Source of the DNA: a virus
Reading direction: 5' to 3' (one strand)
Virus record (IMG/VR): IMGVR_UViG_3300049893_001204
Coordinates: 13,679 to 77,678 of that record
Length of the DNA stretch: 64,000 nt
Position numbers and translations under genes: made by a program
Notes under the pieces: model-generated
What the model was told of the DNA's origin: nothing
The model's input: the letters and a program-made list of their open reading frames with translations, nothing else
The model's database searches: none
Part shown: piece by piece, positions 1-64,000 of the stretch
Layout: every line of letters starts with the position of its first letter
How positions within the stretch are numbered: position 1 is the first letter of the stretch

Positions 1-612
1 GCAGGGAATGTATCCGAGTGTGTTTTTAAAAGTCTTTGTTTTACCAGTGGCTACTTGATAGTTTGTATCGAATGAAATCTCACCTTCTGAATGAGTTTCT
101 TCAATTGTTTTACGCTTGATGGAAAGACGGATGTAGCGTTTAGCACCCCTTTGACCCATCATTTGTGGACCAGTAAGACTTGAGTTATCAATGTCCTGCT
201 GGTAACCAAACCCTTGACGTACGCGATAGCTGTAAATGATTACAACTTCATCAAGCTCGCCATCAACGTTGTAAAAGCTACGATATTCATGCTTACGAAA
301 GTAATAAAGACGATAGTTATTTTGTGTGGGACGAACATAAAAGATACCCTGGCCATCACAAAGGAAGTAGTCCCAGATGGAATCTAAGCGTGTATCAATT
401 TGATTGTATTTGAGTACACGATCAATAAAGTCTTTGCGTTGATTGCCGAAGTTGTCTTGAGATGGAAAGAACTCAACCCCTTGGCGAATACCAAAGAGTT
501 TCATTTGGGCAAGATGAGACGCAACAATGCCAGTATCAATTGCAGCCCCACCGTCCTTTTCAAGGTAGGAGTCAACAATTTCTTTAAGTCGAGATTTAGC
601 GTCGCCAGCCAT
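1..612 (-). CDS. Probable portal protein, N-terminal part (runs off window start)
   Basis: Open frame read manually from ATG at 612 (MAGDAKSRLKEIVDSYLEKDGG...GIRQGVEFFPSQDNFG...LDSIWDYFLCDGQGIFYVRP); lies downstream of TerL in the packaging module. Absent from the ORF track because truncated. Confidence 0.6.
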   Translation of the reverse strand, partial: MAGDAKSRLKEIVDSYLEKDGGAAIDTGIVASHLAQMKLFGIRQGVEFFPSQDNFGNQRKDFIDRVLKYNQIDTRLDSIWDYFLCDGQGIFYVRPTQNNYRLYYFRKHEYRSFYNVDGELDEVVIIYSYRVRQGFGYQQDIDNSSLTGPQMMGQRGAKRYIRLSIKRKTIEETHSEGEISFDTNYQVATGKTKTFKNTLGYIPC

Positions 613-642
613 TATTGGTGCCTTTTATTAAATACTAGCAAA

Positions 643-849
643 TTAAAAGACGGATTTACCAGTGAATCCACCTGGAATATTTTGAGATGCTACGCCCGCA
701 ACATTACCTACTCCTACAACAAAAGGACTTGGTGGAGCACCATAGCAAACTTGGCAGGGAGTTGGTGTCACCATAAGATTGCTACGAGTGAACAAATTAC
801 CTGGGGCACCAGGGACGTTTACTTCTCCGCCGTATCGCATGGCTATCAA
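643..849 (-). CDS. Hypothetical protein
   Basis: 68-aa ORF co-oriented within the minus-strand operon. Confidence 0.45.
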   Translation of the reverse strand: MIAMRYGGEVNVPGAPGNLFTRSNLMVTPTPCQVCYGAPPSPFVVGVGNVAGVASQNIPGGFTGKSVF

Positions 850-863
850 TGCTTTTTTGTATT

Positions 864-1046
864 CTACTCTTCTATGACTTCGTAGCCGTCAGCTGCATTC
901 AACTTAGAAAGGATGATGCCATTACCCTTGATATTCCATTCAAGTAAGTCTCCTTCTTTCCAGCCAACTTCTTCAAGGAGTTCATCTGGTAACTCGATGA
1001 AACAGTCACCGTTATCGGCTTCCTGTACTTCGATGATGTAGCTCAT
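864..1046 (-). CDS. AbrB/MazE/SpoVT-like small DNA-binding protein
   Basis: FIELPDELLEEVGWKEGDLLEWNI matches the swapped-hairpin AbrB pattern. Confidence 0.7.
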   Translation of the reverse strand: MSYIIEVQEADNGDCFIELPDELLEEVGWKEGDLLEWNIKGNGIILSKLNAADGYEVIEE

Positions 1047-1336
1047 TTTGCTAAAAGCTTTTCAATAAGCTTATCAAGCTTATTGTTAATTTCACGAAAG
1101 TTATCATGCATTTCTTGAATTTCCCTTAAGAAGTCCACCTTAAGGACATAGTCCAAAGGCATGCGATTAATCTGCTCTTCCAAGGAATCAATCCTACGTT
1201 TTTGAGAGGACGTATAACTAAGACTTTGCTGGATTTTTTCAGTATGCCTCTGAAGAATCTTGTTAGCTACCCAGGTACCAGCACCTGCTGCTGGCACTGC
1301 AATAGCAACAAGGATTGCTAGGTACTCTGGTCCCAC
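1043..1336 (-). CDS. Small membrane-anchored coiled-coil protein
   Basis: N-terminal hydrophobic helix, C-terminal coiled coil. Confidence 0.55.
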   Translation of the reverse strand: MGPEYLAILVAIAVPAAGAGTWVANKILQRHTEKIQQSLSYTSSQKRRIDSLEEQINRMPLDYVLKVDFLREIQEMHDNFREINNKLDKLIEKLLAK

Positions 1337-1364
1337 CGCACTAAACTTTTCTTTTTATTCTAAA

Positions 1365-2891
1365 TCAATAATCCAGATGTAGTTGCCCTTTACGTGCAAG
1401 ACCATTTACAAGCCAGACCAAAGCATCAACACAATCGTCGTGACTACTGATGCCAAAGTTAGTCAGCTCTTCAAACATGGTTGTGAAGTTGCGGAAACGA
1501 TTGAAGATAATCTTGCGATCTTCAAACATGCCCATGATTCCACGGAAGCGAGCAAGTTTATCTGCTCGGAATCCTTTAACAGGATGCCAGATCAAGTTGT
1601 AGAGAGCTTCATTGTTTAGACATACACGCTTGAAATCAGCTTCTAGTGATGCTTGGTATTGGACAGCTTCACTCCAGATGTCGCAAGTTGAATGAGTCGG
1701 AAAGTAATTGCCGTTATCATCGCGACCGAGAATAGACCAATCATTAAGCAATTCTTTAAGAGCGTCAAGCTTCTCCAAGTTACCCATGACACGCAGGCGC
1801 CTGTAGTCAATGATGTGGATACGATCACCGATGCGGCCGCCCAAGACCATCACCGTATAGTCATTCTTCTCCTTGGTCCCAGCTGAGAGGTCAATACCAA
1901 CACCAATAGTGTCGAATTCAGTTGAGATCTCTGCCTTAACCAACAGTTCTGGCGCCAGGGACAACTCGTTCTGTCTGACGACTTGATTCATGTACTGGAA
2001 AGAAAAAGCAATAGGTGCTTGCCTTTTCTTTTCTTTCAAGTAATCCAATGACCACATCTCAGGCCAATAGGAGTATTCATCGCCTGTTACAGGATCTGTC
2101 TGGATAGCAGAGAGTACAATCTGACGCCAGTTGTTTTGTTCGTTGAATGTGGTGGAGTGAATGTCATCATGCCTAAAGCGTGTGCCAAGACAGATTGCTC
2201 GTCCACCTTCAAACATGGTGGGAGCAATCACAGCATTCCAGTTATCTTGCATCTGTTTGCGGATATCTGGATTAGAAATATCTGCAGCAGATTTAATGGC
2301 GTCATCGATGATGACTAGATGACTACGTTTAGATGTCACCGAACCTTTAAGGCCTGCAGCACAAAGCGTAAATTGCTCATCACCCGTGGTATCAATACCA
2401 GCAAACTTATGGTCAATAGACCAATACTCATTACTGTTTACATTCTTAAGAAGGCGAACAGTAGGAAATACTTCTTGGTATCGCTTGCTTTCAATGATGC
2501 GCTTGATTGTTGCCGACTTAGAGCGAGCAATATCAACCGTATAGGAAAGATAAAGAATCTGCAGAGGCTTCTTGGCAATGGTATGGATGCCGATAGCCCA
2601 TGCCGTAAACAAACCTAAGATTGTGGACTTGGCTGAACCGCGTGGTGCCAAGAGATCAATGTTGGGTCCAGCAATATGTAGCAGACAGCTACTGTCTTCT
2701 TTCGTTACGAAGTGGCGATTCCATTCTTTATGATGTGTAGCCGGTGGTTTATCTGCTACATACTCACAGAAGAAACCAAAGTCTTTTTGTGCCTTGGTGA
2801 TGTTTTCTGCGTTACGTGGCTTACGAATTTGTTGCCGCATGACAGCGGCCTTCGCGTTACGGCGGTAAGCAAGATGGGTATAGCTGGGCAC
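1365..2891 (-). CDS. terL: Terminase large subunit
   Basis: Walker A-like APRGSAKS, Walker B LVIIDD, GTRF coupling motif, RNase H nuclease GIDLS...DYT and HDDCVDAL. Confidence 0.93.
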   Translation of the reverse strand: MPSYTHLAYRRNAKAAVMRQQIRKPRNAENITKAQKDFGFFCEYVADKPPATHHKEWNRHFVTKEDSSCLLHIAGPNIDLLAPRGSAKSTILGLFTAWAIGIHTIAKKPLQILYLSYTVDIARSKSATIKRIIESKRYQEVFPTVRLLKNVNSNEYWSIDHKFAGIDTTGDEQFTLCAAGLKGSVTSKRSHLVIIDDAIKSAADISNPDIRKQMQDNWNAVIAPTMFEGGRAICLGTRFRHDDIHSTTFNEQNNWRQIVLSAIQTDPVTGDEYSYWPEMWSLDYLKEKKRQAPIAFSFQYMNQVVRQNELSLAPELLVKAEISTEFDTIGVGIDLSAGTKEKNDYTVMVLGGRIGDRIHIIDYRRLRVMGNLEKLDALKELLNDWSILGRDDNGNYFPTHSTCDIWSEAVQYQASLEADFKRVCLNNEALYNLIWHPVKGFRADKLARFRGIMGMFEDRKIIFNRFRNFTTMFEELTNFGISSHDDCVDALVWLVNGLARKGQLHLDY

Positions 2892-2922
2892 AACAAAAGA
2901 TCAGACGTACTTTAATAGTACG

Positions 2923-3081
2923 TCACTTTTTAGCTTTTTGCTTTTGATCTTTATATTTACGTGCTTTATCTAAGGCAGCTTTACGCTTTTCTTTATCTGA
3001 CATCTCAGAACCATCCTCTTTCTTAGCTTCTTTTTTCTTGAGGTACTCAAGAAACTGAGGAGGCATTTTACCTTTGGCCAT
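2923..3081 (-). CDS. Small Lys-rich basic protein (52 aa)
   Basis: Manual translation MAKGKMPPQFLEYLKKKEAKKEDGSEMSDKEKRKAALDKARKYKDQKQKAKK; TAGAAT upstream. Confidence 0.6.
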   Translation of the reverse strand: MAKGKMPPQFLEYLKKKEAKKEDGSEMSDKEKRKAALDKARKYKDQKQKAKK

Positions 3082-3129
3082 AAGAATATCTGGTTTAGAT
3101 CCAGGGATTGTTCAATTCTACTACGTTAT

Positions 3130-3747
3130 TTACTCTTCCATTTGCATGCGTGCCCACACACTCATGGCAGCTTCTTCCAATGCAATCTCCATCGGGTCAT
3201 CTTTAAAGACAAGAAGAAGCTCACGAATAGCACGATCAGCACCAGACATCAGGAGTCCTTTGCGATCACGATTTGACATGAAACGATCTAATTGATCGAT
3301 GTGTCCACGAAGCTCACGTTGTACGTTAGCGATGCGTGCAACACCTGCATCACGTTTGACAACAGTTTCTTCAATGGCTGTACGTAGCTTACGGATGTCC
3401 TCCTGCATCTCATCAATTTCAGACAGGAGTTTCTTGCGCTGATCAGGCTTTGGGTAATTGGTATTGACCCAAAGTTCACACGCAGTAATAGGACCCTTGT
3501 AACCAAGGAACCTGGCATAGATATAGATCTCAATGACAGAGTTTACATCTGCGGCAAAACCACAGAATGAATCTTGGGTTGATGCATCAAGATTATCAAC
3601 CCAATAATCAAAGAGCTCAATATCGATATGCTCGTTGGGCCTGATTGTAGTCTCGTTCTTCGTCTTTTTGCTTGAACTGCTGGGCTTGTTCAGCAGAGGT
3701 ACGTTGTTCTTCTGCGCCCTTGCCGATGGTTTCACGTTCTTGCTCAC
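3130..3747 (-). CDS. Hypothetical helical protein, possible terminase small subunit (start uncertain)
   Basis: Position upstream of TerL, coiled-coil core; 5' end overlaps the 3617-3865 ORF. Confidence 0.4.
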   Translation of the reverse strand: MSKNVKPSARAQKNNVPLLNKPSSSSKKTKNETTIRPNEHIDIELFDYWVDNLDASTQDSFCGFAADVNSVIEIYIYARFLGYKGPITACELWVNTNYPKPDQRKKLLSEIDEMQEDIRKLRTAIEETVVKRDAGVARIANVQRELRGHIDQLDRFMSNRDRKGLLMSGADRAIRELLLVFKDDPMEIALEEAAMSVWARMQMEE

Positions 3748-3865
3748 CAGCAGTCTCCATTTTCTTTTTAGAGAATTCGTAAGCCACGCCAGCAGCCTGG
3801 CGGTATTTGTCTAGATCAAACCAGTCATCGGCATCGGTTTGACCCGCCGGTACGCTAGAAGTCAT
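3617..3865 (-). CDS. Small virion-associated protein, PAGQT-ADD paralog 1
   Basis: MTSSVPAGQTDADDWFDLDKY... Confidence 0.6.
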   Translation of the reverse strand: MTSSVPAGQTDADDWFDLDKYRQAAGVAYEFSKKKMETAGEQERETIGKGAEEQRTSAEQAQQFKQKDEERDYNQAQRAYRY

Positions 3866-3891
3866 GGCTTAAGAAATTATAGAGGAATGGA

Positions 3892-4068
3892 TCAGAAGTT
3901 GCCCATCATGCTGGCAAGACCCTGAGCAAAGATGTCACGGCGACCTTCAGTGGACTTTTGACGCTGTTGACGACCTTTAGAGGCTTCCAGGCGATTGAGA
4001 AGCTGCTCAAACTTATTGATATCAAAATAGTCGTCAGCTTCAGTTTGGCCAGCAGGAGTAGTAGTCAT
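3892..4068 (-). CDS. Small virion-associated protein, PAGQT-ADD paralog 2 (58 aa)
   Basis: Manual translation MTTTPAGQTEADDYFDINKFEQLLNRLEASKGRQQRQKSTEGRRDIFAQGLASMMGNF. Confidence 0.65.
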   Translation of the reverse strand: MTTTPAGQTEADDYFDINKFEQLLNRLEASKGRQQRQKSTEGRRDIFAQGLASMMGNF

Positions 4069-4110
4069 TTATTTAGATGTTGACTCTTAAGTAATTATAG
4101 CAATTGATAC

Positions 4111-5004
4111 TTAGGACCAGAAGCCGGAGACAAGATTGGAATAGACATTGCCCATGGCACCAATCTTAGCAACTTCTTTAGTGCCTTCATTTTTTAACTT
4201 CTGTGTTTCTTTATCAATTTCTCCTTGGAGGTTAGTCAAACCTGCACTGTAAAGATACTGTCTGGTATCGCGAATATTTTGTGTCTGTTCTTCCAGCTCT
4301 GCCGGAGTCCCTTCAAACTGATCTTTGAAATCTGGAATAGTAATTCCAGTACGTTGTTGAGTTGCTGCTGTGTAAGTGGGCAGTAAGCTCTTATCAAATT
4401 TGAAAGTACGTTTACCTGTTTTCTCACCAGCTGCATCAGTAAGCTGTTTGCCGTACTGAGTGTCGTAATAGTTATCAAGATAGCTTTGATTAAACTTCTT
4501 TTGATATTCAGGACTACGAGTAAGAGCGTCTCTCAGATCTTCATTGGTTTGATAATAGCCCTGGTTAAAACGCTCTTGTGCTTTTGAAAGTTCCTCAGGC
4601 GTGGCTTGACGGCCAAGAATTTCCTCATAAGCAGCAGAAACAGCGGTACCCCTTCGGCCTGGAAGCAACTCTTGTGTATAGATATTTGTAAGAGAAGAAA
4701 CATCTTGCTCTGGTGGTGCTAGATCATATTTTGCAGCATAGTCACGAAGTTGAGATGTGGCATCGCCATAGCTGATGAGCCCTTGTCGCAGCTGTGCTTC
4801 AATGCCACTACGAAGACCTGAATAACCGGCAGCGCCAGCGGCTGTACGTGCGCTTTCTTTTGCTTTTGCTTCTGCTTCTTGAGCCGCAGCTTTAGCTTCT
4901 AGTGCCTGTTCGCGTTGCTGTTGATATGCAAGATAGTTTTTAAAACTATCATCACGCTCAATAGGAGGTGCTTTGTATTCAACGCGTGTGCCACCGCCAC
5001 CCAT
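4111..5004 (-). CDS. Putative internal virion/ejection protein
   Basis: MGGGG start, Ala/Gln-rich helical composition, in virion module. Confidence 0.5.
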   Translation of the reverse strand: MGGGGTRVEYKAPPIERDDSFKNYLAYQQQREQALEAKAAAQEAEAKAKESARTAAGAAGYSGLRSGIEAQLRQGLISYGDATSQLRDYAAKYDLAPPEQDVSSLTNIYTQELLPGRRGTAVSAAYEEILGRQATPEELSKAQERFNQGYYQTNEDLRDALTRSPEYQKKFNQSYLDNYYDTQYGKQLTDAAGEKTGKRTFKFDKSLLPTYTAATQQRTGITIPDFKDQFEGTPAELEEQTQNIRDTRQYLYSAGLTNLQGEIDKETQKLKNEGTKEVAKIGAMGNVYSNLVSGFWS

Positions 5005-5014
5005 GATTTAACTC

Positions 5015-5566
5015 CTAGCTTGTAAAACGTCGAGAGAATGCAGTCGGACCAAAGGCTGCTTCCATAGGTGCAGCAACATCAAAACCTTTTCTACGCTTGT
5101 AATCCAACAGGTTTTGAAACATCTCTTCTTTTGCTTTTGGATTAGTGCGTAATTCTTGACCCCTTTTTGCAACATCATATTGAAACTCAACTGCTTTAGG
5201 GTTAAAGATGTTTGCCTGCTCCATGGCAGCCGTACGTTGTCTGCCTTGTTCAAGATTAGCAAACAAATCAGAAAAATTACGACCTGCTAAGTTTTCTCCT
5301 GATTGCGCATATAAACCTGTAATTTGATTTGCCGTGTTTTGTCGTGTAGCCCAGTCAGCAGCTGCCAACTGAGCTTCCATCGCGCTTCTTTGAAACTCAC
5401 GCTGCTTAGCTGCCTCTCTTAGTTGAAAAGGCATCCCAATAGCACCAAGGATGGCACCAGGTAAGGCCGCGCCTAAACCGCCGCCAAAACCTTCGCCAAA
5501 TGCAGCACCAAAGCTAAGAGGAGTAGCGCGAGAGTTAAGAAGAGAAGATAAATCAGTCGCAGCCAT
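5015..5566 (-). CDS. Putative internal virion protein
   Basis: Gly-rich hydrophobic N-terminus followed by Gln/Ala helix. Confidence 0.45.
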   Translation of the reverse strand: MAATDLSSLLNSRATPLSFGAAFGEGFGGGLGAALPGAILGAIGMPFQLREAAKQREFQRSAMEAQLAAADWATRQNTANQITGLYAQSGENLAGRNFSDLFANLEQGRQRTAAMEQANIFNPKAVEFQYDVAKRGQELRTNPKAKEEMFQNLLDYKRRKGFDVAAPMEAAFGPTAFSRRFTS

Positions 5567-5598
5567 ATAACTTCTATGTTTAAATTATTCTACTATGT

Positions 5599-6405
5599 TT
5601 AACGATAGTAAGAATAGTTGGTTGGGTTAAAGCCTGCAGTGCGCGGCATCTCAATGGGGCGAACATTACTTGGTGATGTAATGTTTGCAATATTTGCGGT
5701 TACTTCTTGACTTAGTTGATAAGGCATAGGACTAAACGCACGTGGTACAGAGGTAAAGAGATTACCTAACTGCTGGAAAGTAAAGTTCCGGCCTTGCTCC
5801 CTAAGACTACGCGCTTCTTCCCTTTGTGATTTGCGAATTGATGCTGCTTCTTGCACTGCAAGATTCTCTAGAGCCATACGATTTGCCAGAGCTGCATTAC
5901 TTGCAGTAAGTCCTGCCTGCAAAACAAGGTTACTTGGATCATTCATTGCAAAAGCAAGACCTGCAAGGTCTCCTCCTTTTTCTAAAGCTTTCCGCTTTAG
6001 TTCTGCCAACTCTTTAGCTTTATCAGGTGATATAAAATCTTCAAAAGGATTTCTTCCTTGTTGTAAAAGCTCATATCGTTGATCCACGGTTAAAGCAGAT
6101 CCTGGAGCTGGAGCAGTGGCTGCTGCAGAAGAAGCAGGAGCTGCTGGAGGAGTTGCTGCAGAAGACGCTGGAACAATCGGTTGAACAGGTGCTACTCCAG
6201 GGGGAGGGGTGCCTGGCTCTGTGGCAAGACCGCTGGAGGGAATAGGAAAAGGCTGTCCTGCGCCAGTTGTCTGTGCAATATCACCAAATTTTTTGCCTCT
6301 TTTTTGCAAGAAAGTTTCAAAAAATTTGGGGTTTACAGTGCCAGGTTGAAAATCAAAACCAGCAAGAGGGAAGTTAGCCATGTCAGTTGAAGGAGTACGG
6401 AGCAA
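5599..6405 (-). CDS. Putative internal virion protein, Pro/Ala-rich linker
   Basis: 268-aa ORF with low-complexity PASSAA repeats. Confidence 0.45.
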   Translation of the reverse strand: MLRTPSTDMANFPLAGFDFQPGTVNPKFFETFLQKRGKKFGDIAQTTGAGQPFPIPSSGLATEPGTPPPGVAPVQPIVPASSAATPPAAPASSAAATAPAPGSALTVDQRYELLQQGRNPFEDFISPDKAKELAELKRKALEKGGDLAGLAFAMNDPSNLVLQAGLTASNAALANRMALENLAVQEAASIRKSQREEARSLREQGRNFTFQQLGNLFTSVPRAFSPMPYQLSQEVTANIANITSPSNVRPIEMPRTAGFNPTNYSYYR

Positions 6406-7555
6406 GTGGCATCATGGCTGCTTTATAAGGACTGTTCTCTAATTGTGCACGACCCATTGCACCTGCTTCTGCCATGCCGCGCTCCAAGAGTTGAACCATG
6501 CCTGCAGTCTTAGTAAGACGTTGTGCAATAGCACCTTGTGTATTAAGTAATGCTTGTTGGCCAGCCAATTCTCTACGTTGAGCATCGGCAATAATTGGTG
6601 CCATGCCACGCATTAACTGCAACTGGTTGTCACGTTGAAGGGCAGCCATTTGTGTAGCATACTGCAGATCCTGGGAATGAATAAAGCTTTGCTGCTTTTC
6701 CCATAATCCTTGTTCAGCTTTTATGTCTTCAATGCGTTGCTCACGTTGGTATGCGGATTCCGCACGTCGTTGTGCACGCTCACCAATGGGGATTCTGCCT
6801 AAAAATGGAAGTGTTAACTCAAAGTCTTGAAGACTTGAACCAAGGCCCATGATTCCTCCGCCACCACCTGCAAGTTGAGGTGCATTACTGGACTGTTGAG
6901 GAGTGCCACGCATACCACGAGCAACACCTTGTTCAACAGCAGTACCAATAAAAGCAGGAGCTAAGTACCGAATAGCCATGCCCGCAGCTTTTGCCGGGCC
7001 AGGACCACTCATCAAGCCTTGTGTTAAGTTTGTAGTAAGTGCATTTGCAATACCACCTGCTGTTACACCAGCTGCTGTACTAACTGTGCCAGCTAATGGA
7101 TTCTCAATAAAAGTACCTAAACCTGAAAGAACTGCAGCAGAGCGTCCACCATGCGCCCTTCGATAATCACCTGCTTGAGTTTTAAACAGACCACCTGGTT
7201 GCAACAAATACTCTCTTGTTCCTGCTCTTGCTGCACGAAGAGATTCCCTTCCTTGATTGAATGTATTACGAATAGCTGACATCATGTCAGGAGCTGCTTC
7301 TTGAGCAACTTCTGCAGCAGCTGTGGCTGTGGCAGGTCCCGCAGAAGTAAAGAATGTTCTTCCAGGATCCCCGGACCTTACACGAGGCCTGACAGGAGGT
7401 TGCATGCCAGTTACAGCTGACCTCATGTTAGAAGCTGCTTCTTGCGCAACTTCTGCAGCAGCTCTGGCTGTGGCAGGTTCAACGGTATAACTAGAAGTGA
7501 ATGGCTGTCCAGGAATGCCAAAAGGATAGTTAGGATAATCTGGCGGCAACATCAA
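6383..7555 (-). CDS. Putative internal virion protein with internal duplication
   Basis: 390 aa; PATA(R/T)AAAEVAQEAA repeated. Confidence 0.5.
   Translation of the reverse strand: MMLPPDYPNYPFGIPGQPFTSSYTVEPATARAAAEVAQEAASNMRSAVTGMQPPVRPRVRSGDPGRTFFTSAGPATATAAAEVAQEAAPDMMSAIRNTFNQGRESLRAARAGTREYLLQPGGLFKTQAGDYRRAHGGRSAAVLSGLGTFIENPLAGTVSTAAGVTAGGIANALTTNLTQGLMSGPGPAKAAGMAIRYLAPAFIGTAVEQGVARGMRGTPQQSSNAPQLAGGGGGIMGLGSSLQDFELTLPFLGRIPIGERAQRRAESAYQREQRIEDIKAEQGLWEKQQSFIHSQDLQYATQMAALQRDNQLQLMRGMAPIIADAQRRELAGQQALLNTQGAIAQRLTKTAGMVQLLERGMAEAGAMGRAQLENSPYKAAMMPLAPYSFN
7274..7478. repeat. Intragenic direct repeat (~64 bp x2, 141-bp period)
   Basis: 7274-7337 and 7415-7478 are near-identical. Confidence 0.8.
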
Positions 7556-7600
7556 TATCTCCTATTTAAATAAATTTTATCATCGGTATTTGAATACATT

Positions 7601-8551
7601 CTAACTCATTGGCAGTTGAGAATTTAATTGTGTAGCAGCAAGTTGTTGGTTGTTGATATTGTTCTTGATGACTTGGTTAACGACGTTACCGGCACCAACG
7701 CCACCTAAGGAGCCGGCAAGGCCTCCAATGAGGCCACGCACTGCTTTTTGCCTTGGGGTACCAGGGGCTCTGGTAGCGAGGTTAGCGGCGACTGTACCGC
7801 CCGCAAAACCACCAACCATAGGGGCATTGACAGGGAAACCAAGCATGCGGATCTCAGGAGTACCCTGTAGGTTTTCCATGGTGCCCTTCACAATACCAAG
7901 ACCAAGTAAACCTTTATCCTGGTACATGAAGTTCATGTAGTTTCCATAGCGCTGGGGAGTAAGATCTGGAATTTCTGCTTTGGCTGTAGCATATTTCAGA
8001 GGATCACCACTGCGTTGAAGAACAAAACGTTCAAATATTTCTTGTACTGGTTGACCAGTTGTTCTGCGATCTTCTGCACCTTTTGGTGCATAGGATTGAG
8101 CAAAACCTTTTGGACGGCCTTGCTCATCTAAATTAGTGATGTCATATAAGCCAGTGGCAGCAATAGCTGGAACAGCAACACCTAAGCCAATAGCTGCACG
8201 TGCCGTAGGAGAAGCGAGCATATCTTTATTAACACCTAAGCCAACCAACTTATCTGCAATAGCTAAAGGATGGTTAAAACGCCAGTAATATGAACGCGTT
8301 CCATCGTTAGCAACATCAATTAAAGCTCTGGATGTATAAGCACCAAGAAATTGCGCCGGTGTTTGACGTGCAGTAATTCCTTGTACGCCTAGTTCTTTTT
8401 TAAAGCCAGGACCTAAAATACTTTGCCCATAGGAAAGATTTTTTTCCTTGGCAGTGGCAATCATATCCTGCTGGATACGATCTGCTGTCTTAAAACCAGC
8501 TTTATAATCTCGTAAAAGCTGTTGTGCTTGCTGAAGAACATCCATGATCAA
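7601..8551 (-). CDS. Hypothetical virion-module protein
   Basis: 316-aa ORF with Gly-rich hydrophobic segments. Confidence 0.5.
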   Translation of the reverse strand: MIMDVLQQAQQLLRDYKAGFKTADRIQQDMIATAKEKNLSYGQSILGPGFKKELGVQGITARQTPAQFLGAYTSRALIDVANDGTRSYYWRFNHPLAIADKLVGLGVNKDMLASPTARAAIGLGVAVPAIAATGLYDITNLDEQGRPKGFAQSYAPKGAEDRRTTGQPVQEIFERFVLQRSGDPLKYATAKAEIPDLTPQRYGNYMNFMYQDKGLLGLGIVKGTMENLQGTPEIRMLGFPVNAPMVGGFAGGTVAANLATRAPGTPRQKAVRGLIGGLAGSLGGVGAGNVVNQVIKNNINNQQLAATQLNSQLPMS

Positions 8552-9132
8552 GCACTGGGTTGCATGAGTTCCCGCATCTCAGGAGGCAGGGTAATACCTG
8601 GGTAGTGGAACGCAGTTTGTTCAATGCCTTGCATTTGGAATTGTGTGCCAGGAGCTAAGGCTTGTTGTTGAAGTTGGTTAATCTGCTGACGTTGAAGAGC
8701 TTGTTGATATAGCTGTTGCTCTTGTGATTGTTGCGTCGGCTCAACTTGCGCAATCTGTTGTGCTTGCGGATATAACTTACCTTGTGTTGCAATATCAACT
8801 AAAGGTGCAGAAGCAAGGCTGGCAGCAAAGTTAACACCACTTTCAAGCTGAGATGGCATGTGTGGAATTTCTTTCTGAATAACCTGACCTGTTTTAGTGC
8901 GAATAGTAGCCATACCACCTGGTGTACCAGGGGCAATCTTGCGTGCTAAACCAACTAACGGGTAGTTAAGCAAGAAGTCACCTGCGGCATATGCAGCACC
9001 TGCAGCAGGGTTACCCGATAATGCGCCAAGAGCAAAGTTAAGGCCTGCGCCAGGGAGCGCAGCAACTGCCGCACCACGAGAAGTTGGTCCTACTAATTTT
9101 CTAAATAGGTTACCTACAGATGAACTTGCCAT
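8548..9132 (-). CDS. Hypothetical virion-module protein, Gln-rich
   Basis: 194-aa ORF. Confidence 0.5.
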   Translation of the reverse strand: MASSSVGNLFRKLVGPTSRGAAVAALPGAGLNFALGALSGNPAAGAAYAAGDFLLNYPLVGLARKIAPGTPGGMATIRTKTGQVIQKEIPHMPSQLESGVNFAASLASAPLVDIATQGKLYPQAQQIAQVEPTQQSQEQQLYQQALQRQQINQLQQQALAPGTQFQMQGIEQTAFHYPGITLPPEMRELMQPSA

Positions 9133-9160
9133 GCGCCTCTTGCCATATTGCCATTTTAAA

Positions 9161-9808
9161 TCAAGTTGTCATTGGCTTAACACCAGTGTCTTGTTCTGTT
9201 TGTGTAGCAAGCTCTTCTCCTTCCCTGTCTTCTTTCTCTTTTTCTTTTTTACTAGCTGAAGTATCTTCTGTAAGTAAATCAGCAACAGACTTATTATCTT
9301 CTATTTCGTTCTTAGCGCGACTTTCAGCAGTTGTCATTAAATAGCCATTAGGATCCGGGTTGCGAAGACGTGGCATTGGATTTCTAGCTCGATCTTCTGG
9401 ATTAAGAGTAGGACTTAATTTATATGCTTCTACCCATTGAGGATTGAAATCAGGTTGATCTTGGGGCCTCTGAAATGTTTTAGGACGCCCTTCTTCAAAA
9501 TCATAGTCTAGTCGTTTAAAGCGACCAAGACCAGCAAAAAGTTCATACTCTGGTGTTACCTCTTGATTGTTATCAAAAAAGGGTGCATTACCAACAAAAT
9601 TCAAATCAGGGTTTAAGGTAACCTTACGTGTCATTGCACGTTTTACAAGGTCTACCTGATCAAATCTTGATGGGTTCCAGGGATAATCACCTGTTTCTGG
9701 TTTGGAGCGAAACAGGTCATCAAAGTCTAGTTTTTTATTGTTGGCTGAGTTCTTGTTAAAGGGGTTACGAATGTAACGTCCTAGATCAAGCCTTGCGTCG
9801 CGAGCCAT
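9161..9808 (-). CDS. Hypothetical protein
   Basis: 215-aa ORF. Confidence 0.55.
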   Translation of the reverse strand: MARDARLDLGRYIRNPFNKNSANNKKLDFDDLFRSKPETGDYPWNPSRFDQVDLVKRAMTRKVTLNPDLNFVGNAPFFDNNQEVTPEYELFAGLGRFKRLDYDFEEGRPKTFQRPQDQPDFNPQWVEAYKLSPTLNPEDRARNPMPRLRNPDPNGYLMTTAESRAKNEIEDNKSVADLLTEDTSASKKEKEKEDREGEELATQTEQDTGVKPMTT

Positions 9809-10044
9809 CAGCTTTCAGCAGCTTTAGATTTCTTCTTACCGTGTAAGCCTACCAGCGTCTTACGTAACCTGGCTTGTTTAACAGTACGTTCATCATATTT
9901 CTCAGGATTAGACAAGACATTTTCTTGAAGTTGAGAAGTGGTAATGCCTTTACGCTTGGCTTTAGCAGTAAAGGCACCTTCCTTCATATCCATCCCCTGG
10001 ATCCACTTCTTATCTTTTTTATCTTTTTTGTTTTCTTCAGCCAT
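9808..10044 (-). CDS. Small basic protein
   Basis: KKWIQGMDMKEGAFTAKAKR...KQARLRKTL. Confidence 0.6.
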   Translation of the reverse strand: MAEENKKDKKDKKWIQGMDMKEGAFTAKAKRKGITTSQLQENVLSNPEKYDERTVKQARLRKTLVGLHGKKKSKAAES

Positions 10045-10046
10045 GA

Positions 10047-12977
10047 TTAACGCTTGCTACGTTTACCTAAGCGACGTTGTTTTTGTGCGTGCGCCTGACT
10101 AAGCGCATGTGCTATGCGCTCAGAAACCCGTTGATCATCGACAGAAAATGTTTCTGTTGTTCCAGGTGGTTCTATTTTAGCGCGTGCGGCTTGGCGTGCA
10201 GCTAATTCAGGATCAATTTCAAGAGCACGTGAGCTTTGAATGGCGGCCTCAATGTCTCCCCCGATAGTTTCTCCAAAATCATAAGCAGCTACAGTTTGAG
10301 CAACTTCTTCAGCAGGAGAAATTCTATCCATAGCCGACAAGCCACGTCGACCTTCTTGCATCATTCGACCAGTGGCACGAGCTTGTCCAGAGCCTCTTGC
10401 AGATAACACCGCCTGCCGTTGAACGTCTAGTGGATCTGCACCTTCTTGATTTGCAATATCTAAAGACATCTGCAAAAAGTCAGTACGCCTCATTGGCCGA
10501 CCAGATCTTTCGCGATAGTCAAGCATTGCAGCAGCAAGTCGCCTACCACCTATTTCTTCAGGAGAAATTTCTTTATTTATTGTGCGATATTTTACTTGAT
10601 CACCAATGTACTCCATTATCTCTTTTTCTTCATTCCATTCATAAACAGGCTCAGAAGATGCAGAAACCAAAGGAACAGTACGTTGCCTTGAAGGTAAAGT
10701 ACGAGAAGGACGTTCAGAAACACTAGCACCCAAACCATAACGCTCACTCAATTGGTCTGTTGCACCAGGTTCAAGAACTCGTTGGCGAGTAGGTTCCGCA
10801 ACTTGCGTAATAGTATTTGCAATTGTAAGTGCTTTATTTAAATAAGGGTTAGTAGAAGGTCCCCCAAGAAATTGACCACCTTTTTTCTGGTGAAGTGTAA
10901 GAGCAAGATCAAGATCTGCCAGCCTATTATTAGTTAGTGATTCGTATGCAGTTTGTACAGCCTGTAGATATTCATAATTATTACGCTTACCTTGTTGTAG
11001 GGTAGGTTCAAACTGACCAACATGACCAAGACCAAGCGTCCACGCCTTTGTTTCTTGTTCATCAATAATTTCAGGAACAGAATAACGAGTTTGACGCAGA
11101 TATTTAGCACCTTCTTCTGTTTGTGCTTCTTGAATCACGCCTTTTTGTAAAAGAATGTCTTGCATTTGAGAAGACAAAGTTGACTCATCAGTAGCAGACA
11201 AACGCTGATAAGGATCAACAAAAGTTTTACGCCGTCTTCCCGCTGGATCCGACAAAGCAACTTCTAAGGGGCCGCGATAAACTTCAGTTGTTTGAAGTTG
11301 TGTATTGATTTGTCCAAGTTGTTTTTGATTAAACTGTTCATGCACTTGATTTACAAACGCAGCAGCTTCTTCTGGTGATTGCCAGTATTTTCCAGTAACC
11401 GGATGTTTATAAAAGAAATTACCATACTCTTGATCAAGTCTTGTTTGTAAACGAGAATCACCAACTAAAGAAACTGGTTTTACTTTTGCGTAGATATTAC
11501 CATTTGAAGATTGGCCTACAAATCCTTGCTGAATATGTTCATCTACAGATAAAACAGGTAAAGAATCAACCTCACCAGAAGTGCCAGCACCTGAGCTGCC
11601 TCCAAATTCTTTTACGCCGCCAATGGCGTATCCAACACCCTGTCCTTTATAACGTTCAGTACCAGAACCTGTGGCACCAGGGGAGGCAACAAATTTAGCT
11701 ACTTCTTCCCTAGGAACAAAAGCAACAGCTTGCCCTACTTCTTCTCCAATGCCGGTTCCCGTCGAAGCATCTGGTGTACCACTTGTACCAATATCCGATT
11801 TACGGATTAAATTACCATATTCATCAAGATACAAAGGTTCGTAATCGCTAACGTCAAATTTGCCGGAAGCTCTCCTTGATATATTTACAACTTCAGGTTT
11901 GCCTTCTTCTCCTCTTTGCACAGTAACCACATCTGCTTGCGAGGCAGGTTTTGCAGACCAACCAAAACCACGCGATTGAATAGCTTGATAATCTCCTGGC
12001 TCTGTAACCAAATAATTTTTAATAGAGTCTTGATAATCATGAGCTAAAAGATTTTCACGTACGTGACGAGTAGCTGTAAAAACAGCATTTGAATCTTTGA
12101 AGGAAAGAACATTTCCTCTAGCATCTTTTATTGCACTAGACATTAATTGTTGTGCTATTGAACGAGGCACAACGTTATCATCTCCAAGATGATTAAGAAT
12201 CACCTCGGTACGAAGCATGCCACGATCATCAAATAGTTTTTGATTCCAATCGCGTGTTATTGGTGCTGGTTGACGTTGTTGCCTGCGTTCTTTTGCTTCA
12301 TTTAATGCTTGTTGTGATGATTTACCAGCTGTTTCCACTTGTGGCGTAGATAAATCATACCCACTTTGCTCCTCTCCGCTAAGGAGAGCATTTCTTACAG
12401 TATTTGCAAGTTCTTGATTTTGTTGTGCACGAACAGCTTTCCGTTCATTTAGCTTTGAAATATAAGAGGGGGATTCTGGATTACGTTCTTCAGAACTTTC
12501 AAGCATTTGCCGTGCTACACGATCGGCAATAGAACCAGGTCGATAAGGAGTTGTAGGACGTGGAATACTCCTAAGTTCTTCGCGTTCCCTTAAATCACGT
12601 AAAAACGAAGTAAGATTATCTTGCGCTCCAACAGGAGGCTCTTTGCTTGGTTGAACAGGCGTTTCCTTGTTAAGATTAGCAATTTCACGAACTGCTTCTT
12701 CACTTGATTGACGCCCGCTGACCAATTCTTCTGCTGCCGCTGGCTGGCGACGCAGCAAACTCCTGGCACCAAAGGCTCCAAGACCTGCAAGACCTAAGCC
12801 TGCCGCCGCAAGACCAAGGTTTTGGAGGAGATTTGACTCTTCGCGGGGGGCAACAAGCTGATTACGGCGAAATGCAAGGACTTCTGGGGCCATCTGAGCC
12901 CTTTCTTCCGGATCTTCTGGTACCGGGACACCTGTGGCACGGCTGTAGGCGTAGAAATCAGCAGGTGCAAGTACCAT
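10047..12977 (-). CDS. Large hypothetical protein (976 aa), likely virion-associated
   Basis: Long ORF with N-terminal hydrophobic Gly/Ala segment; no catalytic motif recognised. Confidence 0.6.
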   Translation of the reverse strand: MVLAPADFYAYSRATGVPVPEDPEERAQMAPEVLAFRRNQLVAPREESNLLQNLGLAAAGLGLAGLGAFGARSLLRRQPAAAEELVSGRQSSEEAVREIANLNKETPVQPSKEPPVGAQDNLTSFLRDLREREELRSIPRPTTPYRPGSIADRVARQMLESSEERNPESPSYISKLNERKAVRAQQNQELANTVRNALLSGEEQSGYDLSTPQVETAGKSSQQALNEAKERRQQRQPAPITRDWNQKLFDDRGMLRTEVILNHLGDDNVVPRSIAQQLMSSAIKDARGNVLSFKDSNAVFTATRHVRENLLAHDYQDSIKNYLVTEPGDYQAIQSRGFGWSAKPASQADVVTVQRGEEGKPEVVNISRRASGKFDVSDYEPLYLDEYGNLIRKSDIGTSGTPDASTGTGIGEEVGQAVAFVPREEVAKFVASPGATGSGTERYKGQGVGYAIGGVKEFGGSSGAGTSGEVDSLPVLSVDEHIQQGFVGQSSNGNIYAKVKPVSLVGDSRLQTRLDQEYGNFFYKHPVTGKYWQSPEEAAAFVNQVHEQFNQKQLGQINTQLQTTEVYRGPLEVALSDPAGRRRKTFVDPYQRLSATDESTLSSQMQDILLQKGVIQEAQTEEGAKYLRQTRYSVPEIIDEQETKAWTLGLGHVGQFEPTLQQGKRNNYEYLQAVQTAYESLTNNRLADLDLALTLHQKKGGQFLGGPSTNPYLNKALTIANTITQVAEPTRQRVLEPGATDQLSERYGLGASVSERPSRTLPSRQRTVPLVSASSEPVYEWNEEKEIMEYIGDQVKYRTINKEISPEEIGGRRLAAAMLDYRERSGRPMRRTDFLQMSLDIANQEGADPLDVQRQAVLSARGSGQARATGRMMQEGRRGLSAMDRISPAEEVAQTVAAYDFGETIGGDIEAAIQSSRALEIDPELAARQAARAKIEPPGTTETFSVDDQRVSERIAHALSQAHAQKQRRLGKRSKR

Positions 12978-13060
12978 GGCTAGCCTTATCTGTTTAATAT
13001 GACCAATATTTGTATTTTAGGATGGTATAGACTTAAAAGTACGCAGGAATTAGAAAACAA

Positions 13061-13273
13061 ATGGACGCCGGTACCAGGCAGAAGCGAGTAGAAGGGCTAG
13101 AAGCTATTAAAAATAAGGCGATGGAGATGGCAAAGTCCGGTAAAGACTCGCTAGAGGTACGTGATTTTGTTACAGAAGCAAGAAAAAGCCTTGCATACGA
13201 ACTTCCTGATGAAGAATCCTTCCAAAAAGCGAAGCAAGCAACCCTTGCTTACCGCAGAAGCAAAGGTGAATAG
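13061..13273 (+). CDS. Hypothetical protein
   Basis: 70-aa ORF followed by terminator. Confidence 0.6.
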   Translation: MDAGTRQKRVEGLEAIKNKAMEMAKSGKDSLEVRDFVTEARKSLAYELPDEESFQKAKQATLAYRRSKGE

Positions 13274-13298
13274 GGTATAAATACGATAAGTAATCAAC

Positions 13299-13323
13299 GC
13301 CGGGGATAACACCCCGGCTTTTT
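13299..13323 (+). terminator. Intrinsic terminator
   Basis: GCCGGGG-ataaca-CCCCGGC followed by T5. Confidence 0.8.
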
Positions 13324-13546
13324 GTTGAAAAGTTTGGGTAAGTCTGTATAAAACACTACATAAATAAAGGTTTTTATTTGGGAAGGGGCTCTTATATACC
13401 CCAAATAGGGAAAAAATTTATCTGGCGCTTCTCCCAACACCCACGCGAAGTGAAATGTGGGAAGAAAAAAAGAAAGGGTGGGTGGGTAAGTAAGAGTAAC
13501 GGGGGCTGCGCATCCGTACCACGCAGAGTTCCATCGCGTTCAGACA

Positions 13547-13849
13547 ATGCAATTGACCAAGGAAGAGCAGAAGTCTTATGACTTCGATACTCGCTGCCAG
13601 ATGGTGGCAAGTTACCTGCATGAAGGTAAGCCTGTATCCATGACTGCGAAGCAGCTAGCTTACTATGGCGTAACGCCGCACCAGGTTATAGCTGAGCTGG
13701 GTGGTTGGCTTCGCTCGGAAGAGCAAGAAGCCTGCTGGGAAGCTGAGCATTTATACGGCGGCAGCCGCCGCAAGCGAACATATGTTGTGTACTGCACCAA
13801 GGTGCAGGACAAGTATGTGTTCAAGGCTAAGGTAGCTGACTACGCTTGA
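13547..13849 (+). CDS. First early-region hypothetical protein
   Basis: 100-aa ORF at the start of the plus-strand block. Confidence 0.6.
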   Translation: MQLTKEEQKSYDFDTRCQMVASYLHEGKPVSMTAKQLAYYGVTPHQVIAELGGWLRSEEQEACWEAEHLYGGSRRKRTYVVYCTKVQDKYVFKAKVADYA

Positions 13850-13850
13850 A

Positions 13851-13890
13851 GGTTACCTCTACCCCTGGGCAACCAGGGGTTTATGTAGCC
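13851..13890 (+). ncRNA. Motif C copy 1 (partial)
   Basis: GGTTAC..ACCCCTGG-GCAA-CCAGGGGT..GTAGCC; third segment missing. Confidence 0.5.
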
Positions 13891-14018
13891 CTCACCCGCG
13901 TTTATTCCCCCATTTCTGATACGAATTCGTATCGCGCGCGATGGGTTTGGGTGTAAGGATGGTCTTCTGGAAGAAGACAGTCTATGCATTAGGTGCCAGA
14001 TATTTTATCATAGGTACA

Positions 14019-14043
14019 TGTCAAGCTGGACGTTAAACGTAGC
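14019..14043 (+). ncRNA. Motif B copy 1 (divergent pseudoknot)
   Basis: TGTC aa GCTG GACG TTAAAC g TAGC. Confidence 0.5.
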
Positions 14044-14068
14044 AGACAACTTGGCGGTCGTTCACGAT

Positions 14069-14102
14069 CTTGGCAGCTGCAATTCCGCAGTGTAAGTCCA
14101 AG
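14069..14102 (+). ncRNA. Motif A copy 1
   Basis: CTTGG CAG CTGC aattcc GCAG TGTAAGT CCAAG. Confidence 0.65.
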
Positions 14103-14312
14103 CTCACCAGGAGAACATTGTGGACTACACCGTTAACATCATCGAGCTTGACAACAACTACTTCCTTCAGGAAGTTTTTGCTGTCACTGAGTTCCAGTAC
14201 GTGGAACAGGTGACTGCAGGGCCGTTTCAGGCTCGATGGCAAGCAGACGTGCAACGTTCTGTTGCTTACCCCGCTTATCGGGGATTAACAGATGAGCATT
14301 GCCGTCTGCAAC

Positions 14313-14392
14313 ACTGAGCTGTAGTACTGCACATCTGTGCAGGGCCAGGTGCAACTCCTGGCCTCAGTTATTGCCTCCAGCGGAGATAGGCA
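14313..14392 (+). ncRNA. Motif D copy 1
   Basis: ACTGAG..GCCAGG TGCAACT CCTGGC CTCAGT TATTGCC hairpin. Confidence 0.55.
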
Positions 14393-14414
14393 CCGCACAC
14401 ACACGGAGAAACCC

Positions 14415-14660
14415 GTGAGCAACCGCGACCAGCACCACCTTGCTCCGCTCAACGGAGACGGCAACCTCCCAACCAGGGAAGAAGCCGGCGAGTACGTCTT
14501 TAACCAGTGCAAGCACTGGATGGAAGAAGGTCACTCGCAGGTGTTAACCCGCGACCAAGGTCTTCAGATTGCCTGCTGGGCATTGAAGATCGCAGGAGCT
14601 CAAGAGCTTCTGACACACGTTATTGCAGAGCTTGTTGAGCTTCCCGATAACTACTGCTGA
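14415..14660 (+). CDS. Hypothetical early protein
   Basis: GTG start downstream of motif D and GGAGA; the ORF-track start at 14337 falls inside the motif. Confidence 0.55.
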   Translation: MSNRDQHHLAPLNGDGNLPTREEAGEYVFNQCKHWMEEGHSQVLTRDQGLQIACWALKIAGAQELLTHVIAELVELPDNYC

Positions 14661-14725
14661 TCCGTAACCAAGCGGGTGGGCAGGTGCAAACCCTGCCCCA
14701 GTTATTGCCACCCACTGAGGGTGGC
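14656..14725 (+). ncRNA. Motif D copy 2
   Basis: GCTG..GGGCAGG TGCAAAC CCTGCCC CAGT TATT GCCACCC actga GGGTGGC. Confidence 0.55.
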
Positions 14726-14949
14726 CTAGCTCAAGTCAATGTCCATGATCAAGAACTGTTTCGTTGTTGTCTTCAACGGCAACGTTGTTGGTATGCATGC
14801 AACTGAGGAGGCAGCTGCTCAGCAAGTATTACAGTTAGCTGAGGAGTGGCAACTTCATGCCGACTGCGGAGCCGAAGTGCCAAAACCAGTATTGGTTGCA
14901 ATGTCTTTCAATGAATGGATGCAGCACGAAAGTGTTGTTGTATTCTGAT

Positions 14950-15003
14950 TTCTGCATCAAGCCCTGAGTAATCAGGGTTTCTTGCAGGACTCAACATCCT
15001 GTA
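14950..15003 (+). ncRNA. Motif C copy 2
   Basis: TTCTGCA..CCCTGA GTAA TCAGGG..TGCAGGA ctcaaca TCCTGTA. Confidence 0.7.
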
Positions 15004-15414
15004 TCCCACACCTCAAGTCAGTTCATGACTGCACTCAACATTCGTAAGAACATTGGCGGTCTGCTCCATGCTACTGCATCAGCAGTGGAGCAGATCAAGG
15101 TACCTACCAAGCAGCAGCTTAATGAGAAGGTAGATGAGTACCGCATTCGTGCGGCTGCACTCATCATGCCTAATGATGCTGCATTTGTTATTCCTGGAGC
15201 TAAGAAGTGAAGAACGATTTTACTGGAGCAGTAGTTGCCATTGCTATTGGCAACGGACTAGGCTTTCTTCTGTCCATTGCTGGACAGAAGATGATCAACA
15301 AGCATCAGATAGCTGTATGTCCGAGCAAACCTAATCATTCACTTGTGATGGTTAGGAGTGTAGTTGGTGACAGCTACTACTGCATTGCTGATAAGTACTT
15401 AGACAAGCACTGAC

Positions 15415-15468
15415 GTTTGCACATTCCCTTGTGGTAACACAAGGGTTTCTGCAGACCTCACGTCTGCA
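15415..15468 (+). ncRNA. Motif C copy 3
   Basis: GTTTGCA..CCCTTGTG GTAA CACAAGGG..TGCAGAC ctcac GTCTGCA. Confidence 0.7.
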
Positions 15469-15748
15469 CCAATTCAACTCAACCCAACTAGGACTATGTC
15501 TCCTGCAAGTGTTGAATATCTGTTGACCCAAGATGCCAGGTTGCTGGCACGCAGGGATTCAACGCCTGCCCATCCTGCTATCGATGCAGAGATTGAGGAC
15601 TGCCGTCAGGCAGCACTTGATCTTTACTTCAAGTGGCAAGATGGGACAGCACAGTTCCAGGAACTTACACCCTTTGTGGTGATCTTGGAGCGCAAGGTTG
15701 AATTAAACCGTGCACTCATCAAGTGGTTGAAGAACCACGAGGATTGAT

Positions 15749-15813
15749 TCCTGTACTTAACCCTACCTATTCCATGTGATAGGTGGGTTTTCTACAGGAC
15801 TTAACATCCTGTA
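15749..15813 (+). ncRNA. Motif C copy 4
   Basis: TCCTGTA..hairpin..TACAGGA cttaaca TCCTGTA. Confidence 0.7.
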
Positions 15814-15839
15814 CACCACAGCACAACTCAGCACTAAAC

Positions 15840-16238
15840 ATGACTGAAGCCATCAAGAAGTATGCAGACTTCCAGCAAGTCGTCTTTCACGGACGCATTG
15901 CATACATGGAAGCTGTCAACTATGACGGCAAAGAATTTCTTGCTGTTACGTTGATGCACACGTTGTCTGAGACAACGGATCTACGGATTCGTTTTACGAA
16001 TGGCAACGGTCTTTTAACTGCCTACCGCAACGGTAATCTTGTGGTTGGTCAGGAGCTTACCATCAGTGGTAACATCAAGGGCATCCGTGCTTTCTACATG
16101 AAAGAGGATGAGCTTGTGCCACTGAAGCATCCTGAGCTACAGGTCCGTTGCATGGGTTATGTCTTTGGTTCCAAGCCAGAGCAGAAACCTGAGGCAGTAG
16201 CAACAGCTGTGCCAACGCTGGAAGAAATTCCATTCTGA
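15840..16238 (+). CDS. SSB-like OB-fold protein (early)
   Basis: VVFHGRI...VGQELTISGNI beta pattern and acidic-aromatic C-terminus EEIPF; start reassigned downstream of motif C. Confidence 0.6.
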   Translation: MTEAIKKYADFQQVVFHGRIAYMEAVNYDGKEFLAVTLMHTLSETTDLRIRFTNGNGLLTAYRNGNLVVGQELTISGNIKGIRAFYMKEDELVPLKHPELQVRCMGYVFGSKPEQKPEAVATAVPTLEEIPF

Positions 16239-16239
16239 T

Positions 16240-16302
16240 TTCTGCACTAAACCCTGCCCATCGTTAGATGGGTGGGTTTTCTGCAGGACTCAACATCCTG
16301 CA
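16240..16302 (+). ncRNA. Motif C copy 5
   Basis: TTCTGCA..hairpin..TGCAGGA ctcaaca TCCTGCA. Confidence 0.7.
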
Positions 16303-16773
16303 AACAGTCTACCCAACATCTCAACACATGCGATTATCAATTGATCAACATGATATCGACGAAGCTTGTGCTGAGTTCGGTATTTCTCAAAGCGACTATT
16401 ACATAACGTGCACATCCAGTGCAATATATATGCACTGGGTAGCAACACCAGAGCAAATCAAGAAGTATTTTGAAACTGGACATTGTTGTTTATGCATAGA
16501 TATAGGAGGTGAATGGATAATATCTGATGAGGTAGAAGATTACAGAATGCCTAATCGTTTAACTGCATGCCGTTACATTCTTGATGCTTGATATGAAACA
16601 CATAGTTTCACTAGGCAACAACCGCTATGTACACCTCGATTCTTATGGTGAGTCTTCTAAGACTCGAGCCGTAAGTCAGGTGATGGTTGTTGCCTTTGCA
16701 CTTGTCATTGCCTGCATTACAGTGCCTGCACTGGTAGGCATTGACATTACCAACATCAACTCAACACAGAACC

Positions 16774-17124
16774 ATGACAACATTAAGCGTTAACACTGCA
16801 CTAATTGAAGAACGTCTGCAGCAGCTTATTACTGCACTCATCAAACAGTTTGATGAATACAGCAGACGAAACTATGGACATCCAAGTGATACTCATTACT
16901 TGTCCTTTGAGATTGTCAAAGGTACCAAGTATTACAAGCTCATTATGAGGCAAGGTACTGGTACATCGGTGCATGCATTTATCAGTCGTCAGACTGGTGC
17001 CATGTACAAACCAGCTAGCTGGAAAGCACCTGCCAAGCACGTCCGGTACAATCTGCTGGATGACACATCATTTGCTGAGTGTCTACGCAGAGCTGACTGG
17101 GCTGGTGGGTATCTATACCTATGA
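16774..17124 (+). CDS. Conserved phage hypothetical protein
   Basis: KYYKL...SVHAFI...TGAMYKPASWKAPAKHVRYNL signature, recalled from cyanophage proteins. Confidence 0.65.
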   Translation: MTTLSVNTALIEERLQQLITALIKQFDEYSRRNYGHPSDTHYLSFEIVKGTKYYKLIMRQGTGTSVHAFISRQTGAMYKPASWKAPAKHVRYNLLDDTSFAECLRRADWAGGYLYL

Positions 17125-17173
17125 GCTTTATCAGTATTCCAGGTAACTAACGTTTACCAGGAATCCAACTAAC

Positions 17174-17213
17174 TGCTGGGCATCCATGGATATACATGGT
17201 GTAAGTCCCAGCA
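17174..17213 (+). ncRNA. Motif A copy 2
   Basis: TGCTGGG CAT CCATG gatata CATGG TGTAAGT CCCAGCA. Confidence 0.75.
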
Positions 17214-17229
17214 AATCACAACTCCTCCT

Positions 17230-17607
17230 ATGAAGGGACGCATTTCAATCCTCAAAGAAGATCGCATCTGGCAGCTGAGAACACAAGGTTATTGCTATGA
17301 CACAATCGCACAGATTGTCAATTGCAAACCTGGTTCAGTTCCAGCTGCACTTAAACGTACAAGACAACGTCCACCACTGGCACAAGATCCAGTAAAACGT
17401 GGACGTGTACGTGGCTTTCTATCTGATGATCAGATCTCTGACATCAGAAAACGCAAAGCACTAGGTGAAACATTACATTCCATTGCAGGTGACTATCACA
17501 TTGAGATATCATCTGTGTGGAATATTGTAACCTACAACTCTTACAAGGAACCATCAGGTGATTCTGGTTACCCATTCAAGTTTGGTAACCGCCTGATGCA
17601 TGGTTAA
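17230..17607 (+). CDS. Tandem HTH DNA-binding protein
   Basis: GYCYDTIAQIVNC and GETLHSIAGDYHIEISSVWNIV helix-turn-helix patterns. Confidence 0.6.
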   Translation: MKGRISILKEDRIWQLRTQGYCYDTIAQIVNCKPGSVPAALKRTRQRPPLAQDPVKRGRVRGFLSDDQISDIRKRKALGETLHSIAGDYHIEISSVWNIVTYNSYKEPSGDSGYPFKFGNRLMHG

Positions 17608-17608
17608 T

Positions 17609-17640
17609 ACCTGGGCATCCTTATGGTGTAAGTCCCAGGT
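17609..17640 (+). ncRNA. Motif A copy 3
   Basis: ACCTGGG CAT CC ttat GG TGTAAGT CCCAGGT. Confidence 0.75.
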
Positions 17641-17887
17641 TGTTTACAACTCACACAAGTTTACTGCAATGGACTCAAATCAATTTGAAAATGACATTCC
17701 TTCTGATGCATTAGATGCATTAGCTGATCTTGCCTATGAGCAAGAAGAAGCAATGAGGGAAGAACTTAACCAACCGGAGGTTTATGATGACCAAACATGA
17801 CTACACCTTTGAGCAGGCATGGGATGATGGCGACATCATCATCATTCTGCTCACAATCATTTCACTTATCATCACGGAAATTGGATC

Positions 17888-18235
17888 ATGTCTAGTGCCA
17901 AGCACTCAACAGCAACAGCACGTAAGTGGATTGCTGTCTACAACACATTCAAAGAGTGTGTTGGCAGAGAACCAACCACCATCTGTGTCTACGAATGCAG
18001 CACTGCATATGGAGGACCACAAGAAGGAGGTTGGTACTACGAAACCGGCTGGCCGCTCAAGACGATCTGCGTCTTCTCCAAAAAGCAAGCCATCCGTGAA
18101 GCCATCCGAGCGGAAGCGGAAACCGAAGAGCAACTTGGTAATCGCAAAGACTATCTCGGATGGAACGCCTGGTGTGTTAACTTCGACGTTGAGTACGCCA
18201 AGCCGTACCCAGAAGAACGTCCTTACTATTGCTGA
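17888..18235 (+). CDS. Conserved phage hypothetical protein
   Basis: AYGGPQEGGWYY motif and PYY C-terminus. Confidence 0.6.
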   Translation: MSSAKHSTATARKWIAVYNTFKECVGREPTTICVYECSTAYGGPQEGGWYYETGWPLKTICVFSKKQAIREAIRAEAETEEQLGNRKDYLGWNAWCVNFDVEYAKPYPEERPYYC

Positions 18236-18823
18236 TACCAATGCAAACAATTGGACAGAATCTCACAATCAACCAGCGTAATCTATATCTGTATTACTTG
18301 AATCATAAGAAGAAGAACAAGAATGCCGTATGCTTTGTTCCAAAGATGCCAATGCAATCAACCCGCATGCAAGACTACTTGCGTGCGATAGAAGCTTTAG
18401 AAGAGAAGAAGCTTATAGCTGTGGACAGAAGCTCAGATAATTACACTGGCTGGATCATTCGAGATCCAAAATAATTACCAGGTAATGCCAGATAGATACT
18501 GGCCTACCTGCTACACAACCCACTGCTATTTAACACAACACCATGGCATTATCCCTTGAGCAACAACTGATTGGTGATCTGATGGGATACCAGCCCATGA
18601 CACCAGAAGAAGCTGCAAAACCAGCGGACACATCACTGTGCAACCGTAAGGTTGAGATGCGTGATGGCTGGCCTCACATCATGTGGCGTAAGGAATGGAC
18701 TCCAGTTCCAACGATGGAAGAGTTGGAGGAATGGACGTTTGATTCCGTATGTTTGACACCAGATGAAGATGAGGTGGAACCAGATGATGTACACTCGTGG
18801 CTTAGTATTCTTGGTTTAATCTA

Positions 18824-19204
18824 ATGCCTTATAAAGATCCGGACAAAAAGCGTGAGTATGATCGCATACGTCGTCAAACTCACAAAGACCAGATCGCCGG
18901 TAATAAACGTAAATGGTCAAATGAAAATCGTGACAAGGTACGTTTAAGAAGTCAACGGCGACGAAAAGAGGATCCAGATTATTTTAAAAGATATCATGCA
19001 AATCAAGACCCTATTAAACGCAAAGCTAGGCACATGATTACAAATCGTGTGCGATCTGGCAAAATGCCAAGTTGTTCAGTATTTACTTGTGCAGATTGCA
19101 ACAAGAAAGCTGAACATTACCATCATGAATCGTATGAACAATGGTGGGCTGTTGTTGCTTTGTGTCAAGAGTGTCATTACCGTAGACACCAAAAACCAAT
19201 TTGA
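18824..19204 (+). CDS. HNH-like/Zn-binding protein
   Basis: Basic N-terminus, CADC...HYHH...LCQECH. Confidence 0.6.
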   Translation: MPYKDPDKKREYDRIRRQTHKDQIAGNKRKWSNENRDKVRLRSQRRRKEDPDYFKRYHANQDPIKRKARHMITNRVRSGKMPSCSVFTCADCNKKAEHYHHESYEQWWAVVALCQECHYRRHQKPI

Positions 19205-19271
19205 TATTAGCAACAACTACGTGAGCCAGATCATCCGCATAGCTGGCTGCGTATACTGGGCATGATCTAAC

Positions 19272-19322
19272 ACTTAGGCATTCACATTATCACACTAGTG
19301 TTATGTGATGTAAGTCCTAAGT
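19272..19322 (+). ncRNA. Motif A copy 4
   Basis: ACTTAGG CAT TCACAT..ATGTGA TGTAAGT CCTAAGT. Confidence 0.7.
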
Positions 19323-19710
19323 ACACAGCTAACACAACACAACAACACCATGGGACGTAGCAAGAAATCTGATGGGCCCTCACCAGATTATCCCCAAGGT
19401 CTACACAATGTCACATTTAAAGACATTAGCGAAGATGATTGGTGGTTAATCATTCATCTGTTTGAAGGACGCATTGAATACTTTCAACGGAGGTTGAATG
19501 ACATCATGCAGACTGGAGACCCTGACTTGATGGATAACACAACTCAGTGGTACAGAGAATCAATTGCACGTCTGACCAAGAGACTAACTGAGTTTGAAGA
19601 TCAGATTAGTCCTGTTTACTTCAGACGTAAACGTGCAGAGAAAGCTGCGCGATGCAAGCAGTACAACCTACCTATTGACAAGAACGATCTAACAACTAGA
19701 ACTTGATAAG

Positions 19711-19740
19711 CCTGGGCATCCGTAAGGTGTAAGTCCCAGG
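19711..19740 (+). ncRNA. Motif A copy 5
   Basis: CCTGGG CAT CC gtaa GG TGTAAGT CCCAGG. Confidence 0.75.
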
Positions 19741-20976
19741 GTTTACAATCTATTCACAACATAACAACACCATGCCGCAAGATCAACTGCATTTTGAACC
19801 AGAGGTATTCCGTTCTTATAACGGTAATGAGGTTGTGCTTCAGATGAATGAAGCCAAACGCATTGACCTAATCATCAAAGAACTGCAGGCTATCTATGCA
19901 AGAGAGGAGAAACGTAATCACATGTACCTGCATTTTCCATATGAAGCACCAGAGCTTTTGTTGGAAGCCATTGAGCTGCTTGAGAAAGCAACTGAGTGGG
20001 GTGAACCATCAGATGGTTATCTGACAGGTGAACCACCACTGACTGCAGATGAAATGCACACAGCAGCATGGAAGCAGCACCAGGAGTTGCACTCATAAGT
20101 TGAGTAGTATTACTCACAGCATGAGTAGAGGGTGTACCCCCAGACCCCCAGAGGGTACCAGGGGGGCACCCTTATTTCTATAAGGTAAACCTATGTATCT
20201 AACCATTACACATTAGATACAACCCTTGACTACCCTGATAGACTACCCTCGTTCACTCATCTAACTTCACTTCACTTATGTCTGATCAATTACGTATTCC
20301 TGATTCAATAGATAACCAACGACTTGCTGCTATGCGTTTAGTTGCTCACCTTAAAGAGCAAGCAGATAAGTCAGGTGTTGGATTCATTGGGGGCTTTATT
20401 GCCCCCAATGGAGAAAAGTTTGTCATGTCCAATATGGATGATGAGGACATGCAGATGTTACTTCCTGATGAACTTCAGTGACAACCATGACAACTACACA
20501 CAAACTTATTGAACAAGTCATCAGCTCTTTCGAATTTGAAAAAGTGTTAATCACTATGCAAGCATTGGATTGGAAATGGAGAGATCCAAATACTAAAGAG
20601 ATGCATGTACCTACTATTGCTCGCATGAAAGCAATGGCAACAAACCTGTTGTTCTCATCGATAGAAAACACATGCTGTGGCTCTGGTGGTTTTGAAGCTA
20701 CATACACAGAACCAACAGAGCATGAGCCAGAGTCATTTGAACTCAAGTTTATTGTTACCGAAATGAACACAAATTCCAATGCCTAAGAAATCATCAATCA
20801 ATTTCGACAAGACAATCCTGGGATTTAACATTACAGAACATGGTGTTAAGTCTTATACCAAGTCGATCAAGCTTGGTCCATTCCAGGTAACATTGAATGC
20901 ACGTGACTCAGGTGTACGTGCGTCAGTAGCATTGCCTGGTACAGGATTGTCTAAACGAAACATTAAATTATTCTAA

Positions 20977-21012
20977 AGATCTGGGCATCCTTACGGTGTA
21001 AGTCCCAGGTCT
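20977..21012 (+). ncRNA. Motif A copy 6
   Basis: AGATCTGGG CAT CC ttac GG TGTAAGT CCCAGGTCT. Confidence 0.75.
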
Positions 21013-21705
21013 GTTCACCTACCAATTCAATTCCATGGATCAAATCACTTTGTTTGACAGAGTTAATCTTGCTAACTGCGCAATGCGCAGGGCAGAGGAG
21101 CATCTCTCAGATGCTGAACGCTTTACTGCGGAGTTTCAGACGGTACGTGCTTGGACTAAATACCGTTGCAACATCTACAAGTACGACAATCGTATTGTTG
21201 CTTACACGGAGTCAAACTGATGGCATGCACTGTCCTTGCAATTGAAGAGACTACGATCAATGGATCTGATGTCACAGTTACAGCAATGGTTGAAGACATG
21301 CGTCTTCTATACCGTGCAACATATACAGATCCTGAGGAATGGGCTCCTGCATTATGCAGAGCTTCTTTCCAGCTGGCTGATGACGAACAGATTCCTACTG
21401 ATGAAGATGGCTTCTGCCATTTCTTGTATCAGTTGGATCTTGAATGGCAACTGGTTGACACATCTGATTGGAGTTTAGACTAATGCTTGGCTTTTCAATA
21501 GAATTCAAACGCTGGTACATTGTACTGCGTGGCCCCAGGGGTAGGGTTTACCTTGCCACTGGGTTTGCTAAGCAGTTGCCATTTTATGTATCACCAACAC
21601 AAGCTGCAGCATTCGATGCTGCAGTAGATGATACACATTGTGCAATACTTGCAGATGAATGGCGTGAAGACGATAATGAAGATGAAGAAATAGAGAACTG
21701 ATCAC

Positions 21706-21736
21706 ACGTCCTAGGTCATGACGTTAAACTGACCTA
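21706..21736 (+). ncRNA. Motif B copy 2
   Basis: ACGTC c TAGGTCA t GACGT TAAAC TGACCTA. Confidence 0.75.
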
Positions 21737-21762
21737 CACTACAAACTCAATCCACACCAACC

Positions 21763-23511
21763 ATGCAATTCCGTCTGCCTGACAATCTGCAAACTGAGCT
21801 GCTTGCTTATGACCCAAGCCTTAAGACATTGGCTAAGCAACAGAAAGCTGCTGCTTCAGCAACTAAGAAGACAACACATCCACTTGGTAACCCATATGAT
21901 TTAATCCCAGTGGATATTGTATCTAAAGATACACTTGCTACTGCAATTGAACGTATTAATCGCATGGCTGCTAAGTTTCGTTATTATGTGTTTAATAGGT
22001 TTGAAACAATTGATAACCAACCTATACAGATTACTTATGCCATTATCTATTACTACGCACAATGTTGGTATGCAGCATGGCTTCCACCTGCTGACCAACG
22101 TGATAAGTATGTATATGGTTATCGATATGCATTCAAGAATACTGAGGCTGCACGCAAAGCTATGTCGCATGCAGTAAAAGGTAAGATAGATCAACATCAA
22201 GAAATTAAGTATGGTCGCTCAACCTTTTACATTTATGGTGAGACGGTTACCTTAGAGCAGATCAAGACAACACCATCAAACGAACTGCAATACGGATGGA
22301 ACCTAGCTGGTGTGCCAACGTATTACCAAAAGTCTGGTGAGATGCGACGCGCTTGTATCAATGAATTCTACAAGTCATTGTCATTGTTTATACCTACGTG
22401 GCAAGATAGCCGTGAAATCTTTGAGCGTGTTCGTAATCAACATTGCATTGCATCATTGTTGATTAGTTATTCAGACCTTAACATTTCCTATTGGGATACA
22501 GTTGACAAGAATACTTGGGTACCATCACATGAATCATTGCTTAACTTGATTGACTACAATGTAATCTATGCAGAAAACCTGGGTTATAGCAGAGGCTATG
22601 AGTATAAAAGATTACACAAGATCAAGCACATTATTAATACACCATTCTTTAAGAAATGGATAGAAGAACAATGTGCATTAGTTATGACGCGTATTAACGA
22701 TAGTTCAATTACAGATTCAAAGCTAGTTGCTGCGCCATGGAAAACAATCATTGCTTTGTTGACTGCAATATATGGCATTCATAGTGTATGGGATGACTGT
22801 CCTATTGATTACTATCAATCACATATGTCTGCATTGATTGCTAGTGGTAATTGTTTTTCATACGCAAGTAACCTAGTTCAGAAGTGGTTGAAAGATAACA
22901 TGCCTGTTGCATCATTCTTTAAGATAGTTGAGAAGTCATACGTTAAAGAATTAGCAGGCAATATGTATTTTGATAGAGATATTCAACATCACACGTATCG
23001 TTTGCATGAATGGCGTGACACTATGAACATGCTAACTAATATACTTAACAAGCAAGATACATTTGATCCGCCTAGCCGCTGGCGTATTGAAGAGTTCCAT
23101 GACCATGTGCAATCAACTGCATGGAAACTAAACAATGAGAACCAATCATTACCACAAGATTTGTTTCCAACACCAATTAAGATTTCACTTGGTGAATCAA
23201 CATGGACATTCTTCCAGCCCATTGATACACATCAACTTGCAGCTTGGGGCCAGGCCGTACGTAACTGCGTTGGCTCTGCATCAGGCTATGCAGAAGGTGT
23301 ACGCAAGAAGAAACATTTCATTGTACTGTGCATGATTGATAACAAGCCTGTGTTTACCATCCAGCTAGATGTCAACAATGGCGTCATGAATGTTAATCAA
23401 ATTAAGGGGGTATCCAACACATCACTTAAACCTGAACAACAAGAATTGTATACAACTGCATTCAGTCAGGCATTGAAAGCCAGGGATGCTGAGCTAGCAT
23501 CTAAGAGCTGA
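21763..23511 (+). CDS. PcfJ-like domain protein
   Basis: C-terminal FHD...WGQAVRNCVGS..YA...FTIQL...NQIKGVSN pattern. Confidence 0.7.
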   Translation: MQFRLPDNLQTELLAYDPSLKTLAKQQKAAASATKKTTHPLGNPYDLIPVDIVSKDTLATAIERINRMAAKFRYYVFNRFETIDNQPIQITYAIIYYYAQCWYAAWLPPADQRDKYVYGYRYAFKNTEAARKAMSHAVKGKIDQHQEIKYGRSTFYIYGETVTLEQIKTTPSNELQYGWNLAGVPTYYQKSGEMRRACINEFYKSLSLFIPTWQDSREIFERVRNQHCIASLLISYSDLNISYWDTVDKNTWVPSHESLLNLIDYNVIYAENLGYSRGYEYKRLHKIKHIINTPFFKKWIEEQCALVMTRINDSSITDSKLVAAPWKTIIALLTAIYGIHSVWDDCPIDYYQSHMSALIASGNCFSYASNLVQKWLKDNMPVASFFKIVEKSYVKELAGNMYFDRDIQHHTYRLHEWRDTMNMLTNILNKQDTFDPPSRWRIEEFHDHVQSTAWKLNNENQSLPQDLFPTPIKISLGESTWTFFQPIDTHQLAAWGQAVRNCVGSASGYAEGVRKKKHFIVLCMIDNKPVFTIQLDVNNGVMNVNQIKGVSNTSLKPEQQELYTTAFSQALKARDAELASKS

Positions 23512-23766
23512 AGCCACAGCAAGGCCATCGTATGCTTGGCATAGGTGGCCTTTTCTTTCATGCCTGACTACACTGATGAACAGCTGCTTGCCATGGCAAT
23601 GGCAAACATTGGTGAATACATTCATGATCACTCACCACACTATGTACTGATTGAAGATCCTCGTAATGAGGATGACTATGATACATGGGATTATGGTACT
23701 GAGCCATTACCTCATGATCACACTTGGCATTCAACTGCAATCACAGTTGATGTAAGTCCAAGTGAT

Positions 23767-23841
23767 GCCGGCGTAGCCCAATCGGAAGAAGGCAAGTGAC
23801 TTAAAATCACTCAAGTACGAGTTCGAATCTCGTCGCCGGCA
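23767..23841 (+). tRNA. tRNA-Leu (anticodon TAA)
   Basis: GCCGGCG/CGCCGGC acceptor, AGTGA-CTTAAAA-TCACT anticodon arm, ACGAG-TTCGAAT-CTCGT T arm, A discriminator. Confidence 0.85.
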
Positions 23842-23853
23842 GTCTTTCTTTTT

Positions 23854-24360
23854 ATGTTTATGAGCCAAGCTAAAGCTGCTTTAATACAAGCTTATGAAAA
23901 AGGTTATCGAGTTAAAGATAACGTTGTTTATGGGATTGTTAAAAAGCAACCATTAAAACTCAGTTGCTCTAAGTCTGGCTATCTATTTTTTAATGTAAAG
24001 TTTGGTTCAAAAACAGTTAAAGTATTTCTGCATCGTTTAGTTGCATATGAAAAGTATCAAGACAAATTGCTTGAGCCGGGTATCTTGGTTCGACATTTAA
24101 ACGGCAATAGCAAAGATAATTCATTTGGAAATATTTGCATTGGAACTCAAACTGAAAACATGTTAGATAGAAGTCCGGAAGAACGTTTGAATCATGCTAT
24201 TAAGGCATCTAGTTCTATACGTAAATTTACAAATGAGAAAGTAAATCAAATTAAACTTGACCATTCAAATGGTTTAGGTTATAAAGCTTTAATGGAAAAG
24301 TATGGCATTACTTCTAAAGGAACCTTGCATTATATTCTTACTCATGAATATGTAACGTAA
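23854..24360 (+). CDS. HNH homing endonuclease
   Basis: LHRLVA...VRHLNGNSKDN..GNI..GTQTENM; AT-rich. Confidence 0.85.
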   Translation: MFMSQAKAALIQAYEKGYRVKDNVVYGIVKKQPLKLSCSKSGYLFFNVKFGSKTVKVFLHRLVAYEKYQDKLLEPGILVRHLNGNSKDNSFGNICIGTQTENMLDRSPEERLNHAIKASSSIRKFTNEKVNQIKLDHSNGLGYKALMEKYGITSKGTLHYILTHEYVT

Positions 24361-24363
24361 ACA

Positions 24364-24391
24364 CTGGGCATCCTTATGGTGTAAGTCCCAG
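24364..24391 (+). ncRNA. Motif A copy 7
   Basis: CTGGG CAT CC ttat GG TGTAAGT CCCAG. Confidence 0.75.
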
Positions 24392-24757
24392 CCACCAACC
24401 CACACAGCAACTTCAACATCATGTCAATTTTTGCTTGCTTTAAGTACATCATTCCTGAGTTCCATGCCTTCAGTGATGAAGACAAGCGCTACAACGTAGG
24501 TGCGACATGGACTGCACAAGATGGACTTAAGGATTACCACAACATTGAGTTGCGGTACGTCCACAACTCAGAACGTCTTGCGCTCCAAGGTGATCCACAA
24601 CCTGATGGCAGCTGGCGTTATGTAGAACCCAATGGCAATGTCCATACCATCTCAGCTGATCGAGCTAAACACTTTATGGAGCAGACACAGTTGCATGCCA
24701 CCATCATGGTTGAGATGCTAGACAAGCTTAAGGAATCTGGTACAGGGCAGCCGCCCA

Positions 24758-24786
24758 TTGACACTAGTGTCCAGCCTGCTTAAGCT
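24758..24786 (+). promoter_or_regulatory. Sigma70-like promoter
   Basis: TTGACA-17 nt-TAAGCT. Confidence 0.4.
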
Positions 24787-24803
24787 ACACTTGAACTGCT
24801 GAC

Positions 24804-24836
24804 AGATCCCCGGCGCAAGCTGGGGTCTTTTCTTTT
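24804..24836 (+). terminator. Intrinsic terminator
   Basis: CCCCGGC-GCAA-GCTGGGG followed by T-rich tract. Confidence 0.7.
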
Positions 24837-24943
24837 GATGGACACATTGCTAATCATTTTTATTATCTGTGGTATTTCATTTATTGTTGTTTCTGTAGTT
24901 TATGACTGACCCAAACGAAGAAACTCATCAAGGAGTTAGACCA

Positions 24944-25252
24944 ATGACTGACATCACCCCACCGCCGGAGCTACTGGATAAGTGGGACAACTTACCAATA
25001 AGTACCCAGGAAATCTTTGTAATTGCCGTCCAATGGGGCGCCAACCAGGAATTGGAGGCGTGCTGTGAGTGGCTTGACGATTACCTCTTGGCTCCTAAGT
25101 CAACTCAGCTTCGCGCCGCCCGCCGCCCCAAGCCACCGAGCTTGAAGGAGCAAAGCCTTGCCCTGATTGATCTCATCCAAGGCAACAAGAAATCCTGGGA
25201 CCTCAGAGACTTGGATGTTGTCCGCCACGCACTGGAGCAACTCGATGCCTGA
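24944..25252 (+). CDS. Cyanophage-type hypothetical protein (GC-rich insert)
   Basis: ITPPPELL...WGANQELEACCEWL...LRAARRPKPPSLKEQ. Confidence 0.65.
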   Translation: MTDITPPPELLDKWDNLPISTQEIFVIAVQWGANQELEACCEWLDDYLLAPKSTQLRAARRPKPPSLKEQSLALIDLIQGNKKSWDLRDLDVVRHALEQLDA

Positions 25253-25517
25253 CCTCTCCCCCGCCGCGCAAGCAGTGTTGGATGCCTTTGAGCGGGCTCG
25301 TGATGCCGCGCTTGATGAGGACGACATGCTTGGTCTTGCCGCCGCCCTTATTGCGCTAGCGGATCAGGTGGTGCCGCACCAGTCAGATCCACCCAGTGGC
25401 GATGGTGAACCATGGCCTCGCGGCTACGCACTTCTTAGCGACGGATGGTGGGAACAGCGCCAAATGACACGCGCCGAGATCCTCGCCATTGCCGCCGAGC
25501 TGGAGGGTGAGCAATGA
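25245..25517 (+). CDS. Cyanophage-type hypothetical protein (GC-rich insert)
   Basis: LSPAAQAVLDAF...ALADQVVP...ILAIAAELEG. Confidence 0.65.
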   Translation: MPDLSPAAQAVLDAFERARDAALDEDDMLGLAAALIALADQVVPHQSDPPSGDGEPWPRGYALLSDGWWEQRQMTRAEILAIAAELEGEQ

Positions 25518-25802
25518 CTGACTCAATTAATTTAGACCTTGTTGATCAAGTTGTTTCTGTAATTCCTACAGAAGCGTGGCCTGTTGTTAACACTGCATTG
25601 ATTAATGCCATTGTTGATAACATGCCATCTACTGTACTGGAGCAATTAACAAATGATCCGTGTGGGTTTGATGAAGCTCAGCATATCCTTACTAACTACT
25701 ACAGTAAAGATGGGTATGAACGTGAGTTAATCATTGACTCATTTAAGATCCTTGGAGATAGTTACGTTTGTAGCATCCTTGATTCTTTAGAACTTTACAA
25801 AC

Positions 25803-26174
25803 ATGTCATTCACGAAGGGACAGGTACCTCACTGCAATCAATGCAAGACGGGGAGGATGTTAGTCAAGGAATCTCGTAAGGTTGATTCATACATGCGACG
25901 CAGGCGCATGTGTGATCATTGTGGTTATAGAGATACCACATATGAAGTACCAATCGAATTCTTTGAACAAGCTAAAGCCAATCAACAAATTGTTGCAAAG
26001 CTAACCCAGCTTGTTACTGGTACTGCTACCCTGCAACCACTCCCACTTCAACAGGAGATCAAATGTATTAGATGTCATTTCAATAACAGAACATCATGTT
26101 CTTTTGAGTTACCTGAGTACAACACTCAGGATGCATTTGATTGTGTTCATTTTTCTTTGCCTTATGCCAACTAA
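25803..26174 (+). CDS. NrdR-like zinc-ribbon protein
   Basis: CNQC...VKESR...RRRRMCDHCGYRDTTYE. Confidence 0.7.
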   Translation: MSFTKGQVPHCNQCKTGRMLVKESRKVDSYMRRRRMCDHCGYRDTTYEVPIEFFEQAKANQQIVAKLTQLVTGTATLQPLPLQQEIKCIRCHFNNRTSCSFELPEYNTQDAFDCVHFSLPYAN

Positions 26175-26459
26175 AGCTAAGTTTAAATACAGCATTGGTG
26201 ATCGCGTAGCTGAACGCCCCAAGCTACGTGGTGTCTTTGCACGCACTCAAGAGACACGTGATCGCATTGCGCAGCATCGTAACCAACGCTATGGCACAGT
26301 AGTTGGCTTTGATTCCAAGCGTAATGTAGATGGTCGTACCATGCAGTTCTTAGTTATTCAGTGGGATCATTTGACATCACCAACAGCTCATGCTCAGATG
26401 CGTATTTGTCCTATTGATCAGTTACAAGAACTGACGAATCAAATCATTGTGCCTGGAGA

Positions 26460-27155
26460 ATGATCATGAATGTCAAGTTGATCTGGGTAACCCCCAACGC
26501 AGAGGAGCTAATTACTTATATGGCACGTGTCAGTGCCCCAAAAAATCAGGAGAATATGGAGACTGCTCCTAAGTTGTTGCGTTATTTAATTCAACATAAG
26601 CATTGGTCTCCTTATGAGATGGCTAACATGTGTGTTGAAATTAACACAACCCGTGCAATATCTGCACAGATTATTAGACATCGCTCATTTAGTTTCCAGG
26701 AGTTTAGTGCTCGCTATGCAGATGTCAGTGAACTAGGTTCTGCTGTCATCCCACACTTGCGTAGACAAGATCATAAGAACAGACAAAATAGTATTGATGA
26801 TTTAGATACAGAGATGGTTGGTAGTTATTACCGACGTATCAGTCAACTTTTTGAGGATGCTGAACATCTCTATCGTGAGATGATAAGCACTGGTGTTGCT
26901 AAAGAGTGCGCCAGGAACATTCTGCCAATGGCAGCTCAGACTAGAATCTATATGCAAGGATCCTTGCGGTCATGGATCCATTACTTACAGCTACGTTGTG
27001 ACAACGGAACTCAAGCAGAACACCGACAAATTGCAGAAGAAATCAAACGAATCTTCTGTCAACAATTCCCAGTCACTGGAGAAGTTGCCTTCTCAGGAGA
27101 AGACAACACAACGCAACCACCTGAGGAACAACGCATTAGTCGTTTGTTTTTCTAA
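26460..27155 (+). CDS. thyX: FAD-dependent thymidylate synthase
   Basis: HWSPYE, QIIRHRSFSFQEFSARY signature, KECARNILP. Confidence 0.95.
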   Translation: MIMNVKLIWVTPNAEELITYMARVSAPKNQENMETAPKLLRYLIQHKHWSPYEMANMCVEINTTRAISAQIIRHRSFSFQEFSARYADVSELGSAVIPHLRRQDHKNRQNSIDDLDTEMVGSYYRRISQLFEDAEHLYREMISTGVAKECARNILPMAAQTRIYMQGSLRSWIHYLQLRCDNGTQAEHRQIAEEIKRIFCQQFPVTGEVAFSGEDNTTQPPEEQRISRLFF

Positions 27156-27280
27156 GAGGGTGTGACCTCACGGTGATCAAGCCGCAAGGTCATTCGTTTA
27201 CTAGCCAGGGGAAGCAGCAGAAACCCTGACTCCCTCGGGACTGACGCTGCTCTTCTGCGTCCCACAACAGTCTACTTGAC

Positions 27281-27307
27281 ACGTCCTAAGCATGACGTTA
27301 AACTGCT
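27281..27307 (+). ncRNA. Motif B copy 3
   Basis: ACGTC cta AGCA t GACGT TAAAC TGCT. Confidence 0.7.
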
Positions 27308-27330
27308 CCACACCAACTCACTACAACATC

Positions 27331-28119
27331 ATGAAACTTCTTAAGTTTTCTACTGGGAACGGCAAGCTCAAGAATCGTTTGATCTTTTCGTTGCCAGCGG
27401 GTTATGCATGCCCACATGCTGGTGTATGCAAGACCTTTGCAGATCGTGTCACAGGTAACATTACTGACTTACCTCAGCACACTGGTACTACAGCGGATGA
27501 GTTCCGCTGCTTTGCTGCAATGGCAGAGACTAGGCCAACCGTACGTGATGCACGTTGGCATAACTGGGATCTGCTGCGTAATACCATCCATCTCAATGGC
27601 AATCAGTCAATGCTGATGCGTGATCTGATTGACATGTCGTTGTTGATGGAACCAGAGAAGGAACTTGTACGCATCCATGAGAGTGGTGACTTCTGGATTG
27701 AAACCTACATGCGTGCATGGGCAATGGTTGCAGCACAGCGACCTAAGCAGAAGTTCTATGCCTATACCAAGTCTCTTGGCATGTGGTTGAACTTACGTGA
27801 TCAGCTGCCATCTAACTTCTATCTCACTGCATCTTACGGTGGTACGCTTGACTATCTCTTGCCAAAGTATCCAGATGTGTTCAAGCGTATTGCTTATGTG
27901 GTATACACAGAAGATGAAGCTAAAGAGCGTGGTCTAGAGATTGACCATGACGACAGCCATTGCTTTGGCAACAAGCCGTTTGCACTCCTTGTGCATGGCA
28001 GCCAACGCGCTGGATCAGACGCCATGAAAGCTTTGTCTCAACGTAAGAAAGACAAGGGATTCGTTGGGTACGGTAAAACATTCCAAAAAGAATCCGTACC
28101 TATTAACGTCTTTGCTTAG
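27331..28119 (+). CDS. Gp88-like protein
   Basis: GNGKL...FSLPAGYACP...C...CFA, RIHESGDF, FYAYTKS. Confidence 0.7.
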   Translation: MKLLKFSTGNGKLKNRLIFSLPAGYACPHAGVCKTFADRVTGNITDLPQHTGTTADEFRCFAAMAETRPTVRDARWHNWDLLRNTIHLNGNQSMLMRDLIDMSLLMEPEKELVRIHESGDFWIETYMRAWAMVAAQRPKQKFYAYTKSLGMWLNLRDQLPSNFYLTASYGGTLDYLLPKYPDVFKRIAYVVYTEDEAKERGLEIDHDDSHCFGNKPFALLVHGSQRAGSDAMKALSQRKKDKGFVGYGKTFQKESVPINVFA

Positions 28120-28288
28120 ACCCGCTACTATCAGTTAGTTATACCTAACTGATTAATGGCTTATCTGCTGGCATGTTGGAAGTCTGGTACACCATATGGT
28201 GTCCGGGCTTCCACTGATTCTTTTGAGTTGATTCCGTTAGACTCGGAAACAGCATTAGGAAAAGTCTTTAGTCATCCGTATCGCTCAG

Positions 28289-30184
28289 GTGCACAAAAGA
28301 TTTTGTCCTGGATCCAGCAGAATGATCATGTCCTCAATCGTGAAGAACTCTCAATTCAAGATTGCGCCAGGTTCCAGCGATGAACGTTGGCTCATCTTTG
28401 ATTTGGAATCGGATGGGTTGTATGACGTTGTATCCGTTATCCATTGCATTGTCATCTATGACATTGGAGCCAACCAAACTTTTACTTATGGGCCTGATTG
28501 CATTGCTATTGCTCTTGATCATTTGGCAACCGCTGATGTTTTGATAGGGCACAACATCATCTTTTATGATCTGCCTGTTCTGCAAAAGTTGCATTCATTT
28601 GTCTGCAAAAGTCGGATTGTAGACACACTTATTTGCACTCGATTGATCTGGCCTAAGGAGGTACTCTATGACCTTGACACAGAACAATATCCGCAGGTTC
28701 CAGAAAAGAACCGTGGATCCGCATCACTTAAGGCTTGGGGATGGCGCTTGGCCAATCACAAGATCGACTTCAAAGACTTCAGTGAATACAGCCAAGAGAT
28801 GTTGGACTACTGTGTCCAGGATGTTGTTGTCACCCTTAGCCTTTGGCAATTCATTGTCAAACAAAACTATCCGCAAGCAGCTTACAAACTTGAACACGAC
28901 TTTGCTATTGCCATTAACAAACAAATTAGAGCAGGCATTCCTTTTGACGTTGATGCATCTCTTGATCTTGTGGATGGTCTTAGAACAAAACAAAAAGAAC
29001 TCGAAGTTCATTTAAAAAAAATCTTTCCACCTATCAAACATGAGACTACCTTTATCCCCAAGGTTAACAACTCCACGAAGGGTTACGTTAAAGGCCAAGC
29101 TTTTACTAAAGTACATTGGGAGGAATTTAATCCTGGCTCTCGTGAGCAGATTGTACAAAGGCTACAAGCAAAGTACGGATGGACCCCTGAAACAACTACG
29201 GAGAAAGGTAATCCAATTCTTAATGACGATATACTTGCGGCACTTCCATATCCCGAGGCAATTCAGTTATCCGAATACATGTTGGTTAAGAAGCGTCTTG
29301 GCCAAATAGCAGATGGTCGTAACGCATGGCTCAAGCTTGTTAACAATGACACTGGTCGTATGCATGGTGATCTAGTAACCAATGGTTGCATCACAGGTCG
29401 TTGTGCTCACCGCAACCCAAACATGGGTCAAGTACCAGCAAGCTATTCACCTTATGGTCATGAGTGCCGTAGTTTGTTCCATGCCCCGCAAGGTTGGGAT
29501 CTTATTGGTATTGATGCCAAAGCATTGGAGCTGCGTTGTTTAGCTGGTTATCTTGCCCTCTGGGATGATGGTGAGTATGCATCAATGGTTATTAATCCAG
29601 AAGTAGATATCCATAGCTATAACCAAGAGCAATTTGGTGTAGCAACCAGGGACATAAGCAAACGTCTTTTATATGGGCTTCTATACGGGTGTGGTGCAAT
29701 TAAAGCAGGTACTATCATCAATGCAGAAGAGAAAGATCCTGAGGTACTTGCAACTTTAGGGCGTAATGCTATCGATGGTTTTATGCGTGGTGTACCAGCA
29801 CTGAAAAAGCTTAAACAAAAGATTGAAGAGACTATTGGAACTCGTGGTTATCTTATTGGTCTTGATGGTCGCACTCTACATTGTCGTTCCGCTTTTAAAG
29901 GATTGAATGTTTTGTTGCAATCCAGTGGTGCAATCATCATGAAACAAGTTGTAATTAATATGCACAACAACATTGAACAAAACCTGGCTTTACCACATGG
30001 TCAGGAGTGGGAACAAATGCTTATGATCCATGACGAAGTCCAGTTGGCATGCAAGCCTGAGCACACAGAACACATCCGTGAACAAGCATTGCAAGCCTTC
30101 CCCCAAGCAGGTGCGTTCTTTGGATTTAAATGTACAATTGAAGGCGACTCCCGCGTTGGCAAGACGTGGGCTGATACACATTAA
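28289..30184 (+). CDS. polA: Family A DNA polymerase (T7-like) with 3'-5' exonuclease
   Basis: ExoI FDLESDG, ExoIII YCVQDV, motif A DAKALELR, motif B KRLLYGLLYG, motif C IHDE; true start probably nearer 28322. Confidence 0.95.
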   Translation: MHKRFCPGSSRMIMSSIVKNSQFKIAPGSSDERWLIFDLESDGLYDVVSVIHCIVIYDIGANQTFTYGPDCIAIALDHLATADVLIGHNIIFYDLPVLQKLHSFVCKSRIVDTLICTRLIWPKEVLYDLDTEQYPQVPEKNRGSASLKAWGWRLANHKIDFKDFSEYSQEMLDYCVQDVVVTLSLWQFIVKQNYPQAAYKLEHDFAIAINKQIRAGIPFDVDASLDLVDGLRTKQKELEVHLKKIFPPIKHETTFIPKVNNSTKGYVKGQAFTKVHWEEFNPGSREQIVQRLQAKYGWTPETTTEKGNPILNDDILAALPYPEAIQLSEYMLVKKRLGQIADGRNAWLKLVNNDTGRMHGDLVTNGCITGRCAHRNPNMGQVPASYSPYGHECRSLFHAPQGWDLIGIDAKALELRCLAGYLALWDDGEYASMVINPEVDIHSYNQEQFGVATRDISKRLLYGLLYGCGAIKAGTIINAEEKDPEVLATLGRNAIDGFMRGVPALKKLKQKIEETIGTRGYLIGLDGRTLHCRSAFKGLNVLLQSSGAIIMKQVVINMHNNIEQNLALPHGQEWEQMLMIHDEVQLACKPEHTEHIREQALQAFPQAGAFFGFKCTIEGDSRVGKTWADTH

Positions 30185-30347
30185 CCATGTACTTACTTGT
30201 AAAATTACTTAACGAATTACTTACTCTTGGTGTTTATTCAACATTGATTAAATGTGCATTTGACTTTACTTGGTATCAAGGATTTGCTCTTGGTTATTTG
30301 TTTTGGATTTTACGTGATGCCTGTAAAAATCCCAACAAATGATTATT

Positions 30348-30374
30348 CGTCCCAGGTATGACGTTAAACTGCCT
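30348..30374 (+). ncRNA. Motif B copy 4
   Basis: CGTC cc AGGTA t GACG TTAAAC TGCCT. Confidence 0.7.
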
Positions 30375-30395
30375 TAACACCTTGCATCTGTACTC

Positions 30396-31211
30396 ATGAA
30401 CTTTGCTTCTGTCTGCGCTCAAACTAACGAAACTCCACGGGAAGTATTTATTAGTGCAACAGCTACAGCTATCCGCTGTTCGGTAACATTGCCTCCTGTT
30501 GGCAAGAAAGCTCCTACTGTACTTGAACTCAATGTATATGGAAAAAACGCAGAGCGTTTTGTCCAAGCACCCAAAGGATCCCTCATCTACATTCACGGCG
30601 CCAAGCTACGTCACGATCTTGACACCAAAACGTTTTTGTTACATGGAGGAATTATTGCTCCGGTTACGGAACAATTCCCGATCTTTAATACAATCATCTT
30701 GAGTGGTCGTTGTATTAAAGACATTGACCACGATGACGCACGTGCATTTCGTACAACACCAGATGGTTTGATGATTTGCAATCAAACACTATCTGTTAGC
30801 ACTGGTCGCAATCAAGCTGATCTCTTCAACTTCTTTGCGATGAACAATGCACAGGACAAACTTAACAATGCCGAATTGTTAGTTAACTTCACACGCAAGG
30901 GAACTGGTCTAACCATTAACGGTCGCCTTGTAACAGATACATGGATTGACCGTGAAACAAAAGAAAAGAAATCTCAGACCAAGATCCAGCTGGTTAATAT
31001 GACCCTGGCTCCCAAGGGATCTGTTGAACCGCAGCCAATTACACCGCAAACCACCGTTGCCTCTACTGAGAATGTTGCCACGCTTTGGGGTGGCCGCACT
31101 GCTGACGAAACTCCTGATCCCTGGAACAAAGCCTCAGGTGGTGGTCTGCCTGATCTCCCTGGACACTATGGCCCTGCTCCAACTGAAATCGATGAAGAGG
31201 TTCCGTTCTGA
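30396..31211 (+). CDS. ssb: Single-stranded DNA-binding protein with tandem OB folds
   Basis: NTIILSGR...RKGTGLTINGRLVTDTWIDRETKEKKSQTKI; C-terminal DEEVPF. Confidence 0.75.
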   Translation: MNFASVCAQTNETPREVFISATATAIRCSVTLPPVGKKAPTVLELNVYGKNAERFVQAPKGSLIYIHGAKLRHDLDTKTFLLHGGIIAPVTEQFPIFNTIILSGRCIKDIDHDDARAFRTTPDGLMICNQTLSVSTGRNQADLFNFFAMNNAQDKLNNAELLVNFTRKGTGLTINGRLVTDTWIDRETKEKKSQTKIQLVNMTLAPKGSVEPQPITPQTTVASTENVATLWGGRTADETPDPWNKASGGGLPDLPGHYGPAPTEIDEEVPF

Positions 31212-31536
31212 TGTCTGATCACACTCCTGTCAAGCCACTGAAAAGTGAGTTTTGTTTTCTACATGAAGACTCAGATGGTACTGAAACCATTGTTAAGTTT
31301 GACCAGGTTTTTACCGACAAGATCATTGAGAACTTCATTCAGTTCTTAAGGGGTTGCGGTCACCATGACATTTGTATTTACACTGCATTGCAATTTTTTG
31401 CAGAAGAATACTTTCAATCCATGGAGTCTATGGATCTTGTAGAGATCCATGAAGATAACAAAGAAATGTTAAAAGACCTTAGAAAGAAAAAGAAGAAGGG
31501 AGTTAAGCAAGAAGCTGATGACTTAAACTGATGGCC

Positions 31537-31564
31537 CGTCCTGGGATGACGTTAAACTCATCCA
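31537..31564 (+). ncRNA. Motif B copy 5
   Basis: CGTC c TGGGA t GACG TTAAAC TCATCCA (stem 2 imperfect). Confidence 0.6.
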
Positions 31565-31585
31565 CTAACCCACTCGGAACTGACC

Positions 31586-32689
31586 ATGACTTCAACTCCG
31601 ATTGACATCTTGAGTGATTCCTGGATGGATGAAATCCAACCTGAAACAACTTCTGCACCACTCCCTGCTTCTACCAACAAAATGACCATGAAGAAAACCT
31701 CTTCCCTTGCCAAGCGTGACATTGCTTCTTTCCAAATTTTCCAATCTAAGGAATTTGTTTCTGGGTACCAGAACCTCGTCACAATTCAACCTCTTAACAA
31801 GTCCAAGACACGAGGTTGGTTCGTGCGGAAGTCAGACCTGGACACTTGCGGATGGAGTGCCACTGAAAGTGACTTTGCTACAGGTTCAGTTATCTGGAAC
31901 TACAAGCAAACTTTTGGCATGGCTCCCAACACTTCAGTGGAAGAAGGACTCAATTTTACTGAGCCTCGTATTCAAATCCTTCTACGTTCTCCCCTCATGG
32001 TTGAGGAAACCACAGGGATGAGGCAAACGATTGGTACGTTTGATAACCCTGAGGTTAAGGAATTGTTTGAAGCCGATAAGGTTGCATCTGATCTTGCCGG
32101 CAGCAAAGGTGAGCTGTACAAGCGCAAGTACAGTGTGCGGACCAAATACCTGATCTACCTGCTGACCAAAGACAACAAGCGTGCCCATAATATTCCTATG
32201 GTGCTGACGCTGAAAGGTCTTAATGGTACAGATGTATCTGATAAGGTACGTATCTATGAGCGTGAGATGTCTAAGTGTCTGAGCAAAGCTCTGGATACTG
32301 AGATTCCTCTGAGCTTCAATGAGAAGTTCTATGCCACTACAGTGTTCTCTCCTGTGTTGGCTAATGAGATGCGTGGTGCTAACAACGTAGAGATCTGCGC
32401 TGTTGAATCATTTGACATTCCTGATTACAGCACACAAGAAGATGCGATTGAATCTTTGAATCGTTTGTCGATTCCAGATGAAGATCGTGAATCAACTTGG
32501 AAGTACCAGGAACTGTTCTTTGATTACATCAACATCCATGCCAAGCAGGATGCACAGAAACTGGGTGGTGCCTATGGTATGAAAGATGGTGTAGAAGTAT
32601 TGCCTGCTTCTCGTACCACAGATGCCATTGAGGTTAAGGCATTGCCTTCTCGTAACCCCATCACTGGTGAGGATTCTGATCTGAGCTAA
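31586..32689 (+). CDS. DUF5895-like protein, possible DNA recombination/annealing role
   Basis: GWFV...GW, PRIQILLRSPL, YLIYLL..DNK..H.IPMVLTLKG resemble a cyanobacterial family (from recall). Confidence 0.5.
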   Translation: MTSTPIDILSDSWMDEIQPETTSAPLPASTNKMTMKKTSSLAKRDIASFQIFQSKEFVSGYQNLVTIQPLNKSKTRGWFVRKSDLDTCGWSATESDFATGSVIWNYKQTFGMAPNTSVEEGLNFTEPRIQILLRSPLMVEETTGMRQTIGTFDNPEVKELFEADKVASDLAGSKGELYKRKYSVRTKYLIYLLTKDNKRAHNIPMVLTLKGLNGTDVSDKVRIYEREMSKCLSKALDTEIPLSFNEKFYATTVFSPVLANEMRGANNVEICAVESFDIPDYSTQEDAIESLNRLSIPDEDRESTWKYQELFFDYINIHAKQDAQKLGGAYGMKDGVEVLPASRTTDAIEVKALPSRNPITGEDSDLS

Positions 32690-32954
32690 CACTAACAGAA
32701 GGATTAGCTAGGTCATTCGGATTGATAATCACTTGATTAAAGATCCGAATGTCCTTTACTAAACCTTTAATAATTCCTTGACGTTGAGTGGCAATCCTCG
32801 CCAAGAGGGTTGCCATCTCTTTTAGTTCACTAACGGAATTACATTCAGCAATGGAGCGTTTGATCTTTTCTTCCCAGAACTTATCATCAATTGATGGTTC
32901 AATTTCAAACGCATGCAATGGAGTGTACTCAAGTTCTTGTGTAGATTCTTCCAT
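32661..32954 (-). CDS. Hypothetical protein
   Basis: 97-aa ORF, lone minus-strand gene with upstream TAGAAT. Confidence 0.5.
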   Translation of the reverse strand: MEESTQELEYTPLHAFEIEPSIDDKFWEEKIKRSIAECNSVSELKEMATLLARIATQRQGIIKGLVKDIRIFNQVIINPNDLANPSVSVSSDQNPHQ

Positions 32955-33246
32955 TGTTTATGTAATTGTTAGTGACATTCTACTCAAAAACAATCAGAGA
33001 TTCAAAATGAAACCTGAAGAAAAAGCTGCATTACAGACAGGTGCCATTGCTGCTGGGCTAGGAAGCCTAGTAGCTCTGGTCGTAAGCAGCCCCATTACCT
33101 GGGGTGTGCTGGCCTACGGCACCTATCGAATCAGTCGTCAGGCGTACCAGCGGACCAAGTACCGTGGTAAGCTGAAGCCTATCCCTGAGGAAGACACCTG
33201 GGGGATCTGATTCCAACTCAACTCAAACCACAACACACTATTAGCC

Positions 33247-34188
33247 ATGACAACTGCTCAACTTACAGAACTCAATGAAGGTCAGAAACTTATCTACACA
33301 CGCACGAATATTGGCCGTGCGTTCCATGGGTTTGATGACACCGAAATTGCTGGCATTTATTTGCGAGATGATGATTGTTGCGTGGTGCGCCGCGATGGTA
33401 GCCAGCAGACTTACAACAGGGAACTGATAAGAAAAGCTTATATATGCCACAAGGGTAGGCTTAAGGATTTCTTTTCATATTTAGGTCCTAACTATAGGGG
33501 TCCTAGCATATGGCGTAACAACGCCTATGTTCTTTTCAAAGGATGGAACTATGTCCATGCACTCGGACACACAACACCCAACGCAAAGTTACAAAACCAC
33601 TGGGCAGACAAATTTATACACCTATCAGATCAACACAAACTCACAACCCTCCTTCAATCTGACCAAACAGACCTGGGGCATCTGGTTGCGCCGGACGGGT
33701 TGCGGTCTACAGATCGGCCCATTGATCTGGACTCTGAGTTGGTGGAAGACGAGAGTACCCTTCCGACATGTGAACCTTGGTGTTCATGCGGGTCCTTTCA
33801 GCGTCAGCTCCACAATCTTCCTCTGCTCAGACAAGAAGCAGAAGGAATCATGCCCTGGTGCATCCACCTGAGTTGGTTTATTAAGTACAGGCAACTGCTA
33901 TGCAAGCGCACAGAGGTACGTAATGCAGCACCATCTGGTACACCAGATAAATGCGTGGCTTGGTTTTATGCTCCACCGGTAGATGCAACCAGTGACGGTA
34001 AGTTTGTATTGCTGCATACCAAGCATGGGTCACAGGCACCGCTAACACACTGGCGTACCTACAAGAAAGATGAAGTCTTTACGCAAGCTGATGCATGGGC
34101 TTTGTTTGACAGTATGCTAGATGCTGGTTATGTGCCATACCCTGGCACTTCTTTGCCACAACTTAAGACTGCACTCAAGAAACAATGA
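33247..34188 (+). CDS. SWIM zinc-finger-containing protein
   Basis: WCSCGSF...WCIHL (CxC...CxH). Confidence 0.6.
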   Translation: MTTAQLTELNEGQKLIYTRTNIGRAFHGFDDTEIAGIYLRDDDCCVVRRDGSQQTYNRELIRKAYICHKGRLKDFFSYLGPNYRGPSIWRNNAYVLFKGWNYVHALGHTTPNAKLQNHWADKFIHLSDQHKLTTLLQSDQTDLGHLVAPDGLRSTDRPIDLDSELVEDESTLPTCEPWCSCGSFQRQLHNLPLLRQEAEGIMPWCIHLSWFIKYRQLLCKRTEVRNAAPSGTPDKCVAWFYAPPVDATSDGKFVLLHTKHGSQAPLTHWRTYKKDEVFTQADAWALFDSMLDAGYVPYPGTSLPQLKTALKKQ

Positions 34189-34838
34189 CACCAACCCAAC
34201 GTTATGATCTGGACATTCCAGAAGACACCCATTGGGCACTTGTTAAGTTAGCTGCAGAACTTAAGATGCATCATGAAGACTATGCACAAAACATTCTGAT
34301 TGGTCATGTCGAACACGAATTGGATCGACAAGCTGCAGCTAACAACGATTGAAGAACCTGATGGGTCTTTGACAATTCAGATTGACTGGGATCCAGAAGA
34401 TCCGGAGTTAGCTCTTTGGACTTCATGGGGTGAGGAAAAACAAAAACAACTTTTCCTCGATGCTTTAACCAAAACTCTTGACAAGGAAATTGACAATGAC
34501 TATTGATCAGTATGGCTTGAATGATCCAGAGTATACCAAGCTGTTCCTTAAGAATGCAGATCAACTAATTGATCTGTACTATAGGTTTAGCAATAAGCTA
34601 ACGGCTGGTTACCAAATGGGTGTGCCAGAGGATGTTAAGCGTCAGCTCTTTGATGATGTTGTTTACAGAACCAATGACTGCGCTCGTGAGAAACATAAAG
34701 AAGAACATCCTGAAAGCATTGAACTATATGTAAGTAATACAGAGTTGAAGAAAGAGATTGATTCTCTTAAAACAATTCTTCTTAATTTAGTTGAAGTATT
34801 GATTGCAGCCGAAGAAAATAAACCGATGGAATAATAGT

Positions 34839-34867
34839 GCGTCCTGGTCATGACGTTAAACTGACCA
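34839..34867 (+). ncRNA. Motif B copy 6
   Basis: GCGTC c TGGTCA t GACGT TAAAC TGACCA. Confidence 0.75.
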
Positions 34868-34893
34868 CAACCCATCTCAATTAAATCAAGTTC

Positions 34894-35013
34894 ATGTTTG
34901 AATCCATCCTTGGTGCCATTGCTCCAGTGCTTAAAGATTTGCTGTGGGCTGCAGCTGGTATGCTGCTGTCCTACTGCATCAACAAACTCCAAGCTCACTT
35001 CAACCTCATCTGA
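34894..35013 (+). CDS. Small hydrophobic peptide (39 aa)
   Basis: MFESILGAIAPVLKDLLWAAAGMLLSYCINKLQAHFNLI, directly after motif B leader. Confidence 0.5.
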   Translation: MFESILGAIAPVLKDLLWAAAGMLLSYCINKLQAHFNLI

Positions 35014-35016
35014 GTC

Positions 35017-35715
35017 ATGACACAAATTACTTCAACAAAACTCAATACGCTAAACATCATTCAGCTCTATGAGCACTATGCTGCTCTGGAACGCTCTCTT
35101 CCTTTGCTCACTCCTCAGTCCCAGGAGATGGCAAAAGCAGAGCTGGAAATTTGTGCTAACCTCCGATCAGAAAAGATTGATCGCATCCATTACGCAATGG
35201 CATCCCATGAAGATGCTATTGAACGCATCAAGAAAGAATCAGAGATGATTGCGGATTCCAAACGCCATCACGAATCTCAAATCAAGTCTCTCAAGGGATT
35301 GCTAAGCTGGTTACGTCGCGCTCTGCCCAACGACTCCAATAAAATTACAGGGCGCAACTATCAGTTCACCTTAGTCAAGAAGAAGGAGTTAACCGTTGAA
35401 GTCACGTCGGACCCTAACCTTTGGGACACTGAACAAAAATCTAAATTCTGCATCGAACAAGAAACAACCACAACTAGAAGAACCGTGGTACGTTCAATAT
35501 CAGGAGAAGTCCTATCCGACAGGACAGAACCTAAAACCAAACTTGAAATCCTCCCTAACGTCGATGCAATCCGTAACGCCTACCAAACCGGGCAACAACT
35601 ACCACAAGGAGTCAAAGTTGCACAAGAATATTCCATCCGTACACGACGACTTTTCTCCAACCGGTTGGAGATGGATGCATCCGAATATGCAGGAGAACTT
35701 CTACCAGAAGCTTGA
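35017..35715 (+). CDS. Siphovirus Gp157-like protein
   Basis: EKIDRI...IKKESE..coiled coil...PNVDAIRNAYQTGQQLPQGV. Confidence 0.65.
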   Translation: MTQITSTKLNTLNIIQLYEHYAALERSLPLLTPQSQEMAKAELEICANLRSEKIDRIHYAMASHEDAIERIKKESEMIADSKRHHESQIKSLKGLLSWLRRALPNDSNKITGRNYQFTLVKKKELTVEVTSDPNLWDTEQKSKFCIEQETTTTRRTVVRSISGEVLSDRTEPKTKLEILPNVDAIRNAYQTGQQLPQGVKVAQEYSIRTRRLFSNRLEMDASEYAGELLPEA

Positions 35716-37484
35716 ACCTCCTGTTGACATCGAAGATGCACGCATCAAGATGGCATGTCATAACCACAGCGTAGAAGACTTTGATCTACAGCTGGAAATG
35801 AATGCTCTTGAGATGGGTATGCTATGCGATGGTGCTGAGCCCCTCCCTTACCAACAAGATAAAGCAGAGGATCTTGAACAAAAGAAACTTAAGCTTCTTC
35901 TTGGTAAACGTTTTCATCAGAACGCAGCACGGTGTTACTGGTACTGGATTGCTAAGTCTGAAAAATAACTTCACATACAATTGAATAATACATAGAGGTG
36001 TACCATGGCTGATGAAAACCTGATCCGTTTATTGGCAGGGTTCACCAGTGATGGTACACCCCTTTCTGCAACGATTGGTTCCAAGATGGAGCATGGTGTT
36101 GTCATCTTGACAGCTGCCATGTTAAGCAATGAAAACCTTGCTGCATCTATGGATGCAGAAGAGATGGTTGATGCTGCTGTTACTTACTACAATCTCATTC
36201 AAAAACGACTTGGTTACTACCAGGAATGTCAAGCACATTCTTTAGAGCGTCTCCTAAACAGCTAATTACTGCTATGGTAAGAGGGTCTTAAATCCTAGCG
36301 ATGGATCCAATTCCTGTACCAAAGCTTACCGTCTCCTTTGCTGTTGAGGTAGACATTGAATACAACTCGTTTGGTGGTCGTACCAAACAAGACATTGCTA
36401 TTGCTCTAGCAGATGATGTCGAAAACCTTATCTATGAGGTAACACCAGACATCAAAGCTGTTTTTGTTTCTATTACTGGAATTGATTCCGATGACAACTG
36501 ATCTTAAAACAAAACTTAATACTGCTGGTGCTTTTGATACCCCCTGGCTTAAGGAGCAACTCCTTAGGTGGGACGCAAAGGCCGAGCAACGCAAGGCAGA
36601 CTTCACCGAGCACATGTACCGCTGCAGTAACAGGACAGACCCCGCTCACCCCATGCACAGCCTCTACACAGGCCTCTGGCATGACTTCTGCATCCGTGAA
36701 GCAGGGCCCATCATGCGTGATAGGTTCTTTGAAATGATGGCAGCCATTGACCTTTATGAGCAAGGTCTGCTGACACCAGAGCTTGCTTCTTAAGGTTTCT
36801 TTCTTGCACATCTTGTTAGGACGGGCCACCATAGTGGAACGTCCTTCCTACTTATGGAATCTACTGACCCCGGCTGGACTAAAAACGCACCCATGGATGC
36901 GATTAAAGATTGGCAAATCTGGTACAAACAACACCGCGTTGTTGCTGAAATGGATGAGCCCCTGGTAACAAAAGACTCACGCGAAAAACTTCATGACACC
37001 ACTAATGCAACTAATTCTCAATTAGAGGATTGGCGTTCCAGCCTTGGGTACCAAGATTGTTATTTCAAGTCAGCTGTTGAGCACTTTAGTGATACGTTAG
37101 CTGAGTTTGCTAATGAACTTACTGCTGCTCAAATGTATGAAGCTTTCTTGTATGCTGCAATGGATTCAGTAAAACAAATAAAACAAGACTATGAGAATGC
37201 TCAAGAACTTGTTGATCTGATTAAAGGAGAAAAAAACAATGACAAATAAACCTGTAATTATGAACCCTATTCCTTACCCAGAATGGGTTTGTCATACCTG
37301 TGGCATGGACTTTGGTGGCTGGTATAAAAAAGGTGTGTACACTGGACCAACACATCACTGCTCAACACACCACATGGGTACATGTGGTGTTTGCGGTGCA
37401 ACAGATGTAAGTGTCACAGAGCCCAGGGACTATGGTCACCTGCGTAAGGACTGGCGACATGCTGCCTATGAAGCTAAGAAAAAA

Positions 37485-37826
37485 TCAACCCCCAGCAGCA
37501 AGGCTGAATAAAACTGTTGCATTGGTACCACCTGCTTCTGATACAAAGACAGGTTGAACGTATTTAACCGGGTGGTTTGCTACGTTGTAATGGGTGGTGC
37601 CATTTGCAGTAATAGTTTGGTTTGCAATAACCTTAGACCAATTGGTGCCATCAATTGAACCATTTAGTGCCACAACAACGTTGGTATCAACTGTTGCAAC
37701 GGTAACAAACAATACATAGTTCTTGGTTACAAGCTTAGGCGGTAGTTGTACTACAGTCGATACACCAGATGCAGGTGCAGTTAAAACTGGATAGTTAATG
37801 AATAGATTTTCTTCTTGGTTAGCCAT
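37485..37826 (-). CDS. Small beta-rich structural-type protein
   Basis: LNGSIDGTNW motif. Confidence 0.55.
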   Translation of the reverse strand: MANQEENLFINYPVLTAPASGVSTVVQLPPKLVTKNYVLFVTVATVDTNVVVALNGSIDGTNWSKVIANQTITANGTTHYNVANHPVKYVQPVFVSEAGGTNATVLFSLAAGG

Positions 37827-37865
37827 AACACCATTGGTTTTTACTCATTCTAATTGAATGACTAG

Positions 37866-38684
37866 TTAAAACTTATCCAACATGGAGTTAACATACTTGC
37901 TAGTCCAATCTTGTACTTCCTTTGTTTTTTGTTGGAACGATGGATCAAGAGCTAACCCTAAAGGTGTTCCTGTTTGCCTAGCAAAAATTCTTGTTGCTGG
38001 TTGATCCAAAGCATCTGTAGGATTTGTAGTTTGATATTGTGGAATGCTTAAACCATAAATGTCTTGAATAGTTTCATCTGCATAAGAGGAAGGATAGCCT
38101 TTAAACCATGGATCTGTTTCAAAAGATTTAGTGTCAATTCCTAGATTAGGATTTAATGATGCATATTCTCTTACTGTTTTTGCACCATACCGCTGAGCTT
38201 CTGTTTCAGCTTTTACGTTTGGTTGTATTTGATTGGTAAAAAGATGTTGTAAATAATCTGTTGGTGTGTCAAAAAATCTTGTTTGAGCAGTTCTTTGTTG
38301 GGCATTTAACATGCGTAAATCTGGATCTCTGGTATGACCAACTTCATGCGCTAATGTCTCATAGCTTGCTCCTGGTGCAAGGAACACGTTACGTTCATTG
38401 CTTTTGTTTGGTGGGTTAAATAGGCCACCAGTAGGATGCTCTGGAAAAAATGCCCCGAGTGTATTTGGATTTCCTTGTGGAAACTGTTGATTGAATGGTT
38501 GAACAATGATATTTTTTCCGGTTTTATTCTGTAAGTAGTTTAAGTAATTACCAAAATCATTGGGTGTTATTTTTGTGCCTGTTGCAGGTCTTTCTTTAGA
38601 AAGAATGTTTTCTAGAAAGGGGTTAAGACTAACTGCAGTATCTCTAACAAGATTAGAAACACCTCTAAGATTTGGAGCTACCAT
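37866..38684 (-). CDS. Zincin-like metallopeptidase-motif protein
   Basis: TLAHEVGH with downstream AETEA. Confidence 0.55.
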   Translation of the reverse strand: MVAPNLRGVSNLVRDTAVSLNPFLENILSKERPATGTKITPNDFGNYLNYLQNKTGKNIIVQPFNQQFPQGNPNTLGAFFPEHPTGGLFNPPNKSNERNVFLAPGASYETLAHEVGHTRDPDLRMLNAQQRTAQTRFFDTPTDYLQHLFTNQIQPNVKAETEAQRYGAKTVREYASLNPNLGIDTKSFETDPWFKGYPSSYADETIQDIYGLSIPQYQTTNPTDALDQPATRIFARQTGTPLGLALDPSFQQKTKEVQDWTSKYVNSMLDKF

Positions 38685-38756
38685 CTAACATGTTGCCATT
38701 ATGTTTATTTTAATTGCATTACTTCAGTGATAAACTTGTATTAGTGCAAGAAATCT

Positions 38757-39308
38757 ATGTATACCCCTGCTCCTCAAGCGCCTGCTCAGCCTGAACTTAC
38801 TGTTGTTCAACAGTTGCCGCAAGAGCAAGCAAAGCCCAAGGCTCCTGCTAAATCCAAAGGGACTGATGTTGGATCCTTTATCCAGCAGTGCATCTCTCTG
38901 TGCTCGTATCTAAAGGATCTTGAGACCCAGAGTCACTTAATCCATTTAAACTACGAGGGTGCAAACTTTCTTGGGGTGCATGCCTTCCTTAAAGAGCAGT
39001 ATGAAGCGCACCTAGAGCAGTTTGATACCCTTGCTGAGTTTGTACGCAGCATGGATTACCTGATGCCAATGTGTGGTTGTGGTTTAGCTGATGCTTCTCC
39101 AGGGCTCCAGAAAGTAACTAGCTATAAAGGTAATGATCAGCTAGCGGTGTACTACAAGAATCTTGAAGAGTTAGCCAATAAAGCTAAGAAATTAGAACCT
39201 ATTGCTGCCAAGGTAGGTGCTATTGATATCCAAAACTACATGGCAGATCTTGTTGGTCAAGCTTTTAAAGCCGCTTGGTTTGTTAAAGCTACTTTGAGGA
39301 ATGGGTGA
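38757..39308 (+). CDS. dps: Dps/ferritin-like protein
   Basis: HLIHLNYEGANFLGVHAFLKEQYE...DTLAEFVR Dps signature; AAWFVKA C-terminus. Confidence 0.85.
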   Translation: MYTPAPQAPAQPELTVVQQLPQEQAKPKAPAKSKGTDVGSFIQQCISLCSYLKDLETQSHLIHLNYEGANFLGVHAFLKEQYEAHLEQFDTLAEFVRSMDYLMPMCGCGLADASPGLQKVTSYKGNDQLAVYYKNLEELANKAKKLEPIAAKVGAIDIQNYMADLVGQAFKAAWFVKATLRNG

Positions 39309-40393
39309 TGAATTTATTCCAGAAACTATTAAATACATATAGACGTGCTGATAAATCTTTGGGTGGCTGGTTGCCAGGTGGTGGAACTGCTAATCCTTTA
39401 AGCAGAACAGTTTCTAGTATTAATCCTCAAGATGCACTTGGTTATTTGGTAACAACAACAGCTCAACCTGTTCAATCAAGAATAAAGAGAGAAGTCCAAA
39501 ACATTGCTAACTCAGGTAGCTGGGGAACAACGCTTAGAGAAGTGCCAAGACTAATGTCTGCGGCAACTAAACAAATGAATCGACTTGGTCTTCCTGGTGT
39601 TTGGTCTACAGATTTTGCAAACACAACACCAAAAAATTTAGGACAAGGAACGCTTCCTGCTGGAGTTCGAGTTGATGCAACTGGTGCTTATAATATGTTC
39701 TCAAGTATGGGTCCGCATTATGACATTGAAGGTAAAGTTGTAAGTACAGGTCCAAGGACTCCTTCGTGGATTGTTGCACATGAATTAGGACATGCTGTTG
39801 ACGTAGCAAGACGACCGCAAAATTTTGCATTTATTAACAACCCAGATATTTTTAAATCAGTTATAAAAAATGAACCTTTACGACAAGCATCGCCAGGTGC
39901 ATTGGTAGTTGGAGCAGGTACACTTAAAGATTCAAATCAAGATCAATCATTATTAAGTGCAGGCATCGAAGGTGCTTTAGCTGGACTTGGCGCTGGCCAG
40001 CACATATTAAATGCAGAAATACAAGCCGATCGTCATGGCATGCCAATAGCAAGAAGAGCAGGTGTTCAATGGAATCACCCACAGAATCTATGGGCTAAAG
40101 GAAGTTATGTTTCAACTTTTGCATACCCAGGATTTGCTCAAGGAGTTATAGGTGAATTAGGAAACCGTGCTGTTAATACAATAGGTGGGTTATTTAATGC
40201 AGCAACCAGGGCTTTAAAAGGACCTGGTCTTTCGGAAACAGAACAAGCCTTAACAAAATACGGATACAATCCACTAGAATATAAAATGGAACTAAACAAT
40301 AATGAAGTAAGACTAAACAGACGAAGCAGACAAGAACAAGCCTTGTATGATTTTATAAGCAATCCAGAACAAAAGGTTCAAAAAGGATATTGA
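39305..40393 (+). CDS. Zincin-like metallopeptidase-motif protein
   Basis: IVAHELGH with downstream AEIQAD. Confidence 0.55.
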   Translation: MMNLFQKLLNTYRRADKSLGGWLPGGGTANPLSRTVSSINPQDALGYLVTTTAQPVQSRIKREVQNIANSGSWGTTLREVPRLMSAATKQMNRLGLPGVWSTDFANTTPKNLGQGTLPAGVRVDATGAYNMFSSMGPHYDIEGKVVSTGPRTPSWIVAHELGHAVDVARRPQNFAFINNPDIFKSVIKNEPLRQASPGALVVGAGTLKDSNQDQSLLSAGIEGALAGLGAGQHILNAEIQADRHGMPIARRAGVQWNHPQNLWAKGSYVSTFAYPGFAQGVIGELGNRAVNTIGGLFNAATRALKGPGLSETEQALTKYGYNPLEYKMELNNNEVRLNRRSRQEQALYDFISNPEQKVQKGY

Positions 40394-40410
40394 TTTACTG
40401 AATAACTACA

Positions 40411-40524
40411 ATGGCTAAATCTAAAAACAAAAAGAAGAAAGGTGCAGCAGCAAAGCAAAACGCTAAGCAGAATGCTGGCAATGCTACGGCCAAGAAAGCA
40501 AAGAATGGTGGGAAAAAGAAATAA
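40411..40524 (+). CDS. Tiny Lys/Ala-rich basic protein (37 aa)
   Basis: MAKSKNKKKKGAAAKQNAKQNAGNATAKKAKNGGKKK. Confidence 0.55.
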   Translation: MAKSKNKKKKGAAAKQNAKQNAGNATAKKAKNGGKKK

Positions 40525-40606
40525 ATTAGTGAGTTTTCATCCAGTCCTGCCCTTCTCTAGCTTCACCAGTAAAAGGACACCTTAACTTGAAGAAGAAGTA
40601 GAAACC

Positions 40607-42208
40607 ATGCCAGTAGCTCCAAGCGATTCCGGATTTTTTAACACTATTGGACAAAAGGTCGATCAATACTTAACTAATTACCTGCGCAGTACAACTACTG
40701 ATCAGGAAATTTTAGATTTTTATGGCGAAGGTAATGTCGTAGGTCGCAAAGGAATACCTGCAAATGATGAAGACCTGATTAAATCAGTCGAAGCTGCTCA
40801 TCGCAATCCTTCCTATAGACCAGATACTGGTAGGAAAGATTTTAGAGTTGGCAGTATTGACCAAGAGATTGGCTATAACTATTCAACTAAAGACATCCCA
40901 GGAGCAGTTTCTCCTGACACTGGACGGCCTTGGCAAATGACCTTTGGGGTACTGCCAAAAGATTTTGGGGCTAGTTCATTAACACCAGCGGCCAGACAAT
41001 TCTTAGAAGATTTTCGTATTCCTAAAAACGCAGGCAACGATTACAGCTTTGCAACAGGACCAAATATACAAGACAGAATTAATTTTGAAACGCAACAGTT
41101 AATTGAAAATGATCCTTACTATGGTAAACAACCAGAAAAATTAAATCAAAAACTTGAAGAGATACGAAACCAATCCAATCGTATTGGTGACTTTAGCGGG
41201 CAACCCGTAACGCCAACAACCTGGAGAGAACGTGGATACATACAACAAAAACCTGAAGGTTTCAAAGAAAAGACATTAAACGAATTCAGGAATCGAATTT
41301 TTCAAGAGCAAGGGCCTTTTGGTGGCGTTTCTACACTGACGCCAGTGGAACACCGTAGCGCAGAAAATCCAACTTGGCGTGCAAATTTGTATGAAACAGA
41401 AGGGTTGGCAGGACCGCTGAGCGAACAAGGGTACTCAAGCGGGTATGGTGCCGGATCAAGAGATGTACAACGGTTTACAACTGGTTCTGAACGCACGCTT
41501 CCATTACAACCGTACACAGAATTTTTTCAAAAGATAAGTGGTGCTACAGAGCCAAGCTCACTCGGAACAGTGCCTGCACCTGACTTCACGCCTCTCCAAA
41601 AGTTTATTGGAACAAGGAATTATCTAATTGGAAAAAATATTCTTGAGGGTCGAGGACATTTAGGAGCCGGGTTTAATGCGACAGCTGATCTTACTGGATC
41701 TATCCCATTGTTTGATCCTAAGTTCAGGGAAGCTGTTGAAAAAGGTGACGTGGGAGCAGCAGCTAGACAAGTTGGTACTGAGTATGTAGCAGGAACGTTG
41801 GCAGCACCTGTTGTCGGTGCTGGCATGGGAGTTCTGCAACGCGTAGCTCCTAGGGCCGCAGCAGCTGCTATCACTGGTCTTAATGCTGTCCGCATAGCAA
41901 ATCCTGTTGCAGTTGTCTCACAGCTTGGTGGAGATGCGCCGCAACCAAGAGCTGTTGGCACTTACAACGGCTCGACTGTTTACCGGAATCCACAAGGAGC
42001 ATTTGTAGCTGCGCCTTTAAACGGTCGTCCGATTCGTCTAGGCACAGCTGTCAGAGGCGGGCGGCAAACCTTTGTTCCTTGGGGATCCGTCGCTGGCGAG
42101 CGCCGCGTTGGACCGAAGACAGTTGGTCGGCCTTGGTGGGATGTTCTTGGATCTAAATTTGAAGACGCATTAAACCGCTTTAACTCCGGAAAAATTATCG
42201 GACGTTAA
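40607..42208 (+). CDS. Hypothetical protein (533 aa)
   Basis: Long ORF with Ala/Gly hydrophobic segment near the C-terminus. Confidence 0.6.
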   Translation: MPVAPSDSGFFNTIGQKVDQYLTNYLRSTTTDQEILDFYGEGNVVGRKGIPANDEDLIKSVEAAHRNPSYRPDTGRKDFRVGSIDQEIGYNYSTKDIPGAVSPDTGRPWQMTFGVLPKDFGASSLTPAARQFLEDFRIPKNAGNDYSFATGPNIQDRINFETQQLIENDPYYGKQPEKLNQKLEEIRNQSNRIGDFSGQPVTPTTWRERGYIQQKPEGFKEKTLNEFRNRIFQEQGPFGGVSTLTPVEHRSAENPTWRANLYETEGLAGPLSEQGYSSGYGAGSRDVQRFTTGSERTLPLQPYTEFFQKISGATEPSSLGTVPAPDFTPLQKFIGTRNYLIGKNILEGRGHLGAGFNATADLTGSIPLFDPKFREAVEKGDVGAAARQVGTEYVAGTLAAPVVGAGMGVLQRVAPRAAAAAITGLNAVRIANPVAVVSQLGGDAPQPRAVGTYNGSTVYRNPQGAFVAAPLNGRPIRLGTAVRGGRQTFVPWGSVAGERRVGPKTVGRPWWDVLGSKFEDALNRFNSGKIIGR

Positions 42209-42453
42209 TCCGCCCAGTGCTCAAGCCGGTGGCAGTTGCAGCACAGTGGAATGCATTTATTAATCTCTTCTTTGATTTTGTTCCAGCTATATCCATGGTT
42301 CACCATGTTTGATATGTTGTGATCCTTATCACCTACGTGGTGAAATTCAAGAATACGATGGTCATCTATCCCACAGTTACTGCAAGATAAAGTCTTCTTG
42401 TACTCCAAGAACTTGTTTCGATTCTCTTGAAGCCTTGGCTTGGAACTTGGCAC
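42205..42453 (-). CDS. HNH endonuclease
   Basis: CSNCG...LEFHH...KCIPLCCNCHRLEH; start reassigned to GTG 42453 because the longer ORF overlaps tRNAs. Confidence 0.8.
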   Translation of the reverse strand: MPSSKPRLQENRNKFLEYKKTLSCSNCGIDDHRILEFHHVGDKDHNISNMVNHGYSWNKIKEEINKCIPLCCNCHRLEHWAD

Positions 42454-42497
42454 TAATATCAACAATTCACTGCAATAACTATAACTAACTTTTGAAA

Positions 42498-42569
42498 AGC
42501 TGGATAACAGATTTGAACTGTTGGCCTGAGATTTACAAAATCCCTGCTCTACCACTGAGCTAATCCAGC
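42498..42569 (-). tRNA. tRNA-Thr (TGT)
   Basis: GCTGGAT acceptor, GGGAT-TTTGTAA-ATCTC, AACAG-TTCAAAT-CTGTT. Confidence 0.9.
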
Positions 42570-42572
42570 ACA

Positions 42573-42646
42573 TCGGAATGGTAGGATTTGAACCTACGGC
42601 ATGTACGTCCCAAACGTACCGCTCTACCAAACTGAGCTACATCCCG
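42573..42646 (-). tRNA. tRNA-Pro (TGG)
   Basis: CGGGATG acceptor, GTACG-TTTGGGA-CGTAC, GTAGG-TTCAAAT-CCTAC. Confidence 0.9.
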
Positions 42647-42663
42647 AACTTAAATAGTCTACA

Positions 42664-42765
42664 GCACCCAGGGAGGATTTGAACCCCCATCGCCATATCC
42701 ACTGAAAGCATTGCGTCCAATACCCAGGCTGGTGGCCGCACTATCCAATTGTTTCGGACTGGGTG
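42664..42765 (-). ncRNA. tRNA-like RNA with enlarged anticodon domain
   Basis: CACCCAG/CTGGGTG acceptor and GGGGG-TTCAAAT-CCTCC T arm, ~45-nt branched middle. Confidence 0.5.
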
Positions 42766-42908
42766 GATCTGTACGGTTCCGTAAGTTCACAGTTCTCGTC
42801 AATTATGCCAGCATCTTGCAAGAACTTCTTACATGCCTCAGGATCTTTAAGCATTTTATCCAACCATGGTTGGAGTTTTTCGTGAGTTAATCTTTCTATC
42901 TTGTACAT
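42741..42908 (-). CDS. Small hypothetical protein (55 aa)
   Basis: MYKIERLTHEKLQPWLDKMLKDPEACKKFLQDAGIIDENCELTEPY... Confidence 0.5.
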   Translation of the reverse strand: MYKIERLTHEKLQPWLDKMLKDPEACKKFLQDAGIIDENCELTEPYRSTQSETIG

Positions 42909-43067
42909 AATTATGGGCGACAGTATCCACCTACGATCACCTTAGCAGTGCGTTTACGTTGTGGCTTAGGGGACTGTTCGTTTAATACAACGTTCCTTGT
43001 TGTACCCAAATAGTTGCCTGGGGAACCACCCCAGGACTTGCGCCTTATCTGCTGCAGCAGAGTTTGG

Positions 43068-43239
43068 CTGGTGTGAGTCCATCTCTCACGTGGTCTGATT
43101 GTCAATCCCCCTACAGACATCGGGAACCCTCCAAGCGGGAGGATAACGCTGTTCCAGATTCATGGGGAACATTGCCACGGCCACCAACTTTGCTGGTTAA
43201 GGGTGGTGGTGCGCTCCACCCAAGGGAATCATACACCAG
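43068..43239 (-). ncRNA. Multi-stem structured RNA, possibly manA-like
   Basis: Closing stem CTGGTGT/ACACCAG with several internal hairpins, adjacent to tRNAs; family assignment is from recall only. Confidence 0.45.
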
Positions 43240-43244
43240 ATTGA

Positions 43245-43316
43245 GGGGTCGTGCCGGAATCAAACCGACTTTCTGTGTGGCTTGTCGCCCTGTCCTTATC
43301 AATGGACTACCGACCC
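43245..43316 (-). ncRNA. Degenerate tRNA / tRNA-like RNA
   Basis: GGGTCG/CGACCC acceptor, GTCC/GGAC D arm, GTCGG-TTTGATT-CCGGC T arm, shrunken anticodon arm GGC-GACAA-GCC. Confidence 0.55.
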
Positions 43317-43386
43317 AGTGACCCCCAGGTTTGTGCATCGTTGAGAGGCATAGGGGGTATTGCTGTACACAGTATAACAGCTTAAA

Positions 43387-43548
43387 TTACTTTGGTTTCT
43401 TTGTTGTCTTAGCTGAGTCTTTAAATGCTTTGGCAGTAGGTGCTCCCTTATCACCAGGCTTGCGCATCTTTTCACCGCTACCTGCAGCAATGCGTTCACG
43501 CTTGGCGTTGATGTTCGCATAAAGACCAGGCTTCTTCTTCTCTGCCAT
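43387..43548 (-). CDS. Small basic protein (53 aa)
   Basis: MAEKKKPGLYANINAKRERIAAGSGEKMRKPGDKGAPTAKAFKDSAKT. Confidence 0.7.
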   Translation of the reverse strand: MAEKKKPGLYANINAKRERIAAGSGEKMRKPGDKGAPTAKAFKDSAKTTKKPK

Positions 43549-44027
43549 CTTCTAATAACCGTTTGCGTTCTTCTAGTATTTTAGCGTACTTACATGGCTT
43601 AGCACTCCTGGCCCAATTAGGGCCAGGATTTGGAATCATTGTTTCTAGTTTCCAGAAGTAATCTTGGAGACGTTGTTCTTCTGTGATACGTGCCACTAGC
43701 TCAGGGTTGTTGGTGTGTCCTTGGTTTGACTGAACCGCTGCATGAATTCATCCATGTGCTCCAGGGAATCCAGGCGGCATAGAACGTCAGTGAGGCTGCT
43801 GATGGTAATGGGATGTTCGGTGCGGGCGGCAAAGGCTAGCGCATCACGCAGGTGGCCGGCAGCAGCATCAACAGATTCTTTGACTTGAGAAGACAGAGAC
43901 ATTTCAGATTCCTTGGGGTTACGTAAGAGGGGAGCAATAACAAACATTGTAGTTCATGTGTCTAGTAATAGTATGAACTACAAGTCATGAGTAGAAAAGT
44001 AAGGTAAACACAACAGGTAGGTTGGGA

Positions 44028-44618
44028 TTACTCGTCATCAAAGTCGGTCCAGATCCAGCCAATTTGATAGTCATCAAACAAAGGATCAATGCCAATGGCA
44101 TCCATGACTTCGTAGATTAAACGACCTTTGCCGTTGCGCTTACCTTTGAGTATAAGATTGTCGTCAACAACGATCAAAGTGCCAGGGCAAATGATGTCTT
44201 TGGCGGCAAACAGTTCCTTTAGGTGGTGGGATGCTGCTTCCCAGTCGTCTGCCCAATTAGTAATGTTGAAAGAATCTAGGTAGAGTAGGGCAACATTGCC
44301 GCTCAAGCTGGAGAGATACTCAACGGAATCTGATTGGATGATTTCTGTTTTGGAGCTGGTGTTGCTGCGGGCAAGTTTGCAGGCAACAGGATCAATATCA
44401 ATTGAAATCAGGTGGCCTCCATTGTGTTGGATGTAGTTGTCAAAGAGAAGGGTTGAGCAACCATCGCCCGTGTAGTTGTCCTGTTCTCGGTAAGTACCTG
44501 TCTCAACAATGATGGGATGATTGGTGGAATCTAGAAACTTAAAGATTTGATCAAAGGTCTTTTCTCGGGCACCAAGGCGGCCTTTGATCCCTTCGTAGTA
44601 TTCAGTCCAACCGCTCAT
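44028..44618 (-). CDS. Class I SAM-dependent methyltransferase
   Basis: IIVETGT, ISIDID, SDSVEYL, LLYLDS, IVVDD. Confidence 0.8.
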   Translation of the reverse strand: MSGWTEYYEGIKGRLGAREKTFDQIFKFLDSTNHPIIVETGTYREQDNYTGDGCSTLLFDNYIQHNGGHLISIDIDPVACKLARSNTSSKTEIIQSDSVEYLSSLSGNVALLYLDSFNITNWADDWEAASHHLKELFAAKDIICPGTLIVVDDNLILKGKRNGKGRLIYEVMDAIGIDPLFDDYQIGWIWTDFDDE

Positions 44619-44753
44619 GGTGTGTGCTATAAATCAATCCGAGTATAGGTGATTTCTTTTGACTGGAGTTCCTTCTCTTTTTCTTCAGCTTCAATAGTTT
44701 CTACATCTTCTACCACAGGCCACTCCTCAATGTCGTAATAGAACCTTGTCAAA

Positions 44754-45002
44754 TTACAAGACACCGATGAGACTCCAGATGGATTGTTTGTGGAACAGCT
44801 CCCAGTACATGATGAACATGACCGCAAGCATGGCGACTCTTCCATTCCAGCGCTCTGCAAACCACATATAGTCATTTGGATGTGTTGGAATCTTGAATAA
44901 GTTTAGGTCTGGGCAATACTCGTTAATCATTTCTTTGGCTAACCAGGCAAGGCACATAGCCATTCCTTGGATGAAAAGCAACGTCTTCATGAATCCGTTC
45001 AT
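44754..45002 (-). CDS. hli: High-light-inducible protein (HLIP)
   Basis: FAERWNGRVAML chlorophyll-binding motif plus TM helix. Confidence 0.9.
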   Translation of the reverse strand: MNGFMKTLLFIQGMAMCLAWLAKEMINEYCPDLNLFKIPTHPNDYMWFAERWNGRVAMLAVMFIMYWELFHKQSIWSLIGVL

Positions 45003-45153
45003 TGTCTTGCCAGGAGTTCGCGGATGAAAATGAAGGCATCAATGCCTGTGATTAGGAGGATAGCACCCAAGATGCTGGCAATGGCATAGACAAAACCATT
45101 CATCGCAAAAAGGAAAATACCTGGTACATTGAGGTTAATATACAAAACCTCAG

Positions 45154-46008
45154 ATGGTTGCTAAAGTAGACATATCCAAACCTTGGATTCAAGTCCAGGA
45201 TAAGCAGCCAGATATAATGCGGAACCTTAATAAGGCCGCAACTAGGGTTTCAATCAATGGTAGGCGGCATTACAGCACTCCGCTACCCGTTAACTTTGCT
45301 CCCTCAGTTACCACAATATTAAGTGAGACTGCATCTGAGGCAAACAAACGTAAGCTGGAGATGTGGTCAAAAGCAAATCCAGGTGTTAAGGAGGCTGCTG
45401 CTGAGCGTGGAACAGCTATCCACTATGGCATGGAGCAGTATCTCAAAGGGAATAAGGAGCCCAGTATTCCGGAAGAGTATCAAGATTTTTGGTGTGGTAT
45501 GCCGCCAATCTTGGATCAGTTCCAGGAGGTCTTATGGGCTGAAACTCCAGTGGATCCTAAGTTTGATTTTACTGTTGGTGCTGATGACGTGGCTCGTGTG
45601 TGGGGTTGCGATGCTGACGGGAGGGCATGGGCTGGTGCTCCCGATATTATTGGCGTGGTTAATAATAAGCTCACTCTTGCTGACTTGAAAACCAGTGTCA
45701 AGCCTTATAGCCGCAACTGGCCTAAAGACTTAGAGAAAGGCTCAGTTGAATGGCGTGATCTACTGGGTGGTCATATGAAGTTTAAAAAAACCTGTAAACA
45801 GTTAGCTGCGTATGACATTGCAATTGAACAGACTCTTGGGATGACAGTACAACAAGCAGCTATTTTGGTATCAACGCCAACACGTACACAGGTATTTAAG
45901 ATTTCCAGGAATTTCTTGAATATGTTAAGGGAAGATTGGTATAAGATTCTTGAGTCTTACTATAATCAAGTAGAAGAGTTTGGGGAGTCAGACCCAGATC
46001 TGATTTGA
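45154..46008 (+). CDS. PD-(D/E)XK exonuclease
   Basis: PSVTTIL, RGTAIH, GAPD..., DLKTS, QLAAY. Confidence 0.85.
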   Translation: MVAKVDISKPWIQVQDKQPDIMRNLNKAATRVSINGRRHYSTPLPVNFAPSVTTILSETASEANKRKLEMWSKANPGVKEAAAERGTAIHYGMEQYLKGNKEPSIPEEYQDFWCGMPPILDQFQEVLWAETPVDPKFDFTVGADDVARVWGCDADGRAWAGAPDIIGVVNNKLTLADLKTSVKPYSRNWPKDLEKGSVEWRDLLGGHMKFKKTCKQLAAYDIAIEQTLGMTVQQAAILVSTPTRTQVFKISRNFLNMLREDWYKILESYYNQVEEFGESDPDLI

Positions 46009-46470
46009 ATTATGGATGGCGCCCCAGATGAACAACTTGAGAAATTGAGAATGGCTTGGAATCCAGAAGATCCGATTGAGAAACAAAAGCGTATCGCGTG
46101 GGCGGTGGCAACATCAACAGCTATTGAGACCAGGGAGGATCCTGTGCTGATTTATGAAAGGTTGATGAAACAACCAGTGTTAATGGGCGTCTCACTTAGT
46201 GACGCAGATAAGACATAAAGATTTCAACTTTTTATCCCGGCCTTTTGGATTCCCGGAAGTAGGATAAATAGACATCCAAAACCACACCTCCGTCATGGAC
46301 ATTCATCATGTCTTTGTCGGTGAGTGGATGAATACGCTCCAATGCCTCATGTCTAATGCGGCAGATGGGGATGTTTTTTGTCTACCCACACCGATGCATC
46401 TTCATGCTTTCCTTCTTGTTAAGGAGAATTTTCCTGAACGAGACTTTAAAGTAGAAGTGCTCCAGGGGGA

Positions 46471-49116
46471 TTGCTGATGTCTAGTACGCAGAAACTGTCG
46501 CTGTCGCCAGGAGAGATTCGCCTTGACTATATTCCCATTGAATGGCCGCTTACACCGCTGGGTGGCAACAAGGATCCCTACATCGTTGGTTGGCAGAATC
46601 AACCATTTACGGTACGTGAAATTGAGGAAGAAATTATTAGTGGCAAATGCAAAGCTGTTGGCCTGCATTCTGGTCCTGTTTACAACTATCCATATGGTCT
46701 TATCTGGGTCGACGTGGATGGACCAACGGTTTATGAACTGGTCAAGCAGCTTTCAAACCTTGAATTTTCTGATGCACTCCCCAGTACCTTAACCATTCTC
46801 AGTGGCAAGGAAGGGAGAGAGCGTAAGTTATACAAGATTGATCGAGAAAAACACAAGCATCTTGTAAGGAACAAGTACACCTGGACTGCAGGTGGCAATA
46901 AAGAAAAGCTTGAGATTCTTTGGCGTCGGCACCAAGGTGTGCTAATGGGGTTGCATCCGGATACGGATGGTTACTACACGGCACAAGATCAAGGGTTTGA
47001 GTGGATCCAGCAGTTGCCTGAATTTCCGGATTGGTTGCTGAATCAGATCATCAATAAGAATGTCAAGCAAGGGGTACCTGCTCGGCAAACAACACGGGTT
47101 GTTGGTCCAGGGTTTGTAGTTAATGCTCAGATCGATTTAGATCGTGACATTAAAAAGGCAGCAGAGGCAATGTGGAAATTACCTCAAGCTGCCGTAGATG
47201 ATTACGACATCTGGATTGCTATTGGTCAGTCGCTCCATTCATTGGATGAATCCCTGCTAGAGCAATGGGATGAATGGTCTAAGCAATCAGATAAGTATAG
47301 AGAAGGTGAATGCCACAGGCGCTGGCTTTCGTTTACTAAAGGTGGTGGCAGAGGCATCGGTACTATTCTGCATATTGCTCAGGAGAATGGTGTCCGACTC
47401 TCTGATGATTCCCGTGTACTTCCTGTTGATGATGCGCTGTTAGATCACCAGGCACAACTCCTTTCTCAATATGAAGGTGAATCCATGGAAGCTGTTCATG
47501 TTTCTGAAGTCCTTGCTCCCAATTTGGGACAGACGTTTGCCGAAGCGCCGCATCAGCAGAAGCGTGCAAAGCGCAAGCAAGGAGACAAGGAAACAAGACA
47601 AGGGAACTATTCATGCAACCAGATTGCTGACAGAGTCATGCAAGAGTTTAAGGGGGATGTGGTCTACAGTCAAGCCCGTGATTCCTTCTTTTACTACGGA
47701 CGTAAGTCAAAAGGTGTTTGGTCCCAGCTGTCTGATACAGAAATTAAGGGGGCCATTAAGGAGGTTGTGGATCGCGTCAGTGGAGAAATGTTGCCTAGTG
47801 GGTATGGTATTAACTTGATTAATAATCTTACGGAGCTAATTAAGATTGAGCTGTGCTCAGATGAGTGGTACGAAAGTAATGATCTGTTGTTGTTTACGAA
47901 TGGTGTGTTGAATGTGGCAACAAGGCAACTGATGCCTTTTGATCGGGAGCTGCGCATGACACAGCAACTGCCATATGACTATGACGCAGGTGCTACTTGT
48001 GAGCCAATCATTAAGTGGCTGAAGAATGCACAGGAAAATAACTGGGGTAGGGTCCAGGTGCTTAGGGCTTGGTTACGTGCAGTGCTGTTGAGTTACTCTG
48101 ATATTCAAAAGTTTGTTGAGATTGTGGGACCTGGTAAGTCTGGTAAGTCCACATATTCAAATTTGGCGCATGCACTGGTTGGTGATGACAATGCCATGAT
48201 CTCGTCATTGGAGCATCTTGAAAAGAATAGGTTTGAGACGGCAAACCTCTATAAGAAAAAGCTGTTGCTCTTCAATGATGTTGAACGGTATGGCGGATCT
48301 GTCTCCGTGCTCAAGGCTATTACTGGTCGTGACCTGATCCGTAATGAACGTAAGTTTCAAGCTGGGTCCCAGAAGCCGTTTAAGTTCAATGGCCTGGTTA
48401 TGATCACGGCTAATGAACCCATCCAAACTACTGATCCGACTTCTGGTCTGGCTCGTCGTCGGCTCACCATTCCTTTTGACAAGCCTTTTACTGGCAATTC
48501 TGCAGAACAACGCACACTTATTGACATGGACGATAACGGTCGTCCTTTCGGTGAGTTTGCTGCTCTCATTCCAGGGCTTGTGAATTGGGTGCTGGATATG
48601 TCAGAAGAAGAGATGAGGGAATATCTGATGGAAACAAATAATAAGGTTGACTTCTTTGCTAAGCACCACAGGGATCAGATCCTTAAATCCAATCAGATCA
48701 TGGATTGGATGGAGCATTGTGTGGTGTTTGATCCAGGGGTGTCAACGGCAGTGGGCTTGGCTAAGCGGGCAACGGGTGGTGCATCTAATGTGTATGCAGG
48801 CTGGGATACAATGCTCTACGCCAGCTACTGCGAGTTTGCCTGTGCTTCCAATAGCAACATCTTGGGTAGGACTCGTTTTGAGACTCTGTTAATGGATGTG
48901 TGTATCCACCAGCTGGGGCTGAACGTCTACAAATTCAAGAACAGGAAAGGTATGCGTGCTGTCAACATTGCATGCCGTGCTTCTGATCAGAAGTACACAA
49001 GCTTTCCTTCCATTGTGGAAGTGGGCTTGAATAAAGAAGAGTGGAGAGTTTACTACGGAAATGTACTGGATAAGCAGATGGATGAGAAAATAGAATCTGC
49101 AGAGGAAATCCAGTGA
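46471..49116 (+). CDS. Primase-polymerase / PriCT-2 / D5-like SF3 helicase
   Basis: WVDVDG prim-pol motif, DDYDIWIAIGQSLH..WDEWSKQSDKY PriCT-2, Walker A GPGKSGKST, LKAITGRD, ITANE. Confidence 0.9.
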   Translation: MLMSSTQKLSLSPGEIRLDYIPIEWPLTPLGGNKDPYIVGWQNQPFTVREIEEEIISGKCKAVGLHSGPVYNYPYGLIWVDVDGPTVYELVKQLSNLEFSDALPSTLTILSGKEGRERKLYKIDREKHKHLVRNKYTWTAGGNKEKLEILWRRHQGVLMGLHPDTDGYYTAQDQGFEWIQQLPEFPDWLLNQIINKNVKQGVPARQTTRVVGPGFVVNAQIDLDRDIKKAAEAMWKLPQAAVDDYDIWIAIGQSLHSLDESLLEQWDEWSKQSDKYREGECHRRWLSFTKGGGRGIGTILHIAQENGVRLSDDSRVLPVDDALLDHQAQLLSQYEGESMEAVHVSEVLAPNLGQTFAEAPHQQKRAKRKQGDKETRQGNYSCNQIADRVMQEFKGDVVYSQARDSFFYYGRKSKGVWSQLSDTEIKGAIKEVVDRVSGEMLPSGYGINLINNLTELIKIELCSDEWYESNDLLLFTNGVLNVATRQLMPFDRELRMTQQLPYDYDAGATCEPIIKWLKNAQENNWGRVQVLRAWLRAVLLSYSDIQKFVEIVGPGKSGKSTYSNLAHALVGDDNAMISSLEHLEKNRFETANLYKKKLLLFNDVERYGGSVSVLKAITGRDLIRNERKFQAGSQKPFKFNGLVMITANEPIQTTDPTSGLARRRLTIPFDKPFTGNSAEQRTLIDMDDNGRPFGEFAALIPGLVNWVLDMSEEEMREYLMETNNKVDFFAKHHRDQILKSNQIMDWMEHCVVFDPGVSTAVGLAKRATGGASNVYAGWDTMLYASYCEFACASNSNILGRTRFETLLMDVCIHQLGLNVYKFKNRKGMRAVNIACRASDQKYTSFPSIVEVGLNKEEWRVYYGNVLDKQMDEKIESAEEIQ

Positions 49117-49487
49117 GCAATGGTAAGCACTTAATCCTAGATCTTTATGGCTGTGATCCAGAGCTGTTGAATAACTATGAGATGTTGGAAGAGTGGTTGC
49201 AAACCGCTCTTCTGATGGCTAAGGCTACGATCTTGCGCATTATTGGTGAGAAGTTTAAGCCGCAAGGAGTTACGTTACTTGCGTTGTTGGCTGAATCGCA
49301 TGCCTCTGTGCATACGTGGCCTGAGATGGAATACTGTGCAATTGATCTCTATACGTGTGGTGCCACGACTGATGGGAAGAAGGCAGCTGATTTTTTGAAG
49401 TACAAGTTAAAAGCTCAACTATCAGAAGAACGTGAGCTTATTAGGTCTGTTACACCTGTTATCGGTGGTCAATCAACTGATCAATAG
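49113..49487 (+). CDS. speD: S-adenosylmethionine decarboxylase proenzyme family
   Basis: GKHLILDLYGC, LLAESHASVHTWPE self-cleavage site, IDLYTCG. Confidence 0.9.
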   Translation: MSNGKHLILDLYGCDPELLNNYEMLEEWLQTALLMAKATILRIIGEKFKPQGVTLLALLAESHASVHTWPEMEYCAIDLYTCGATTDGKKAADFLKYKLKAQLSEERELIRSVTPVIGGQSTDQ

Positions 49488-50386
49488 TACCGATTACCTA
49501 ACTGTTGCTGGAGTTGCTCAATCTTTTTATCTTTGTCACTTTTAATTCCTAGTGCTCCAGCAGCTACTCCACCTAAGCCCATGCCTGTAAGAACACCTAT
49601 TTCATCTCCAATAAAACGACCTGCAGCTCTCCCAACATGCTCACCTGTGATATCCTTTGCTGGCTTTAAAAGAGATTCAAATACAGTTCCCATATTCACA
49701 TCTACACCAGGAATTGTTTCATTTTTATGTTTAGCGGCTGCATAAGCAAGGCCTTCATCCATTTTTCCTGCTGCTTGCTTGGCGATTAACTGTTCAACTT
49801 GACCATATCCTTCTTTAAGCTTCCCTTATATTTGTTCTTTAATTGCTTGTTTTTCTGCTGTTCCTAAGGTTTCATAAGTTTCTAAACCAGCCTTAAGGCG
49901 ACCTCCTTGTTTAACAAGAGGTGCATGTTTTTGAAAAGTTTCAGCATCTATGCCGTAGCGCCCTGCAAATTGAACTGGATTTTCTAGAGCCTCATGCATT
50001 AAACGCGCAGATGTTTGCTCCATTAATTCTTGTTTAATTCCTGCTTTTCCATATCTTGCCATCTCAGCAGCACCTGAAGCAAGTGTTTTTTGACCTGCAA
50101 GACGACCAACTTGTGACAATAAACTATTTTGATTTTTAAGTGCTTGTGAGTGTAAAGCTTCACCAATACGTGCGCCAATACGTGTTCCTAACAAACCAAG
50201 CCCAACACCTCCGACCATTCCACCCAACGTTTGAAGAGCGACTTGTGGAAGGGGTGTGTTTGTACCTAGCAATCCTAAGCCTGCTAAAGCGCCTCCCATC
50301 ACACCTTCTTGTGCTTCTTGAAAAAGTTCATTTCCTTGAAGAGCAAGAAACTTGCCAGCTAATTTAGTTTGTAGTGAAGCTTCCAC
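49481..50386 (-). pseudogene. Gly/Ala-rich protein interrupted by one in-frame TAA
   Basis: ORFs 49826-50386 and 49481-49762 share a frame and the 21 intervening codons are open. Confidence 0.6.
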
Positions 50387-50448
50387 AACAAAAGGCTTTT
50401 TTCCTATTCTAAATTGTGTATAGTTAATCGGAAAGAATCCGATTTTGT

Positions 50449-51711
50449 ATGGATAAAAAACCTAAGCTGCTGTGGGCAGGTGACATTGTTGCCATGACCG
50501 GCTTTGCTCGTGTTACAGAAAATGTCTTGGAACGCATCTGTGACAACTTTGAAGTCGTTGTCCTGGGCCACAACTATTGGGGTGATCCGCATCCCCTCTG
50601 TCAGAAGTACAAGATCTATCCGTCTTCTAATCGATTCCAGCAGGCTCCCTTTGGGGAAGAACGCATTCGTGAAATTGTTGAGAAAGAAGAGCCGGATATT
50701 GTCTTTACCATTAATGACATGTGGATCATTAATGAACAGTACAGGCGTATTGAGGATTTGCACCAGCAGAAGAAGTTTAAGTTTGTGGGTTATGCGCCCA
50801 TGGATTCTTACAACTGGCTGGGGTGTTTGGATGAGACGGCTAACAAATGGGATGCTGTCATCTCTTATACAGAATTTGGTGCTCACGAATTTATTAAGGG
50901 TGGTATCCAAAGGCCTGTTGCTGTCATTCCACATGGTGTGACAAAGGGTCAGTTCTATCCCATGGATAAGAAAGCTGCACGTAAACGCTTAAATCTTTCT
51001 GAAGATTCGTTTATTGTGTTCAATGGGAACCGCAATCAATTCCGTAAACGCATTGATATTACGGTTGAAGCCTTTGCCAAGTTTGCCAAGGACAAGCCTG
51101 ATGCAATGCTTTACCTTCACATGGGCCTTAAGGACCAAGGTTGGGATGTAATGCCTCTCTTTGCCAGGGAGATGGCTAAGCAGGGGTTGGATCCTAATGG
51201 ACGCATCATCCTCACGGGGAATGGAGCAAATCCACCCAACGTGGATGTGGATAGCCTTAATGCCATCTACAACGCTGTTGATGTAGGTGTCAACACTTGC
51301 AAAGGTGAAGGTTGGGGACTTGTCAACTTTGAACATGCCGCATGTCAAGTTGCTCAGGTGGTGCCAGCACATACGTCCTGTAAAGAGATCTTTGAGGGCT
51401 ACGGACGCCTCATCCGCTGCGATCACGTTGATGTGGACACCAACTACTGCCGTGAGCTTCCCTGCCCTTCTGCCGATCACCTGGCGGAGATTCTGACGGA
51501 TCTGTATGAGAACCGTTCCAAGTTGGAAGCTACTGCTGAGTTGTGTTACATGCGGGCGACAGATCCTCAGTTTGATTGGGAGACTATTGCGTCTCAGTTT
51601 GGTGGCATCTTTGAGGACGTGATGAATGAGGTTGATCACTCCGTTGATGAGGAGCCTAAGGAGGAGAAGCGAAAGAAAAAAGGTAAGAAGAGGAAGCTGC
51701 AGTTGAACTGA
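50449..51711 (+). CDS. GT-B glycosyltransferase (GT4-like)
   Basis: TGFARV, IPHGV, NRNQFRKRID, GEGWGLVNFEHAAC. Confidence 0.88.
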   Translation: MDKKPKLLWAGDIVAMTGFARVTENVLERICDNFEVVVLGHNYWGDPHPLCQKYKIYPSSNRFQQAPFGEERIREIVEKEEPDIVFTINDMWIINEQYRRIEDLHQQKKFKFVGYAPMDSYNWLGCLDETANKWDAVISYTEFGAHEFIKGGIQRPVAVIPHGVTKGQFYPMDKKAARKRLNLSEDSFIVFNGNRNQFRKRIDITVEAFAKFAKDKPDAMLYLHMGLKDQGWDVMPLFAREMAKQGLDPNGRIILTGNGANPPNVDVDSLNAIYNAVDVGVNTCKGEGWGLVNFEHAACQVAQVVPAHTSCKEIFEGYGRLIRCDHVDVDTNYCRELPCPSADHLAEILTDLYENRSKLEATAELCYMRATDPQFDWETIASQFGGIFEDVMNEVDHSVDEEPKEEKRKKKGKKRKLQLN

Positions 51712-51734
51712 GTAGCCTATCTCCGTGGGAGTGG

Positions 51735-51765
51735 CCCCTCTGTGCTGAAGAGCAGAGGGGTTTTT
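51735..51765 (+). terminator. Intrinsic terminator
   Basis: CCCCTCTG..CAGAGGGG followed by T5. Confidence 0.7.
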
Positions 51766-51891
51766 CTTTGGGAGGTTAGTCTCAATGTGAGAATTAAGTG
51801 GGAGTGTGTACCAGGGATTGGGTGTGGTTGTGGCCTGTGGGATACAGATGGTTTGTGGTGATACGGAATGTGGGGTGAGAGGGGGTGTTGG

Positions 51892-52199
51892 GTGCACTAA
51901 AAATTATGCATGGAGTAGAAATCTCTTAATTCTGGCTAGGACGACACCTCCATGGGCAATTAAGACGACACCTCCATTAGGTAAAACTGTCCTGTTGAAT
52001 CCTGCCTGGAGCCTTAAGAGAAAAGGTGTGTCATCTTAAGAAGGGGATGATACTCGTGGTACGGGGGTGCGGGGGTACGCACTGATGACGGCAAAACGCA
52101 TTAATCACTACTCATGGAGGTGTCGTTTAAAATATTCATGGACATGTCGTTCTAGCTCTAATTAAGAGATTTCTATTCCATGCGCAATTTTTGATGCAC
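51892..52199. repeat. 86-bp imperfect inverted repeat with four iterons; candidate replication origin
   Basis: 51892-51977 aligns ungapped to the reverse complement of 52114-52199; each arm has two ACGACA(CC/TG)TCCAT units 24 bp apart. Confidence 0.75.
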
Positions 52200-52293
52200 A
52201 TACCTCCTCCCCTTGTCCTATAAGACTCAAATTGAGCATGGATAACGGGTAAAAACCCCTGGTACTCTTTTTCTTGGAATTCCTCTTGCAGTA

Positions 52294-52644
52294 ATGTCCA
52301 GCAGTTACAAGCCGATGCCGCCCCTCTGGCGCCTGTGTGAGCTCTTTGTTCTCTCTGATGACCATCCATCAGGCTTGGCCTGGGCGGTCCACAAGGCTGG
52401 CTACAAGCCAGGGGAGCAAGCTGGTCGCTTGAACACAGCGTCAAACTTTTACGATGTCTGTATTGATGGCGTAATATTCAAGGCTCATCGGATCGTGTAC
52501 TACTTACGTACTGGACAAAGCCCAGATGGCCACGCTGTTACACATCACTACAGCAATAAAACCAAAGACAACCGGGAGCAACTCATTGCAACCCGTAAGT
52601 CCAAACAAAAGAAATCACAATCTCTTCAGGAGGCAAGCTGGTGA
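52294..52644 (+). CDS. HNH-like protein (degenerate)
   Basis: AGRL...KAHRIVYYLRTG...VTHH..NKTKDN. Confidence 0.65.
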   Translation: MSSSYKPMPPLWRLCELFVLSDDHPSGLAWAVHKAGYKPGEQAGRLNTASNFYDVCIDGVIFKAHRIVYYLRTGQSPDGHAVTHHYSNKTKDNREQLIATRKSKQKKSQSLQEASW

Positions 52645-53291
52645 CCATCTTCCGTTACGTACCAAGCATTGATCATCTGAGTGATGATGAGCTGGCAACA
52701 CATGGTTTTTATCGCGGCTTCCAGTGCCCCCATAATCACTACATCAGAGACGCAAAAGAGAATTGGTGCTACCACTGCTCTTTCAAGATTGTATCTAATC
52801 GCTGCGGTTTTGACATTAACTACATCCATCCCACATACAAGCTGAAATACGACAAGTTATGGCGCAAAATCAAACGTGGTGAGCCAGATGACTGTTGGCC
52901 TATTGAATTCAATTCCAACGCACATAATCCCAAAAGGATGTGCTTTCCTTCCTATCGCTCAACATATGCCAAACAACTATCTGACAACATGACACTACAA
53001 AAAATAATCTATATGTGTGCCTGGGGCGACATCGGCTCCTTGCTTGTCACCAGGATTTGTAAAGATCCCTGGTGCGGCAACCCCTTACATATGGTTTCTA
53101 TATTCAATCCCAAGTATCCACCGCAGTCCATTTATCCATTGGAACTTGAGTATGACAATGCCAAGCTGATGGTTATGGCAAAGGCTAGGGCTATTGGCAG
53201 AGAGACTGACCTTACCCGTTCCTTACATAAAACAACCATCAGTCATCCTATTACCATGAAAGATGCCCAAGCTTATGATGAGATAGGGTAA
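52641..53291 (+). CDS. HNH/Zn-like protein
   Basis: PDDCWP...ICKDPWCGNPLHM. Confidence 0.55.
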   Translation: MTIFRYVPSIDHLSDDELATHGFYRGFQCPHNHYIRDAKENWCYHCSFKIVSNRCGFDINYIHPTYKLKYDKLWRKIKRGEPDDCWPIEFNSNAHNPKRMCFPSYRSTYAKQLSDNMTLQKIIYMCAWGDIGSLLVTRICKDPWCGNPLHMVSIFNPKYPPQSIYPLELEYDNAKLMVMAKARAIGRETDLTRSLHKTTISHPITMKDAQAYDEIG

Positions 53292-53305
53292 CAGCCAACA
53301 ATACA

Positions 53306-54226
53306 ATGTCCAGAAGCCAGCTCGCGCAGCGGCAGCGTACACAAGATAACCCATTAAACCTTGGTACCTTTAGCCAAACATCTTTGCGTTGTCTCCGTGG
53401 CACCTTAGGTCCACAGAATAAAGTTGTTGGTTATCGTGATACAAGCCAAAGTTCCAATGGTGGATTTGGTGGCGGCGCATATAACCACTGGTTTAAAGTA
53501 ACTATTACAAAGAATGCATGGTTGATATTGGTTAAAGGCGAACCTAGGCCAAGCTATATTCAGTTATCTGCTTATGAATCAAACGCTAATCCAATTGAAG
53601 GTAGAAGTATTTTTCAAGCTGATAGCGTATCTTTTACGGCAGAAGGAGAAACCTACTATCCATACGTTGGGCATGTAATGAATGCTCAATCAGATCTTTA
53701 TAACACATTTAACTTTTATCGTTTTGATAAAGGAGATGAAAGATATTATGCATTATCTCCTGGCTCTTATTTATTTTGTGTATCAACTACGCGCAATGAA
53801 CCCTTAGCTTATCAAGTTGGCTTGGTTATTGAGGTACAAGATATTGAGCCTAAGCTTCTACTTGAGACAGGAGCTAGAAATTACTTTGTTTGTGAGAATG
53901 CTCTTAGTTTAAATAACACACTTGTAATTGGCCCCATATTTACTTCTAATTACACATTGCCTAGTGGTTTTAATGCCTATACCAATATTTTGGCTACTGT
54001 TCAATCAGGAGTTACCGTAACCATACCCAATGGTTCTTCTTGGTTTCTTGACACAAATACAGTAGAAGCTAATGAAGATTTCATATTGCTTGACTTAGCA
54101 GAGGACTATACTGGAGAAGATCAGCACACACACTCTTTATCTGAATGGCGGGACGCTTGGCAACGAGACCATCAAGATACCGATCGTTTTCCAGATTTGT
54201 TTATCCCTTACACAACAACGTCATGA
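53306..54226 (+). CDS. Hypothetical beta-rich, probably structural protein
   Basis: 306-aa ORF. Confidence 0.5.
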   Translation: MSRSQLAQRQRTQDNPLNLGTFSQTSLRCLRGTLGPQNKVVGYRDTSQSSNGGFGGGAYNHWFKVTITKNAWLILVKGEPRPSYIQLSAYESNANPIEGRSIFQADSVSFTAEGETYYPYVGHVMNAQSDLYNTFNFYRFDKGDERYYALSPGSYLFCVSTTRNEPLAYQVGLVIEVQDIEPKLLLETGARNYFVCENALSLNNTLVIGPIFTSNYTLPSGFNAYTNILATVQSGVTVTIPNGSSWFLDTNTVEANEDFILLDLAEDYTGEDQHTHSLSEWRDAWQRDHQDTDRFPDLFIPYTTTS

Positions 54227-54368
54227 CTAAGCTAACAAGTGTATTTGCATTGATCAGCTTTTTCAGCAAACCAACTAAAGGCCCATTGTTACCAAAGACG
54301 ACTACTCAGCTGTTTAGTGAGTATTGCAAAAACAATCCATCTGCTGCCTCGTGTAAAGTCTTTGACTG

Positions 54369-54803
54369 TTGATGCGCATATCTAGAAGAAAAAAAGTAAC
54401 AACCATTTACTTACCAGATGGTTGGATCTTTAAGATGCGGCTGGCACCTTACATCAGAACCAAAGGATCTTGTGTGTGGCTTGCAAGCCTTGCTGTAGCC
54501 AAATCCAATAGACAAATCAATGATTGGCTGGTAAAACGCAAAAAACAATCAACAACAAAATTAAGTCAGCAATTAACAGGTCAATTTGGTCCACGCATTC
54601 AAGCCTTAGCTATTCGTCAGGTTAGGCAATGGGTGATTGATTTGCCACCAGGTGATTCAATTGCATTGCGCTGTGAATCTGCATTACCTGATAAGCAATA
54701 TCAAGTATGGAAAAAATGGTTTGTTAATCATGAATCAAGTCAATGGGTAGCACAAGATAAATACCGTTCTTTCTGGTATTACAAGCCAAAGTATGTAGAA
54801 TAA
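54369..54803 (+). CDS. Hypothetical protein
   Basis: 144-aa ORF. Confidence 0.55.
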   Translation: MMRISRRKKVTTIYLPDGWIFKMRLAPYIRTKGSCVWLASLAVAKSNRQINDWLVKRKKQSTTKLSQQLTGQFGPRIQALAIRQVRQWVIDLPPGDSIALRCESALPDKQYQVWKKWFVNHESSQWVAQDKYRSFWYYKPKYVE

Positions 54804-54821
54804 AAGAAATGGATTATTGCC

Positions 54822-54986
54822 ATGCATCGCCTCAATGATTATCTGGAAGTAGCACTTGCTATTCATGCAGCCTGTTCTGCTATCTGCGCATTGACCCCAA
54901 CACCTAAAGACGATACGGTTGTACGTAAAGCCTATCGTTTAATTGAGATTGCAGGTCTTGTGATTGGCCGCGCAAAACAACGCTGA
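54822..54986 (+). CDS. Small holin-like membrane protein (54 aa)
   Basis: ALAIHAACSAICALTPTPKDD; near the lysin. Confidence 0.55.
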   Translation: MHRLNDYLEVALAIHAACSAICALTPTPKDDTVVRKAYRLIEIAGLVIGRAKQR

Positions 54987-55144
54987 TTAATCAGGTAAAG
55001 CCTGAAACCAGAACACGCATCCTGCCTGTTTTTCAACCCAATCCCTAGTTGCGTAAGCTTGTTCTTTGGACATGGTTACGCACTTTTTTTCATCGCCTAC
55101 TTGCCAGCAGATATTTACCCGTATATACGGTTCTTTATACTTTT

Positions 55145-56254
55145 TCACTTTGTCACCAGTATTGCCCAGCCTGTGTTCTGTCCGTCACATTCCCAACGCC
55201 TTAACCAATTCTTTTTACTGTACTTAACGGCAGTTCCAGCTTTTCGGTCATGGCTGGTGTAGTCGCCATTGACAATATCAGCTTCTCCGTTGGGGTCATG
55301 GAATACAAATGCATCAGGTGTGAAGCCAATGCAGCATGTCCAATGTCCTCCTCCAGTTGGATAGCTTACTGTGCCTTTATGTAACCAGCCAACTGCTACA
55401 GGTCTGCCATTACGGATTTCGTTTTCTAGTAAAGCACTATTGCCATTCGTGATGAACTTGGCATTTAACCCTAGCTCTTTTAATGCTTTTAGTTGTGCAT
55501 TTCTATCTGTTGTATCTCCATACTTAGAACGTATTTTATTGTATTCATCATCGTTATTAATTTTGCCATAGTAACGTGCAATCATTGCACAACTAGAAGA
55601 GAAACATTCCCTATACCCAGTGCCAGATTGGTTATCTAGTTGGTATTCATACGGCACAGTTAGTATTTTTTCCGTCTGTACTACATTGTCTTGTTTGTCT
55701 TCATTTCCTAATTGTTGGCCCATGATCTCAATCAGCTTATCGCTGTAATTAGGATCAGTGGCATATCCTTCCTTCACAAGGAGACGTGCGCAATCATACC
55801 GACTAGCAGCTCTATTAACCCCCTGGTACCTACTGTAGTCTTTGTACCAACGATCAACAAGATAACAAACACATGTAAAAAGATCCGGGAAGTTAATAAA
55901 TCCTGCAGTGATTGTTACCCATTTACCGTTAATAAATTCTTGTGTATTGACATTGGTCCCATTGCCTTTGAGGCCAAAGTAGTTATGTGTACCAGAAGTG
56001 TGTCTACCCCAGGCCGATTCAAGAGCCCATTGAGCTGCTACACATTCTGGGTATCTAGCACCAGCTGCTTTAGCTGCTGCCATAACACCCGCCCAATCAT
56101 TGGTGTAAATAGTGGCTTTCTCTTCTGTTCTAAATTTAGATGCAAAAATCTCCAGGGTCTCAGTAGATAGAGTACCCTGGAGCCACTCAAGAGCTTCTTT
56201 CTGATGCTTGAGTCCTTTGTAGTTAACAGCTACATCAACCAGATTAATTGTCAT
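55145..56254 (-). CDS. Endolysin: GH73 glucosaminidase + C39-like peptidase
   Basis: AAQWALESAWG, NYFGLK, GYATDPNY; YQLDN..RECFSSSCAM, GGGHW, HDP. Confidence 0.85.
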   Translation of the reverse strand: MTINLVDVAVNYKGLKHQKEALEWLQGTLSTETLEIFASKFRTEEKATIYTNDWAGVMAAAKAAGARYPECVAAQWALESAWGRHTSGTHNYFGLKGNGTNVNTQEFINGKWVTITAGFINFPDLFTCVCYLVDRWYKDYSRYQGVNRAASRYDCARLLVKEGYATDPNYSDKLIEIMGQQLGNEDKQDNVVQTEKILTVPYEYQLDNQSGTGYRECFSSSCAMIARYYGKINNDDEYNKIRSKYGDTTDRNAQLKALKELGLNAKFITNGNSALLENEIRNGRPVAVGWLHKGTVSYPTGGGHWTCCIGFTPDAFVFHDPNGEADIVNGDYTSHDRKAGTAVKYSKKNWLRRWECDGQNTGWAILVTK

Positions 56255-56278
56255 CGACCTAAAGCTTATATGTCTACT

Positions 56279-56752
56279 TTAGATCTGGTTAGTTTCAGGC
56301 ACAAAGTCACTGGGAGAAATAGGCCATTGATTGTATTCACTACCGGTGATGTAATCAGCAAGGGCACCAGTGTCAATGGTGGCTTCAATGGCAGTCACCT
56401 TGGTACCAGCTGCCATGCGGATTGTTTCACGCCACAGCTGCCAGTCAATAGGGATCTCAGTGCCGTTGTCCACCTTGCGCACCACCATCCAGTCCGTTGG
56501 GGTGAGCAGCAGGCCAGCGGTCATTCGGGTCTGCGCAGTCCACTGCTCAACGAGCTGGGTGTGATCTTTCGGCAGTCCTGGCCCCCAGTAGAAGCGCTGG
56601 TCGTAGGGCTCAGGGTCCGGCACTTCGGTGATGCCAATGGCTTCTTTCTCTTCCAGCGTGGAGAGGCGCAGGAAGTTGGCGGGGTACTGCGTACCGTCAG
56701 GCGTGGAGAAGGCAGTGTCTGGGGCAAGGGGCTGCCCGTTGAGGAGGAACAT
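56279..56752 (-). CDS. Tail fibre assembly-type protein
   Basis: QYPANFLRLSTLEEKEAIGITEV, LLTPTDWMVVRK; follows fibre gene. Confidence 0.65.
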   Translation of the reverse strand: MFLLNGQPLAPDTAFSTPDGTQYPANFLRLSTLEEKEAIGITEVPDPEPYDQRFYWGPGLPKDHTQLVEQWTAQTRMTAGLLLTPTDWMVVRKVDNGTEIPIDWQLWRETIRMAAGTKVTAIEATIDTGALADYITGSEYNQWPISPSDFVPETNQI

Positions 56753-56789
56753 GACGAGAAGGCGGTGTTACATGGGGCAGTGCCCTGGG

Positions 56790-59234
56790 TTAACGAGCGC
56801 GGGCGATTGAGAATGGGTTTTCGGCAAAAGCGGCGTAAACAAATGTCGCCGAACTACCGTTGGCGTTTGATGAGACGTTTCTGAGCTTGAACCCATCGCT
56901 TGTAAAATCCATTGTTGGCTGGCTCTGATTTTCTGGGTTAGATGTATTTGCTTGGATGTCCGTAAACACGGCGTTATATGTGTCTCGCGCTGCGTCAACA
57001 ATCAGCCAGTTGGTGCCTGCTGTCGTTGAGCTTTTGATCATCACCCACCTCGGCCTAAACCCCGTATAAATAAACGGCCCATCTGTGCTGCCGTTGCCGA
57101 TGTAGCTGCCGAAAGAAGAGTACCCGGCGACTGGAGCAAAACAGTAGGCGACGTGGGTCTGACCATTAATGCCAAGCCCGGTAGTGTAATTAACACTAAA
57201 TACAGACGATGTAGGGCGAGACAGAGTGCCATAGGTCGAAACACTGTACTGAGCATCGGTAGTATCCAGAAACAATATCTGAGATGCTGATGACGTAGAT
57301 ATATGCTGAGCGCACCAGTTGGAGGTGCCGTCATGACGCTTTGTAATTACCAGAGAAGGGGCTACTCCTAATCCATGACCAACTGTTGATGTGCCATTAC
57401 CCGTCAGGTTCCCCGTATAAGTAACAATCGAAAACCCAGCCGTTGCATTAGCCCTCACCTGGCTAGAGATGGAGCCTTGTGTGTTCGTGACGGTGGAGCT
57501 TCCGGCGTCCCAGCACCAGGCGGCGTAGGTGGCAGAGCTGGTATTCACCTGAGCCAGTGTGCCAACCGAGAAACCAGCAGAGTTGAACGCCGTGACACCG
57601 CCATCGCTGGTGACTTCTGCGTCGGCGGTATTGGATTCCAGGCGCTTCTCAACACCACGAACGCTGTCGTACCAAGCGTGATCTGTGGCGCCAGAGCGAC
57701 CTTTGATCCACACTAAATCAGGGTTGAAGCCAAGCGTGCTGGTAGGTGTCAGTGCTGAACCGGTGCCCGTGTAAAGCACCACGTCCATCACCGTAGAAGG
57801 CTTCGTGACTACTGGGGCGGGCAGGTTTGCTGTGCAGAGCGCCTTGAAGCCGCTGGGGGCGGTGTAGGCGAAGGGGCGTTGGCCGAAGTTGACGTAATAA
57901 GCGTTATTCGCCGCTTCCGTCATCGCCGGAACATAGCTATAGGAGGTAGAAAGGGTGTAGACGGCGTTACCAGAGTTCAACGCTGTGCCATTCTTGTATA
58001 CCTTTACCTGCCCATTGCTTGGGTCGTACGATATTCCGACAACATCACCAACTGCGCCTGTAGCAAGACCAGATACAACATCAGACCCGTTATACTTGAC
58101 TACGCCACTATACGGGAAGTACGCTACACTCCCCGTGTAATTCCCAGATGCTCCGACCGAGATGTTGTACCCAGTAGTCGGACCAGCGAGCACTTGCGTC
58201 TCTTGGCGCATTAGGCCAATCGCCAAATAGTCCTGTGCAGTATTAGGGCTAAGGATCGTTACCTCGAAGTAGCATTTATTGCCAATGGCCATTGTCGCCT
58301 TGGCTGTTTCGTTGTAGCCGCTTGTTGGGTTGAACTTCAGGTTGCCGTCTGAGAAAAAAGCGCTGGTAAAATTATTGGGATTCCACGTCGCATAGTTTCC
58401 ACGAACCTCCCCGCCCACTCCCGTATCAACCTCGCTGCCATTAGTGGGAACGTCTACGAGGGAGTCGTTGTCTGCACCAGCAGCAACCGAAATGTTGTTG
58501 ACAGTCCACGTGTTCCCTTGCCCAGAAGTGTCCGTCCCTAATGCGGCGGCGGTGCTGTTATCGCTGAAGGGAAGGTGGAACCCGTTGGTGCCATATGTTC
58601 CGCTGTACGCTTTAGGCATCCACACGCCTGTGGTGGCGTCAAACTCACCGAAGCTGGTGGGGTTTAGGGCTTGGCCGTCGATGAAGTGGATGTCGGCGAG
58701 ATAAGCCGATAGATAGGTATCCTGATCTGCTGCATAGCGACCAATCACATGCGAGGATCCACTGTTGTTGACCAGTGTTGAATAGCTGGACGATACCGTG
58801 TTACCGCTAAGAGTTTGCTGGACATTGTTCACATAAATCTTGATCCTATCTGCCGCTGTCCCTTGCGTTGTATCGACTGCAAGAACAACGTGATACCAAG
58901 CTGATGGATCTCGAAATACTGCGGCAGTATCTGCAAACTTTTGCGATGTGTCGTACCAGATGACGCGCAGTGCATCACCGCTTGGGTAGTACAGCTGAAA
59001 ATAAGATGAGGTGGAATCTCTGGCGCCGAACAGCCCACCCTGTGTGGCGGAAAGTGCCGCACGCTTCACCCATCCGCTCCAAGTCCACGTTGTCCTATTC
59101 CCCGCCGATGCCGGTGTGCGGCTGAGGTATGCACTGTCCGGTGAGTTGAACCGCAGCGAACGGCTGATTTGGTACCCCCCGCCACCGCCGCCTGCTGTTG
59201 CATCTAAAAGAAGAGTATTATTTAATAAACTCAT
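56790..59234 (-). CDS. Tail fibre / receptor-binding protein with LamG and SPRY-like domains
   Basis: SRSLRFN, TWTWSGWVKR, FRDPSAWYHVV, NFGQRPFAYTAPSGFKAL. Confidence 0.8.
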   Translation of the reverse strand: MSLLNNTLLLDATAGGGGGGYQISRSLRFNSPDSAYLSRTPASAGNRTTWTWSGWVKRAALSATQGGLFGARDSTSSYFQLYYPSGDALRVIWYDTSQKFADTAAVFRDPSAWYHVVLAVDTTQGTAADRIKIYVNNVQQTLSGNTVSSSYSTLVNNSGSSHVIGRYAADQDTYLSAYLADIHFIDGQALNPTSFGEFDATTGVWMPKAYSGTYGTNGFHLPFSDNSTAAALGTDTSGQGNTWTVNNISVAAGADNDSLVDVPTNGSEVDTGVGGEVRGNYATWNPNNFTSAFFSDGNLKFNPTSGYNETAKATMAIGNKCYFEVTILSPNTAQDYLAIGLMRQETQVLAGPTTGYNISVGASGNYTGSVAYFPYSGVVKYNGSDVVSGLATGAVGDVVGISYDPSNGQVKVYKNGTALNSGNAVYTLSTSYSYVPAMTEAANNAYYVNFGQRPFAYTAPSGFKALCTANLPAPVVTKPSTVMDVVLYTGTGSALTPTSTLGFNPDLVWIKGRSGATDHAWYDSVRGVEKRLESNTADAEVTSDGGVTAFNSAGFSVGTLAQVNTSSATYAAWCWDAGSSTVTNTQGSISSQVRANATAGFSIVTYTGNLTGNGTSTVGHGLGVAPSLVITKRHDGTSNWCAQHISTSSASQILFLDTTDAQYSVSTYGTLSRPTSSVFSVNYTTGLGINGQTHVAYCFAPVAGYSSFGSYIGNGSTDGPFIYTGFRPRWVMIKSSTTAGTNWLIVDAARDTYNAVFTDIQANTSNPENQSQPTMDFTSDGFKLRNVSSNANGSSATFVYAAFAENPFSIARAR

Positions 59235-60388
59235 TGTACGTCGGTAATTAAACGAGCAGTAATACGGCTGGAGCTTTCAACATAATAAACCAATACAGAG
59301 ACACTGCCAAGGCCAGTGCTCATTGTTGGTGTACCACCAGAAAACTTCCAGTTACTTCCGTAAGCAACTGTAGAAGCTGTAGTTCCGTTTTGCGTAATTA
59401 CAATTGAACCACTTTGGCCAGCTGTTTGGTTGCTTGGATTAGCAAGTGTCACTGCTCCACCTGCTGGTAATGTAAGACTAAAGTTGTTTGCGGTGATTAA
59501 ATCAAGAGTTACAGTACCACTTACACTGCCGAGTGCAGAAACCGTACCTAGACAGCTATTAAATACAGTAATGCGTCCTGAAGAATTAACAGAATATCGT
59601 GACGTTCCGTTTGTATAGAAAGAAAGTGTAGTCCATTGACTTGCATCAAGACCCCCCCATTGCAACTCAGTTCCCGTCCAACGAGCAGCGCCCCATCCTG
59701 AAATTGCTAATGCATTGACATTACTGGGTGCTGTAATGTTTAAATAGTTGACATTACCGGTGGATAAAGTTGCCGTTTGTCCTGTTAACGTAGTAAATGC
59801 ACCGGCATCACCCGTGACTGTCGCACCTGATACCTGTGTAGTAAATACTCCGGATACGCCTGTTAATGTTGCAAATTTACCAGTTGTGCCAGTAACAGTA
59901 GCTCCTGATACTTGTGTAGTAAATATCCCAGATACACCTACAATGTTTCCACCTGTCACTGATGTGAAATTACCAGTATCTCCAGTTACGCTGGTACCAG
60001 AAAGACTGGTAAAAACACCTGAAACAATAGTAGCTATTCCGCCAGTTGAGGTTGTGTACTGAATTGAGTTACCGGTGATTGTCGCACCAGATAGATAGGT
60101 AGTAAAAACACCTGAGACGCCCGTAATATTTGTAAATTTTCCAGCATCACCTGTGACTGTTGCACCTGATACTTGGGTAGTAAATACACCAGATACAAAG
60201 TTAGCTGTTGTGCCAGTGACTGTTTGCCCTGATACAGTTGAACCACCTTGAATAATGTTTCCAGAAATAGTTCCAGTTACTGTTACGTTTCCAGAAATAG
60301 CATTTGCTAAACCTGAAACACTTACTGTCGCATCACTTCCGCCTTGCGTATAGGTGATGTTATCAACTTTTACGGTACCGTACGGCAT
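59231..60388 (-). CDS. Tail fibre protein with SG-T-TG repeats
   Basis: Repeated SGVFTTQVSGATVTG units. Confidence 0.7.
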   Translation of the reverse strand: MPYGTVKVDNITYTQGGSDATVSVSGLANAISGNVTVTGTISGNIIQGGSTVSGQTVTGTTANFVSGVFTTQVSGATVTGDAGKFTNITGVSGVFTTYLSGATITGNSIQYTTSTGGIATIVSGVFTSLSGTSVTGDTGNFTSVTGGNIVGVSGIFTTQVSGATVTGTTGKFATLTGVSGVFTTQVSGATVTGDAGAFTTLTGQTATLSTGNVNYLNITAPSNVNALAISGWGAARWTGTELQWGGLDASQWTTLSFYTNGTSRYSVNSSGRITVFNSCLGTVSALGSVSGTVTLDLITANNFSLTLPAGGAVTLANPSNQTAGQSGSIVITQNGTTASTVAYGSNWKFSGGTPTMSTGLGSVSVLVYYVESSSRITARLITDVQ

Positions 60389-60424
60389 GGTTTTTTCTTT
60401 TATTCTTGTATTCTACTTTAGTTA

Positions 60425-61309
60425 TTAGGGAAGAATTGTAAGAGGTCCTTGAATTATAAAACCAGAAGTGCCTCCAGAAACAACCCCAGAACAAACAACA
60501 GCAGGTGTTGCACCAGAAGGTGTTGTGATGTTTAAAGTTGTCCCTGTTATGTTTGTAAATTGTGCCGTAGCACCTGTGATTGTATTGCCACTGATAGTAC
60601 CTGGTGTAAAAATGCCGGAGACAATATAACCAGATCCAGAAACGTTTAAATCTCCCGAGATTGTAGTACCTGAAAAGCTTAAATTTGTAGCGGCAAGCGT
60701 CACAAAATTACCAAGAGTGGCATTAATTGTATTGCCTGTTACCGTAGTTCCAGAAAGACTACTGAAAACTCCGGATGTTCCTGAAATTGTGTTGCCTGTA
60801 ATAGTTGCTCCACTTAAATAAGCAAAGACACCAGATGTACCAGAAATACTGCTCCCTGTTATTGAAGCTCCTGAAATTCTTTGGAAGTTACCTGTGGTTG
60901 CGTTGACTGTTGTACCCGTTAATGTTGTAACTGCGGCAGAAGAAGCGTTAAGATTTGTTGTTTGTACGTTTGTACCCGTAAGTGTTAAGCCACTGATGGT
61001 ACCACTAACAATGGCATCAGTTTGAACAAGGATGCCACTAAATGTTGCGTTGGCACCAACTGTGATGCCAGTCGCAACAATTTGACCAGAAACTGTTAGG
61101 CCACTTTCAACAACAACATTACCGCTGACAGTACCTCCAGTGCGGGGTAAGTAGTAGAAATTAAGATACTGTTTTGTGCCGGATAAGGTAAGTTTTTTGT
61201 TCTTTAATGCTGGGTCAACTTCGTTAAGATGCACAACCGTCAGTAGATCGACATCTTCCAGGTCAATCCCAGCTATCTCCTGTAGGTCACTGATTCTTCG
61301 GTTGGCCAC
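60425..61309 (-). CDS. Tail fibre protein with SG-T-TG repeats
   Basis: MANRRISDL start, YLPRTGGTVSG, SGATITG repeats. Confidence 0.7.
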   Translation of the reverse strand: MANRRISDLQEIAGIDLEDVDLLTVVHLNEVDPALKNKKLTLSGTKQYLNFYYLPRTGGTVSGNVVVESGLTVSGQIVATGITVGANATFSGILVQTDAIVSGTISGLTLTGTNVQTTNLNASSAAVTTLTGTTVNATTGNFQRISGASITGSSISGTSGVFAYLSGATITGNTISGTSGVFSSLSGTTVTGNTINATLGNFVTLAATNLSFSGTTISGDLNVSGSGYIVSGIFTPGTISGNTITGATAQFTNITGTTLNITTPSGATPAVVCSGVVSGGTSGFIIQGPLTILP

Positions 61310-61363
61310 TACTTATGTATACAAATACCCTTAAAACCAATTATAGTTGCAGTATACTGACAA

Positions 61364-61654
61364 CTATTTAACTCGAACTTCAATGCGGGGAATGACATTA
61401 GACAGCCCTTGCCACAGTAGTTGGCCTCCTGTTACCAAGCCACAAGCAATGGCGAGCATCACAAGGACTTCTGCAATGGTGAGGTTACGGCGCAGGTACA
61501 CGACTTGCGGTGGACGTTGCTGAGGCTGCTGGAGAGCCTGCATCTGAGCTTGTTGAATGGCTAGTTCACGAGCACGGGCCTTCATCTCAGCCAACTGCTC
61601 AGGGCTGATGGTGCCAGGAATTGGTTGGTTGCTAGGAGGAACTTGGTTTTCCAT
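61364..61654 (-). CDS. Small membrane protein
   Basis: Gln-rich N-terminus, C-terminal TM helix. Confidence 0.55.
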   Translation of the reverse strand: MENQVPPSNQPIPGTISPEQLAEMKARARELAIQQAQMQALQQPQQRPPQVVYLRRNLTIAEVLVMLAIACGLVTGGQLLWQGLSNVIPRIEVRVK

Positions 61655-61706
61655 CTGAGCACTTTTGTTTTTTACACATTAGCATCTAAGCAAAGGAATT
61701 GTTGCT

Positions 61707-62120
61707 ATGCAGTACGGATTACGGAAAGGTTTAGAAGATATTGCCAGGGAGCTAAAGGGTATTAACAATGCCCTCTCGTCGCTCTGGTCAATTCAATACG
61801 AGAAAGGCGAGATTGATGTTCTAGATCCCAGGGCCTATGCCGATGAGTACATTACGACAGAGGAATGTGCCAATCGCCTGGGAGTCAGTGACCAAACACT
61901 GCGTAACTGGATTGCAATCGGCAGGAAAACCCCAAATAAAGGCTGGGTAGAAGGCATCCACTATGTCAACATCTGCCCAGATGACGACAAAAAGACAGTT
62001 TTCCGAATACCCTGGACTCGTCTTGTGGAATCCTTTGCCAAAAATCGCAAAGCAGTCCATGCTGATTTCTATAAATCTTGCAGCGAAGGAAAAACAGTAG
62101 AGCGTGGTGAGCCTATATGA
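61707..62120 (+). CDS. HTH DNA-binding protein (MerR/excisionase-like)
   Basis: YITTEECANRLGVSDQTLRNWI. Confidence 0.75.
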   Translation: MQYGLRKGLEDIARELKGINNALSSLWSIQYEKGEIDVLDPRAYADEYITTEECANRLGVSDQTLRNWIAIGRKTPNKGWVEGIHYVNICPDDDKKTVFRIPWTRLVESFAKNRKAVHADFYKSCSEGKTVERGEPI

Positions 62121-62575
62121 TCAAACATCGCTTTACCACTGTGGACATCGATGCCGTTACAGTCGACAACTTGGAAGAAACCTTACCACTTTCCTTGCGT
62201 CTCCAAGTAGAAATGTTTTTACCACCCAGTGGTTCGTTTGATACAGCTATCTTGCGCAGATACCTCCAAAACTTAAAAAACTATGAAGAAGAGGATGCTA
62301 ACTTTGGCATGACGCTTGCCAACAGATTGCGTTTAGCTTTCAAAGATATGCAGCCAGATACAATCTGTGGTAAATTTCCGCAAGCAGAACTGTCTTTAAA
62401 GCGGAGGTTGCGTTGCGTAGCAGAATACCTTATTCGCTCCGGAGAATTTGATAAGCTACGGGATGCCAACGGTAAGCTAATCAAGAAACGCGGTGTACTA
62501 GGCAAGATGGTTGTGATGTATCTACCAACGCCTAGGATGATCGAAGCATTACAGAAACAAGGATTGACACTATGA
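62117..62575 (+). CDS. Hypothetical protein
   Basis: 152-aa ORF in operon. Confidence 0.55.
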   Translation: MIKHRFTTVDIDAVTVDNLEETLPLSLRLQVEMFLPPSGSFDTAILRRYLQNLKNYEEEDANFGMTLANRLRLAFKDMQPDTICGKFPQAELSLKRRLRCVAEYLIRSGEFDKLRDANGKLIKKRGVLGKMVVMYLPTPRMIEALQKQGLTL

Positions 62576-62958
62576 ATCGTAGGGAAAAATTAATTGCTTC
62601 TGCCATTGGTCCAGACATGGATGAGACCAAGGCCAAGATGCTTGATGGCACCATAAAGCTAGTTCTTGGTGACATGGGGCAACATTACTGCAAGATGTGG
62701 GATGCAGAAGGACCTGGCGTTATGGTGTTCCAGCCAGAAAATAAAGAACGCTCGATGTTCTTTATGACACTTAAAGAATTGCATGCGGCACAAGAAGAGT
62801 GTGAACGCAGTAATGATGGTGATATGGCAGAGACGTTTAGGCGAATCCTTGGGTCAGCACAGAAGATTGATCCTACAGAAAAAGCTGGTTATATCATCAA
62901 TGATTCCCACGGGATTCGGTATTTGCAAATAGACTACAACCAGGTTGCAGACAGCTGA
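62572..62958 (+). CDS. Hypothetical protein
   Basis: 128-aa ORF in operon. Confidence 0.55.
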   Translation: MNRREKLIASAIGPDMDETKAKMLDGTIKLVLGDMGQHYCKMWDAEGPGVMVFQPENKERSMFFMTLKELHAAQEECERSNDGDMAETFRRILGSAQKIDPTEKAGYIINDSHGIRYLQIDYNQVADS

Positions 62959-63539
62959 TGGCATTACAGATCCTTCGTAAAGAAGACTTTGAATTAGTTA
63001 CAAACTATGACTTAATAGCAGCAGCCAATGCGTTGATGGGAAATATTGACCTGGACCCAGCAAGCTCAGATTTTGCCAACGACTATGTTCAAGCTGAAAA
63101 CTACTACACACCATCCGATGATGGTCTGAATGAACAGCAGTGGTTCGGTAACGTATATGTGTTCCCACCCAATGGTGCATACTTTTGGGATACTGTGCAA
63201 TCGCGCTGGAAGATCACACGGAGTAGTGCCAGGAGTTTAACGTCTTCCCATGCGGTGTGGTTTAGACGCTTGTATCGGGAATGGATGAGTGGTCAAATTA
63301 AGCAAGGTTTGTATTTTACCAACTGTCCAGACATGATTCGTTATGAGCAGAAAATCTTTGACTTTCCCATCTGCATCTTGAAAACAAAACCTGTATTAGT
63401 CAAAAGGACAAGCGAGGAAGTTAGCAAACATACTACTGCAACATCAATGCTTGTCTACCTGCCACCCACCGATTCTGCTGGGGATGCAGTACAAAACTTT
63501 GTAGACATCTATTCTCCTAAGGGCCGAGTTCTCTGCTAA
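62958..63539 (+). CDS. Phage DNA N6-adenine methyltransferase-like protein
   Basis: IDLDPAS motif I, DDGL..QW.GNVYVFPP. Confidence 0.65.
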   Translation: MALQILRKEDFELVTNYDLIAAANALMGNIDLDPASSDFANDYVQAENYYTPSDDGLNEQQWFGNVYVFPPNGAYFWDTVQSRWKITRSSARSLTSSHAVWFRRLYREWMSGQIKQGLYFTNCPDMIRYEQKIFDFPICILKTKPVLVKRTSEEVSKHTTATSMLVYLPPTDSAGDAVQNFVDIYSPKGRVLC

Positions 63540-63566
63540 ATTTTTCACAGGAACAAACAAAGAAAC

Positions 63567-64000
63567 ATGAGCGTTCTTGCTGATTGGGAGATTCTGGCGC
63601 TTGCAGAAGACGAAGAAATGATTGCACCTTTTGTTGATCATCTAGTCAGCAAGGAAGATGGACGTAAGCTTCTGAGTTATGGTCTTAGTTCCTATGGCTA
63701 TGACATTCGCCTCTCTCCTAAGCAATGCTTGGTATTCGGCAAGATCCAAGCTGGGGACTGTGACCCAAAGAATTTTGATCCTGATATTTTGCGTCCTACT
63801 GAGCTTCTTGAGGATGAGCGTGGTCAATATTTCTTGCTTCCTCCGTACGGTTACTGCCTGGGCGTTGCTTATGAGCGGCTGAACTTACCACGTGATGTGA
63901 CTGTTGTTGCTGTCGGCAAATCTACTTATGCCCGATCGGGAATCATGGTTAATATCACACCAGCAGAGGCCGGCTGGAAGGGACACCTGACGCTTGAGAT
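63567..64000 (+). CDS. dcd: dCTP deaminase (runs off window end)
   Basis: Manual translation MSVLADWEI...LSYGLSSYGYDIRL...GKSTYARSG..VNITPAEAGWKGHLTLE. Confidence 0.92.
   Translation, partial: MSVLADWEILALAEDEEMIAPFVDHLVSKEDGRKLLSYGLSSYGYDIRLSPKQCLVFGKIQAGDCDPKNFDPDILRPTELLEDERGQYFLLPPYGYCLGVAYERLNLPRDVTVVAVGKSTYARSGIMVNITPAEAGWKGHLTLE

Follow-up and report, generated by a model that had tools for sequence, protein, structure and literature searches.

Some 21 early genes of a freshwater, S-EIV1-like cyanophage are each preceded by one of four conserved folded modules, families A to D. The new result centres on family B, a covarying pseudoknot matching the coremin of plant viruses, and, as far as its sequence tells, B looks like a natural "Watson-Crick-type" coremin. 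Phages may thus guard each message as plant viruses do when they set the coremin knot against an RNA-degrading enzyme. We see an even chance that the elements are cis-acting RNA modules that protect and insulate each cistron at its 5' end.

The window, a stretch of 64,000 nucleotides, is part of the 77.7-kb phage genome and contains 21 strand-specific intergenic elements (A 8, B 6, C 5, D 2), all on the plus strand. Copies were assigned with covariance models for family C (R1, five copies, E ≤ 2e-7), family B (R2, six copies, E ≤ 3e-4) and family A (R3, eight copies at E ≤ 8e-7, the next match having E = 0.43), and with alignment A4 and its consensus fold for family D (Table 1). A preliminary description of this DNA had counted 20 elements in four families. 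The B, C and D copies lie where it placed them, but model R3 found eight A copies instead of seven. The zoning of the families and the tandem C-B-A-D order that opens the array at 13.8–14.4 kb were borne out by the copy coordinates. The same was true of the order at gene boundaries, namely stop codon, element, G-poor leader of about 20–30 nt and start codon, and elements adjoin the downstream start even where the upstream stop is distant. The GP88-family gene probably starts at an ATG about 22 nt past its B element. A sigma-70-like promoter, situated downstream of an intrinsic terminator (13299–13318, terminator scan), is, by its sequence, probably where the long early transcript begins.

Table 1. 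Candidate promoter and intergenic elements of the window
Feature	Position	Strand	Basis	Remarks
Promoter, sigma-70-like	13324..13352	+	read by eye, absent from scan list	TTGAAA, 17 nt, TATAAA
C	13830..13912	+	R1, E = 1.7e-7	divergent; starts at stop codon of ORF 13547-13849
B'	14013..14048	+	R2, E = 3e-4	6-nt loop, 3-bp second helix
A	14066..14105	+	R3, E = 2.5e-8	in tandem between B' and GTG start at 14120; outer stem CUUGG/CCAAG, inner hairpin, internal loop CAG / UGUAAGU
D	14313..14401	+	A4, consensus fold	three-way junction and third hairpin, then GGAG and GTG start
D	14648..14736	+	A4, consensus fold	closing stem contains upstream stop codon (CUGA)
C	14929..15011	+	R1, E = 3e-15	long hairpin P1/P2 and alternative hairpin 2; P1/P2 5' strand contains GA of upstream UGA stop; GUAA loop
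C	15394..15478	+	R1, E = 6e-15	GUAA loop
C	15728..15821	+	R1, E = 5e-14	
C	16219..16310	+	R1, E = 2e-16	
A	17173..17214	+	R3, E = 7e-10	18 nt upstream of ATG 17230
A	17608..17641	+	R3, E = 8e-13	inner hairpin short
A	19271..19323	+	R3, E = 8e-7	outer stem UUAGG/CCUAA, inner hairpin long
A	19709..19742	+	R3, E = 1.4e-11	inner loop GUAA (GNRA)
A	20978..21011	+	R3, E = 3e-11	
B	21703..21739	+	R2, E = 4e-7	coremin-like pseudoknot before 582-aa PcfJ-like gene (Pfam)
A	23720..23765	+	R3, E = 5e-9	CUUGG/CCAAG type; 4 nt before tRNA-Leu(UAA)
A	24361..24394	+	R3, E = 1.6e-12	
B	27278..27313	+	R2, E = 1.3e-10	pseudoknot before GP88-family gene
B	30344..30379	+	R2, E = 8.5e-11	pseudoknot before ssb
B	31533..31567	+	R2, E = 2.6e-5	pseudoknot before DUF5895 gene
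B	34836..34871	+	R2, E = 3.6e-10	pseudoknot

Related phages carry these elements too: each of the four families is present in the cultured phage S-EIV1 and in dozens of contigs from relatives. In 1.34 Mb of relatives, we found 98 A cores and 156 B cores in forward orientation and none in reverse. In every family, stems covary around fixed loops, as the preliminary description had read from compensatory changes in the window, and unpaired nucleotides are invariant; the GNRA loops that it had noticed are GUAA loops in one A and two C copies. It is structure, rather than sequence, that is conserved in the elements. No element of families A–D matched a family in Rfam.

Family B is an H-type pseudoknot, and covariation backs both of its helices. 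Helix S1 has 4 bp (CGUC/GACG), with a first pair that is CG in 138 copies, UA in 11, AU in 5, GC in 3 and UG in 2, mismatches being limited to 2; the spacer is UUAAACU, with the variants UAAAAC in 16 copies and CUAAAC in 15. In helix S2, covariation extends to 5/5 pairs and pairing is kept in 91.8% of cells, a level reached by 0/500 shuffles, and 87 G.U pairs stand against 7 A.C pairs. The loop measures 7–9 nt outside the B' subtype, which also occurs in five relatives (L029, L053, L058, L070 and L080). B lies 20–23 nt ahead of the ATG in 93/123 copies, and an ORF starts within 32 nt of all of them. The B pattern was found five times forward and never in reverse in the whole 77.7-kb genome, where the reversed control pattern gave no match, and a structural descriptor of B gave 206 forward and 0 reverse matches.

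Family A has a different fold, in which two helices of 5–6 bp and 2–8 bp flank a fixed internal loop, CAU / UGUAAGU. When copies were found via the 10-nt core alone, 89/94 had the 5-bp outer stem, against an expectation of 2.5. Inner pairs covary (CG 21 / UA 17), and insertions of 7 to 66 nt separate the conserved halves. The core occurs eight times forward and never in reverse in the whole 77.7-kb genome (reversed control pattern, 0). A lies 17–32 nt from an ATG or else 3–5 nt ahead of a tRNA, as at tRNA-Leu(UAA) (23766/7-23842), an arrangement also present in about 15 relatives.

Since G.U pairs far outnumber A.C pairs, the sense strand is the folding strand. Together with covariation, the insertions in A and the co-orientation with genes, this indicates that the elements act as folded sense single strands, most simply read as RNA, presumably also in vivo. 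The alternative that they work as DNA, that is, as phage-specific promoters or protein-binding sites whose families are temporal promoter classes, seems very unlikely to us. The elements do occupy the usual place of a promoter, some 20 to 60 nt ahead of start codons, the families are zoned and, in some phages, B directly follows terminators. B even contains a "-10-like" TAAACT exactly 17 nt after the position before CGTCC, at which one copy (27276) has TTGACA. However, the 6 nt before CGTCC carry no -35 signal, just a visible stop codon, and sigma-70-like sites are fewer than in shuffled sequence (30 versus 37). A phage RNA polymerase was looked for and not found. Moreover, stem covariation, the excess of G.U pairs and the A insertions make no sense for duplex DNA, and the folding sense strand is the wrong one for an N4-type template-strand hairpin promoter.

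The fold of family C comprises a lower stem of 9 bp and an upper stem, separated by a 4x4 internal loop; it is 99.4% paired in relatives. It holds two mutually exclusive helices, so that a hairpin would always be on offer. Family D forms a three-way junction with a T-arm-like hairpin; an arm of 7 bp, capped by a 7-nt loop, is stacked on a 4-bp closing stem (96.4% paired, 9 covarying pairs). Both overlap the upstream stop codon and, for this reason, may serve otherwise, as processing sites or translation-coupled switches. One could suppose that the main function of the elements is endonucleolytic punctuation, host RNases cutting the polycistronic RNA into per-gene mRNAs: RNase III at C, RNase P/RNase Z at D as a tRNA mimic, and another enzyme at A and B. 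C, by its two stems and internal loop, resembles phage RNase III sites in general shape, the junction of D has the architecture just described, a real tRNA directly follows an A copy within the same transcript, and B lies directly behind the ...ACCA end of a tRNA in L139. But RNase III requires longer helices than those of A or B (4 + 5 bp), neither ARAGORN nor the Rfam tRNA model recognised D as a tRNA, and a cut at the 5' edge of either C or D would take away the upstream stop codon. That B matches a motif which blocks exonucleases also points elsewhere. We therefore regard punctuation as unlikely to be the main function, while noting that it can coexist with 5' protection.

Upstream of the ssb orthologue, B is present in 53 related loci, A in 5 and an A-core variant in 3 more, and whole clades without B use A instead. 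Since A takes the place of B before the same gene, the two are interchangeable modules, as proposed earlier, and would be functionally equivalent. Which genes a given family flanks differs from one relative to the next. Taken with the A/B swap at one locus and the scatter of A and B among unrelated phages, this could describe selfish or recombinogenic cassettes that spread and shuffle genes in a PeSL-like way and have little function of their own. We consider this the most improbable reading, as compensatory changes keep the structure over hundreds of copies and the elements are placed exactly with respect to stop and start codons. Such upkeep and positioning would otherwise be unexpected and argue for selection on function.

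Both A and B are common in unrelated phage contigs (IMG/VR). The B pattern matched more than 115 IMG/VR stretches, S2 being kept in 93/99 among the matches listed. In bacterial genomes, there were at least 86 matches, and 53 among those listed keep at least 4/5 S2 pairs. B is thus autonomous and widespread. In these unrelated phages, as in bacteria from many phyla, the distance of A and B to the start codon varies from 10 to 200 nt. Often, B stands at the outermost 5' end of a transcription unit. In Firmicutes-type contigs it lies a few nt downstream of the likely transcription start, in L139 directly 3' of that tRNA, and in L093 and L315 right behind intrinsic terminators, transcription through B being assumed. 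B also occurs in bacteria, within prophage-like DNA, and most of these bacteria bear RNase J. Among the genomes of the matches listed, RNase J exceeded the family cut-off in 22/26 with paired B versus 13/26 with unpaired chance matches (p = 0.017), an enrichment that was not significant under a looser criterion (p = 0.12); one of the 4/26 listed paired-B genomes without RNase J above the cut-off is a complete chromosome. RNase J is encoded by Synechococcus elongatus and by a B-carrying Synechococcus MAG.

This distribution also bears on the possibility of translational operators, in which each family would bind a phage or host protein that switches its gene set post-transcriptionally, as temporal regulons. 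Examples would be SSB nucleating on the B pseudoknot and spreading from there along the unstructured leader, or a component of the ribosome. The invariant unpaired nucleotides of every family, the very tight B-to-ATG spacing in relatives and the zoning of families, with B before ssb and other replication genes, are consistent with operators, and the replacement of B by A in whole clades would be expected after loss of a trans factor. In the T4 gene 32 leader, a pseudoknot is followed by an unstructured region, a layout similar in shape. Yet A also precedes tRNA genes, which are untranslated, and the spread of A and B over unrelated phages and many phyla at variable distances makes a dedicated phage protein unlikely. 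Furthermore, the invariant nucleotides of B are those needed for protein-free function in coremin. Operators are in our opinion no more probable than punctuation.

The preferred reading is therefore 5' protection and insulation, and its mechanism could be as follows. The modules would be transcribed within long early and middle mRNAs, each forming the 5' edge of one cistron or one tRNA, about 3–5 nt from the upstream stop, the nearest that a terminating ribosome allows. Each would be a mechanical barrier that keeps decay, whether 5'-to-3' or dependent on the 5' end (in cyanobacteria the work of RNase J and RNase E), away from the message downstream, and would also shield the leader, a structure-free, G-poor stretch of about 20–30 nt without a Shine-Dalgarno sequence, from upstream sequence and upstream ribosomes. 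In B, the barrier would be a coremin-type pseudoknot, in which S1 is crossed by the A-rich strand UUAAAC and the covarying S2 pairs the loop with the nucleotides following. A would do the same job by its different fold, and C would present a hairpin whether or not the upstream ribosome had melted its first helix. We infer the exonuclease resistance of the elements and what A, C and D do; these three families bear no resemblance to any known xrRNA. Among the functions that the preliminary description had listed, 5'-end protection has the strongest support, owing to the match between B and coremin, an RNA resistant to exoribonuclease.

Two analogues named in that description fit in part or not at all. 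The T7 early RNase III sites are structured elements between cistrons of a long host-polymerase early transcript. They share this placement with the elements, and C has their two stems and internal loop, but the other three families have the wrong shape or are too small. T7 uses one fold, in contrast to four unrelated folds here, and C carries a built-in alternative hairpin and a stop codon; cleavage here is hypothetical. T4-type PeSLs are likewise repeated intergenic modules of the early region, but in a PeSL a stem-loop is joined to an early promoter, and the lack of a promoter signal at the elements does not support the analogy. Closer in position are the mRNA stabilisers that Gram-positive bacteria and their phages have at 5' ends, where a 5'-proximal structure or a stalled ribosome blocks RNase J1. 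As in the case of B in Firmicutes-type contigs, they occupy the 5' edge of the protected message in hosts with a 5'-to-3' exoribonuclease. To our knowledge, however, they are individual cases and not conserved motif families reused gene by gene as here.

The elements had been thought to resemble no single described system. Their reading as RNA stands for the folded sense strand, but family B appears to correspond, by sequence and fold, to a described motif of which it would be the phage version. Coremin is an Xrn1-resistant RNA of plant and other RNA viruses, and a "Watson-Crick-type coremin" with a loop-spacer helix has been described (PMC10520033, PMC6546385, PMC10321173 for the former; PMC10321173 for the latter). 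In the published motif, GUCCGAAGACGUUAAACUAC, the hairpin hp1 is 4 bp long, the spacer is conserved and an AAA is indispensable (PMC10520033, PMC6546385). B shares the 4-bp first hairpin (xGUC/GACy, with a loop-closing C-G), the spacer start with the essential AAA, the loop-to-spacer helix of xrRNA_WCC, intergenic placement and tandem copies, and its two spacer variants, with U changed to A at the second spacer position and with C at the first, mirror the tolerated natural coremin variants U14A and 5'-C. Resistance of BNYVV coremin to Xrn1 needs a YGAD/YGNNAD loop and a second hairpin right after the spacer (PMC10520033, PMC6546385). B is without these two features: its loop fits neither consensus, and the second hairpin is not obligatory. 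Its loop-spacer helix has 5 bp and covaries strongly. In the cited literature coremin was assayed with Xrn1 only (PMC10520033, PMC6546385, PMC10321173), whereas B would meet RNase J, and its resistance is predicted. Flaviviral and dianthovirus xrRNA classes also halt bacterial RNase J1 in vitro (PMC5760640, 10.1101/262683), so that, by analogy with these tested classes, which do not include coremin, xrRNAs may be generic blocks. Finally, coremin belongs to eukaryotic RNA viruses, whereas B is carried by dsDNA phages and prophages, with up to nine copies per locus, each before a gene.

The phage under study encodes a family A DNA polymerase 67% identical to its counterpart in the Synechococcus phage S-EIVl (a cyanophage obtained from a lake in the High Arctic), and megablast of the window DNA against phage records gave no match. 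Relatives were sampled as 72 environmental contigs around the polymerase gene, 1.34 Mb in total. The genes of the early block include thyX, a GP88-family gene, polA, ssb, a DUF5895 gene and a PcfJ-like gene. A sigma-70-like promoter, read by eye, follows a terminator near the start of this block, and more intrinsic terminators lie within it. This indicated that the block is probably read as a few long transcripts.

Four families of folded intergenic elements, A to D, precede genes of this block. The preliminary description had claimed them from the sequence, and the finding is real and wider than was then supposed. A repeat finder recovered all four families, and covariance models built here confirmed the copies of A (8 in the window, E 8e-13 to 8e-7, the next match being at E = 0.43), B (6, E 8.5e-11 to 3e-4) and C (5, E 2e-16 to 2e-7); D has 2 copies. 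The proposed order at gene boundaries, namely stop codon, element, G-poor leader and ATG, was real in the window, with leaders of 0-8% G devoid of a Shine-Dalgarno motif. The tandem of all four families at the start of the series and their subsequent zoning were likewise as stated (Table). Every copy in the window lies on the + strand. Indeed, the A core was found 8 times forward and 0 reverse in the whole genome and the B pattern 5 times forward and 0 reverse; in the relatives, the counts were 98 and 0 for a 10-nt A core, and 156 and 0 for a 10-nt B core. The S-EIVl genome carries variants of all four families, and its GenBank record annotates no repeats. Comparison with Rfam 15 gave no match for A-D at the gathering threshold or at E <= 5 over the region, and none at E <= 10 for a 66-nt stretch around one B copy. 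Stem pairs covary in A, B, C and D among related loci, in line with the compensatory changes first noticed. Extra intergenic hairpins outside these families also lie upstream of G-poor leaders; one of them, whose conservation extends to S-EIVl, stands before the first early gene. Further element families probably exist.

Coordinates of the features discussed (window = bases 13679-77678 of the 77,678-nt IMG/VR virus record; L-numbers are fetched loci)
Sequence	Feature	Position	Strand	Remark
window	976-aa ORF	10047-12977	-	divergent from early block; no Pfam/PHROG match
window	early block	~13.0 to 37 kb	+	~45 mostly small genes
window	terminator	~13.3 kb		
window	intrinsic terminator	near 20.16 kb		
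window	intrinsic terminator	near 24.8 kb		
window	extra hairpin	13500-13546		
window	C, first of tandem	13830	+	
window	B', second of tandem	14013	+	B subtype with 6-nt loop and 3-bp second helix
window	A, third of tandem	14066	+	
window	D, fourth of tandem	14313	+	
window	ORF with GTG start inside C	15783-16238		probable true start, ATG 15840
window	extra hairpin	17137-17165		
window	extra hairpin	18476-18542		
window	B copy fitted by sigma-70 hexamers	27276	+	
window	ORF with ATG start inside B	27292-28119		probable true start, ATG ~27334
window	tRNA Thr and Pro genes	42498-42647		later part of genome
window	abiF RNA motif match (RF03085)	43321-43357	-	52.2 bits, threshold 37; near tRNA Thr and Pro genes
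L139	B directly 3' of tRNA gene ...ACCA end	9490-9590		143-kb viral contig
L320	CRISPR array with one B-motif spacer	1-4000		Bradymonadales MAG, 42 repeats
L373	CRISPR array with one B-motif spacer	4778-5586		Calditrichia MAG, 11 repeats

We examined the placement of the elements relative to genes. Among 123 distinct copies of B, 93 have 20-23 nt between the end of the element and the ATG, and in none does this distance exceed 32 nt; in 63 of 120 copies the upstream stop ends exactly 5 nt 5' of CGUCC. For A, the gap to the ATG is 17-32 nt, and in the commonest cases the element begins 3-4 nt past the stop; about 15% of the copies of A lie 3-5 nt 5' of a tRNA gene, including the tRNA-Leu gene in the window. 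In long intergenic gaps, the element keeps to the downstream start. This indicated that the modules belong to the downstream gene, protein-coding or not. By established ribosome geometry, the 5-nt gap would be about the minimum for a ribosome to sit at the stop codon without unwinding the knot, and the gap of ~20 nt would be the minimum room for an initiating ribosome. Two longest-ORF starts fall inside elements, and their true starts are probably the ATGs past the leaders (Table).

If the elements were promoters, they would act as duplex DNA sites. This is unlikely, since the 14 nt 5' of B show the stop codon only and no -35 box, no -35 signal precedes CGTCC in 123 copies, sigma-70 hexamers with a 16-18 nt spacer fit a single B copy (Table), sigma-70-like sites were fewer in a scan than in shuffled sequence, and a search with Pfam and PHROGs detected no phage RNA polymerase. 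The two halves of A, moreover, stand 7 to 66 nt apart, a variation unsuited to a duplex DNA site.

Family A has an outer stem of 5-6 bp, which reads CUGGG/CCCAG in 34 copies, CUAGG/CCUAG in 16 and CUUGG/CCAAG in 13, in addition to rarer compensated forms. Its asymmetric internal loop (5' strand CAU, 3' strand UGUAAGU) is invariant; its inner hairpin, the loop of which is free to vary, spans 7 to 66 nt, and covariation extends to the two inner closing pairs. When copies were located by the core only, the outer stem was present in 89 of 94 distinct ones, the shuffled expectation being 2.5. The CUGGG form occurred, in several contexts, in more than 119 IMG/VR stretches among the matches listed. 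In high-GC phage contigs (L210, L217, L223, L253, L281, L290 and others), TGATG stands 5' of A and GGC-rich short-period repeats stand 3' of it. Two loci (L239, L254) have a terminator-like T run 3' of A, and in six (L218, L220, L228, L230, L241, L264) A is followed by a palindromic hairpin and then a GGAG ribosome-binding site. A literature search by the A and D sequences returned nothing relevant.

A and B are widespread, autonomous modules that can stand in for each other. Upstream of the ssb orthologue, B was found in 53 related loci, A in 5 and an A-core variant in 3 more, the loci with A belonging to a more distant clade that has no B at all. Thus, two different folds serve the same position. 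A further possibility was that the elements are operators, each bound by a dedicated protein. This fits less well, as A also precedes tRNAs, and A and B occur in many unrelated hosts.

The fold of C preferred by RNAalifold is a long hairpin. The 5' strand of its first helix, P1 (9 pairs), starts in the upstream UGA stop; beyond lie a 4x4 internal loop and a second helix, P2, of at least 4 pairs plus a variable extension, with 99.4% of cells paired. The 3' strand of P1 can pair instead with the next 7 nt, and this hairpin 2 was present in 14 of 14 copies tested (-7.5 to -13.3 kcal/mol; z -3.8 to -6.4). Because P1 and hairpin 2 share this strand, three segments of C covary together and two mutually exclusive helices are kept. 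Family D forms a three-way junction, with 96.4% of cells paired, and the stop codon (CUGA) is part of its closing stem. A 7-bp arm, six pairs of which covary, bears a UGCAAAC loop that may resemble a T-loop, and a further hairpin lies on the 3' side. The 4-bp closing stem and the 7-bp arm are able to stack, possibly into the ~12-bp helix with a T-loop-like 7-nt loop that a tRNA-like structure would have; neither ARAGORN nor the Rfam tRNA model saw D as a tRNA, and only three true tRNAs were found.

The stop codon lies within C and D, so that termination there requires the ribosome to open them. The opening of C would free the strand of hairpin 2, which might leave a barrier in both states. As modelled, C also has the shape of a phage RNase III site, with about two turns of dsRNA, two stems and an internal loop. 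Only C has this shape, and RNase III sites therefore fit less well as an explanation of the elements. Of the four families, C and D are those whose roles are least certain. A, C and D are structured RNAs with good support and without known relatives.

Family B has the form CGUCC-Y-[5 nt]-U-GACG-UUAAAC-[5 nt]. Its first helix, S1 (CGUC/GACG), closes a hairpin whose GUC...GAC is invariant in 129 aligned copies. The first pair of S1 covaries (CG 138, UA 11, AU 5, GC 3), and of the 21 cases with a 3' base other than G, 19 have a compensating 5' base. In its second helix, S2, the two 5-nt strings, one in the loop and one 3' of the spacer, are paired in 91.8% of cells, with covariation at each of the five pairs. 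Both helices being supported, B is an H-type pseudoknot. S2 comprises 505 Watson-Crick and 87 G.U pairs and only 7 A.C, a G.U excess that identified the sense strand as the folded one. Neither a known self-cleaving ribozyme (hammerhead, pistol, HDV-like, twister, hatchet) nor a preQ1-type riboswitch was accepted for B, C or D, as Rfam gave no match and the cores that such RNAs require are missing from the junctions; where CUGAUGA-like strings occur 5' of some copies, they are stop codons with variable next bases. An integron attC-like or REP-like ssDNA site was rejected for B because B is linked in position to start codons and neither an inverse core nor an integrase is present.

The strict B pattern was present in more than 115 IMG/VR stretches among the matches listed, and S2 was kept in 93 of 99 matches. 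Many of the listed matches lie outside the S-EIV1-like phages. There, B stands behind terminators or a few nt past -10-like boxes, before capsid or other operons, or else directly after the ...ACCA end of a tRNA (L139 is an example; Table) or in tandem. Two B copies lie ~80-110 nt apart in L146 and in L171, a GVMAG-labelled contig. In bacterial genomes, at least 4 of the 5 S2 pairs were kept in 53 of 86 matches, among the matches listed; these came from Firmicutes, Saccharibacteria, Chloroflexi, Deltaproteobacteria, Cyanobacteria and other groups. In seven bacterial loci of different phyla (L323, L324, L326, L331, L340, L355, L389), a hairpin with a CAYUGYR-type loop lies ~12-40 nt upstream of a B match whose loop is CCGGGCA; this hairpin has no Rfam match and no flanking repeats. 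Two bacterial CRISPR arrays each contain one B-motif spacer (Table). On the opposite strand, the ~37-nt repeats of these arrays have ATTGAAAC or ATTGAGAC at the end, which would make the crRNA antisense to B RNA in both.

Of 26 genomes with a paired B, 22 have an RNase J score above the family cut-off, versus 13 of 26 with unpaired chance matches (p = 0.017; p = 0.12 under a looser criterion), so that the association of paired B with RNase J genomes is suggestive only. Both the control genome, Synechococcus elongatus, and a B-carrying Synechococcus MAG have RNase J (TIGR00649), which, given that other xrRNAs stop RNase J1 (see below), makes an exonuclease block plausible in such a host. The analysis establishes how the elements fold, that they are conserved, where they sit, that A and B are exchanged, and that B matches coremin in sequence. 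Of the readings weighed, cis-acting RNA modules that protect the 5' end and insulate the downstream message match the facts best. B would then resist exonucleases in bacteria, and A, C and D would be its equivalents.

Exoribonuclease-resistant RNAs (xrRNAs) are known from eukaryotic RNA viruses. A coremin-like pseudoknot that is repeated before many genes of a dsDNA cyanophage and is frequent in other phages and in prophages would extend the xrRNA principle to bacteria. It would simply explain how single messages survive in phages with long transcripts and leaders without Shine-Dalgarno motifs, and would supply small, portable, protein-free insulators for synthetic operons. In its full form, this reading takes B as a true coremin-class xrRNA directed against bacterial RNase J, and A, C and D as further undescribed classes with the same purpose. 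As a set, the four families would be the first natural toolkit of xrRNAs in prokaryotic viruses, used gene by gene so that each cistron of a polycistronic message is independently stable, and widespread in phages and prophages of RNase J-bearing bacteria. We advance it tentatively, as a possibility that seems to us slightly more apt to fail than to hold.

A full-text search for the invariant B 10-mer led us to coremin, an xrRNA motif of plant viruses. Coremin consists of a 4-bp first hairpin (hp1) with a YGAD loop (lp1), a conserved spacer of ~10 nt in which AAA and CU are essential, and a second hairpin (hp2) of any sequence; Xrn1 halts one nucleotide 5' of hp1 (PMC10520033, PMC6546385). Its authors suspected a loop-spacer pseudoknot; by later selection they obtained a "Watson-Crick-type coremin", whose loop-spacer helix has 3 bp, and one natural example of it was found (PMC10321173). 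B has the coremin hp1 (3-4 bp, xGUC/GACy, loop-closing C-G) and the G-UUAAACUAC spacer, in which UUAAAC is invariant and the next U is present in at least 90% of copies; the last two spacer positions (AC) are replaced by the S2 strand. The spacer variants of B, UAAAAC and CUAAAC, are those published as natural coremin variants (PMC10520033, PMC6546385), and the lp1-spacer pseudoknot of the Watson-Crick type (PMC10321173) is present in B as a helix of 5 bp. In contrast, the B loop has 7-9 nt and departs from the lp1 rule of YGAD (4 nt) or YGNNAD (6 nt): it starts with C and ends in A-U/A/C, yet has U or C in second place where coremin has G. Some 7- and 8-nt loops are also reported to function in coremin (PMC10520033, PMC6546385). 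B copies of the S-EIV1-like phages have an unstructured G-poor leader where coremin has hp2 directly after the spacer; a hairpin 3' of the spacer is present in some B copies of other phages. Judged by its sequence, B looks like a natural, extended version of Watson-Crick-type coremin. The coremin structure is still unsolved, and phage B would add natural covariation data; if the likeness is true, hundreds of covarying phage copies would settle the plant-virus coremin fold as an H-type pseudoknot.

The coremin papers (PMC10520033, PMC6546385, PMC10321173) mention neither bacteria nor phages nor RNase J, a literature search for xrRNA and bacteriophage returned nothing relevant, and a 2021 review of xrRNAs lists only RNA viruses. 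Within the literature searched, the occurrence of a coremin-like element in phages thus appears to be new. The xrRNAs of flaviviruses and dianthoviruses bring purified bacterial RNase J1 to a halt and are seen as generic mechanical blocks (PMC5760640, 10.1101/262683), RNase J1 being described as an enzyme that xrRNAs "never naturally encounter" (PMC5760640); the coremin class was assayed with Xrn1 only (PMC10520033, PMC6546385, PMC10321173). The preliminary description had recognised no single described system in the four folds. This stands for A, C and D, which have no known counterpart, but no longer for B, whose counterpart is the coremin of eukaryotic RNA viruses.

Follow-up and report, generated by a model that had tools for sequence, protein, structure and literature searches.

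The question raised by this locus is what a short structured element, repeated between the early genes of a cyanophage, does for the messages on either side of it. The window (the whole stretch analysed, 64,000 nucleotides) comes from a 77.7-kb S-EIV1-like cyanophage, and the intergenic spaces of its early operon hold five copies of this element, here called Motif C, all of them on the gene strand (Table 1). The S-EIV1 lineage is common in fresh water and nearly unannotated, and the control of early expression in cyanophages is little known. A Pfam scan of ten large ORFs recognised DNA polymerase A, primase-helicase, terminase and others, left two ORFs without any match, and found no RNA polymerase among the ten.

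Each full copy contains an upstream segment (X), a 3' arm (X') and a downstream partner (Xd), arranged such that X' can pair with either X or Xd. X and X' are separated by a GC-rich hairpin and a U-rich tract; the hairpin loop has 6 nt in c3 and is a GUAA or GUUA tetraloop in the other full copies (copies are numbered c0 to c4 from 5' to 3'). A pyrimidine-rich internal loop, 2x2 to 4x4 in size, separates X:X' from the upper stem in all window copies, and the stop codon pairs with the triplet that follows X', extending the lower stem. The initial annotation had quoted X/X'/X triplets at 14950, 15415, 15749 and 16240, and all four are present there; c3 carries a compensated change from G-C to A-U in all three segments. 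The partial copy that it had seen at 13851 (c0) has X, the hairpin and X', and is missing the downstream partner. No gene lies close behind c0, and its computed probability of X':Xd pairing is 0.02 even with X masked. A 21-mer core matches the window three times where 0.00 matches are expected, and the covariance model described below gives E values of 1e-12 to 1e-14 for the full copies (c4 being its best match) and a weaker 3e-7 for c0. Thus, chance is excluded as the origin of the repeats.

Table 1. Positions of the parts of Motif C in the window, with covariance-model scores and computed energies of the long and alternative folds.
Copy	Extent	Strand	Stop codon	X	Upper hairpin	X'	Triplet after X'	Xd	Leader, Xd to next start codon	Next start codon	Score (bits)	Long / alternative fold (kcal/mol)
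c0 (long hairpin only)	13847..13894	+	TGA 13847-13849	GGTTAC 13851-13856	CCCCTGG-GCAA-CCAGGGG 13862-13879, then TTTAT	GTAGCC 13885-13890	TCA 13892-13894				37.8	
c1	14946..15003	+	TGA 14946-14948	TTCTGCA 14950-14956	14959-14980 (loop GTAA)	TGCAGGA 14983-14989	TCA 14991-14993	TCCTGTA 14997-15003	15004..15024	ATG 15025	63.1	-26.5 / -20.7
c2	15411..15468	+	TGA 15411-15413	GTTTGCA 15415-15421	15426-15445 (loop GTAA), TTTC	TGCAGAC 15450-15456	TCA 15458-15460	GTCTGCA 15462-15468	15469-15495	ATG 15496	59.2	-26.0 / -23.5
c3	15745..15813	+	TGA 15745-15747	TCCTGTA 15749-15755	15759-15789	TACAGGA 15793-15799	TTA 15801-15803	TCCTGTA 15807-15813	15814-15839	ATG 15840 (SSB-like gene)	58.1	-25.2 / -21.6
c4	16236..16302	+	TGA 16236-16238	TTCTGCA 16240-16246	16249-16279 (loop GTTA)	TGCAGGA 16282-16288	TCA 16290-16292	TCCTGCA 16296-16302	16303-16327	ATG 16328	65.3	-33.3 / -29.6

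Relatives of this virus carry the element as well. The covariance model, which superseded a generic three-segment scan with G.U pairs allowed that was too noisy, found 123 copies, 94 of them distinct, in S-EIV1 and 46 related viral contigs, and all 123 strong matches lie on the gene strand. The single copy of S-EIV1, a phage that infects Synechococcus PCC-A2c, is at 42655-42717 of KJ410740 (minus strand). No relevant family in Rfam 15 matched Motif C at E values up to 1 in 12000-20000, and the only window matches that reached Rfam gathering scores are tRNAs and abiF RNA, all of them away from the motif. In the literature searched on cyanophages and RNase III and on S-EIV1, a scope outside which the S-EIV1 genome paper fell, the element is not described. 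The public sequencing runs listed by a search were DNA metagenomes in contig form, none of them RNA. It is well supported that Motif C is a new structured RNA family of 94 distinct copies with two exclusive, covarying helices.

Evidence for the two helices comes from the family alignment, the Xd columns having been left unpaired in the covariance model. X:X' is paired in 95.1% of cells, the upper stem in 99.7% and the stop codon with its partner (UGA:UCA) in 97.1%, while X':Xd is paired in 89.7%, its six inner pairs reaching 91-100% each and about 97% overall. In shuffle tests of both helices none of 500 trials reached the observed score, and slid controls were only 37-57% paired. The two most variable pairs, with nine dinucleotide classes in X', are formed with both partners in 77 of 94 copies. 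One X:X' position is a G.U pair in 41 of 94 copies, whereas the same X' base forms G.U with Xd in only two. The three-way covariation claimed for the window was borne out, and it extends to the copies in relatives: X' has two conserved, mutually exclusive partners. Since every match falls on the gene strand, and G.U pairs turn into A.C when read on the other strand, selection acts on the + strand RNA, and the aligned sequences indicate that this holds for both helices. A pyrimidine-motif triplex of the three segments was rejected by reasoning, X and Xd having the same polarity with respect to X' and X' not being all-purine.

The same observations bear on a very improbable alternative, in which the repeats are recombination sites that shuffle small early genes at the DNA level (compare the PeSL cassettes of T4-type phages and the attC sites of integrons) and the RNA folds are incidental. 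The copies do flank small genes without annotated function in a variable early region, and their number differs among relatives, from one in S-EIV1 to five in this virus. A DNA-level role is nevertheless at odds with the many G.U pairs, with the fall of covariance scores from 50-65 bits to 14-28 bits on the reverse strand, and with the placement of every copy on the coding strand at a tight spacing to stop and start codons. Moreover, the compensatory changes preserve pairing, not sequence.

Computed folding indicates which helix prevails. On average the long hairpin, consisting of the stop codon and X, the GC hairpin, and X' with UCA, is more stable than the alternative by 3.5 kcal/mol, with a range of 2.5-5.8 among the window copies; X:X' pairs with a probability of 0.89 in the family as a whole and of 0.96-0.99 in the window. 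At equilibrium the alternative fold accounts for 0-1.4% of each window copy, and its probability rises above 0.5 in just 5 of the 94 family members. This partition-function check contradicts the near-isoenergetic, bistable states that the initial annotation had expected; with the long fold dominant at equilibrium, Motif C is a triggered switch and not a bistable one. Masking the first 13 nt raises the probability of X':Xd from 0.08 to 0.94. In the computed folds, removing or masking X therefore turns the structure over to the X':Xd hairpin.

A terminating ribosome is one conceivable trigger. X had been described as starting always 1 nt after a TGA; this holds in five of five window copies, in which the TGA ends the upstream ORF, but not always across the family. 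The structural UGA, UAA or UAG is the true stop in 67 of 98 distinct copies (68%), and elsewhere the stop lies 4-29 nt upstream, including 13 copies at 4-5 nt and 16 at 7 nt or more. A stop codon stands as the first triplet more often than genome compaction by itself would require, which hints that the ribosome plays some part. On an unlikely reading, the terminating ribosome would unwind UGA-N-X, X' would snap to Xd and relax afterwards, and cleavage would not be obligatory; the fold would then report upstream translation and might make the U-rich linker accessible to RNase E or define the standby region of the next cistron. Supporting this reading, along with the placement of the stops at or 4-5 nt before the first triplet, are the effect of masking and the covariation of the stop codon with its partner (UGA:UCA, UGA:UUA, UAA:UUA). 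It is weakened by the 16 copies with a stop at least 7 nt upstream, where the ribosome would not open X:X' and X':Xd is equally kept (at least 5 of 6 pairs in 16 of 16). A terminating ribosome would mask X, as the initial annotation suggested, in about two-thirds of the copies. In addition, c0 has no Xd and still has the paired stop and the long hairpin, which implies a separate role for the long hairpin.

A switch driven by translation would also require an output platform, and none was found. No terminator (hairpin plus U-tract) follows Xd in the window copies, and the region from -18 to +12 around the AUG is unpaired with a probability of 0.614 in the long fold and 0.623 in the alternative (86 elements). 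Gating of the ribosome binding site was rejected, since the start region is equally accessible in either fold, and the translation-coupled attenuator proposed in the initial annotation is supported on neither count. Recoding of the stop codon (SECIS or readthrough) was likewise rejected: the frames past the TGA close after 4 (c4), 8 (c2) and 19 (c3) codons, and that of c1 is out of phase with the next gene. A promoter scan inside Motif C found no sigma-70-like site.

Placement relative to the downstream gene is tight. Xd and the AUG are 17-30 nt apart in 84 of 93 family members, with a median of 23 nt, and none of the five copies lacking Xd, a condition shared by c0 and its orthologues in relatives (L031:405, L052:1162, L050:68 and L010:617), has a gene start 17-30 nt downstream. 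Xd is tied to the presence of a downstream gene. The leaders between Xd and the next start codon are G-poor and unstructured; Rho-dependent polarity on these C-rich leaders was set aside, as cyanobacteria are not known to have Rho.

The reading preferred here, although tentatively, is that Motif C is a T7-like, RNase III-type candidate processing site between cistrons, the 3' product of which would refold into a protective 5' hairpin. We infer that a cut occurs, and with it the enzyme, the sequence of steps and the protection that results, as follows. During transcription the GC hairpin would fold first, X' would next pair with X, and UCA would pair with the upstream stop codon. The resulting irregular hairpin, with a 5' arm of 19-61 positions and a pyrimidine internal loop, would be built as at the T7 early RNase III sites, and a host double-strand-specific endonuclease of the RNase III type would cut its 3' side at or near the internal loop. 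The GC hairpin would stay on the upstream message as a 3' protector. X:X' would be weakened by its frequent G.U pairs and also stripped by ribosomes terminating at the paired stop; X' would then exchange X for Xd, and the hairpin so formed, about 23 nt ahead of the AUG, would take in the 5'-monophosphate end newly made on the downstream message. An end capped in this way would be shielded from 5'-end-dependent RNase E and RNase J. Perhaps, then, Motif C is a self-capping site, at which cutting, ribosome-aided at the paired stop, flips the RNA to a 5'-terminal hairpin that hides the 5'-monophosphate from both nucleases, and each early cistron becomes an independently stabilised mRNA; this fuller claim is made with some reserve. 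We know of no cut-and-refold module like this described for phage mRNA processing.

The geometry is consistent with such a site. Bacterial RNase III recognises a quasi-continuous double helix of about two helical turns, and an internal loop or bulge at the target limits it to one strand, leaving a 3' hairpin (PMC1540722). Across the family the 5' arm, counted from the U of UGA to the apical loop, has a minimum of 19 positions (median 22, maximum 61), the long hairpin comprises 14-44 base pairs, and the upper stem ranges from about 6 to more than 20 bp. With a 5' arm of at least 19 positions and an internal loop, both the two-turn and the one-strand-cut rules fit. Accordingly, what stands of the T7-like RNase III substrate with an internal loop in the initial annotation is its geometry, namely the arm length, the pyrimidine loop, the GC upper stem, the U-rich 3' side and the intercistronic location, and its role as a substrate is retained as a candidate one. 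The proximal and distal box determinants and the antideterminants are defined for E. coli RNase III only (PMC1540722). Cyanobacteria possess one to three genes for RNase III and also have RNase E and RNase J (PMC10989914), and no RNase III gene was found in this phage. The predicted refolding of X' with the downstream X after a cut agrees with the computed energies: if the RNA is hypothetically cut 1 nt before X', the two fragments, once apart and refolded, are favoured by 4.7-7.3 kcal/mol at 1 uM.

Several counterpoints apply to the processing reading, one of them being the position of the stop codon noted above, with its hint of ribosome involvement. The varied upper stems would shift the place of the cut for an enzyme that measures from the loop. 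Partial intrinsic termination after the GC hairpin and its U's could create 3' ends without a nuclease, and the conserved CUGCA/UGCAG core with its Y.Y mismatches could instead be a protein recognition site. The last two lead to alternatives of their own.

If the GC hairpin and U-tract acted as a leaky intrinsic terminator, they would halt some host RNA polymerases, grade expression along the operon and leave a 3' protective hairpin; X':Xd would serve as a 5'-UTR stabiliser or standby structure, and X:X' would merely compact read-through RNA against nucleases. GC stems that carry UUCG or GNRA loops are a typical feature of stable hairpins in terminators and stabilisers. The GC hairpin is present in every copy. 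The longest U run after the stem is 3-5 in 74 of 94 copies (78%), while the other 20 have two U's or fewer, with tails of the CUCUC or CUCCC type, and only the c3 and c4 upper hairpins pass a loose terminator scan. Termination would, however, be decided before X' is transcribed, leaving the selection on X:X' and UGA:UCA unexplained, above all in c0, and there is no reason for X' to have two partners. Such a terminator is considered unlikely as the explanation of the motif.

An operator for an RNA-binding protein is improbable. A phage or host protein would bind the CUGCA/UGCAG stem with its mismatches, or the hairpin beside the G-poor leader, and the neighbouring SSB-like protein could act as T4 gp32 does on its own leader, controlling early-gene translation or decay. 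The stem core and the Y.Y mismatches are indeed conserved as sequence, beyond pairing; in some relatives the upper stem ends in a 16-nt palindromic hairpin that is conserved exactly; the leaders are G-poor and unstructured; and the gene between c3 and c4 in all relatives (15840-16238 in the window) encodes an SSB/PriB-like OB fold, an association partly forced by the way in which the relatives were collected. The early proteins adjoining Motif C have no match in Pfam or PHROG, and protein binding alone does not require two exclusive helices.

Motif C offers a handle on the processing and stability of mRNA in cyanobacteria, where it is poorly defined what rules RNase III, RNase E and RNase J follow. 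Should the cut-and-refold reading prove true, the element would be a compact natural part with which to insulate and stabilise cistrons in synthetic cyanobacterial operons, and a clear case of three-way covariation exposing a folding pathway instead of a single structure.

Among known systems, the T7 RNase III sites R0.3, R0.5, R1, R1.1 and R1.3 are similar in lying between genes of a host-transcribed early operon and in their build: about two turns of helix in all, in which an internal loop separates the lower stem from an upper stem that is rich in GC and has a U-rich 3' side. In the computed fold of R0.5 the UGA stop of gene 0.4 likewise sits at the base of the hairpin, inside the lower stem. 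At the T7 sites a cut in a single strand gives the upstream message a protective 3' hairpin (PMC1540722). Motif C shares no sequence similarity with these sites, and the enzyme here would be cyanobacterial. More specifically, the T7 3' arm has no conserved second partner, whereas Xd covaries with X' and keeps a fixed distance to the next AUG. Cleavage is proven for the T7 sites, while Motif C is known from sequence and computed folds.

The mRNAs of the hok/sok type share with Motif C a segment that has two alternative covarying partners ("coupled covariations"). In hok, nucleolytic processing replaces the default fold by the other (PMC9841398, and Gultyaev et al. 1997, 2000, cited therein). 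The refolding there is set off when a long-range 5'-3' pairing is slowly trimmed from the 3' end, and it leads to translation of a toxin; in contrast, Motif C is a local switch of 60-130 nt, repeated between several genes and without sequestration of a ribosome binding site.

Intrinsic terminators and intercistronic stabiliser hairpins, such as the C(UUCG)G hairpins between T4 cistrons, resemble the upper part of the element in having a GC stem with a UUCG or GNRA loop after a stop codon and, mostly, a U-rich tail. Motif C differs from them in that its hairpin and U-tract lie within an additional lower stem that covaries, and in its second, alternative helix. Finally, the 5' stem-loops of the ompA type, which stabilise bacterial mRNAs, are matched by X':Xd: this hairpin borders an unstructured leader on its 5' side, 17-30 nt ahead of the AUG, and a cut in the internal loop would leave it 0-3 nt from the new end. 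Unlike an ompA-type stem-loop, the hairpin of Motif C would form only once its 5' arm had been freed from another helix.

Motif C, an intergenic RNA element with five copies in the window, represents a new family of structured RNAs in the S-EIV1 lineage of cyanophages, and no Rfam family matches it. The motif also flanks the orthologue of a 132-aa gene in S-EIV1, a Synechococcus phage and the phage collection's sole isolate relative (72% identical in parts of the region), and in IMG/VR relatives. A covariance model built on 11 hand-checked copies, with the long hairpin as the sole structure supplied, gave 123 matches at E < 1e-4, of which 94 are distinct, spread over the window, S-EIV1 and 46 related contigs. 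The gene strand carries every one of these matches, which score 29-65 bits against 14-28 bits for reverse-strand echoes. According to whole-genome scans each phage has one to five copies, always clustered in ~2.5 kb of the early region; the source phage has the most and S-EIV1 has one.

The initial annotation described a 7-nt segment X' able to pair with an upstream X or a downstream Xd, and all of the segments that it quoted are present where it placed them. From 5' to 3' the element consists of UGA (the upstream stop), one pyrimidine (A in c0, the first copy), X (NNCUGCA), a pyrimidine-rich spacer of 2-5 nt, a GC-rich hairpin that differs in length between copies and carries GUAA, GUUA or UUCG loops, a second spacer rich in U or pyrimidines (as a rule UUUUC), X' (UGCAGNN), one pyrimidine and UCA. 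A few nucleotides later follow Xd (NNCUGCA or NNCUGUA), a G-poor leader of 17-30 nt and the AUG of the next gene; c0 has the long hairpin without Xd. The minimum-energy fold from RNAfold is identical in the five window copies, with X:X' enclosing the GC hairpin and the stop UGA paired with UCA across a 1x1 mismatch. With up to 3 mismatches allowed, the 21-nt core has three occurrences, versus 0.00 expected.

Both helices are under selection in the family. Pairing was scored on the 94 distinct rows against 500 shuffles, with partners slid by 1-3 columns as a control. In the long hairpin, 95.1% of X:X' cells, 97.1% of UGA:UCA cells and 99.7% of cells at the base of the upper stem are paired; both-side changes number 206 cells versus 54 +/- 6 in shuffles (covariation counts here and below being of sequences, not independent events), no shuffle reached the score, and slid partners drop to 37-57% paired. 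The stop codon itself belongs to the helix, because its middle base covaries with its partner (G-C 78, G-U 8, A-U 6). The X':Xd pairing, which was left out of the model, is 89.7% paired (six inner pairs 91-100% each, ~97% overall), with 34 and 29 double changes at two variable positions and a score again reached by 0 of 500 shuffles. The three-way covariation first noted in the window holds across the family: at the two positions that vary most, X' can pair with X and with Xd in 77 of 94 copies, which include nine X' dinucleotides, and the inner changes UACAGGA, UGUAGGC and UGUAGCC are compensated in X and in Xd. Roughly a dozen distinct compensated states exist, among them different ones in the orthologous copies that precede the SSB-like gene, and in some relatives the alternative hairpin reaches 11 perfect pairs because its downstream arm repeats the entire UGA-N-X string. 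A leaky terminator would account for the U-tract found in 78% of copies, but it leaves the selection on X:X' unexplained, since transcription of this helix comes only after termination has been decided.

The two folds are not near-isoenergetic, and the term "bistable" used initially does not describe them. When one or the other helix is enforced, the long fold wins by 3.5 kcal/mol on average over the family (c2 2.5, c3 3.6, c4 3.7 and c1 5.8 kcal/mol); at equilibrium the window copies have P(X:X') of 0.96-0.99 and P(X':Xd) of 0-0.014, and the alternative dominates in just 5 of 94 family members. The long fold should also form first during transcription, X and X' being made earlier than Xd. Thus, the conserved alternative helix only makes sense once a trigger removes X. 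When the first 13 nt are unavailable, mean P(X':Xd) rises to 0.94, and for a hypothetical cut 1 nt before X' the separated fragments with the X':Xd hairpin are computed to be better by 4.7-7.3 kcal/mol than the held-together duplex (1 uM).

An RNase III-like mechanism of cutting and refolding, as the initial annotation proposed, appears to fit best. The long hairpin is the default fold, as covariation and energetics show, and a double-strand-specific nuclease would cut its 3' side at the internal loop, as the T7-like build suggests. The freed X' would then pair with Xd; the pairing is selected, and its timing after the cut is presumed. Release of X' may be eased by G.U pairs, which cluster in X:X' (one position has G.U with X in 41/94 copies versus G.U with Xd in 2/94), and possibly by terminating ribosomes as well. 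By its geometry, the GC hairpin would end the upstream message and a hairpin ~23 nt before the AUG would begin the downstream one, and both may protect the new ends.

A switch driven purely by the ribosome is favoured by the stop-codon statistics: 67 of 98 copies open with the true stop of an upstream ORF of at least 30 codons, 13 more have the stop 4-5 nt upstream and the remainder 7-29 nt upstream, and UGA is retained in the helix even where another triplet is the stop. Termination at offset 0 would have the ribosome open most of X:X', so the proposed flipping of the fold by a ribosome masking X is plausible on geometric grounds in about two thirds of the copies. However, X':Xd is equally intact where the stop is at least 7 nt upstream (at least 5/6 pairs in 16/16 copies), and the ribosome is therefore likely a helper rather than the sole trigger. 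Such a switch also has no output that could be found. Predicted accessibility of the AUG region is 0.614 versus 0.623 with either helix enforced (86 elements) and no terminator lies downstream of Xd, which leaves the attenuator envisaged initially with nothing to act on. Xd is followed by the next ATG at 17-30 nt in 84 of 93 copies (median distance 23), and no gene starts nearby in the five copies that lack Xd, namely c0 together with its orthologues; thus Xd belongs to the leader of the downstream cistron and the long hairpin has a separate function. These leaders mostly lack a Shine-Dalgarno sequence; nearly G-free and repeating UCAACUCAAC-like strings in the window and most relatives, they may act as translation-enhancer-type leaders.

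The source virus record (77.7 kb, 98% complete by CheckV; 64 kb in the window) has minus-strand genes left of 12977 and, starting near 13060, an extended run of small plus-strand ORFs; those around Motif C have no Pfam or PHROGs match. DNA polymerase A, primase-helicase, terminase and similar genes lie elsewhere. No RNA polymerase was found among the 10 large ORFs scanned against Pfam, nor was a phage RNase III found, and the Motif C region is therefore best read as an early operon transcribed by the host. A canonical intrinsic terminator follows a 70-aa ORF, and the transcription unit of the Motif C genes may start downstream of it. The window also holds three tRNA genes and an Rfam match to abiF RNA (52 bits; gathering score 37).

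Between c3 and c4, the 132-aa gene lacks a Pfam or PHROG match; its product is predicted to adopt an SSB/PriB-like OB fold (pLDDT 80; Foldseek E 3e-4 to 2e-3, TM 0.45-0.56) and ends ...EEIPF, resembling the C-terminal tip of bacterial SSBs. This adjacent gene, the conserved CUGCA/UGCAG core and the mismatch next to UGA/UCA, nearly always like-with-like pyrimidines (C/C 40, U/U 32, U/C 15, C/U 0), suggest a possible protein operator. A DNA-level recombination module is contradicted by G.U pairs that work on one strand only and by copies that always lie on the gene strand. A perfect 16-bp palindrome, GATACGAATTCGTATC, lies by itself 23 nt 3' of c0; in relatives the identical 16-mer, found in 24 of 55 loci, tips the upper hairpin in 7 of 94 distinct elements, and its exact conservation in otherwise variable stems suggests a candidate protein-binding site in RNA or DNA. 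A second intergenic motif reads GGCCAGG-TGCAA-CTCCTGGCC, then CAGTTATTGCC and another hairpin; one copy has 81% identity to sequence in both the T7-like cyanopodovirus S-SBP1 and a Mediterranean fosmid, and the motif thus crosses phage lineages. A third recurring one, with invariant GTGTAAGTCC(C/A)AG, also occurs in S-EIV1.

Features of the early region and related loci (window positions unless a locus is named; L numbers are loci used for comparison)
Feature	Position	Strand	Detail
70-aa ORF	13061-13273		
Intrinsic terminator	13299-13318	+	GCCGGGG-ATAACA-CCCCGGC then TTTTTG
Motif C, c0 to c4	13847, 14946, 15411, 15745, 16236	+	
Palindrome GATACGAATTCGTATC	13918-13933		
GATACGAATTCGTATC in relatives	L010:2989-3004, L013:2921-2936, L019:2906-2921, L039:2893-2908, L046:2408-2423, others		
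Second motif	14343-14385, 14678-14719		
Second motif, 81% identity copy	14657-14725		
Third motif	14090-14103, 17199-17212, 17626-17639; L001 about 6040 and 6760		
Nearly G-free leaders (examples)	15469-15495, 15814-15839		
132-aa gene	15840-16238	+	
abiF RNA; three tRNA genes	43321-43357; 23767-23841, 42498-42646	-; +, -	Rfam for abiF

For comparison, T7 early intergenic regions were folded from the GenBank record, among them those that we take to hold R0.5, R1.1 and R1.3, with site names and places after Dunn and Studier 1983. The folds of these three regions show a GC-rich upper stem of ~10-13 bp with a U-rich 3' side after it (GGCCUUUAUGAUU in R0.5 and R1.1; GGCCUUAGUCAUUU in R1.3). The lower stem of R0.5 encloses this hairpin and has the gene 0.4 stop UGA at its base (T7 locus L055, NC_001604, 1431-1498), paralleling the paired stop codon of Motif C. 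Bacterial RNase III sites span about two helical turns, and internal loops confine cleavage to one phosphodiester, leaving a protective 3' hairpin (PMC1540722). Motif C fits these structural rules, its 5' arm having at least 19 positions (median 22), even though its upper stem can be anything from ~6 to >20 bp. [quoted passage not shown] Cyanobacteria also possess RNase E and the 5'-exonuclease RNase J (PMC10989914), so that a 5'-monophosphate product would require protection. Motif C can be likened to phage intercistronic processing or stabiliser hairpins, from which its built-in alternative partner sets it apart. The closest conceptual precedent is the hok mRNA family, in which one segment has two covarying partners that are used in sequence after processing (PMC9841398).

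Follow-up and report, generated by a model that had tools for sequence, protein, structure and literature searches.

A compact pseudoknot between phage genes shares its invariant core with the coremin Xrn1-resistant RNA

Five intergenic elements in a lake cyanophage (77.7-kb genome, distantly related to Synechococcus phage S-EIV1) are RNA signals, not DNA signals. Each is a 26–30-nt H-type RNA pseudoknot, and the conserved letters of the knot, CGUC-C...A-U-GACG-UUAAAC-U, are those of coremin, an Xrn1-resistant RNA known from RNA viruses of plants, fungi and insects. Because the core is shared with a plant-virus RNA that halts an RNA-degrading enzyme, shielding of the downstream message is probable. 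At roughly even confidence, we favor a reading in which the knot may act as a folded roadblock, keeping 5'-to-3' decay out of the cistron that follows.

Five knots and a covarying RNA fold

All positions refer to the window, the whole 64,000-nucleotide stretch that was analyzed. The exact decamer GACGTTAAAC occurs six times on the plus strand between 14 and 35 kb (2.55 expected with at most one mismatch), and the full layout, CGTCC-N4-6-ATGACGTTAAAC followed by the loop complement, is present in five copies. A covariance model trained on 80 copies from other contigs scored these five at 35–51 bits (E 1e-5 to 7e-9). The entire 77.7-kb genome contains no further copies. A first-pass annotation had listed six copies, of which five, all on the plus strand, hold up with the full arrangement and one, at 14019, retains the core decamer only. 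Its stem-2 pairings and loop lengths are correct for the five, as are its 21–26-nt distances to start codons, its gene names (PcfJ-like, GP88, SSB, DUF5895, 39-aa peptide then Gp157) and its description of the copy at 31537 as imperfect; three of its start coordinates were shifted by one.

21707..21736, +, pseudoknot copy 1 (47.4 bits): stem 1 CGUC 21707-10 / GACG 21720-23; loop 1 C 21711; stem 2 UAGGUCA 21712-18 / UGACCUA 21730-36; junction U 21719; loop 3 UUAAAC 21724-29; begins 5 nt after stop codon 21699-21701
21737-21762, +, copy 1 leader: 26 nt, without G, unstructured
21737..23511, +, PcfJ-like gene with leader: 582 aa, ATG 21763
27282..27307, +, pseudoknot copy 2 (46.9 bits): stem 1 CGUC/GACG; loop 1 CUA; stem 2 AGCA/UGCU (4 bp); thyX upstream across a 126-nt gap
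27276-27304, +, sigma-70-like TTGACA-17-TAAACT match, overlapped by copy 2 alone among the copies
27308..28119, +, GP88-family gene with leader (23 nt, without G): 262 aa, ATG 27331
28289-30184, +, DNA polymerase A, downstream of GP88 and a small ORF, with no additional knot
30348..30374, +, pseudoknot copy 3 (50.9 bits): stem 1 CGUC/GACG; loop 1 CC; stem 2 AGGUA/UGCCU, including one U-G pair; begins 5 nt after stop codon 30340-30342
30375..31211, +, SSB gene with 21-nt leader: 271 aa, ATG 30396
31537..31563, +, pseudoknot copy 4, variant register (35.1 bits): stem 1 CGUC/GACG; loop 1 CUG; stem 2 GGAU/AUCC (4 bp); junction nucleotide absent; loop 3 UUAAACUC; begins 5 nt after stop codon 31529-31531
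31564..32689, +, DUF5895 gene with 22-nt leader: 367 aa, ATG 31586
34840..34867, +, pseudoknot copy 5 (50.8 bits): stem 1 CGUC/GACG; loop 1 C; stem 2 UGGUCA/UGACCA (6 bp); junction U; loop 3 UUAAAC; begins 5 nt after stop codon 34832-34834
34868..35715, +, copy 5 leader (26 nt) and both following genes: 39-aa hydrophobic peptide gene 34894-35013, then Gp157-like gene 35017-35715
14019..14045, +, doubtful sixth site: GACGTTAAAC core at 14029-14038

The sixth site scores 10.5 bits (E = 2), matching the 10-nt core alone, and the core decamer on the minus strand at 63235 scores the same. It lacks the family-invariant loop C, junction U and U following AAAC, and has no gene start or start codon downstream; a weak alternative pairing (UGUC/GACG plus GCUG/UAGC) is possible.

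The layout consists of a 4-bp stem 1 (NGWC/GWCN), a loop-1 C, a stem 2 of 4–7 bp whose sequence is free, a junction U in most copies, and loop 3, UUAAAC, alongside stem 1. Viral contigs, prophages and GenBank phages together supply more than 150 copies, across which both stems covary. Stem 2 pairs at 93% in 80 copies with double-sided changes at four of six pairs, and no slid register of stem 2 in these copies approaches the true one. For stem 1, where hairpins were chosen irrespective of that stem, a changed 3' strand was fully matched by the 5' strand in 14 of 15 copies; variants include GGAC/GUCC, GGUC/GACC, UGUC/GACA, AGUC/GACU and AGAC/GUCU. The annotation was therefore right to describe a compact H-type pseudoknot with a covarying stem 2 and A-rich loop 3, and its structural claim is now much stronger because stem 1 covaries too. 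With 61 G-U pairs against 4 A-C mismatches, it is the sense strand that folds, and the covariation of both stems means that the whole element must be transcribed. Nested-fold energies were no better than those of shuffles (z 0 to -1.5), as expected for a pseudoknot. The motif was not found in Rfam or in the literature searched.

Placement and hosts

The knots occupy a fixed position between ribosome footprints. Four of the five copies begin 5 nt past a stop codon, and all five end 21–26 nt ahead of an ATG that lacks a Shine-Dalgarno (SD) sequence; the intervening leaders are unstructured (MFE 0 in four of five). Among 81 copies with an upstream ORF ending within 12 nt, the lower limit after the stop codon is a sharp 5 nt, and 36 copies lie at exactly this distance. 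The lower limit before the ATG is ~19 nt. These limits are the nearest spots that spare the knot from unwinding by terminating and initiating ribosomes. The cultured relative S-EIV1 carries six copies, with stem-1 variants UGUC/GACA and AGUC/GACU, ahead of the orthologous SSB, GP88, DUF5895, PcfJ and peptide genes. Genes for abundant proteins follow the knot: SSB here, and scaffold in Enterococcus, Ruminococcus, Peptostreptococcaceae and S. aureus phages.

Nearly all identifiable carrier hosts possess RNase J. A scan of 185,579 species genomes gave 21 matches, all with stem 2 intact; 5,426 E. coli genomes gave none. RNase J exceeded its curated cut-off in 16 of 18 carrier assemblies versus 8 of 14 control genomes, a skew confounded by phylogeny. 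The two exceptions are a 1.5-Mb bin that contains contigs of S-EIV1-like phages and a 'Bacteroidetes' bin, in which the knot contig has a strong GGAGG leader. Hosts of GenBank carrier phages are Staphylococcus, Lactobacillus, Streptococcus, Bacillus, Moorella, Mycobacterium, Arthrobacter, Paracoccus, Synechococcus, Microcystis and Nostoc. Cyanobacteria possess both RNase E and RNase J (PMC8682795, PMC7283877), and resistance to RNase J1 has been reported for structured xrRNAs (PMC7603331). One Vibrio phage lineage is a possible carrier (stem 1 UCUC/GAGA) and counts against the RNase J link; its BLAST match is weak (E = 0.7) and antisense to annotated small ORFs. Vibrios are not known to possess RNase J.

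A candidate roadblock and its rivals

Coremin is defined as GUCCGAAGACGUUAAACUAC, with hexaloop forms that obey YGNNAD (PMC6546385, PMC10520033). A single pattern scan retrieved the phage knot and, on contigs encoding RdRp or picorna-like capsids, hexaloop coremin (loop CGNNAU). In 47 phage copies outside the search pattern, the spacer shows 21 substitutions; every one of them is at U13, U14 or C18, and A15–A17 are unchanged. Coremin mutagenesis found U13U14 tolerant, with U14A and U13C occurring naturally, and A15, A16 and A17 each essential. Hence, the positions that vary in the phage knot are those that coremin tolerates.

The phage knot would represent a branch of the coremin exoribonuclease-resistant motif, folding within a polycistronic early/replication transcript to form a directional roadblock where the next cistron begins, at its 5' edge. 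Decay could enter through an upstream cut or 5' pyrophosphate removal; host RNase J, moving 5' to 3', would halt at the knot, and 5'-end-dependent tracking by RNase E may be halted too. The segment behind the knot would remain intact and translatable, namely PcfJ-like; GP88 to DNA polymerase; SSB; DUF5895 onward; and the peptide plus Gp157. The data show the fold, its origin from the sense strand, the core shared with coremin, the matching substitution pattern, the placement and the host range; the block to a bacterial nuclease and the resulting higher expression are what we infer. The annotation's suggestion of an RNase J-resistant 5' cap accordingly gains indirect backing: the invariant letters are identical to coremin's, the variable positions are tolerated there, and nearly all hosts have RNase J. 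Counting against a roadblock, the second hairpin that coremin requires is missing behind the phage knots. Moreover, classical frameshift pseudoknots of similar size fail to stall Xrn1 (PMC10321173), so an H-type knot alone is no guarantee of resistance.

It is conceivable, though unlikely, that the knot instead acts in translation, as the operator for a phage protein (an SSB autoregulon as in T4 gene 32), as a protein-independent standby site or enhancer for SD-less starts, or as an insulator that blocks post-termination ribosomes from the next cistron. In cyanophages, a fixed 19–28 nt does separate the knot from the ATG, the leader being CA-rich and unstructured, the knot adjoins the terminating ribosome 5 nt past the stop, ssb is among its targets, and coremin in vitro stalled scanning ribosomes and stimulated frameshifting. 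However, in Firmicute prophages and S. aureus phages the same knot lies 12–105 nt before SD-bearing scaffold genes with no ssb nearby, so neither the start distance nor the type of ribosome-binding site is conserved. The invariant letters are those of an RNA-virus element that works without a viral protein, and no conserved partner protein was found. The SSB-controlled regulon advanced by the annotation therefore finds no support: knots before scaffold genes, and a core present in eukaryotic RNA viruses, argue against any general SSB link.

Operon punctuation, in which a 3'-end structure guards the preceding cistron from 3'-to-5' exonucleases (assuming a cut within the leader) or marks endonuclease processing, is improbable. 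The knot does keep close to the upstream stop (5–11 nt in 80 of the 81 copies), directly follows a terminator-like hairpin in Enterococcus and Ruminococcus prophages, and at one locus (L108) is joined with tRNA-like modules, potential sites for RNase P or Z. Yet phages normally block 3' decay with GC-rich hairpins, which are stronger obstacles than a 4+6-bp knot, and the conserved A-rich loop 3 and loop-1 C are directional coremin-fold features that such a block would not need; known xrRNAs offer little resistance to passage from the 3' side (PMC7603331).

A recoding signal (a stimulator of -1 frameshifting or stop read-through) or a small-ligand riboswitch is highly improbable. Loop-1 C, junction U and A-rich loop 3 bring the topology near that of luteovirus frameshift knots, a 5-nt spacing from the A-site codon fits frameshift geometry, and the preQ1-I riboswitch is of similar size. 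Against this, none of the 81 upstream stops has a slippery heptamer, each of the three stop codons occurs, the median length to closure of the shifted frames is 21 and 6 codons, and downstream genes hold no consistent frame. Riboswitch families gave no matches at E up to 10, and stem 2 is fully Watson-Crick without ligand, with no sequestration of a start site or terminator visible.

A DNA promoter or operator, with TAAACT as the -10, CGTCC as an activator box 10–13 bp upstream and transcription starting downstream, is largely excluded: although TAAACT conforms to TAnnnT, a perfect TTGACA stands at 17 bp in copy 2 and the site carries a BPROM-predicted promoter annotation in S. aureus phage records, a -35-like hexamer accompanies only one of five copies, promoter-like sites in the region are not enriched (25 versus 31.9 in shuffles), box-to-hexamer spacing changes with stem-2 length, dsDNA recognition gives no account of two covarying stems with their G-U excess over A-C (61 to 4), and the same core occurs in RNA viruses without a DNA stage. 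The annotation had named such a promoter as grounds for rejecting its own reading of the motif.

Comparison with known elements

The putative roadblock shares with coremin, also named xrRNA-C (PMC6546385, PMC10520033), stem 1 (C)GUC/GAC(G), the C-G loop-closing pair, a loop that begins with C and ends with A-U, the spacer UUAAACU with variable U13/U14 and invariant AAA, and single or tandem copies in intergenic or untranslated RNA. It differs in its loop, enlarged to 7–9 nt with U rather than the required G as second letter, and 4–7 loop bases pair canonically with the sequence following UUAAAC (six Watson-Crick pairs), so that coremin's A20 and C21 give way to free stem-2 sequence. For Xrn1 resistance, coremin needs its second hairpin right after the spacer, where the phage knots have none. 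Coremin occurs in BNYVV, cucumoviruses and many other RNA viruses, whereas the phage knot is carried in the mRNA of dsDNA phages and prophages, and the relevant nuclease therefore cannot be Xrn1.

Watson-Crick coremin (xrRNA-WCC), selected in vitro and also present in Sanxia picorna-like virus 5, is Xrn1-resistant (PMC10321173). It too forms an H-type knot, in which the hairpin-1 loop pairs with the 3' part of the spacer as a canonical, antiparallel stem 2. Its stem 2, however, is 3 bp (nt 6–8 with 18–20), unlike the 4–7 bp from U19 in the phage knot; its loop is a tetraloop starting with G, and it still needs the hairpin 2 that the phage knot lacks.

Luteovirus knots (BWYV, PLRV) are likewise compact H-type folds of ~28 nt. 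They too have C in loop 1, leave the junction U unpaired and run an A-rich loop 3 along stem 1, but the phage knots follow stop codons rather than lying in overlapping frames, with a slippery site in 0 of 81. Luteovirus-type frameshift knots do not stall Xrn1. The T4 gene 32 element is a single-gene operator through which the phage SSB autorepresses translation. Both it and the present element are phage mRNA leader pseudoknots followed by an unstructured tract, and one copy here precedes ssb; however, the present knots number 5–6 per genome before unrelated genes, precede scaffold genes in other phages, and have no sequence similarity to the T4 knot.

The 5' mRNA stabilizers known from Gram-positive bacteria and phages that infect them (the ermC and aprE leaders, the cryIIIA STAB-SD and the phage SP82 stabilizer), like the T7 RNase III intercistronic sites, consist of simple hairpins, ribosome-binding sites or RNase III duplexes; although none is a conserved pseudoknot or has sequence in common with the phage knot, the proposed functional logic is the same. 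In such elements, the stability of the downstream polycistronic segment depends on an obstacle near the 5' end or on a processing signal.

Pseudoknots ahead of five cyanophage genes

The window covers bases 13679–77678 of a 77.7-kb source record that is 98% complete, and its sole nucleotide-level relative among GenBank phages is the cultured Synechococcus phage S-EIV1 (80.6% identity across 0.85 kb). The plus strand of the window has the decamer GACGTTAAAC six times, between 14 and 35 kb. At five sites we found a full arrangement, CGTCC followed by 4–6 variable bases, ATGACGTTAAAC, and the reverse complement of the variable bases. As RNA, this arrangement forms an H-type pseudoknot of 26–30 nt (hereafter, the knot), built of stem 1, a loop-1 C, stem 2, usually a junction U, and a loop 3 reading UUAAAC.

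Knot copies in the window, each with the full arrangement
21707–21736, plus strand: copy 1, preceding a PcfJ-like gene (ATG 21763)
27282–27307, plus strand: copy 2, preceding a GP88-family gene (ATG 27331)
30348–30374, plus strand: copy 3, preceding ssb (ATG 30396)
31537–31563, plus strand: copy 4, preceding a DUF5895 gene (ATG 31586)
34840–34867, plus strand: copy 5, preceding a 39-aa peptide gene (34894) and then a Gp157-like gene

All five copies share the stem 1 CGUC/GACG and score 35–51 bits against a covariance model trained on 80 copies from other contigs. The first-pass annotation had counted six copies; these five stand, whereas the one placed at 14019 falls away, since the 14029 site (+), like the minus-strand decamer at 63235, holds the 10-nt core alone (10.5 bits, E = 2). 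Scanning the whole genome for the structure, a search in which shuffles yield about one match, returned no sixth full copy. ThyX and family-A DNA polymerase genes in the same module are without a knot.

The two extra exact decamers, at 14029–14038 (+) and 63235–63244 (−), compare with an estimated 0.1 or so expected by chance. On the minus strand, the decamer comes with a hairpin resembling stem 2 (UGGGA/UCCUG) but with no stem 1, and both decamers may be decayed knot copies. Elsewhere in the window lie a tRNA-Leu(UAA) at 23766–23842 (+) and a tRNA-Thr and tRNA-Pro pair at 42498–42647 (−), the latter adjoined by a match to the Rfam abiF RNA at 43321–43357 (−; 52.2 bits against a gathering score of 37).

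Covariation across carriers defines the fold. A pattern scan of IMG/VR, with stem 1 fixed by the pattern, listed more than 116 loci. Among the matches listed, 82 copies have a 5-nt variable part, of which 53 pair at 6/6 positions of stem 2 and 20 at 5/6, where about 0.3% would match fully by chance. On an 80-sequence alignment drawn from the matches listed, pairing in stem 2 reaches 93%, 4 of 6 pairs show double-sided changes, and every slid register falls to 16–53% paired. Variants of stem 1 were sought among hairpins whose 11-nt loop ends in TTAAAC, picked regardless of stem 1; 15 copies had an altered 3′ strand, and 14 of these carried a fully matching 5′ strand (GGAC/GUCC, GGUC/GACC, UGUC/GACA, AGUC/GACU or AGAC/GUCU). 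By covariance model, S-EIV1 has six knot copies, upstream of orthologues of ssb, GP88, DUF5895, PcfJ-like and small peptide genes, with UGUC/GACA and AGUC/GACU in stem 1 where the window reads CGUC/GACG. A 48-row alignment has double-sided changes at 4/4 stem-1 pairs and 5/6 stem-2 pairs; its variant rows were chosen by a pairing filter, and the unbiased figure for stem 1 is the 14 of 15. The closing C-G of stem 1 is retained in 47 of the 48 rows, the other three pairs varying by compensation.

Overall, stem 2 is 91–93% paired, with double-sided changes at 4–5 of 6 pairs. G-U pairs outnumber A-C mismatches by 61 to 4, which makes the sense strand the one that folds. When only the pairing scheme was imposed and loop 3 left unconstrained, a scan gave 155 matches versus 13 in shuffles, and 147 of the 155 had a UUAAAC-like loop. 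When the five copies were folded as nested structures, z-scores came to 0.03 to −1.46, which are uninformative because ViennaRNA cannot model pseudoknots.

Placement between genes and range of carriers

The knot occupies a narrow position between cistrons. In the window, stem 2 ends 21–26 nt before the ATG at all five copies, and the knot begins exactly 5 nt past the stop codon of the preceding ORF in four of them, copy 2 following a 126-nt gap. The intervening leaders are without a Shine-Dalgarno (SD) sequence or secondary structure. Across loci, among the matches listed, the distance from the upstream stop to the knot has a sharp floor at 5 nt (36/81 at 5, 13/81 at 6, with a tail decaying to 11), and the distance from knot to ATG bottoms out near 19 nt, with its mode at 19–28. 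Set against established ribosome footprints, the floors would mark how close the knot can lie to a terminating or an initiating ribosome without having to be unwound by either. This match to footprint limits suggests that the knot must remain folded during translation of both neighboring genes.

Carriers extend well beyond cyanophages. Searching 185,579 species genomes with a stricter pattern gave 21 loci, each of which retains an intact stem 2; these are in Enterococcus, Ruminococcus, Peptostreptococcaceae, Selenomonadaceae, Fictibacillus, Anaeroplasmataceae, phytoplasma, Saccharibacteria, Anaerolineales, Bradymonadales, and a lake bin with S-EIV1-like phage contigs. RNase J scored above its curated cut-off in 16 of 18 carrier assemblies versus 8 of 14 control genomes. 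Of the two carriers below the cut-off, one is the S-EIV1-like phage bin, and the other is a 'Bacteroidetes' bin with a strong GGAGG leader on its contig. Cyanobacteria possess both RNase E and RNase J (PMC8682795, PMC7283877).

A capsid scaffold protein gene lies directly behind the knot in three Firmicute prophage lineages. In GenBank, 83 S. aureus phages, including phiNM4, phiETA, 80, 29, 52A, 88 and phiMR11, carry the knot between minor-head and scaffold genes with the stem 1 CGAC/GUCG. Other hosts of knot-bearing GenBank phages are Lactobacillus, Streptococcus, Bacillus, Moorella, Mycobacterium, Arthrobacter, Paracoccus, Microcystis and Nostoc. In one lineage of Vibrio phages a plausible copy, UCUC/GAGA, turned up at E = 0.7, antisense to annotated ORFs. 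A BLAST search of 5,426 E. coli genomes with a canonical copy, which detects only near-identical stem 2, found none.

Several carriers have a distinctive local context. In Staphylococcus phage B166 (1506–1542 of that locus, L144) and relatives, several S. aureus records annotate the minor-head/scaffold knot as a BPROM-predicted promoter (P5R); in B166, a stop codon lies 10 nt upstream and an SD-led scaffold start about 55 nt downstream. In prophages of Enterococcus (L122, L123, L142) and Ruminococcus (L125, L138), a terminator-like hairpin and T-run directly precede the knot, so the knot-bearing transcript must read through the hairpin, and 49–53 nt and an SD follow the knot before the scaffold gene. 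A Selenomonadaceae MAG (L129) has four knots in 4 kb (245–286, 2456–2497, 3846–3873 and 3961–4002); the flank GGTCTA before UGUCC, common to two of them, and an 'ttcatgag' recurring about 20 nt downstream suggest a repeated gene cassette. Another contig (L108, minus strand) holds one cassette twice, at about 640–900 and 1700–1960, in the order terminator-like hairpin, long phage-type knot, 8 nt, hexaloop coremin (loop CGAAAU; coremin, or xrRNA-C, is an Xrn1-resistant RNA of plant, fungal and insect RNA viruses), tRNA-like module, and SD-led gene. The tRNA-like module comprises an acceptor-like stem and the T arm GTGGGTTCGAATCCCAC. ARAGORN calls no tRNA at this contig, Rfam gives a partial tmRNA match nearby, and its ORFs matched no family in PHROGs.

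A possible roadblock to decay and its rivals

In the best-supported reading, to which we give an even chance, the knot is a directional roadblock shielding the downstream cistron from 5′-to-3′ decay, judging from its fold, folding strand, coremin core, constraints shared with coremin, placement and host range. The knot would stop RNase J, or RNase E tracking, and stopping decay there would in turn raise expression. Structured exoribonuclease-resistant RNAs (xrRNAs) have been reported to be RNase J1-resistant (PMC7603331). Among public RNA runs, a look-up for 26500–35500 listed no holder. Against a roadblock we count the missing second hairpin (hp2) that coremin requires, the replacement of a loop G by U, and the failure of ordinary frameshift knots to stall Xrn1 (PMC10321173). 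A stronger version, in which the knot is a true xrRNA of the bacterial world, the first class in DNA phages and prophages, and stops RNase J (perhaps also RNase E tracking) without hp2, we hold more tentatively, at somewhat under an even chance.

Among other readings, a translational operator, enhancer or insulator is unlikely in our judgment, and punctuation acting on the upstream cistron is more improbable still. A sigma-70-type promoter is largely excluded. Copy 2 is overlapped by a sigma-70-like match, TTGACA-17-TAAACT (10/12), at 27276–27304 (+) in the 126-nt gap after thyX, and some S. aureus phage records do call the knot site a promoter, but the −35-like hexamer is present at copy 2 only, and the strand-asymmetric G-U pairs and covariation point to RNA. 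We rejected the promoter reading for the other four copies, which are without such a hexamer at 16–18 bp. Transcription starting from the 27276–27304 match would begin inside stem 2 and yield a knot-less RNA. A recoding signal is likewise largely excluded: among the matches listed, 0 of 81 copies has a slippery heptamer (X XXY YYZ) 5–9 nt upstream, the −1 frame runs into a stop at a median of 21 codons, shifted frames are short, and all three stop codons are in use, leading us to reject both frameshifting and read-through. A riboswitch is also largely excluded, as Rfam (release 15) places no family at the copies, whether at gathering score in the window or at E up to 10 at four copy loci.

If the stronger version holds, phages of cyanobacteria, Firmicutes and actinobacteria would use the knot to split operons into separately protected messages. 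A widespread, compact xrRNA relative in DNA phages would mean that structural nuclease roadblocks shape bacterial mRNA decay too, would account for differing levels of neighbor genes in SD-less, tightly packed phage operons, and would offer synthetic biology a portable 28-nt stabilizer for RNase J hosts. One core of 16–17 nucleotides would then serve viruses of eukaryotes and bacteria alike, through descent, transfer, or convergence on one fold. Because the motif occurs in cultured S-EIV1, whose host is known, and in the standard S. aureus phages phiNM4, phiETA, 80, 29, 52A and 88, the system is testable now. The coremin papers make no mention of phages, prokaryotes or RNase J (PMC6546385, PMC10520033, PMC10321173), and literature searches pairing xrRNA with cyanophage, and exoribonuclease-resistant RNA with bacteriophage and RNase J, returned no report of the motif in phages. 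Within the literature searched, xrRNAs have so far been described solely in RNA viruses of eukaryotes.

Relation to coremin and its Watson-Crick variant

Coremin, GUCCGAAGACGUUAAACUAC, is an RNA motif that resists Xrn1 in beny- and cucumoviruses and in many further RNA viruses, and stalls a 5′-to-3′ exoribonuclease about 1 nt ahead of its hairpin 1 (PMC6546385, PMC10520033). That hairpin has a 3–5-bp stem, (C)GUC/GAC(G), in which pairing outweighs sequence and a pyrimidine-purine (C-G) pair closes the loop. The loop reads YGAD (tetraloop) or YGNNAD (hexaloop), with longer loops tolerated and hepta- and octaloops resistant in the BNYVV context (PMC6546385, PMC10520033). In the spacer, UUAAACUAC, A15–A17 (each of them individually), C18, U19 and A20 are essential; U13 and U14 are tolerant, such that U13U14-to-AA is accepted and U14A and U13C occur naturally. 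Hp2, directly 3′ of the spacer, is needed for Xrn1 resistance (PMC6546385, PMC10520033).

The phage knot has the stem 1 of coremin, its first loop letter C, its last two loop letters A-U, and UUAAACU, with UUAAAC-U present in all five window copies. Unlike coremin, it has an enlarged loop of 7–9 nt, of which 4–7 bases pair with sequence after UUAAAC; C first and A-U last are kept in 80 pattern-selected copies. The spacer appears to be constrained in much the same places: across 47 copies outside the original search pattern, all 21 substitutions fall at U13 (12), U14 (7) or C18 (2), and none at A15–A17. Position 20 is mostly G and position 21 is free in phage knots because both bases sit in stem 2. 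The second loop letter is U (or C) where coremin has G, and hp2 is absent, with 0–3 G in the window leaders (0 kcal/mol in 4/5) and 10% G in leaders across the family.

Among the matches listed, the IMG/VR pattern scan brought up a further, 'short' class, CGTCC-N3-ATGACGTTAAAC-TA with the loop CGNNAU, on contigs that encode a tombus-like RdRp, dicistrovirus-like capsids or an alphavirus-like methyltransferase, one of them with a luteovirus BTE. This class is ordinary hexaloop coremin in its known habitat, and one pattern thus joins the phage knot and the RNA-virus worlds. In two RNA-virus contigs, sub-threshold matches to the GIR1 branching ribozyme (E about 1e-5) begin at the hexaloop coremin (L015 1599–1756, −; L025 2269–2509, +); at 38–39 bits against a cut-off of 100, we treated them as noise.

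The authors of the coremin work proposed an H-type pseudoknot, and a Watson-Crick variant (xrRNA-WCC), whose stem 2 has 3 bp, was selected and is Xrn1-resistant (PMC10321173). The phage knot shares with xrRNA-WCC a canonical antiparallel stem 2 formed between the hairpin-1 loop and the 3′ part of the spacer, and differs from it in that stem 2 is longer, at 4–7 bp versus the published 3 bp, and shifted by one nucleotide. The phage knot thus resembles a naturally occurring, lengthened form of the selected Watson-Crick coremin. The 4–7-bp stem 2 of the knot would fix the pseudoknot register inferred in the coremin literature: the loop A pairs with U19.
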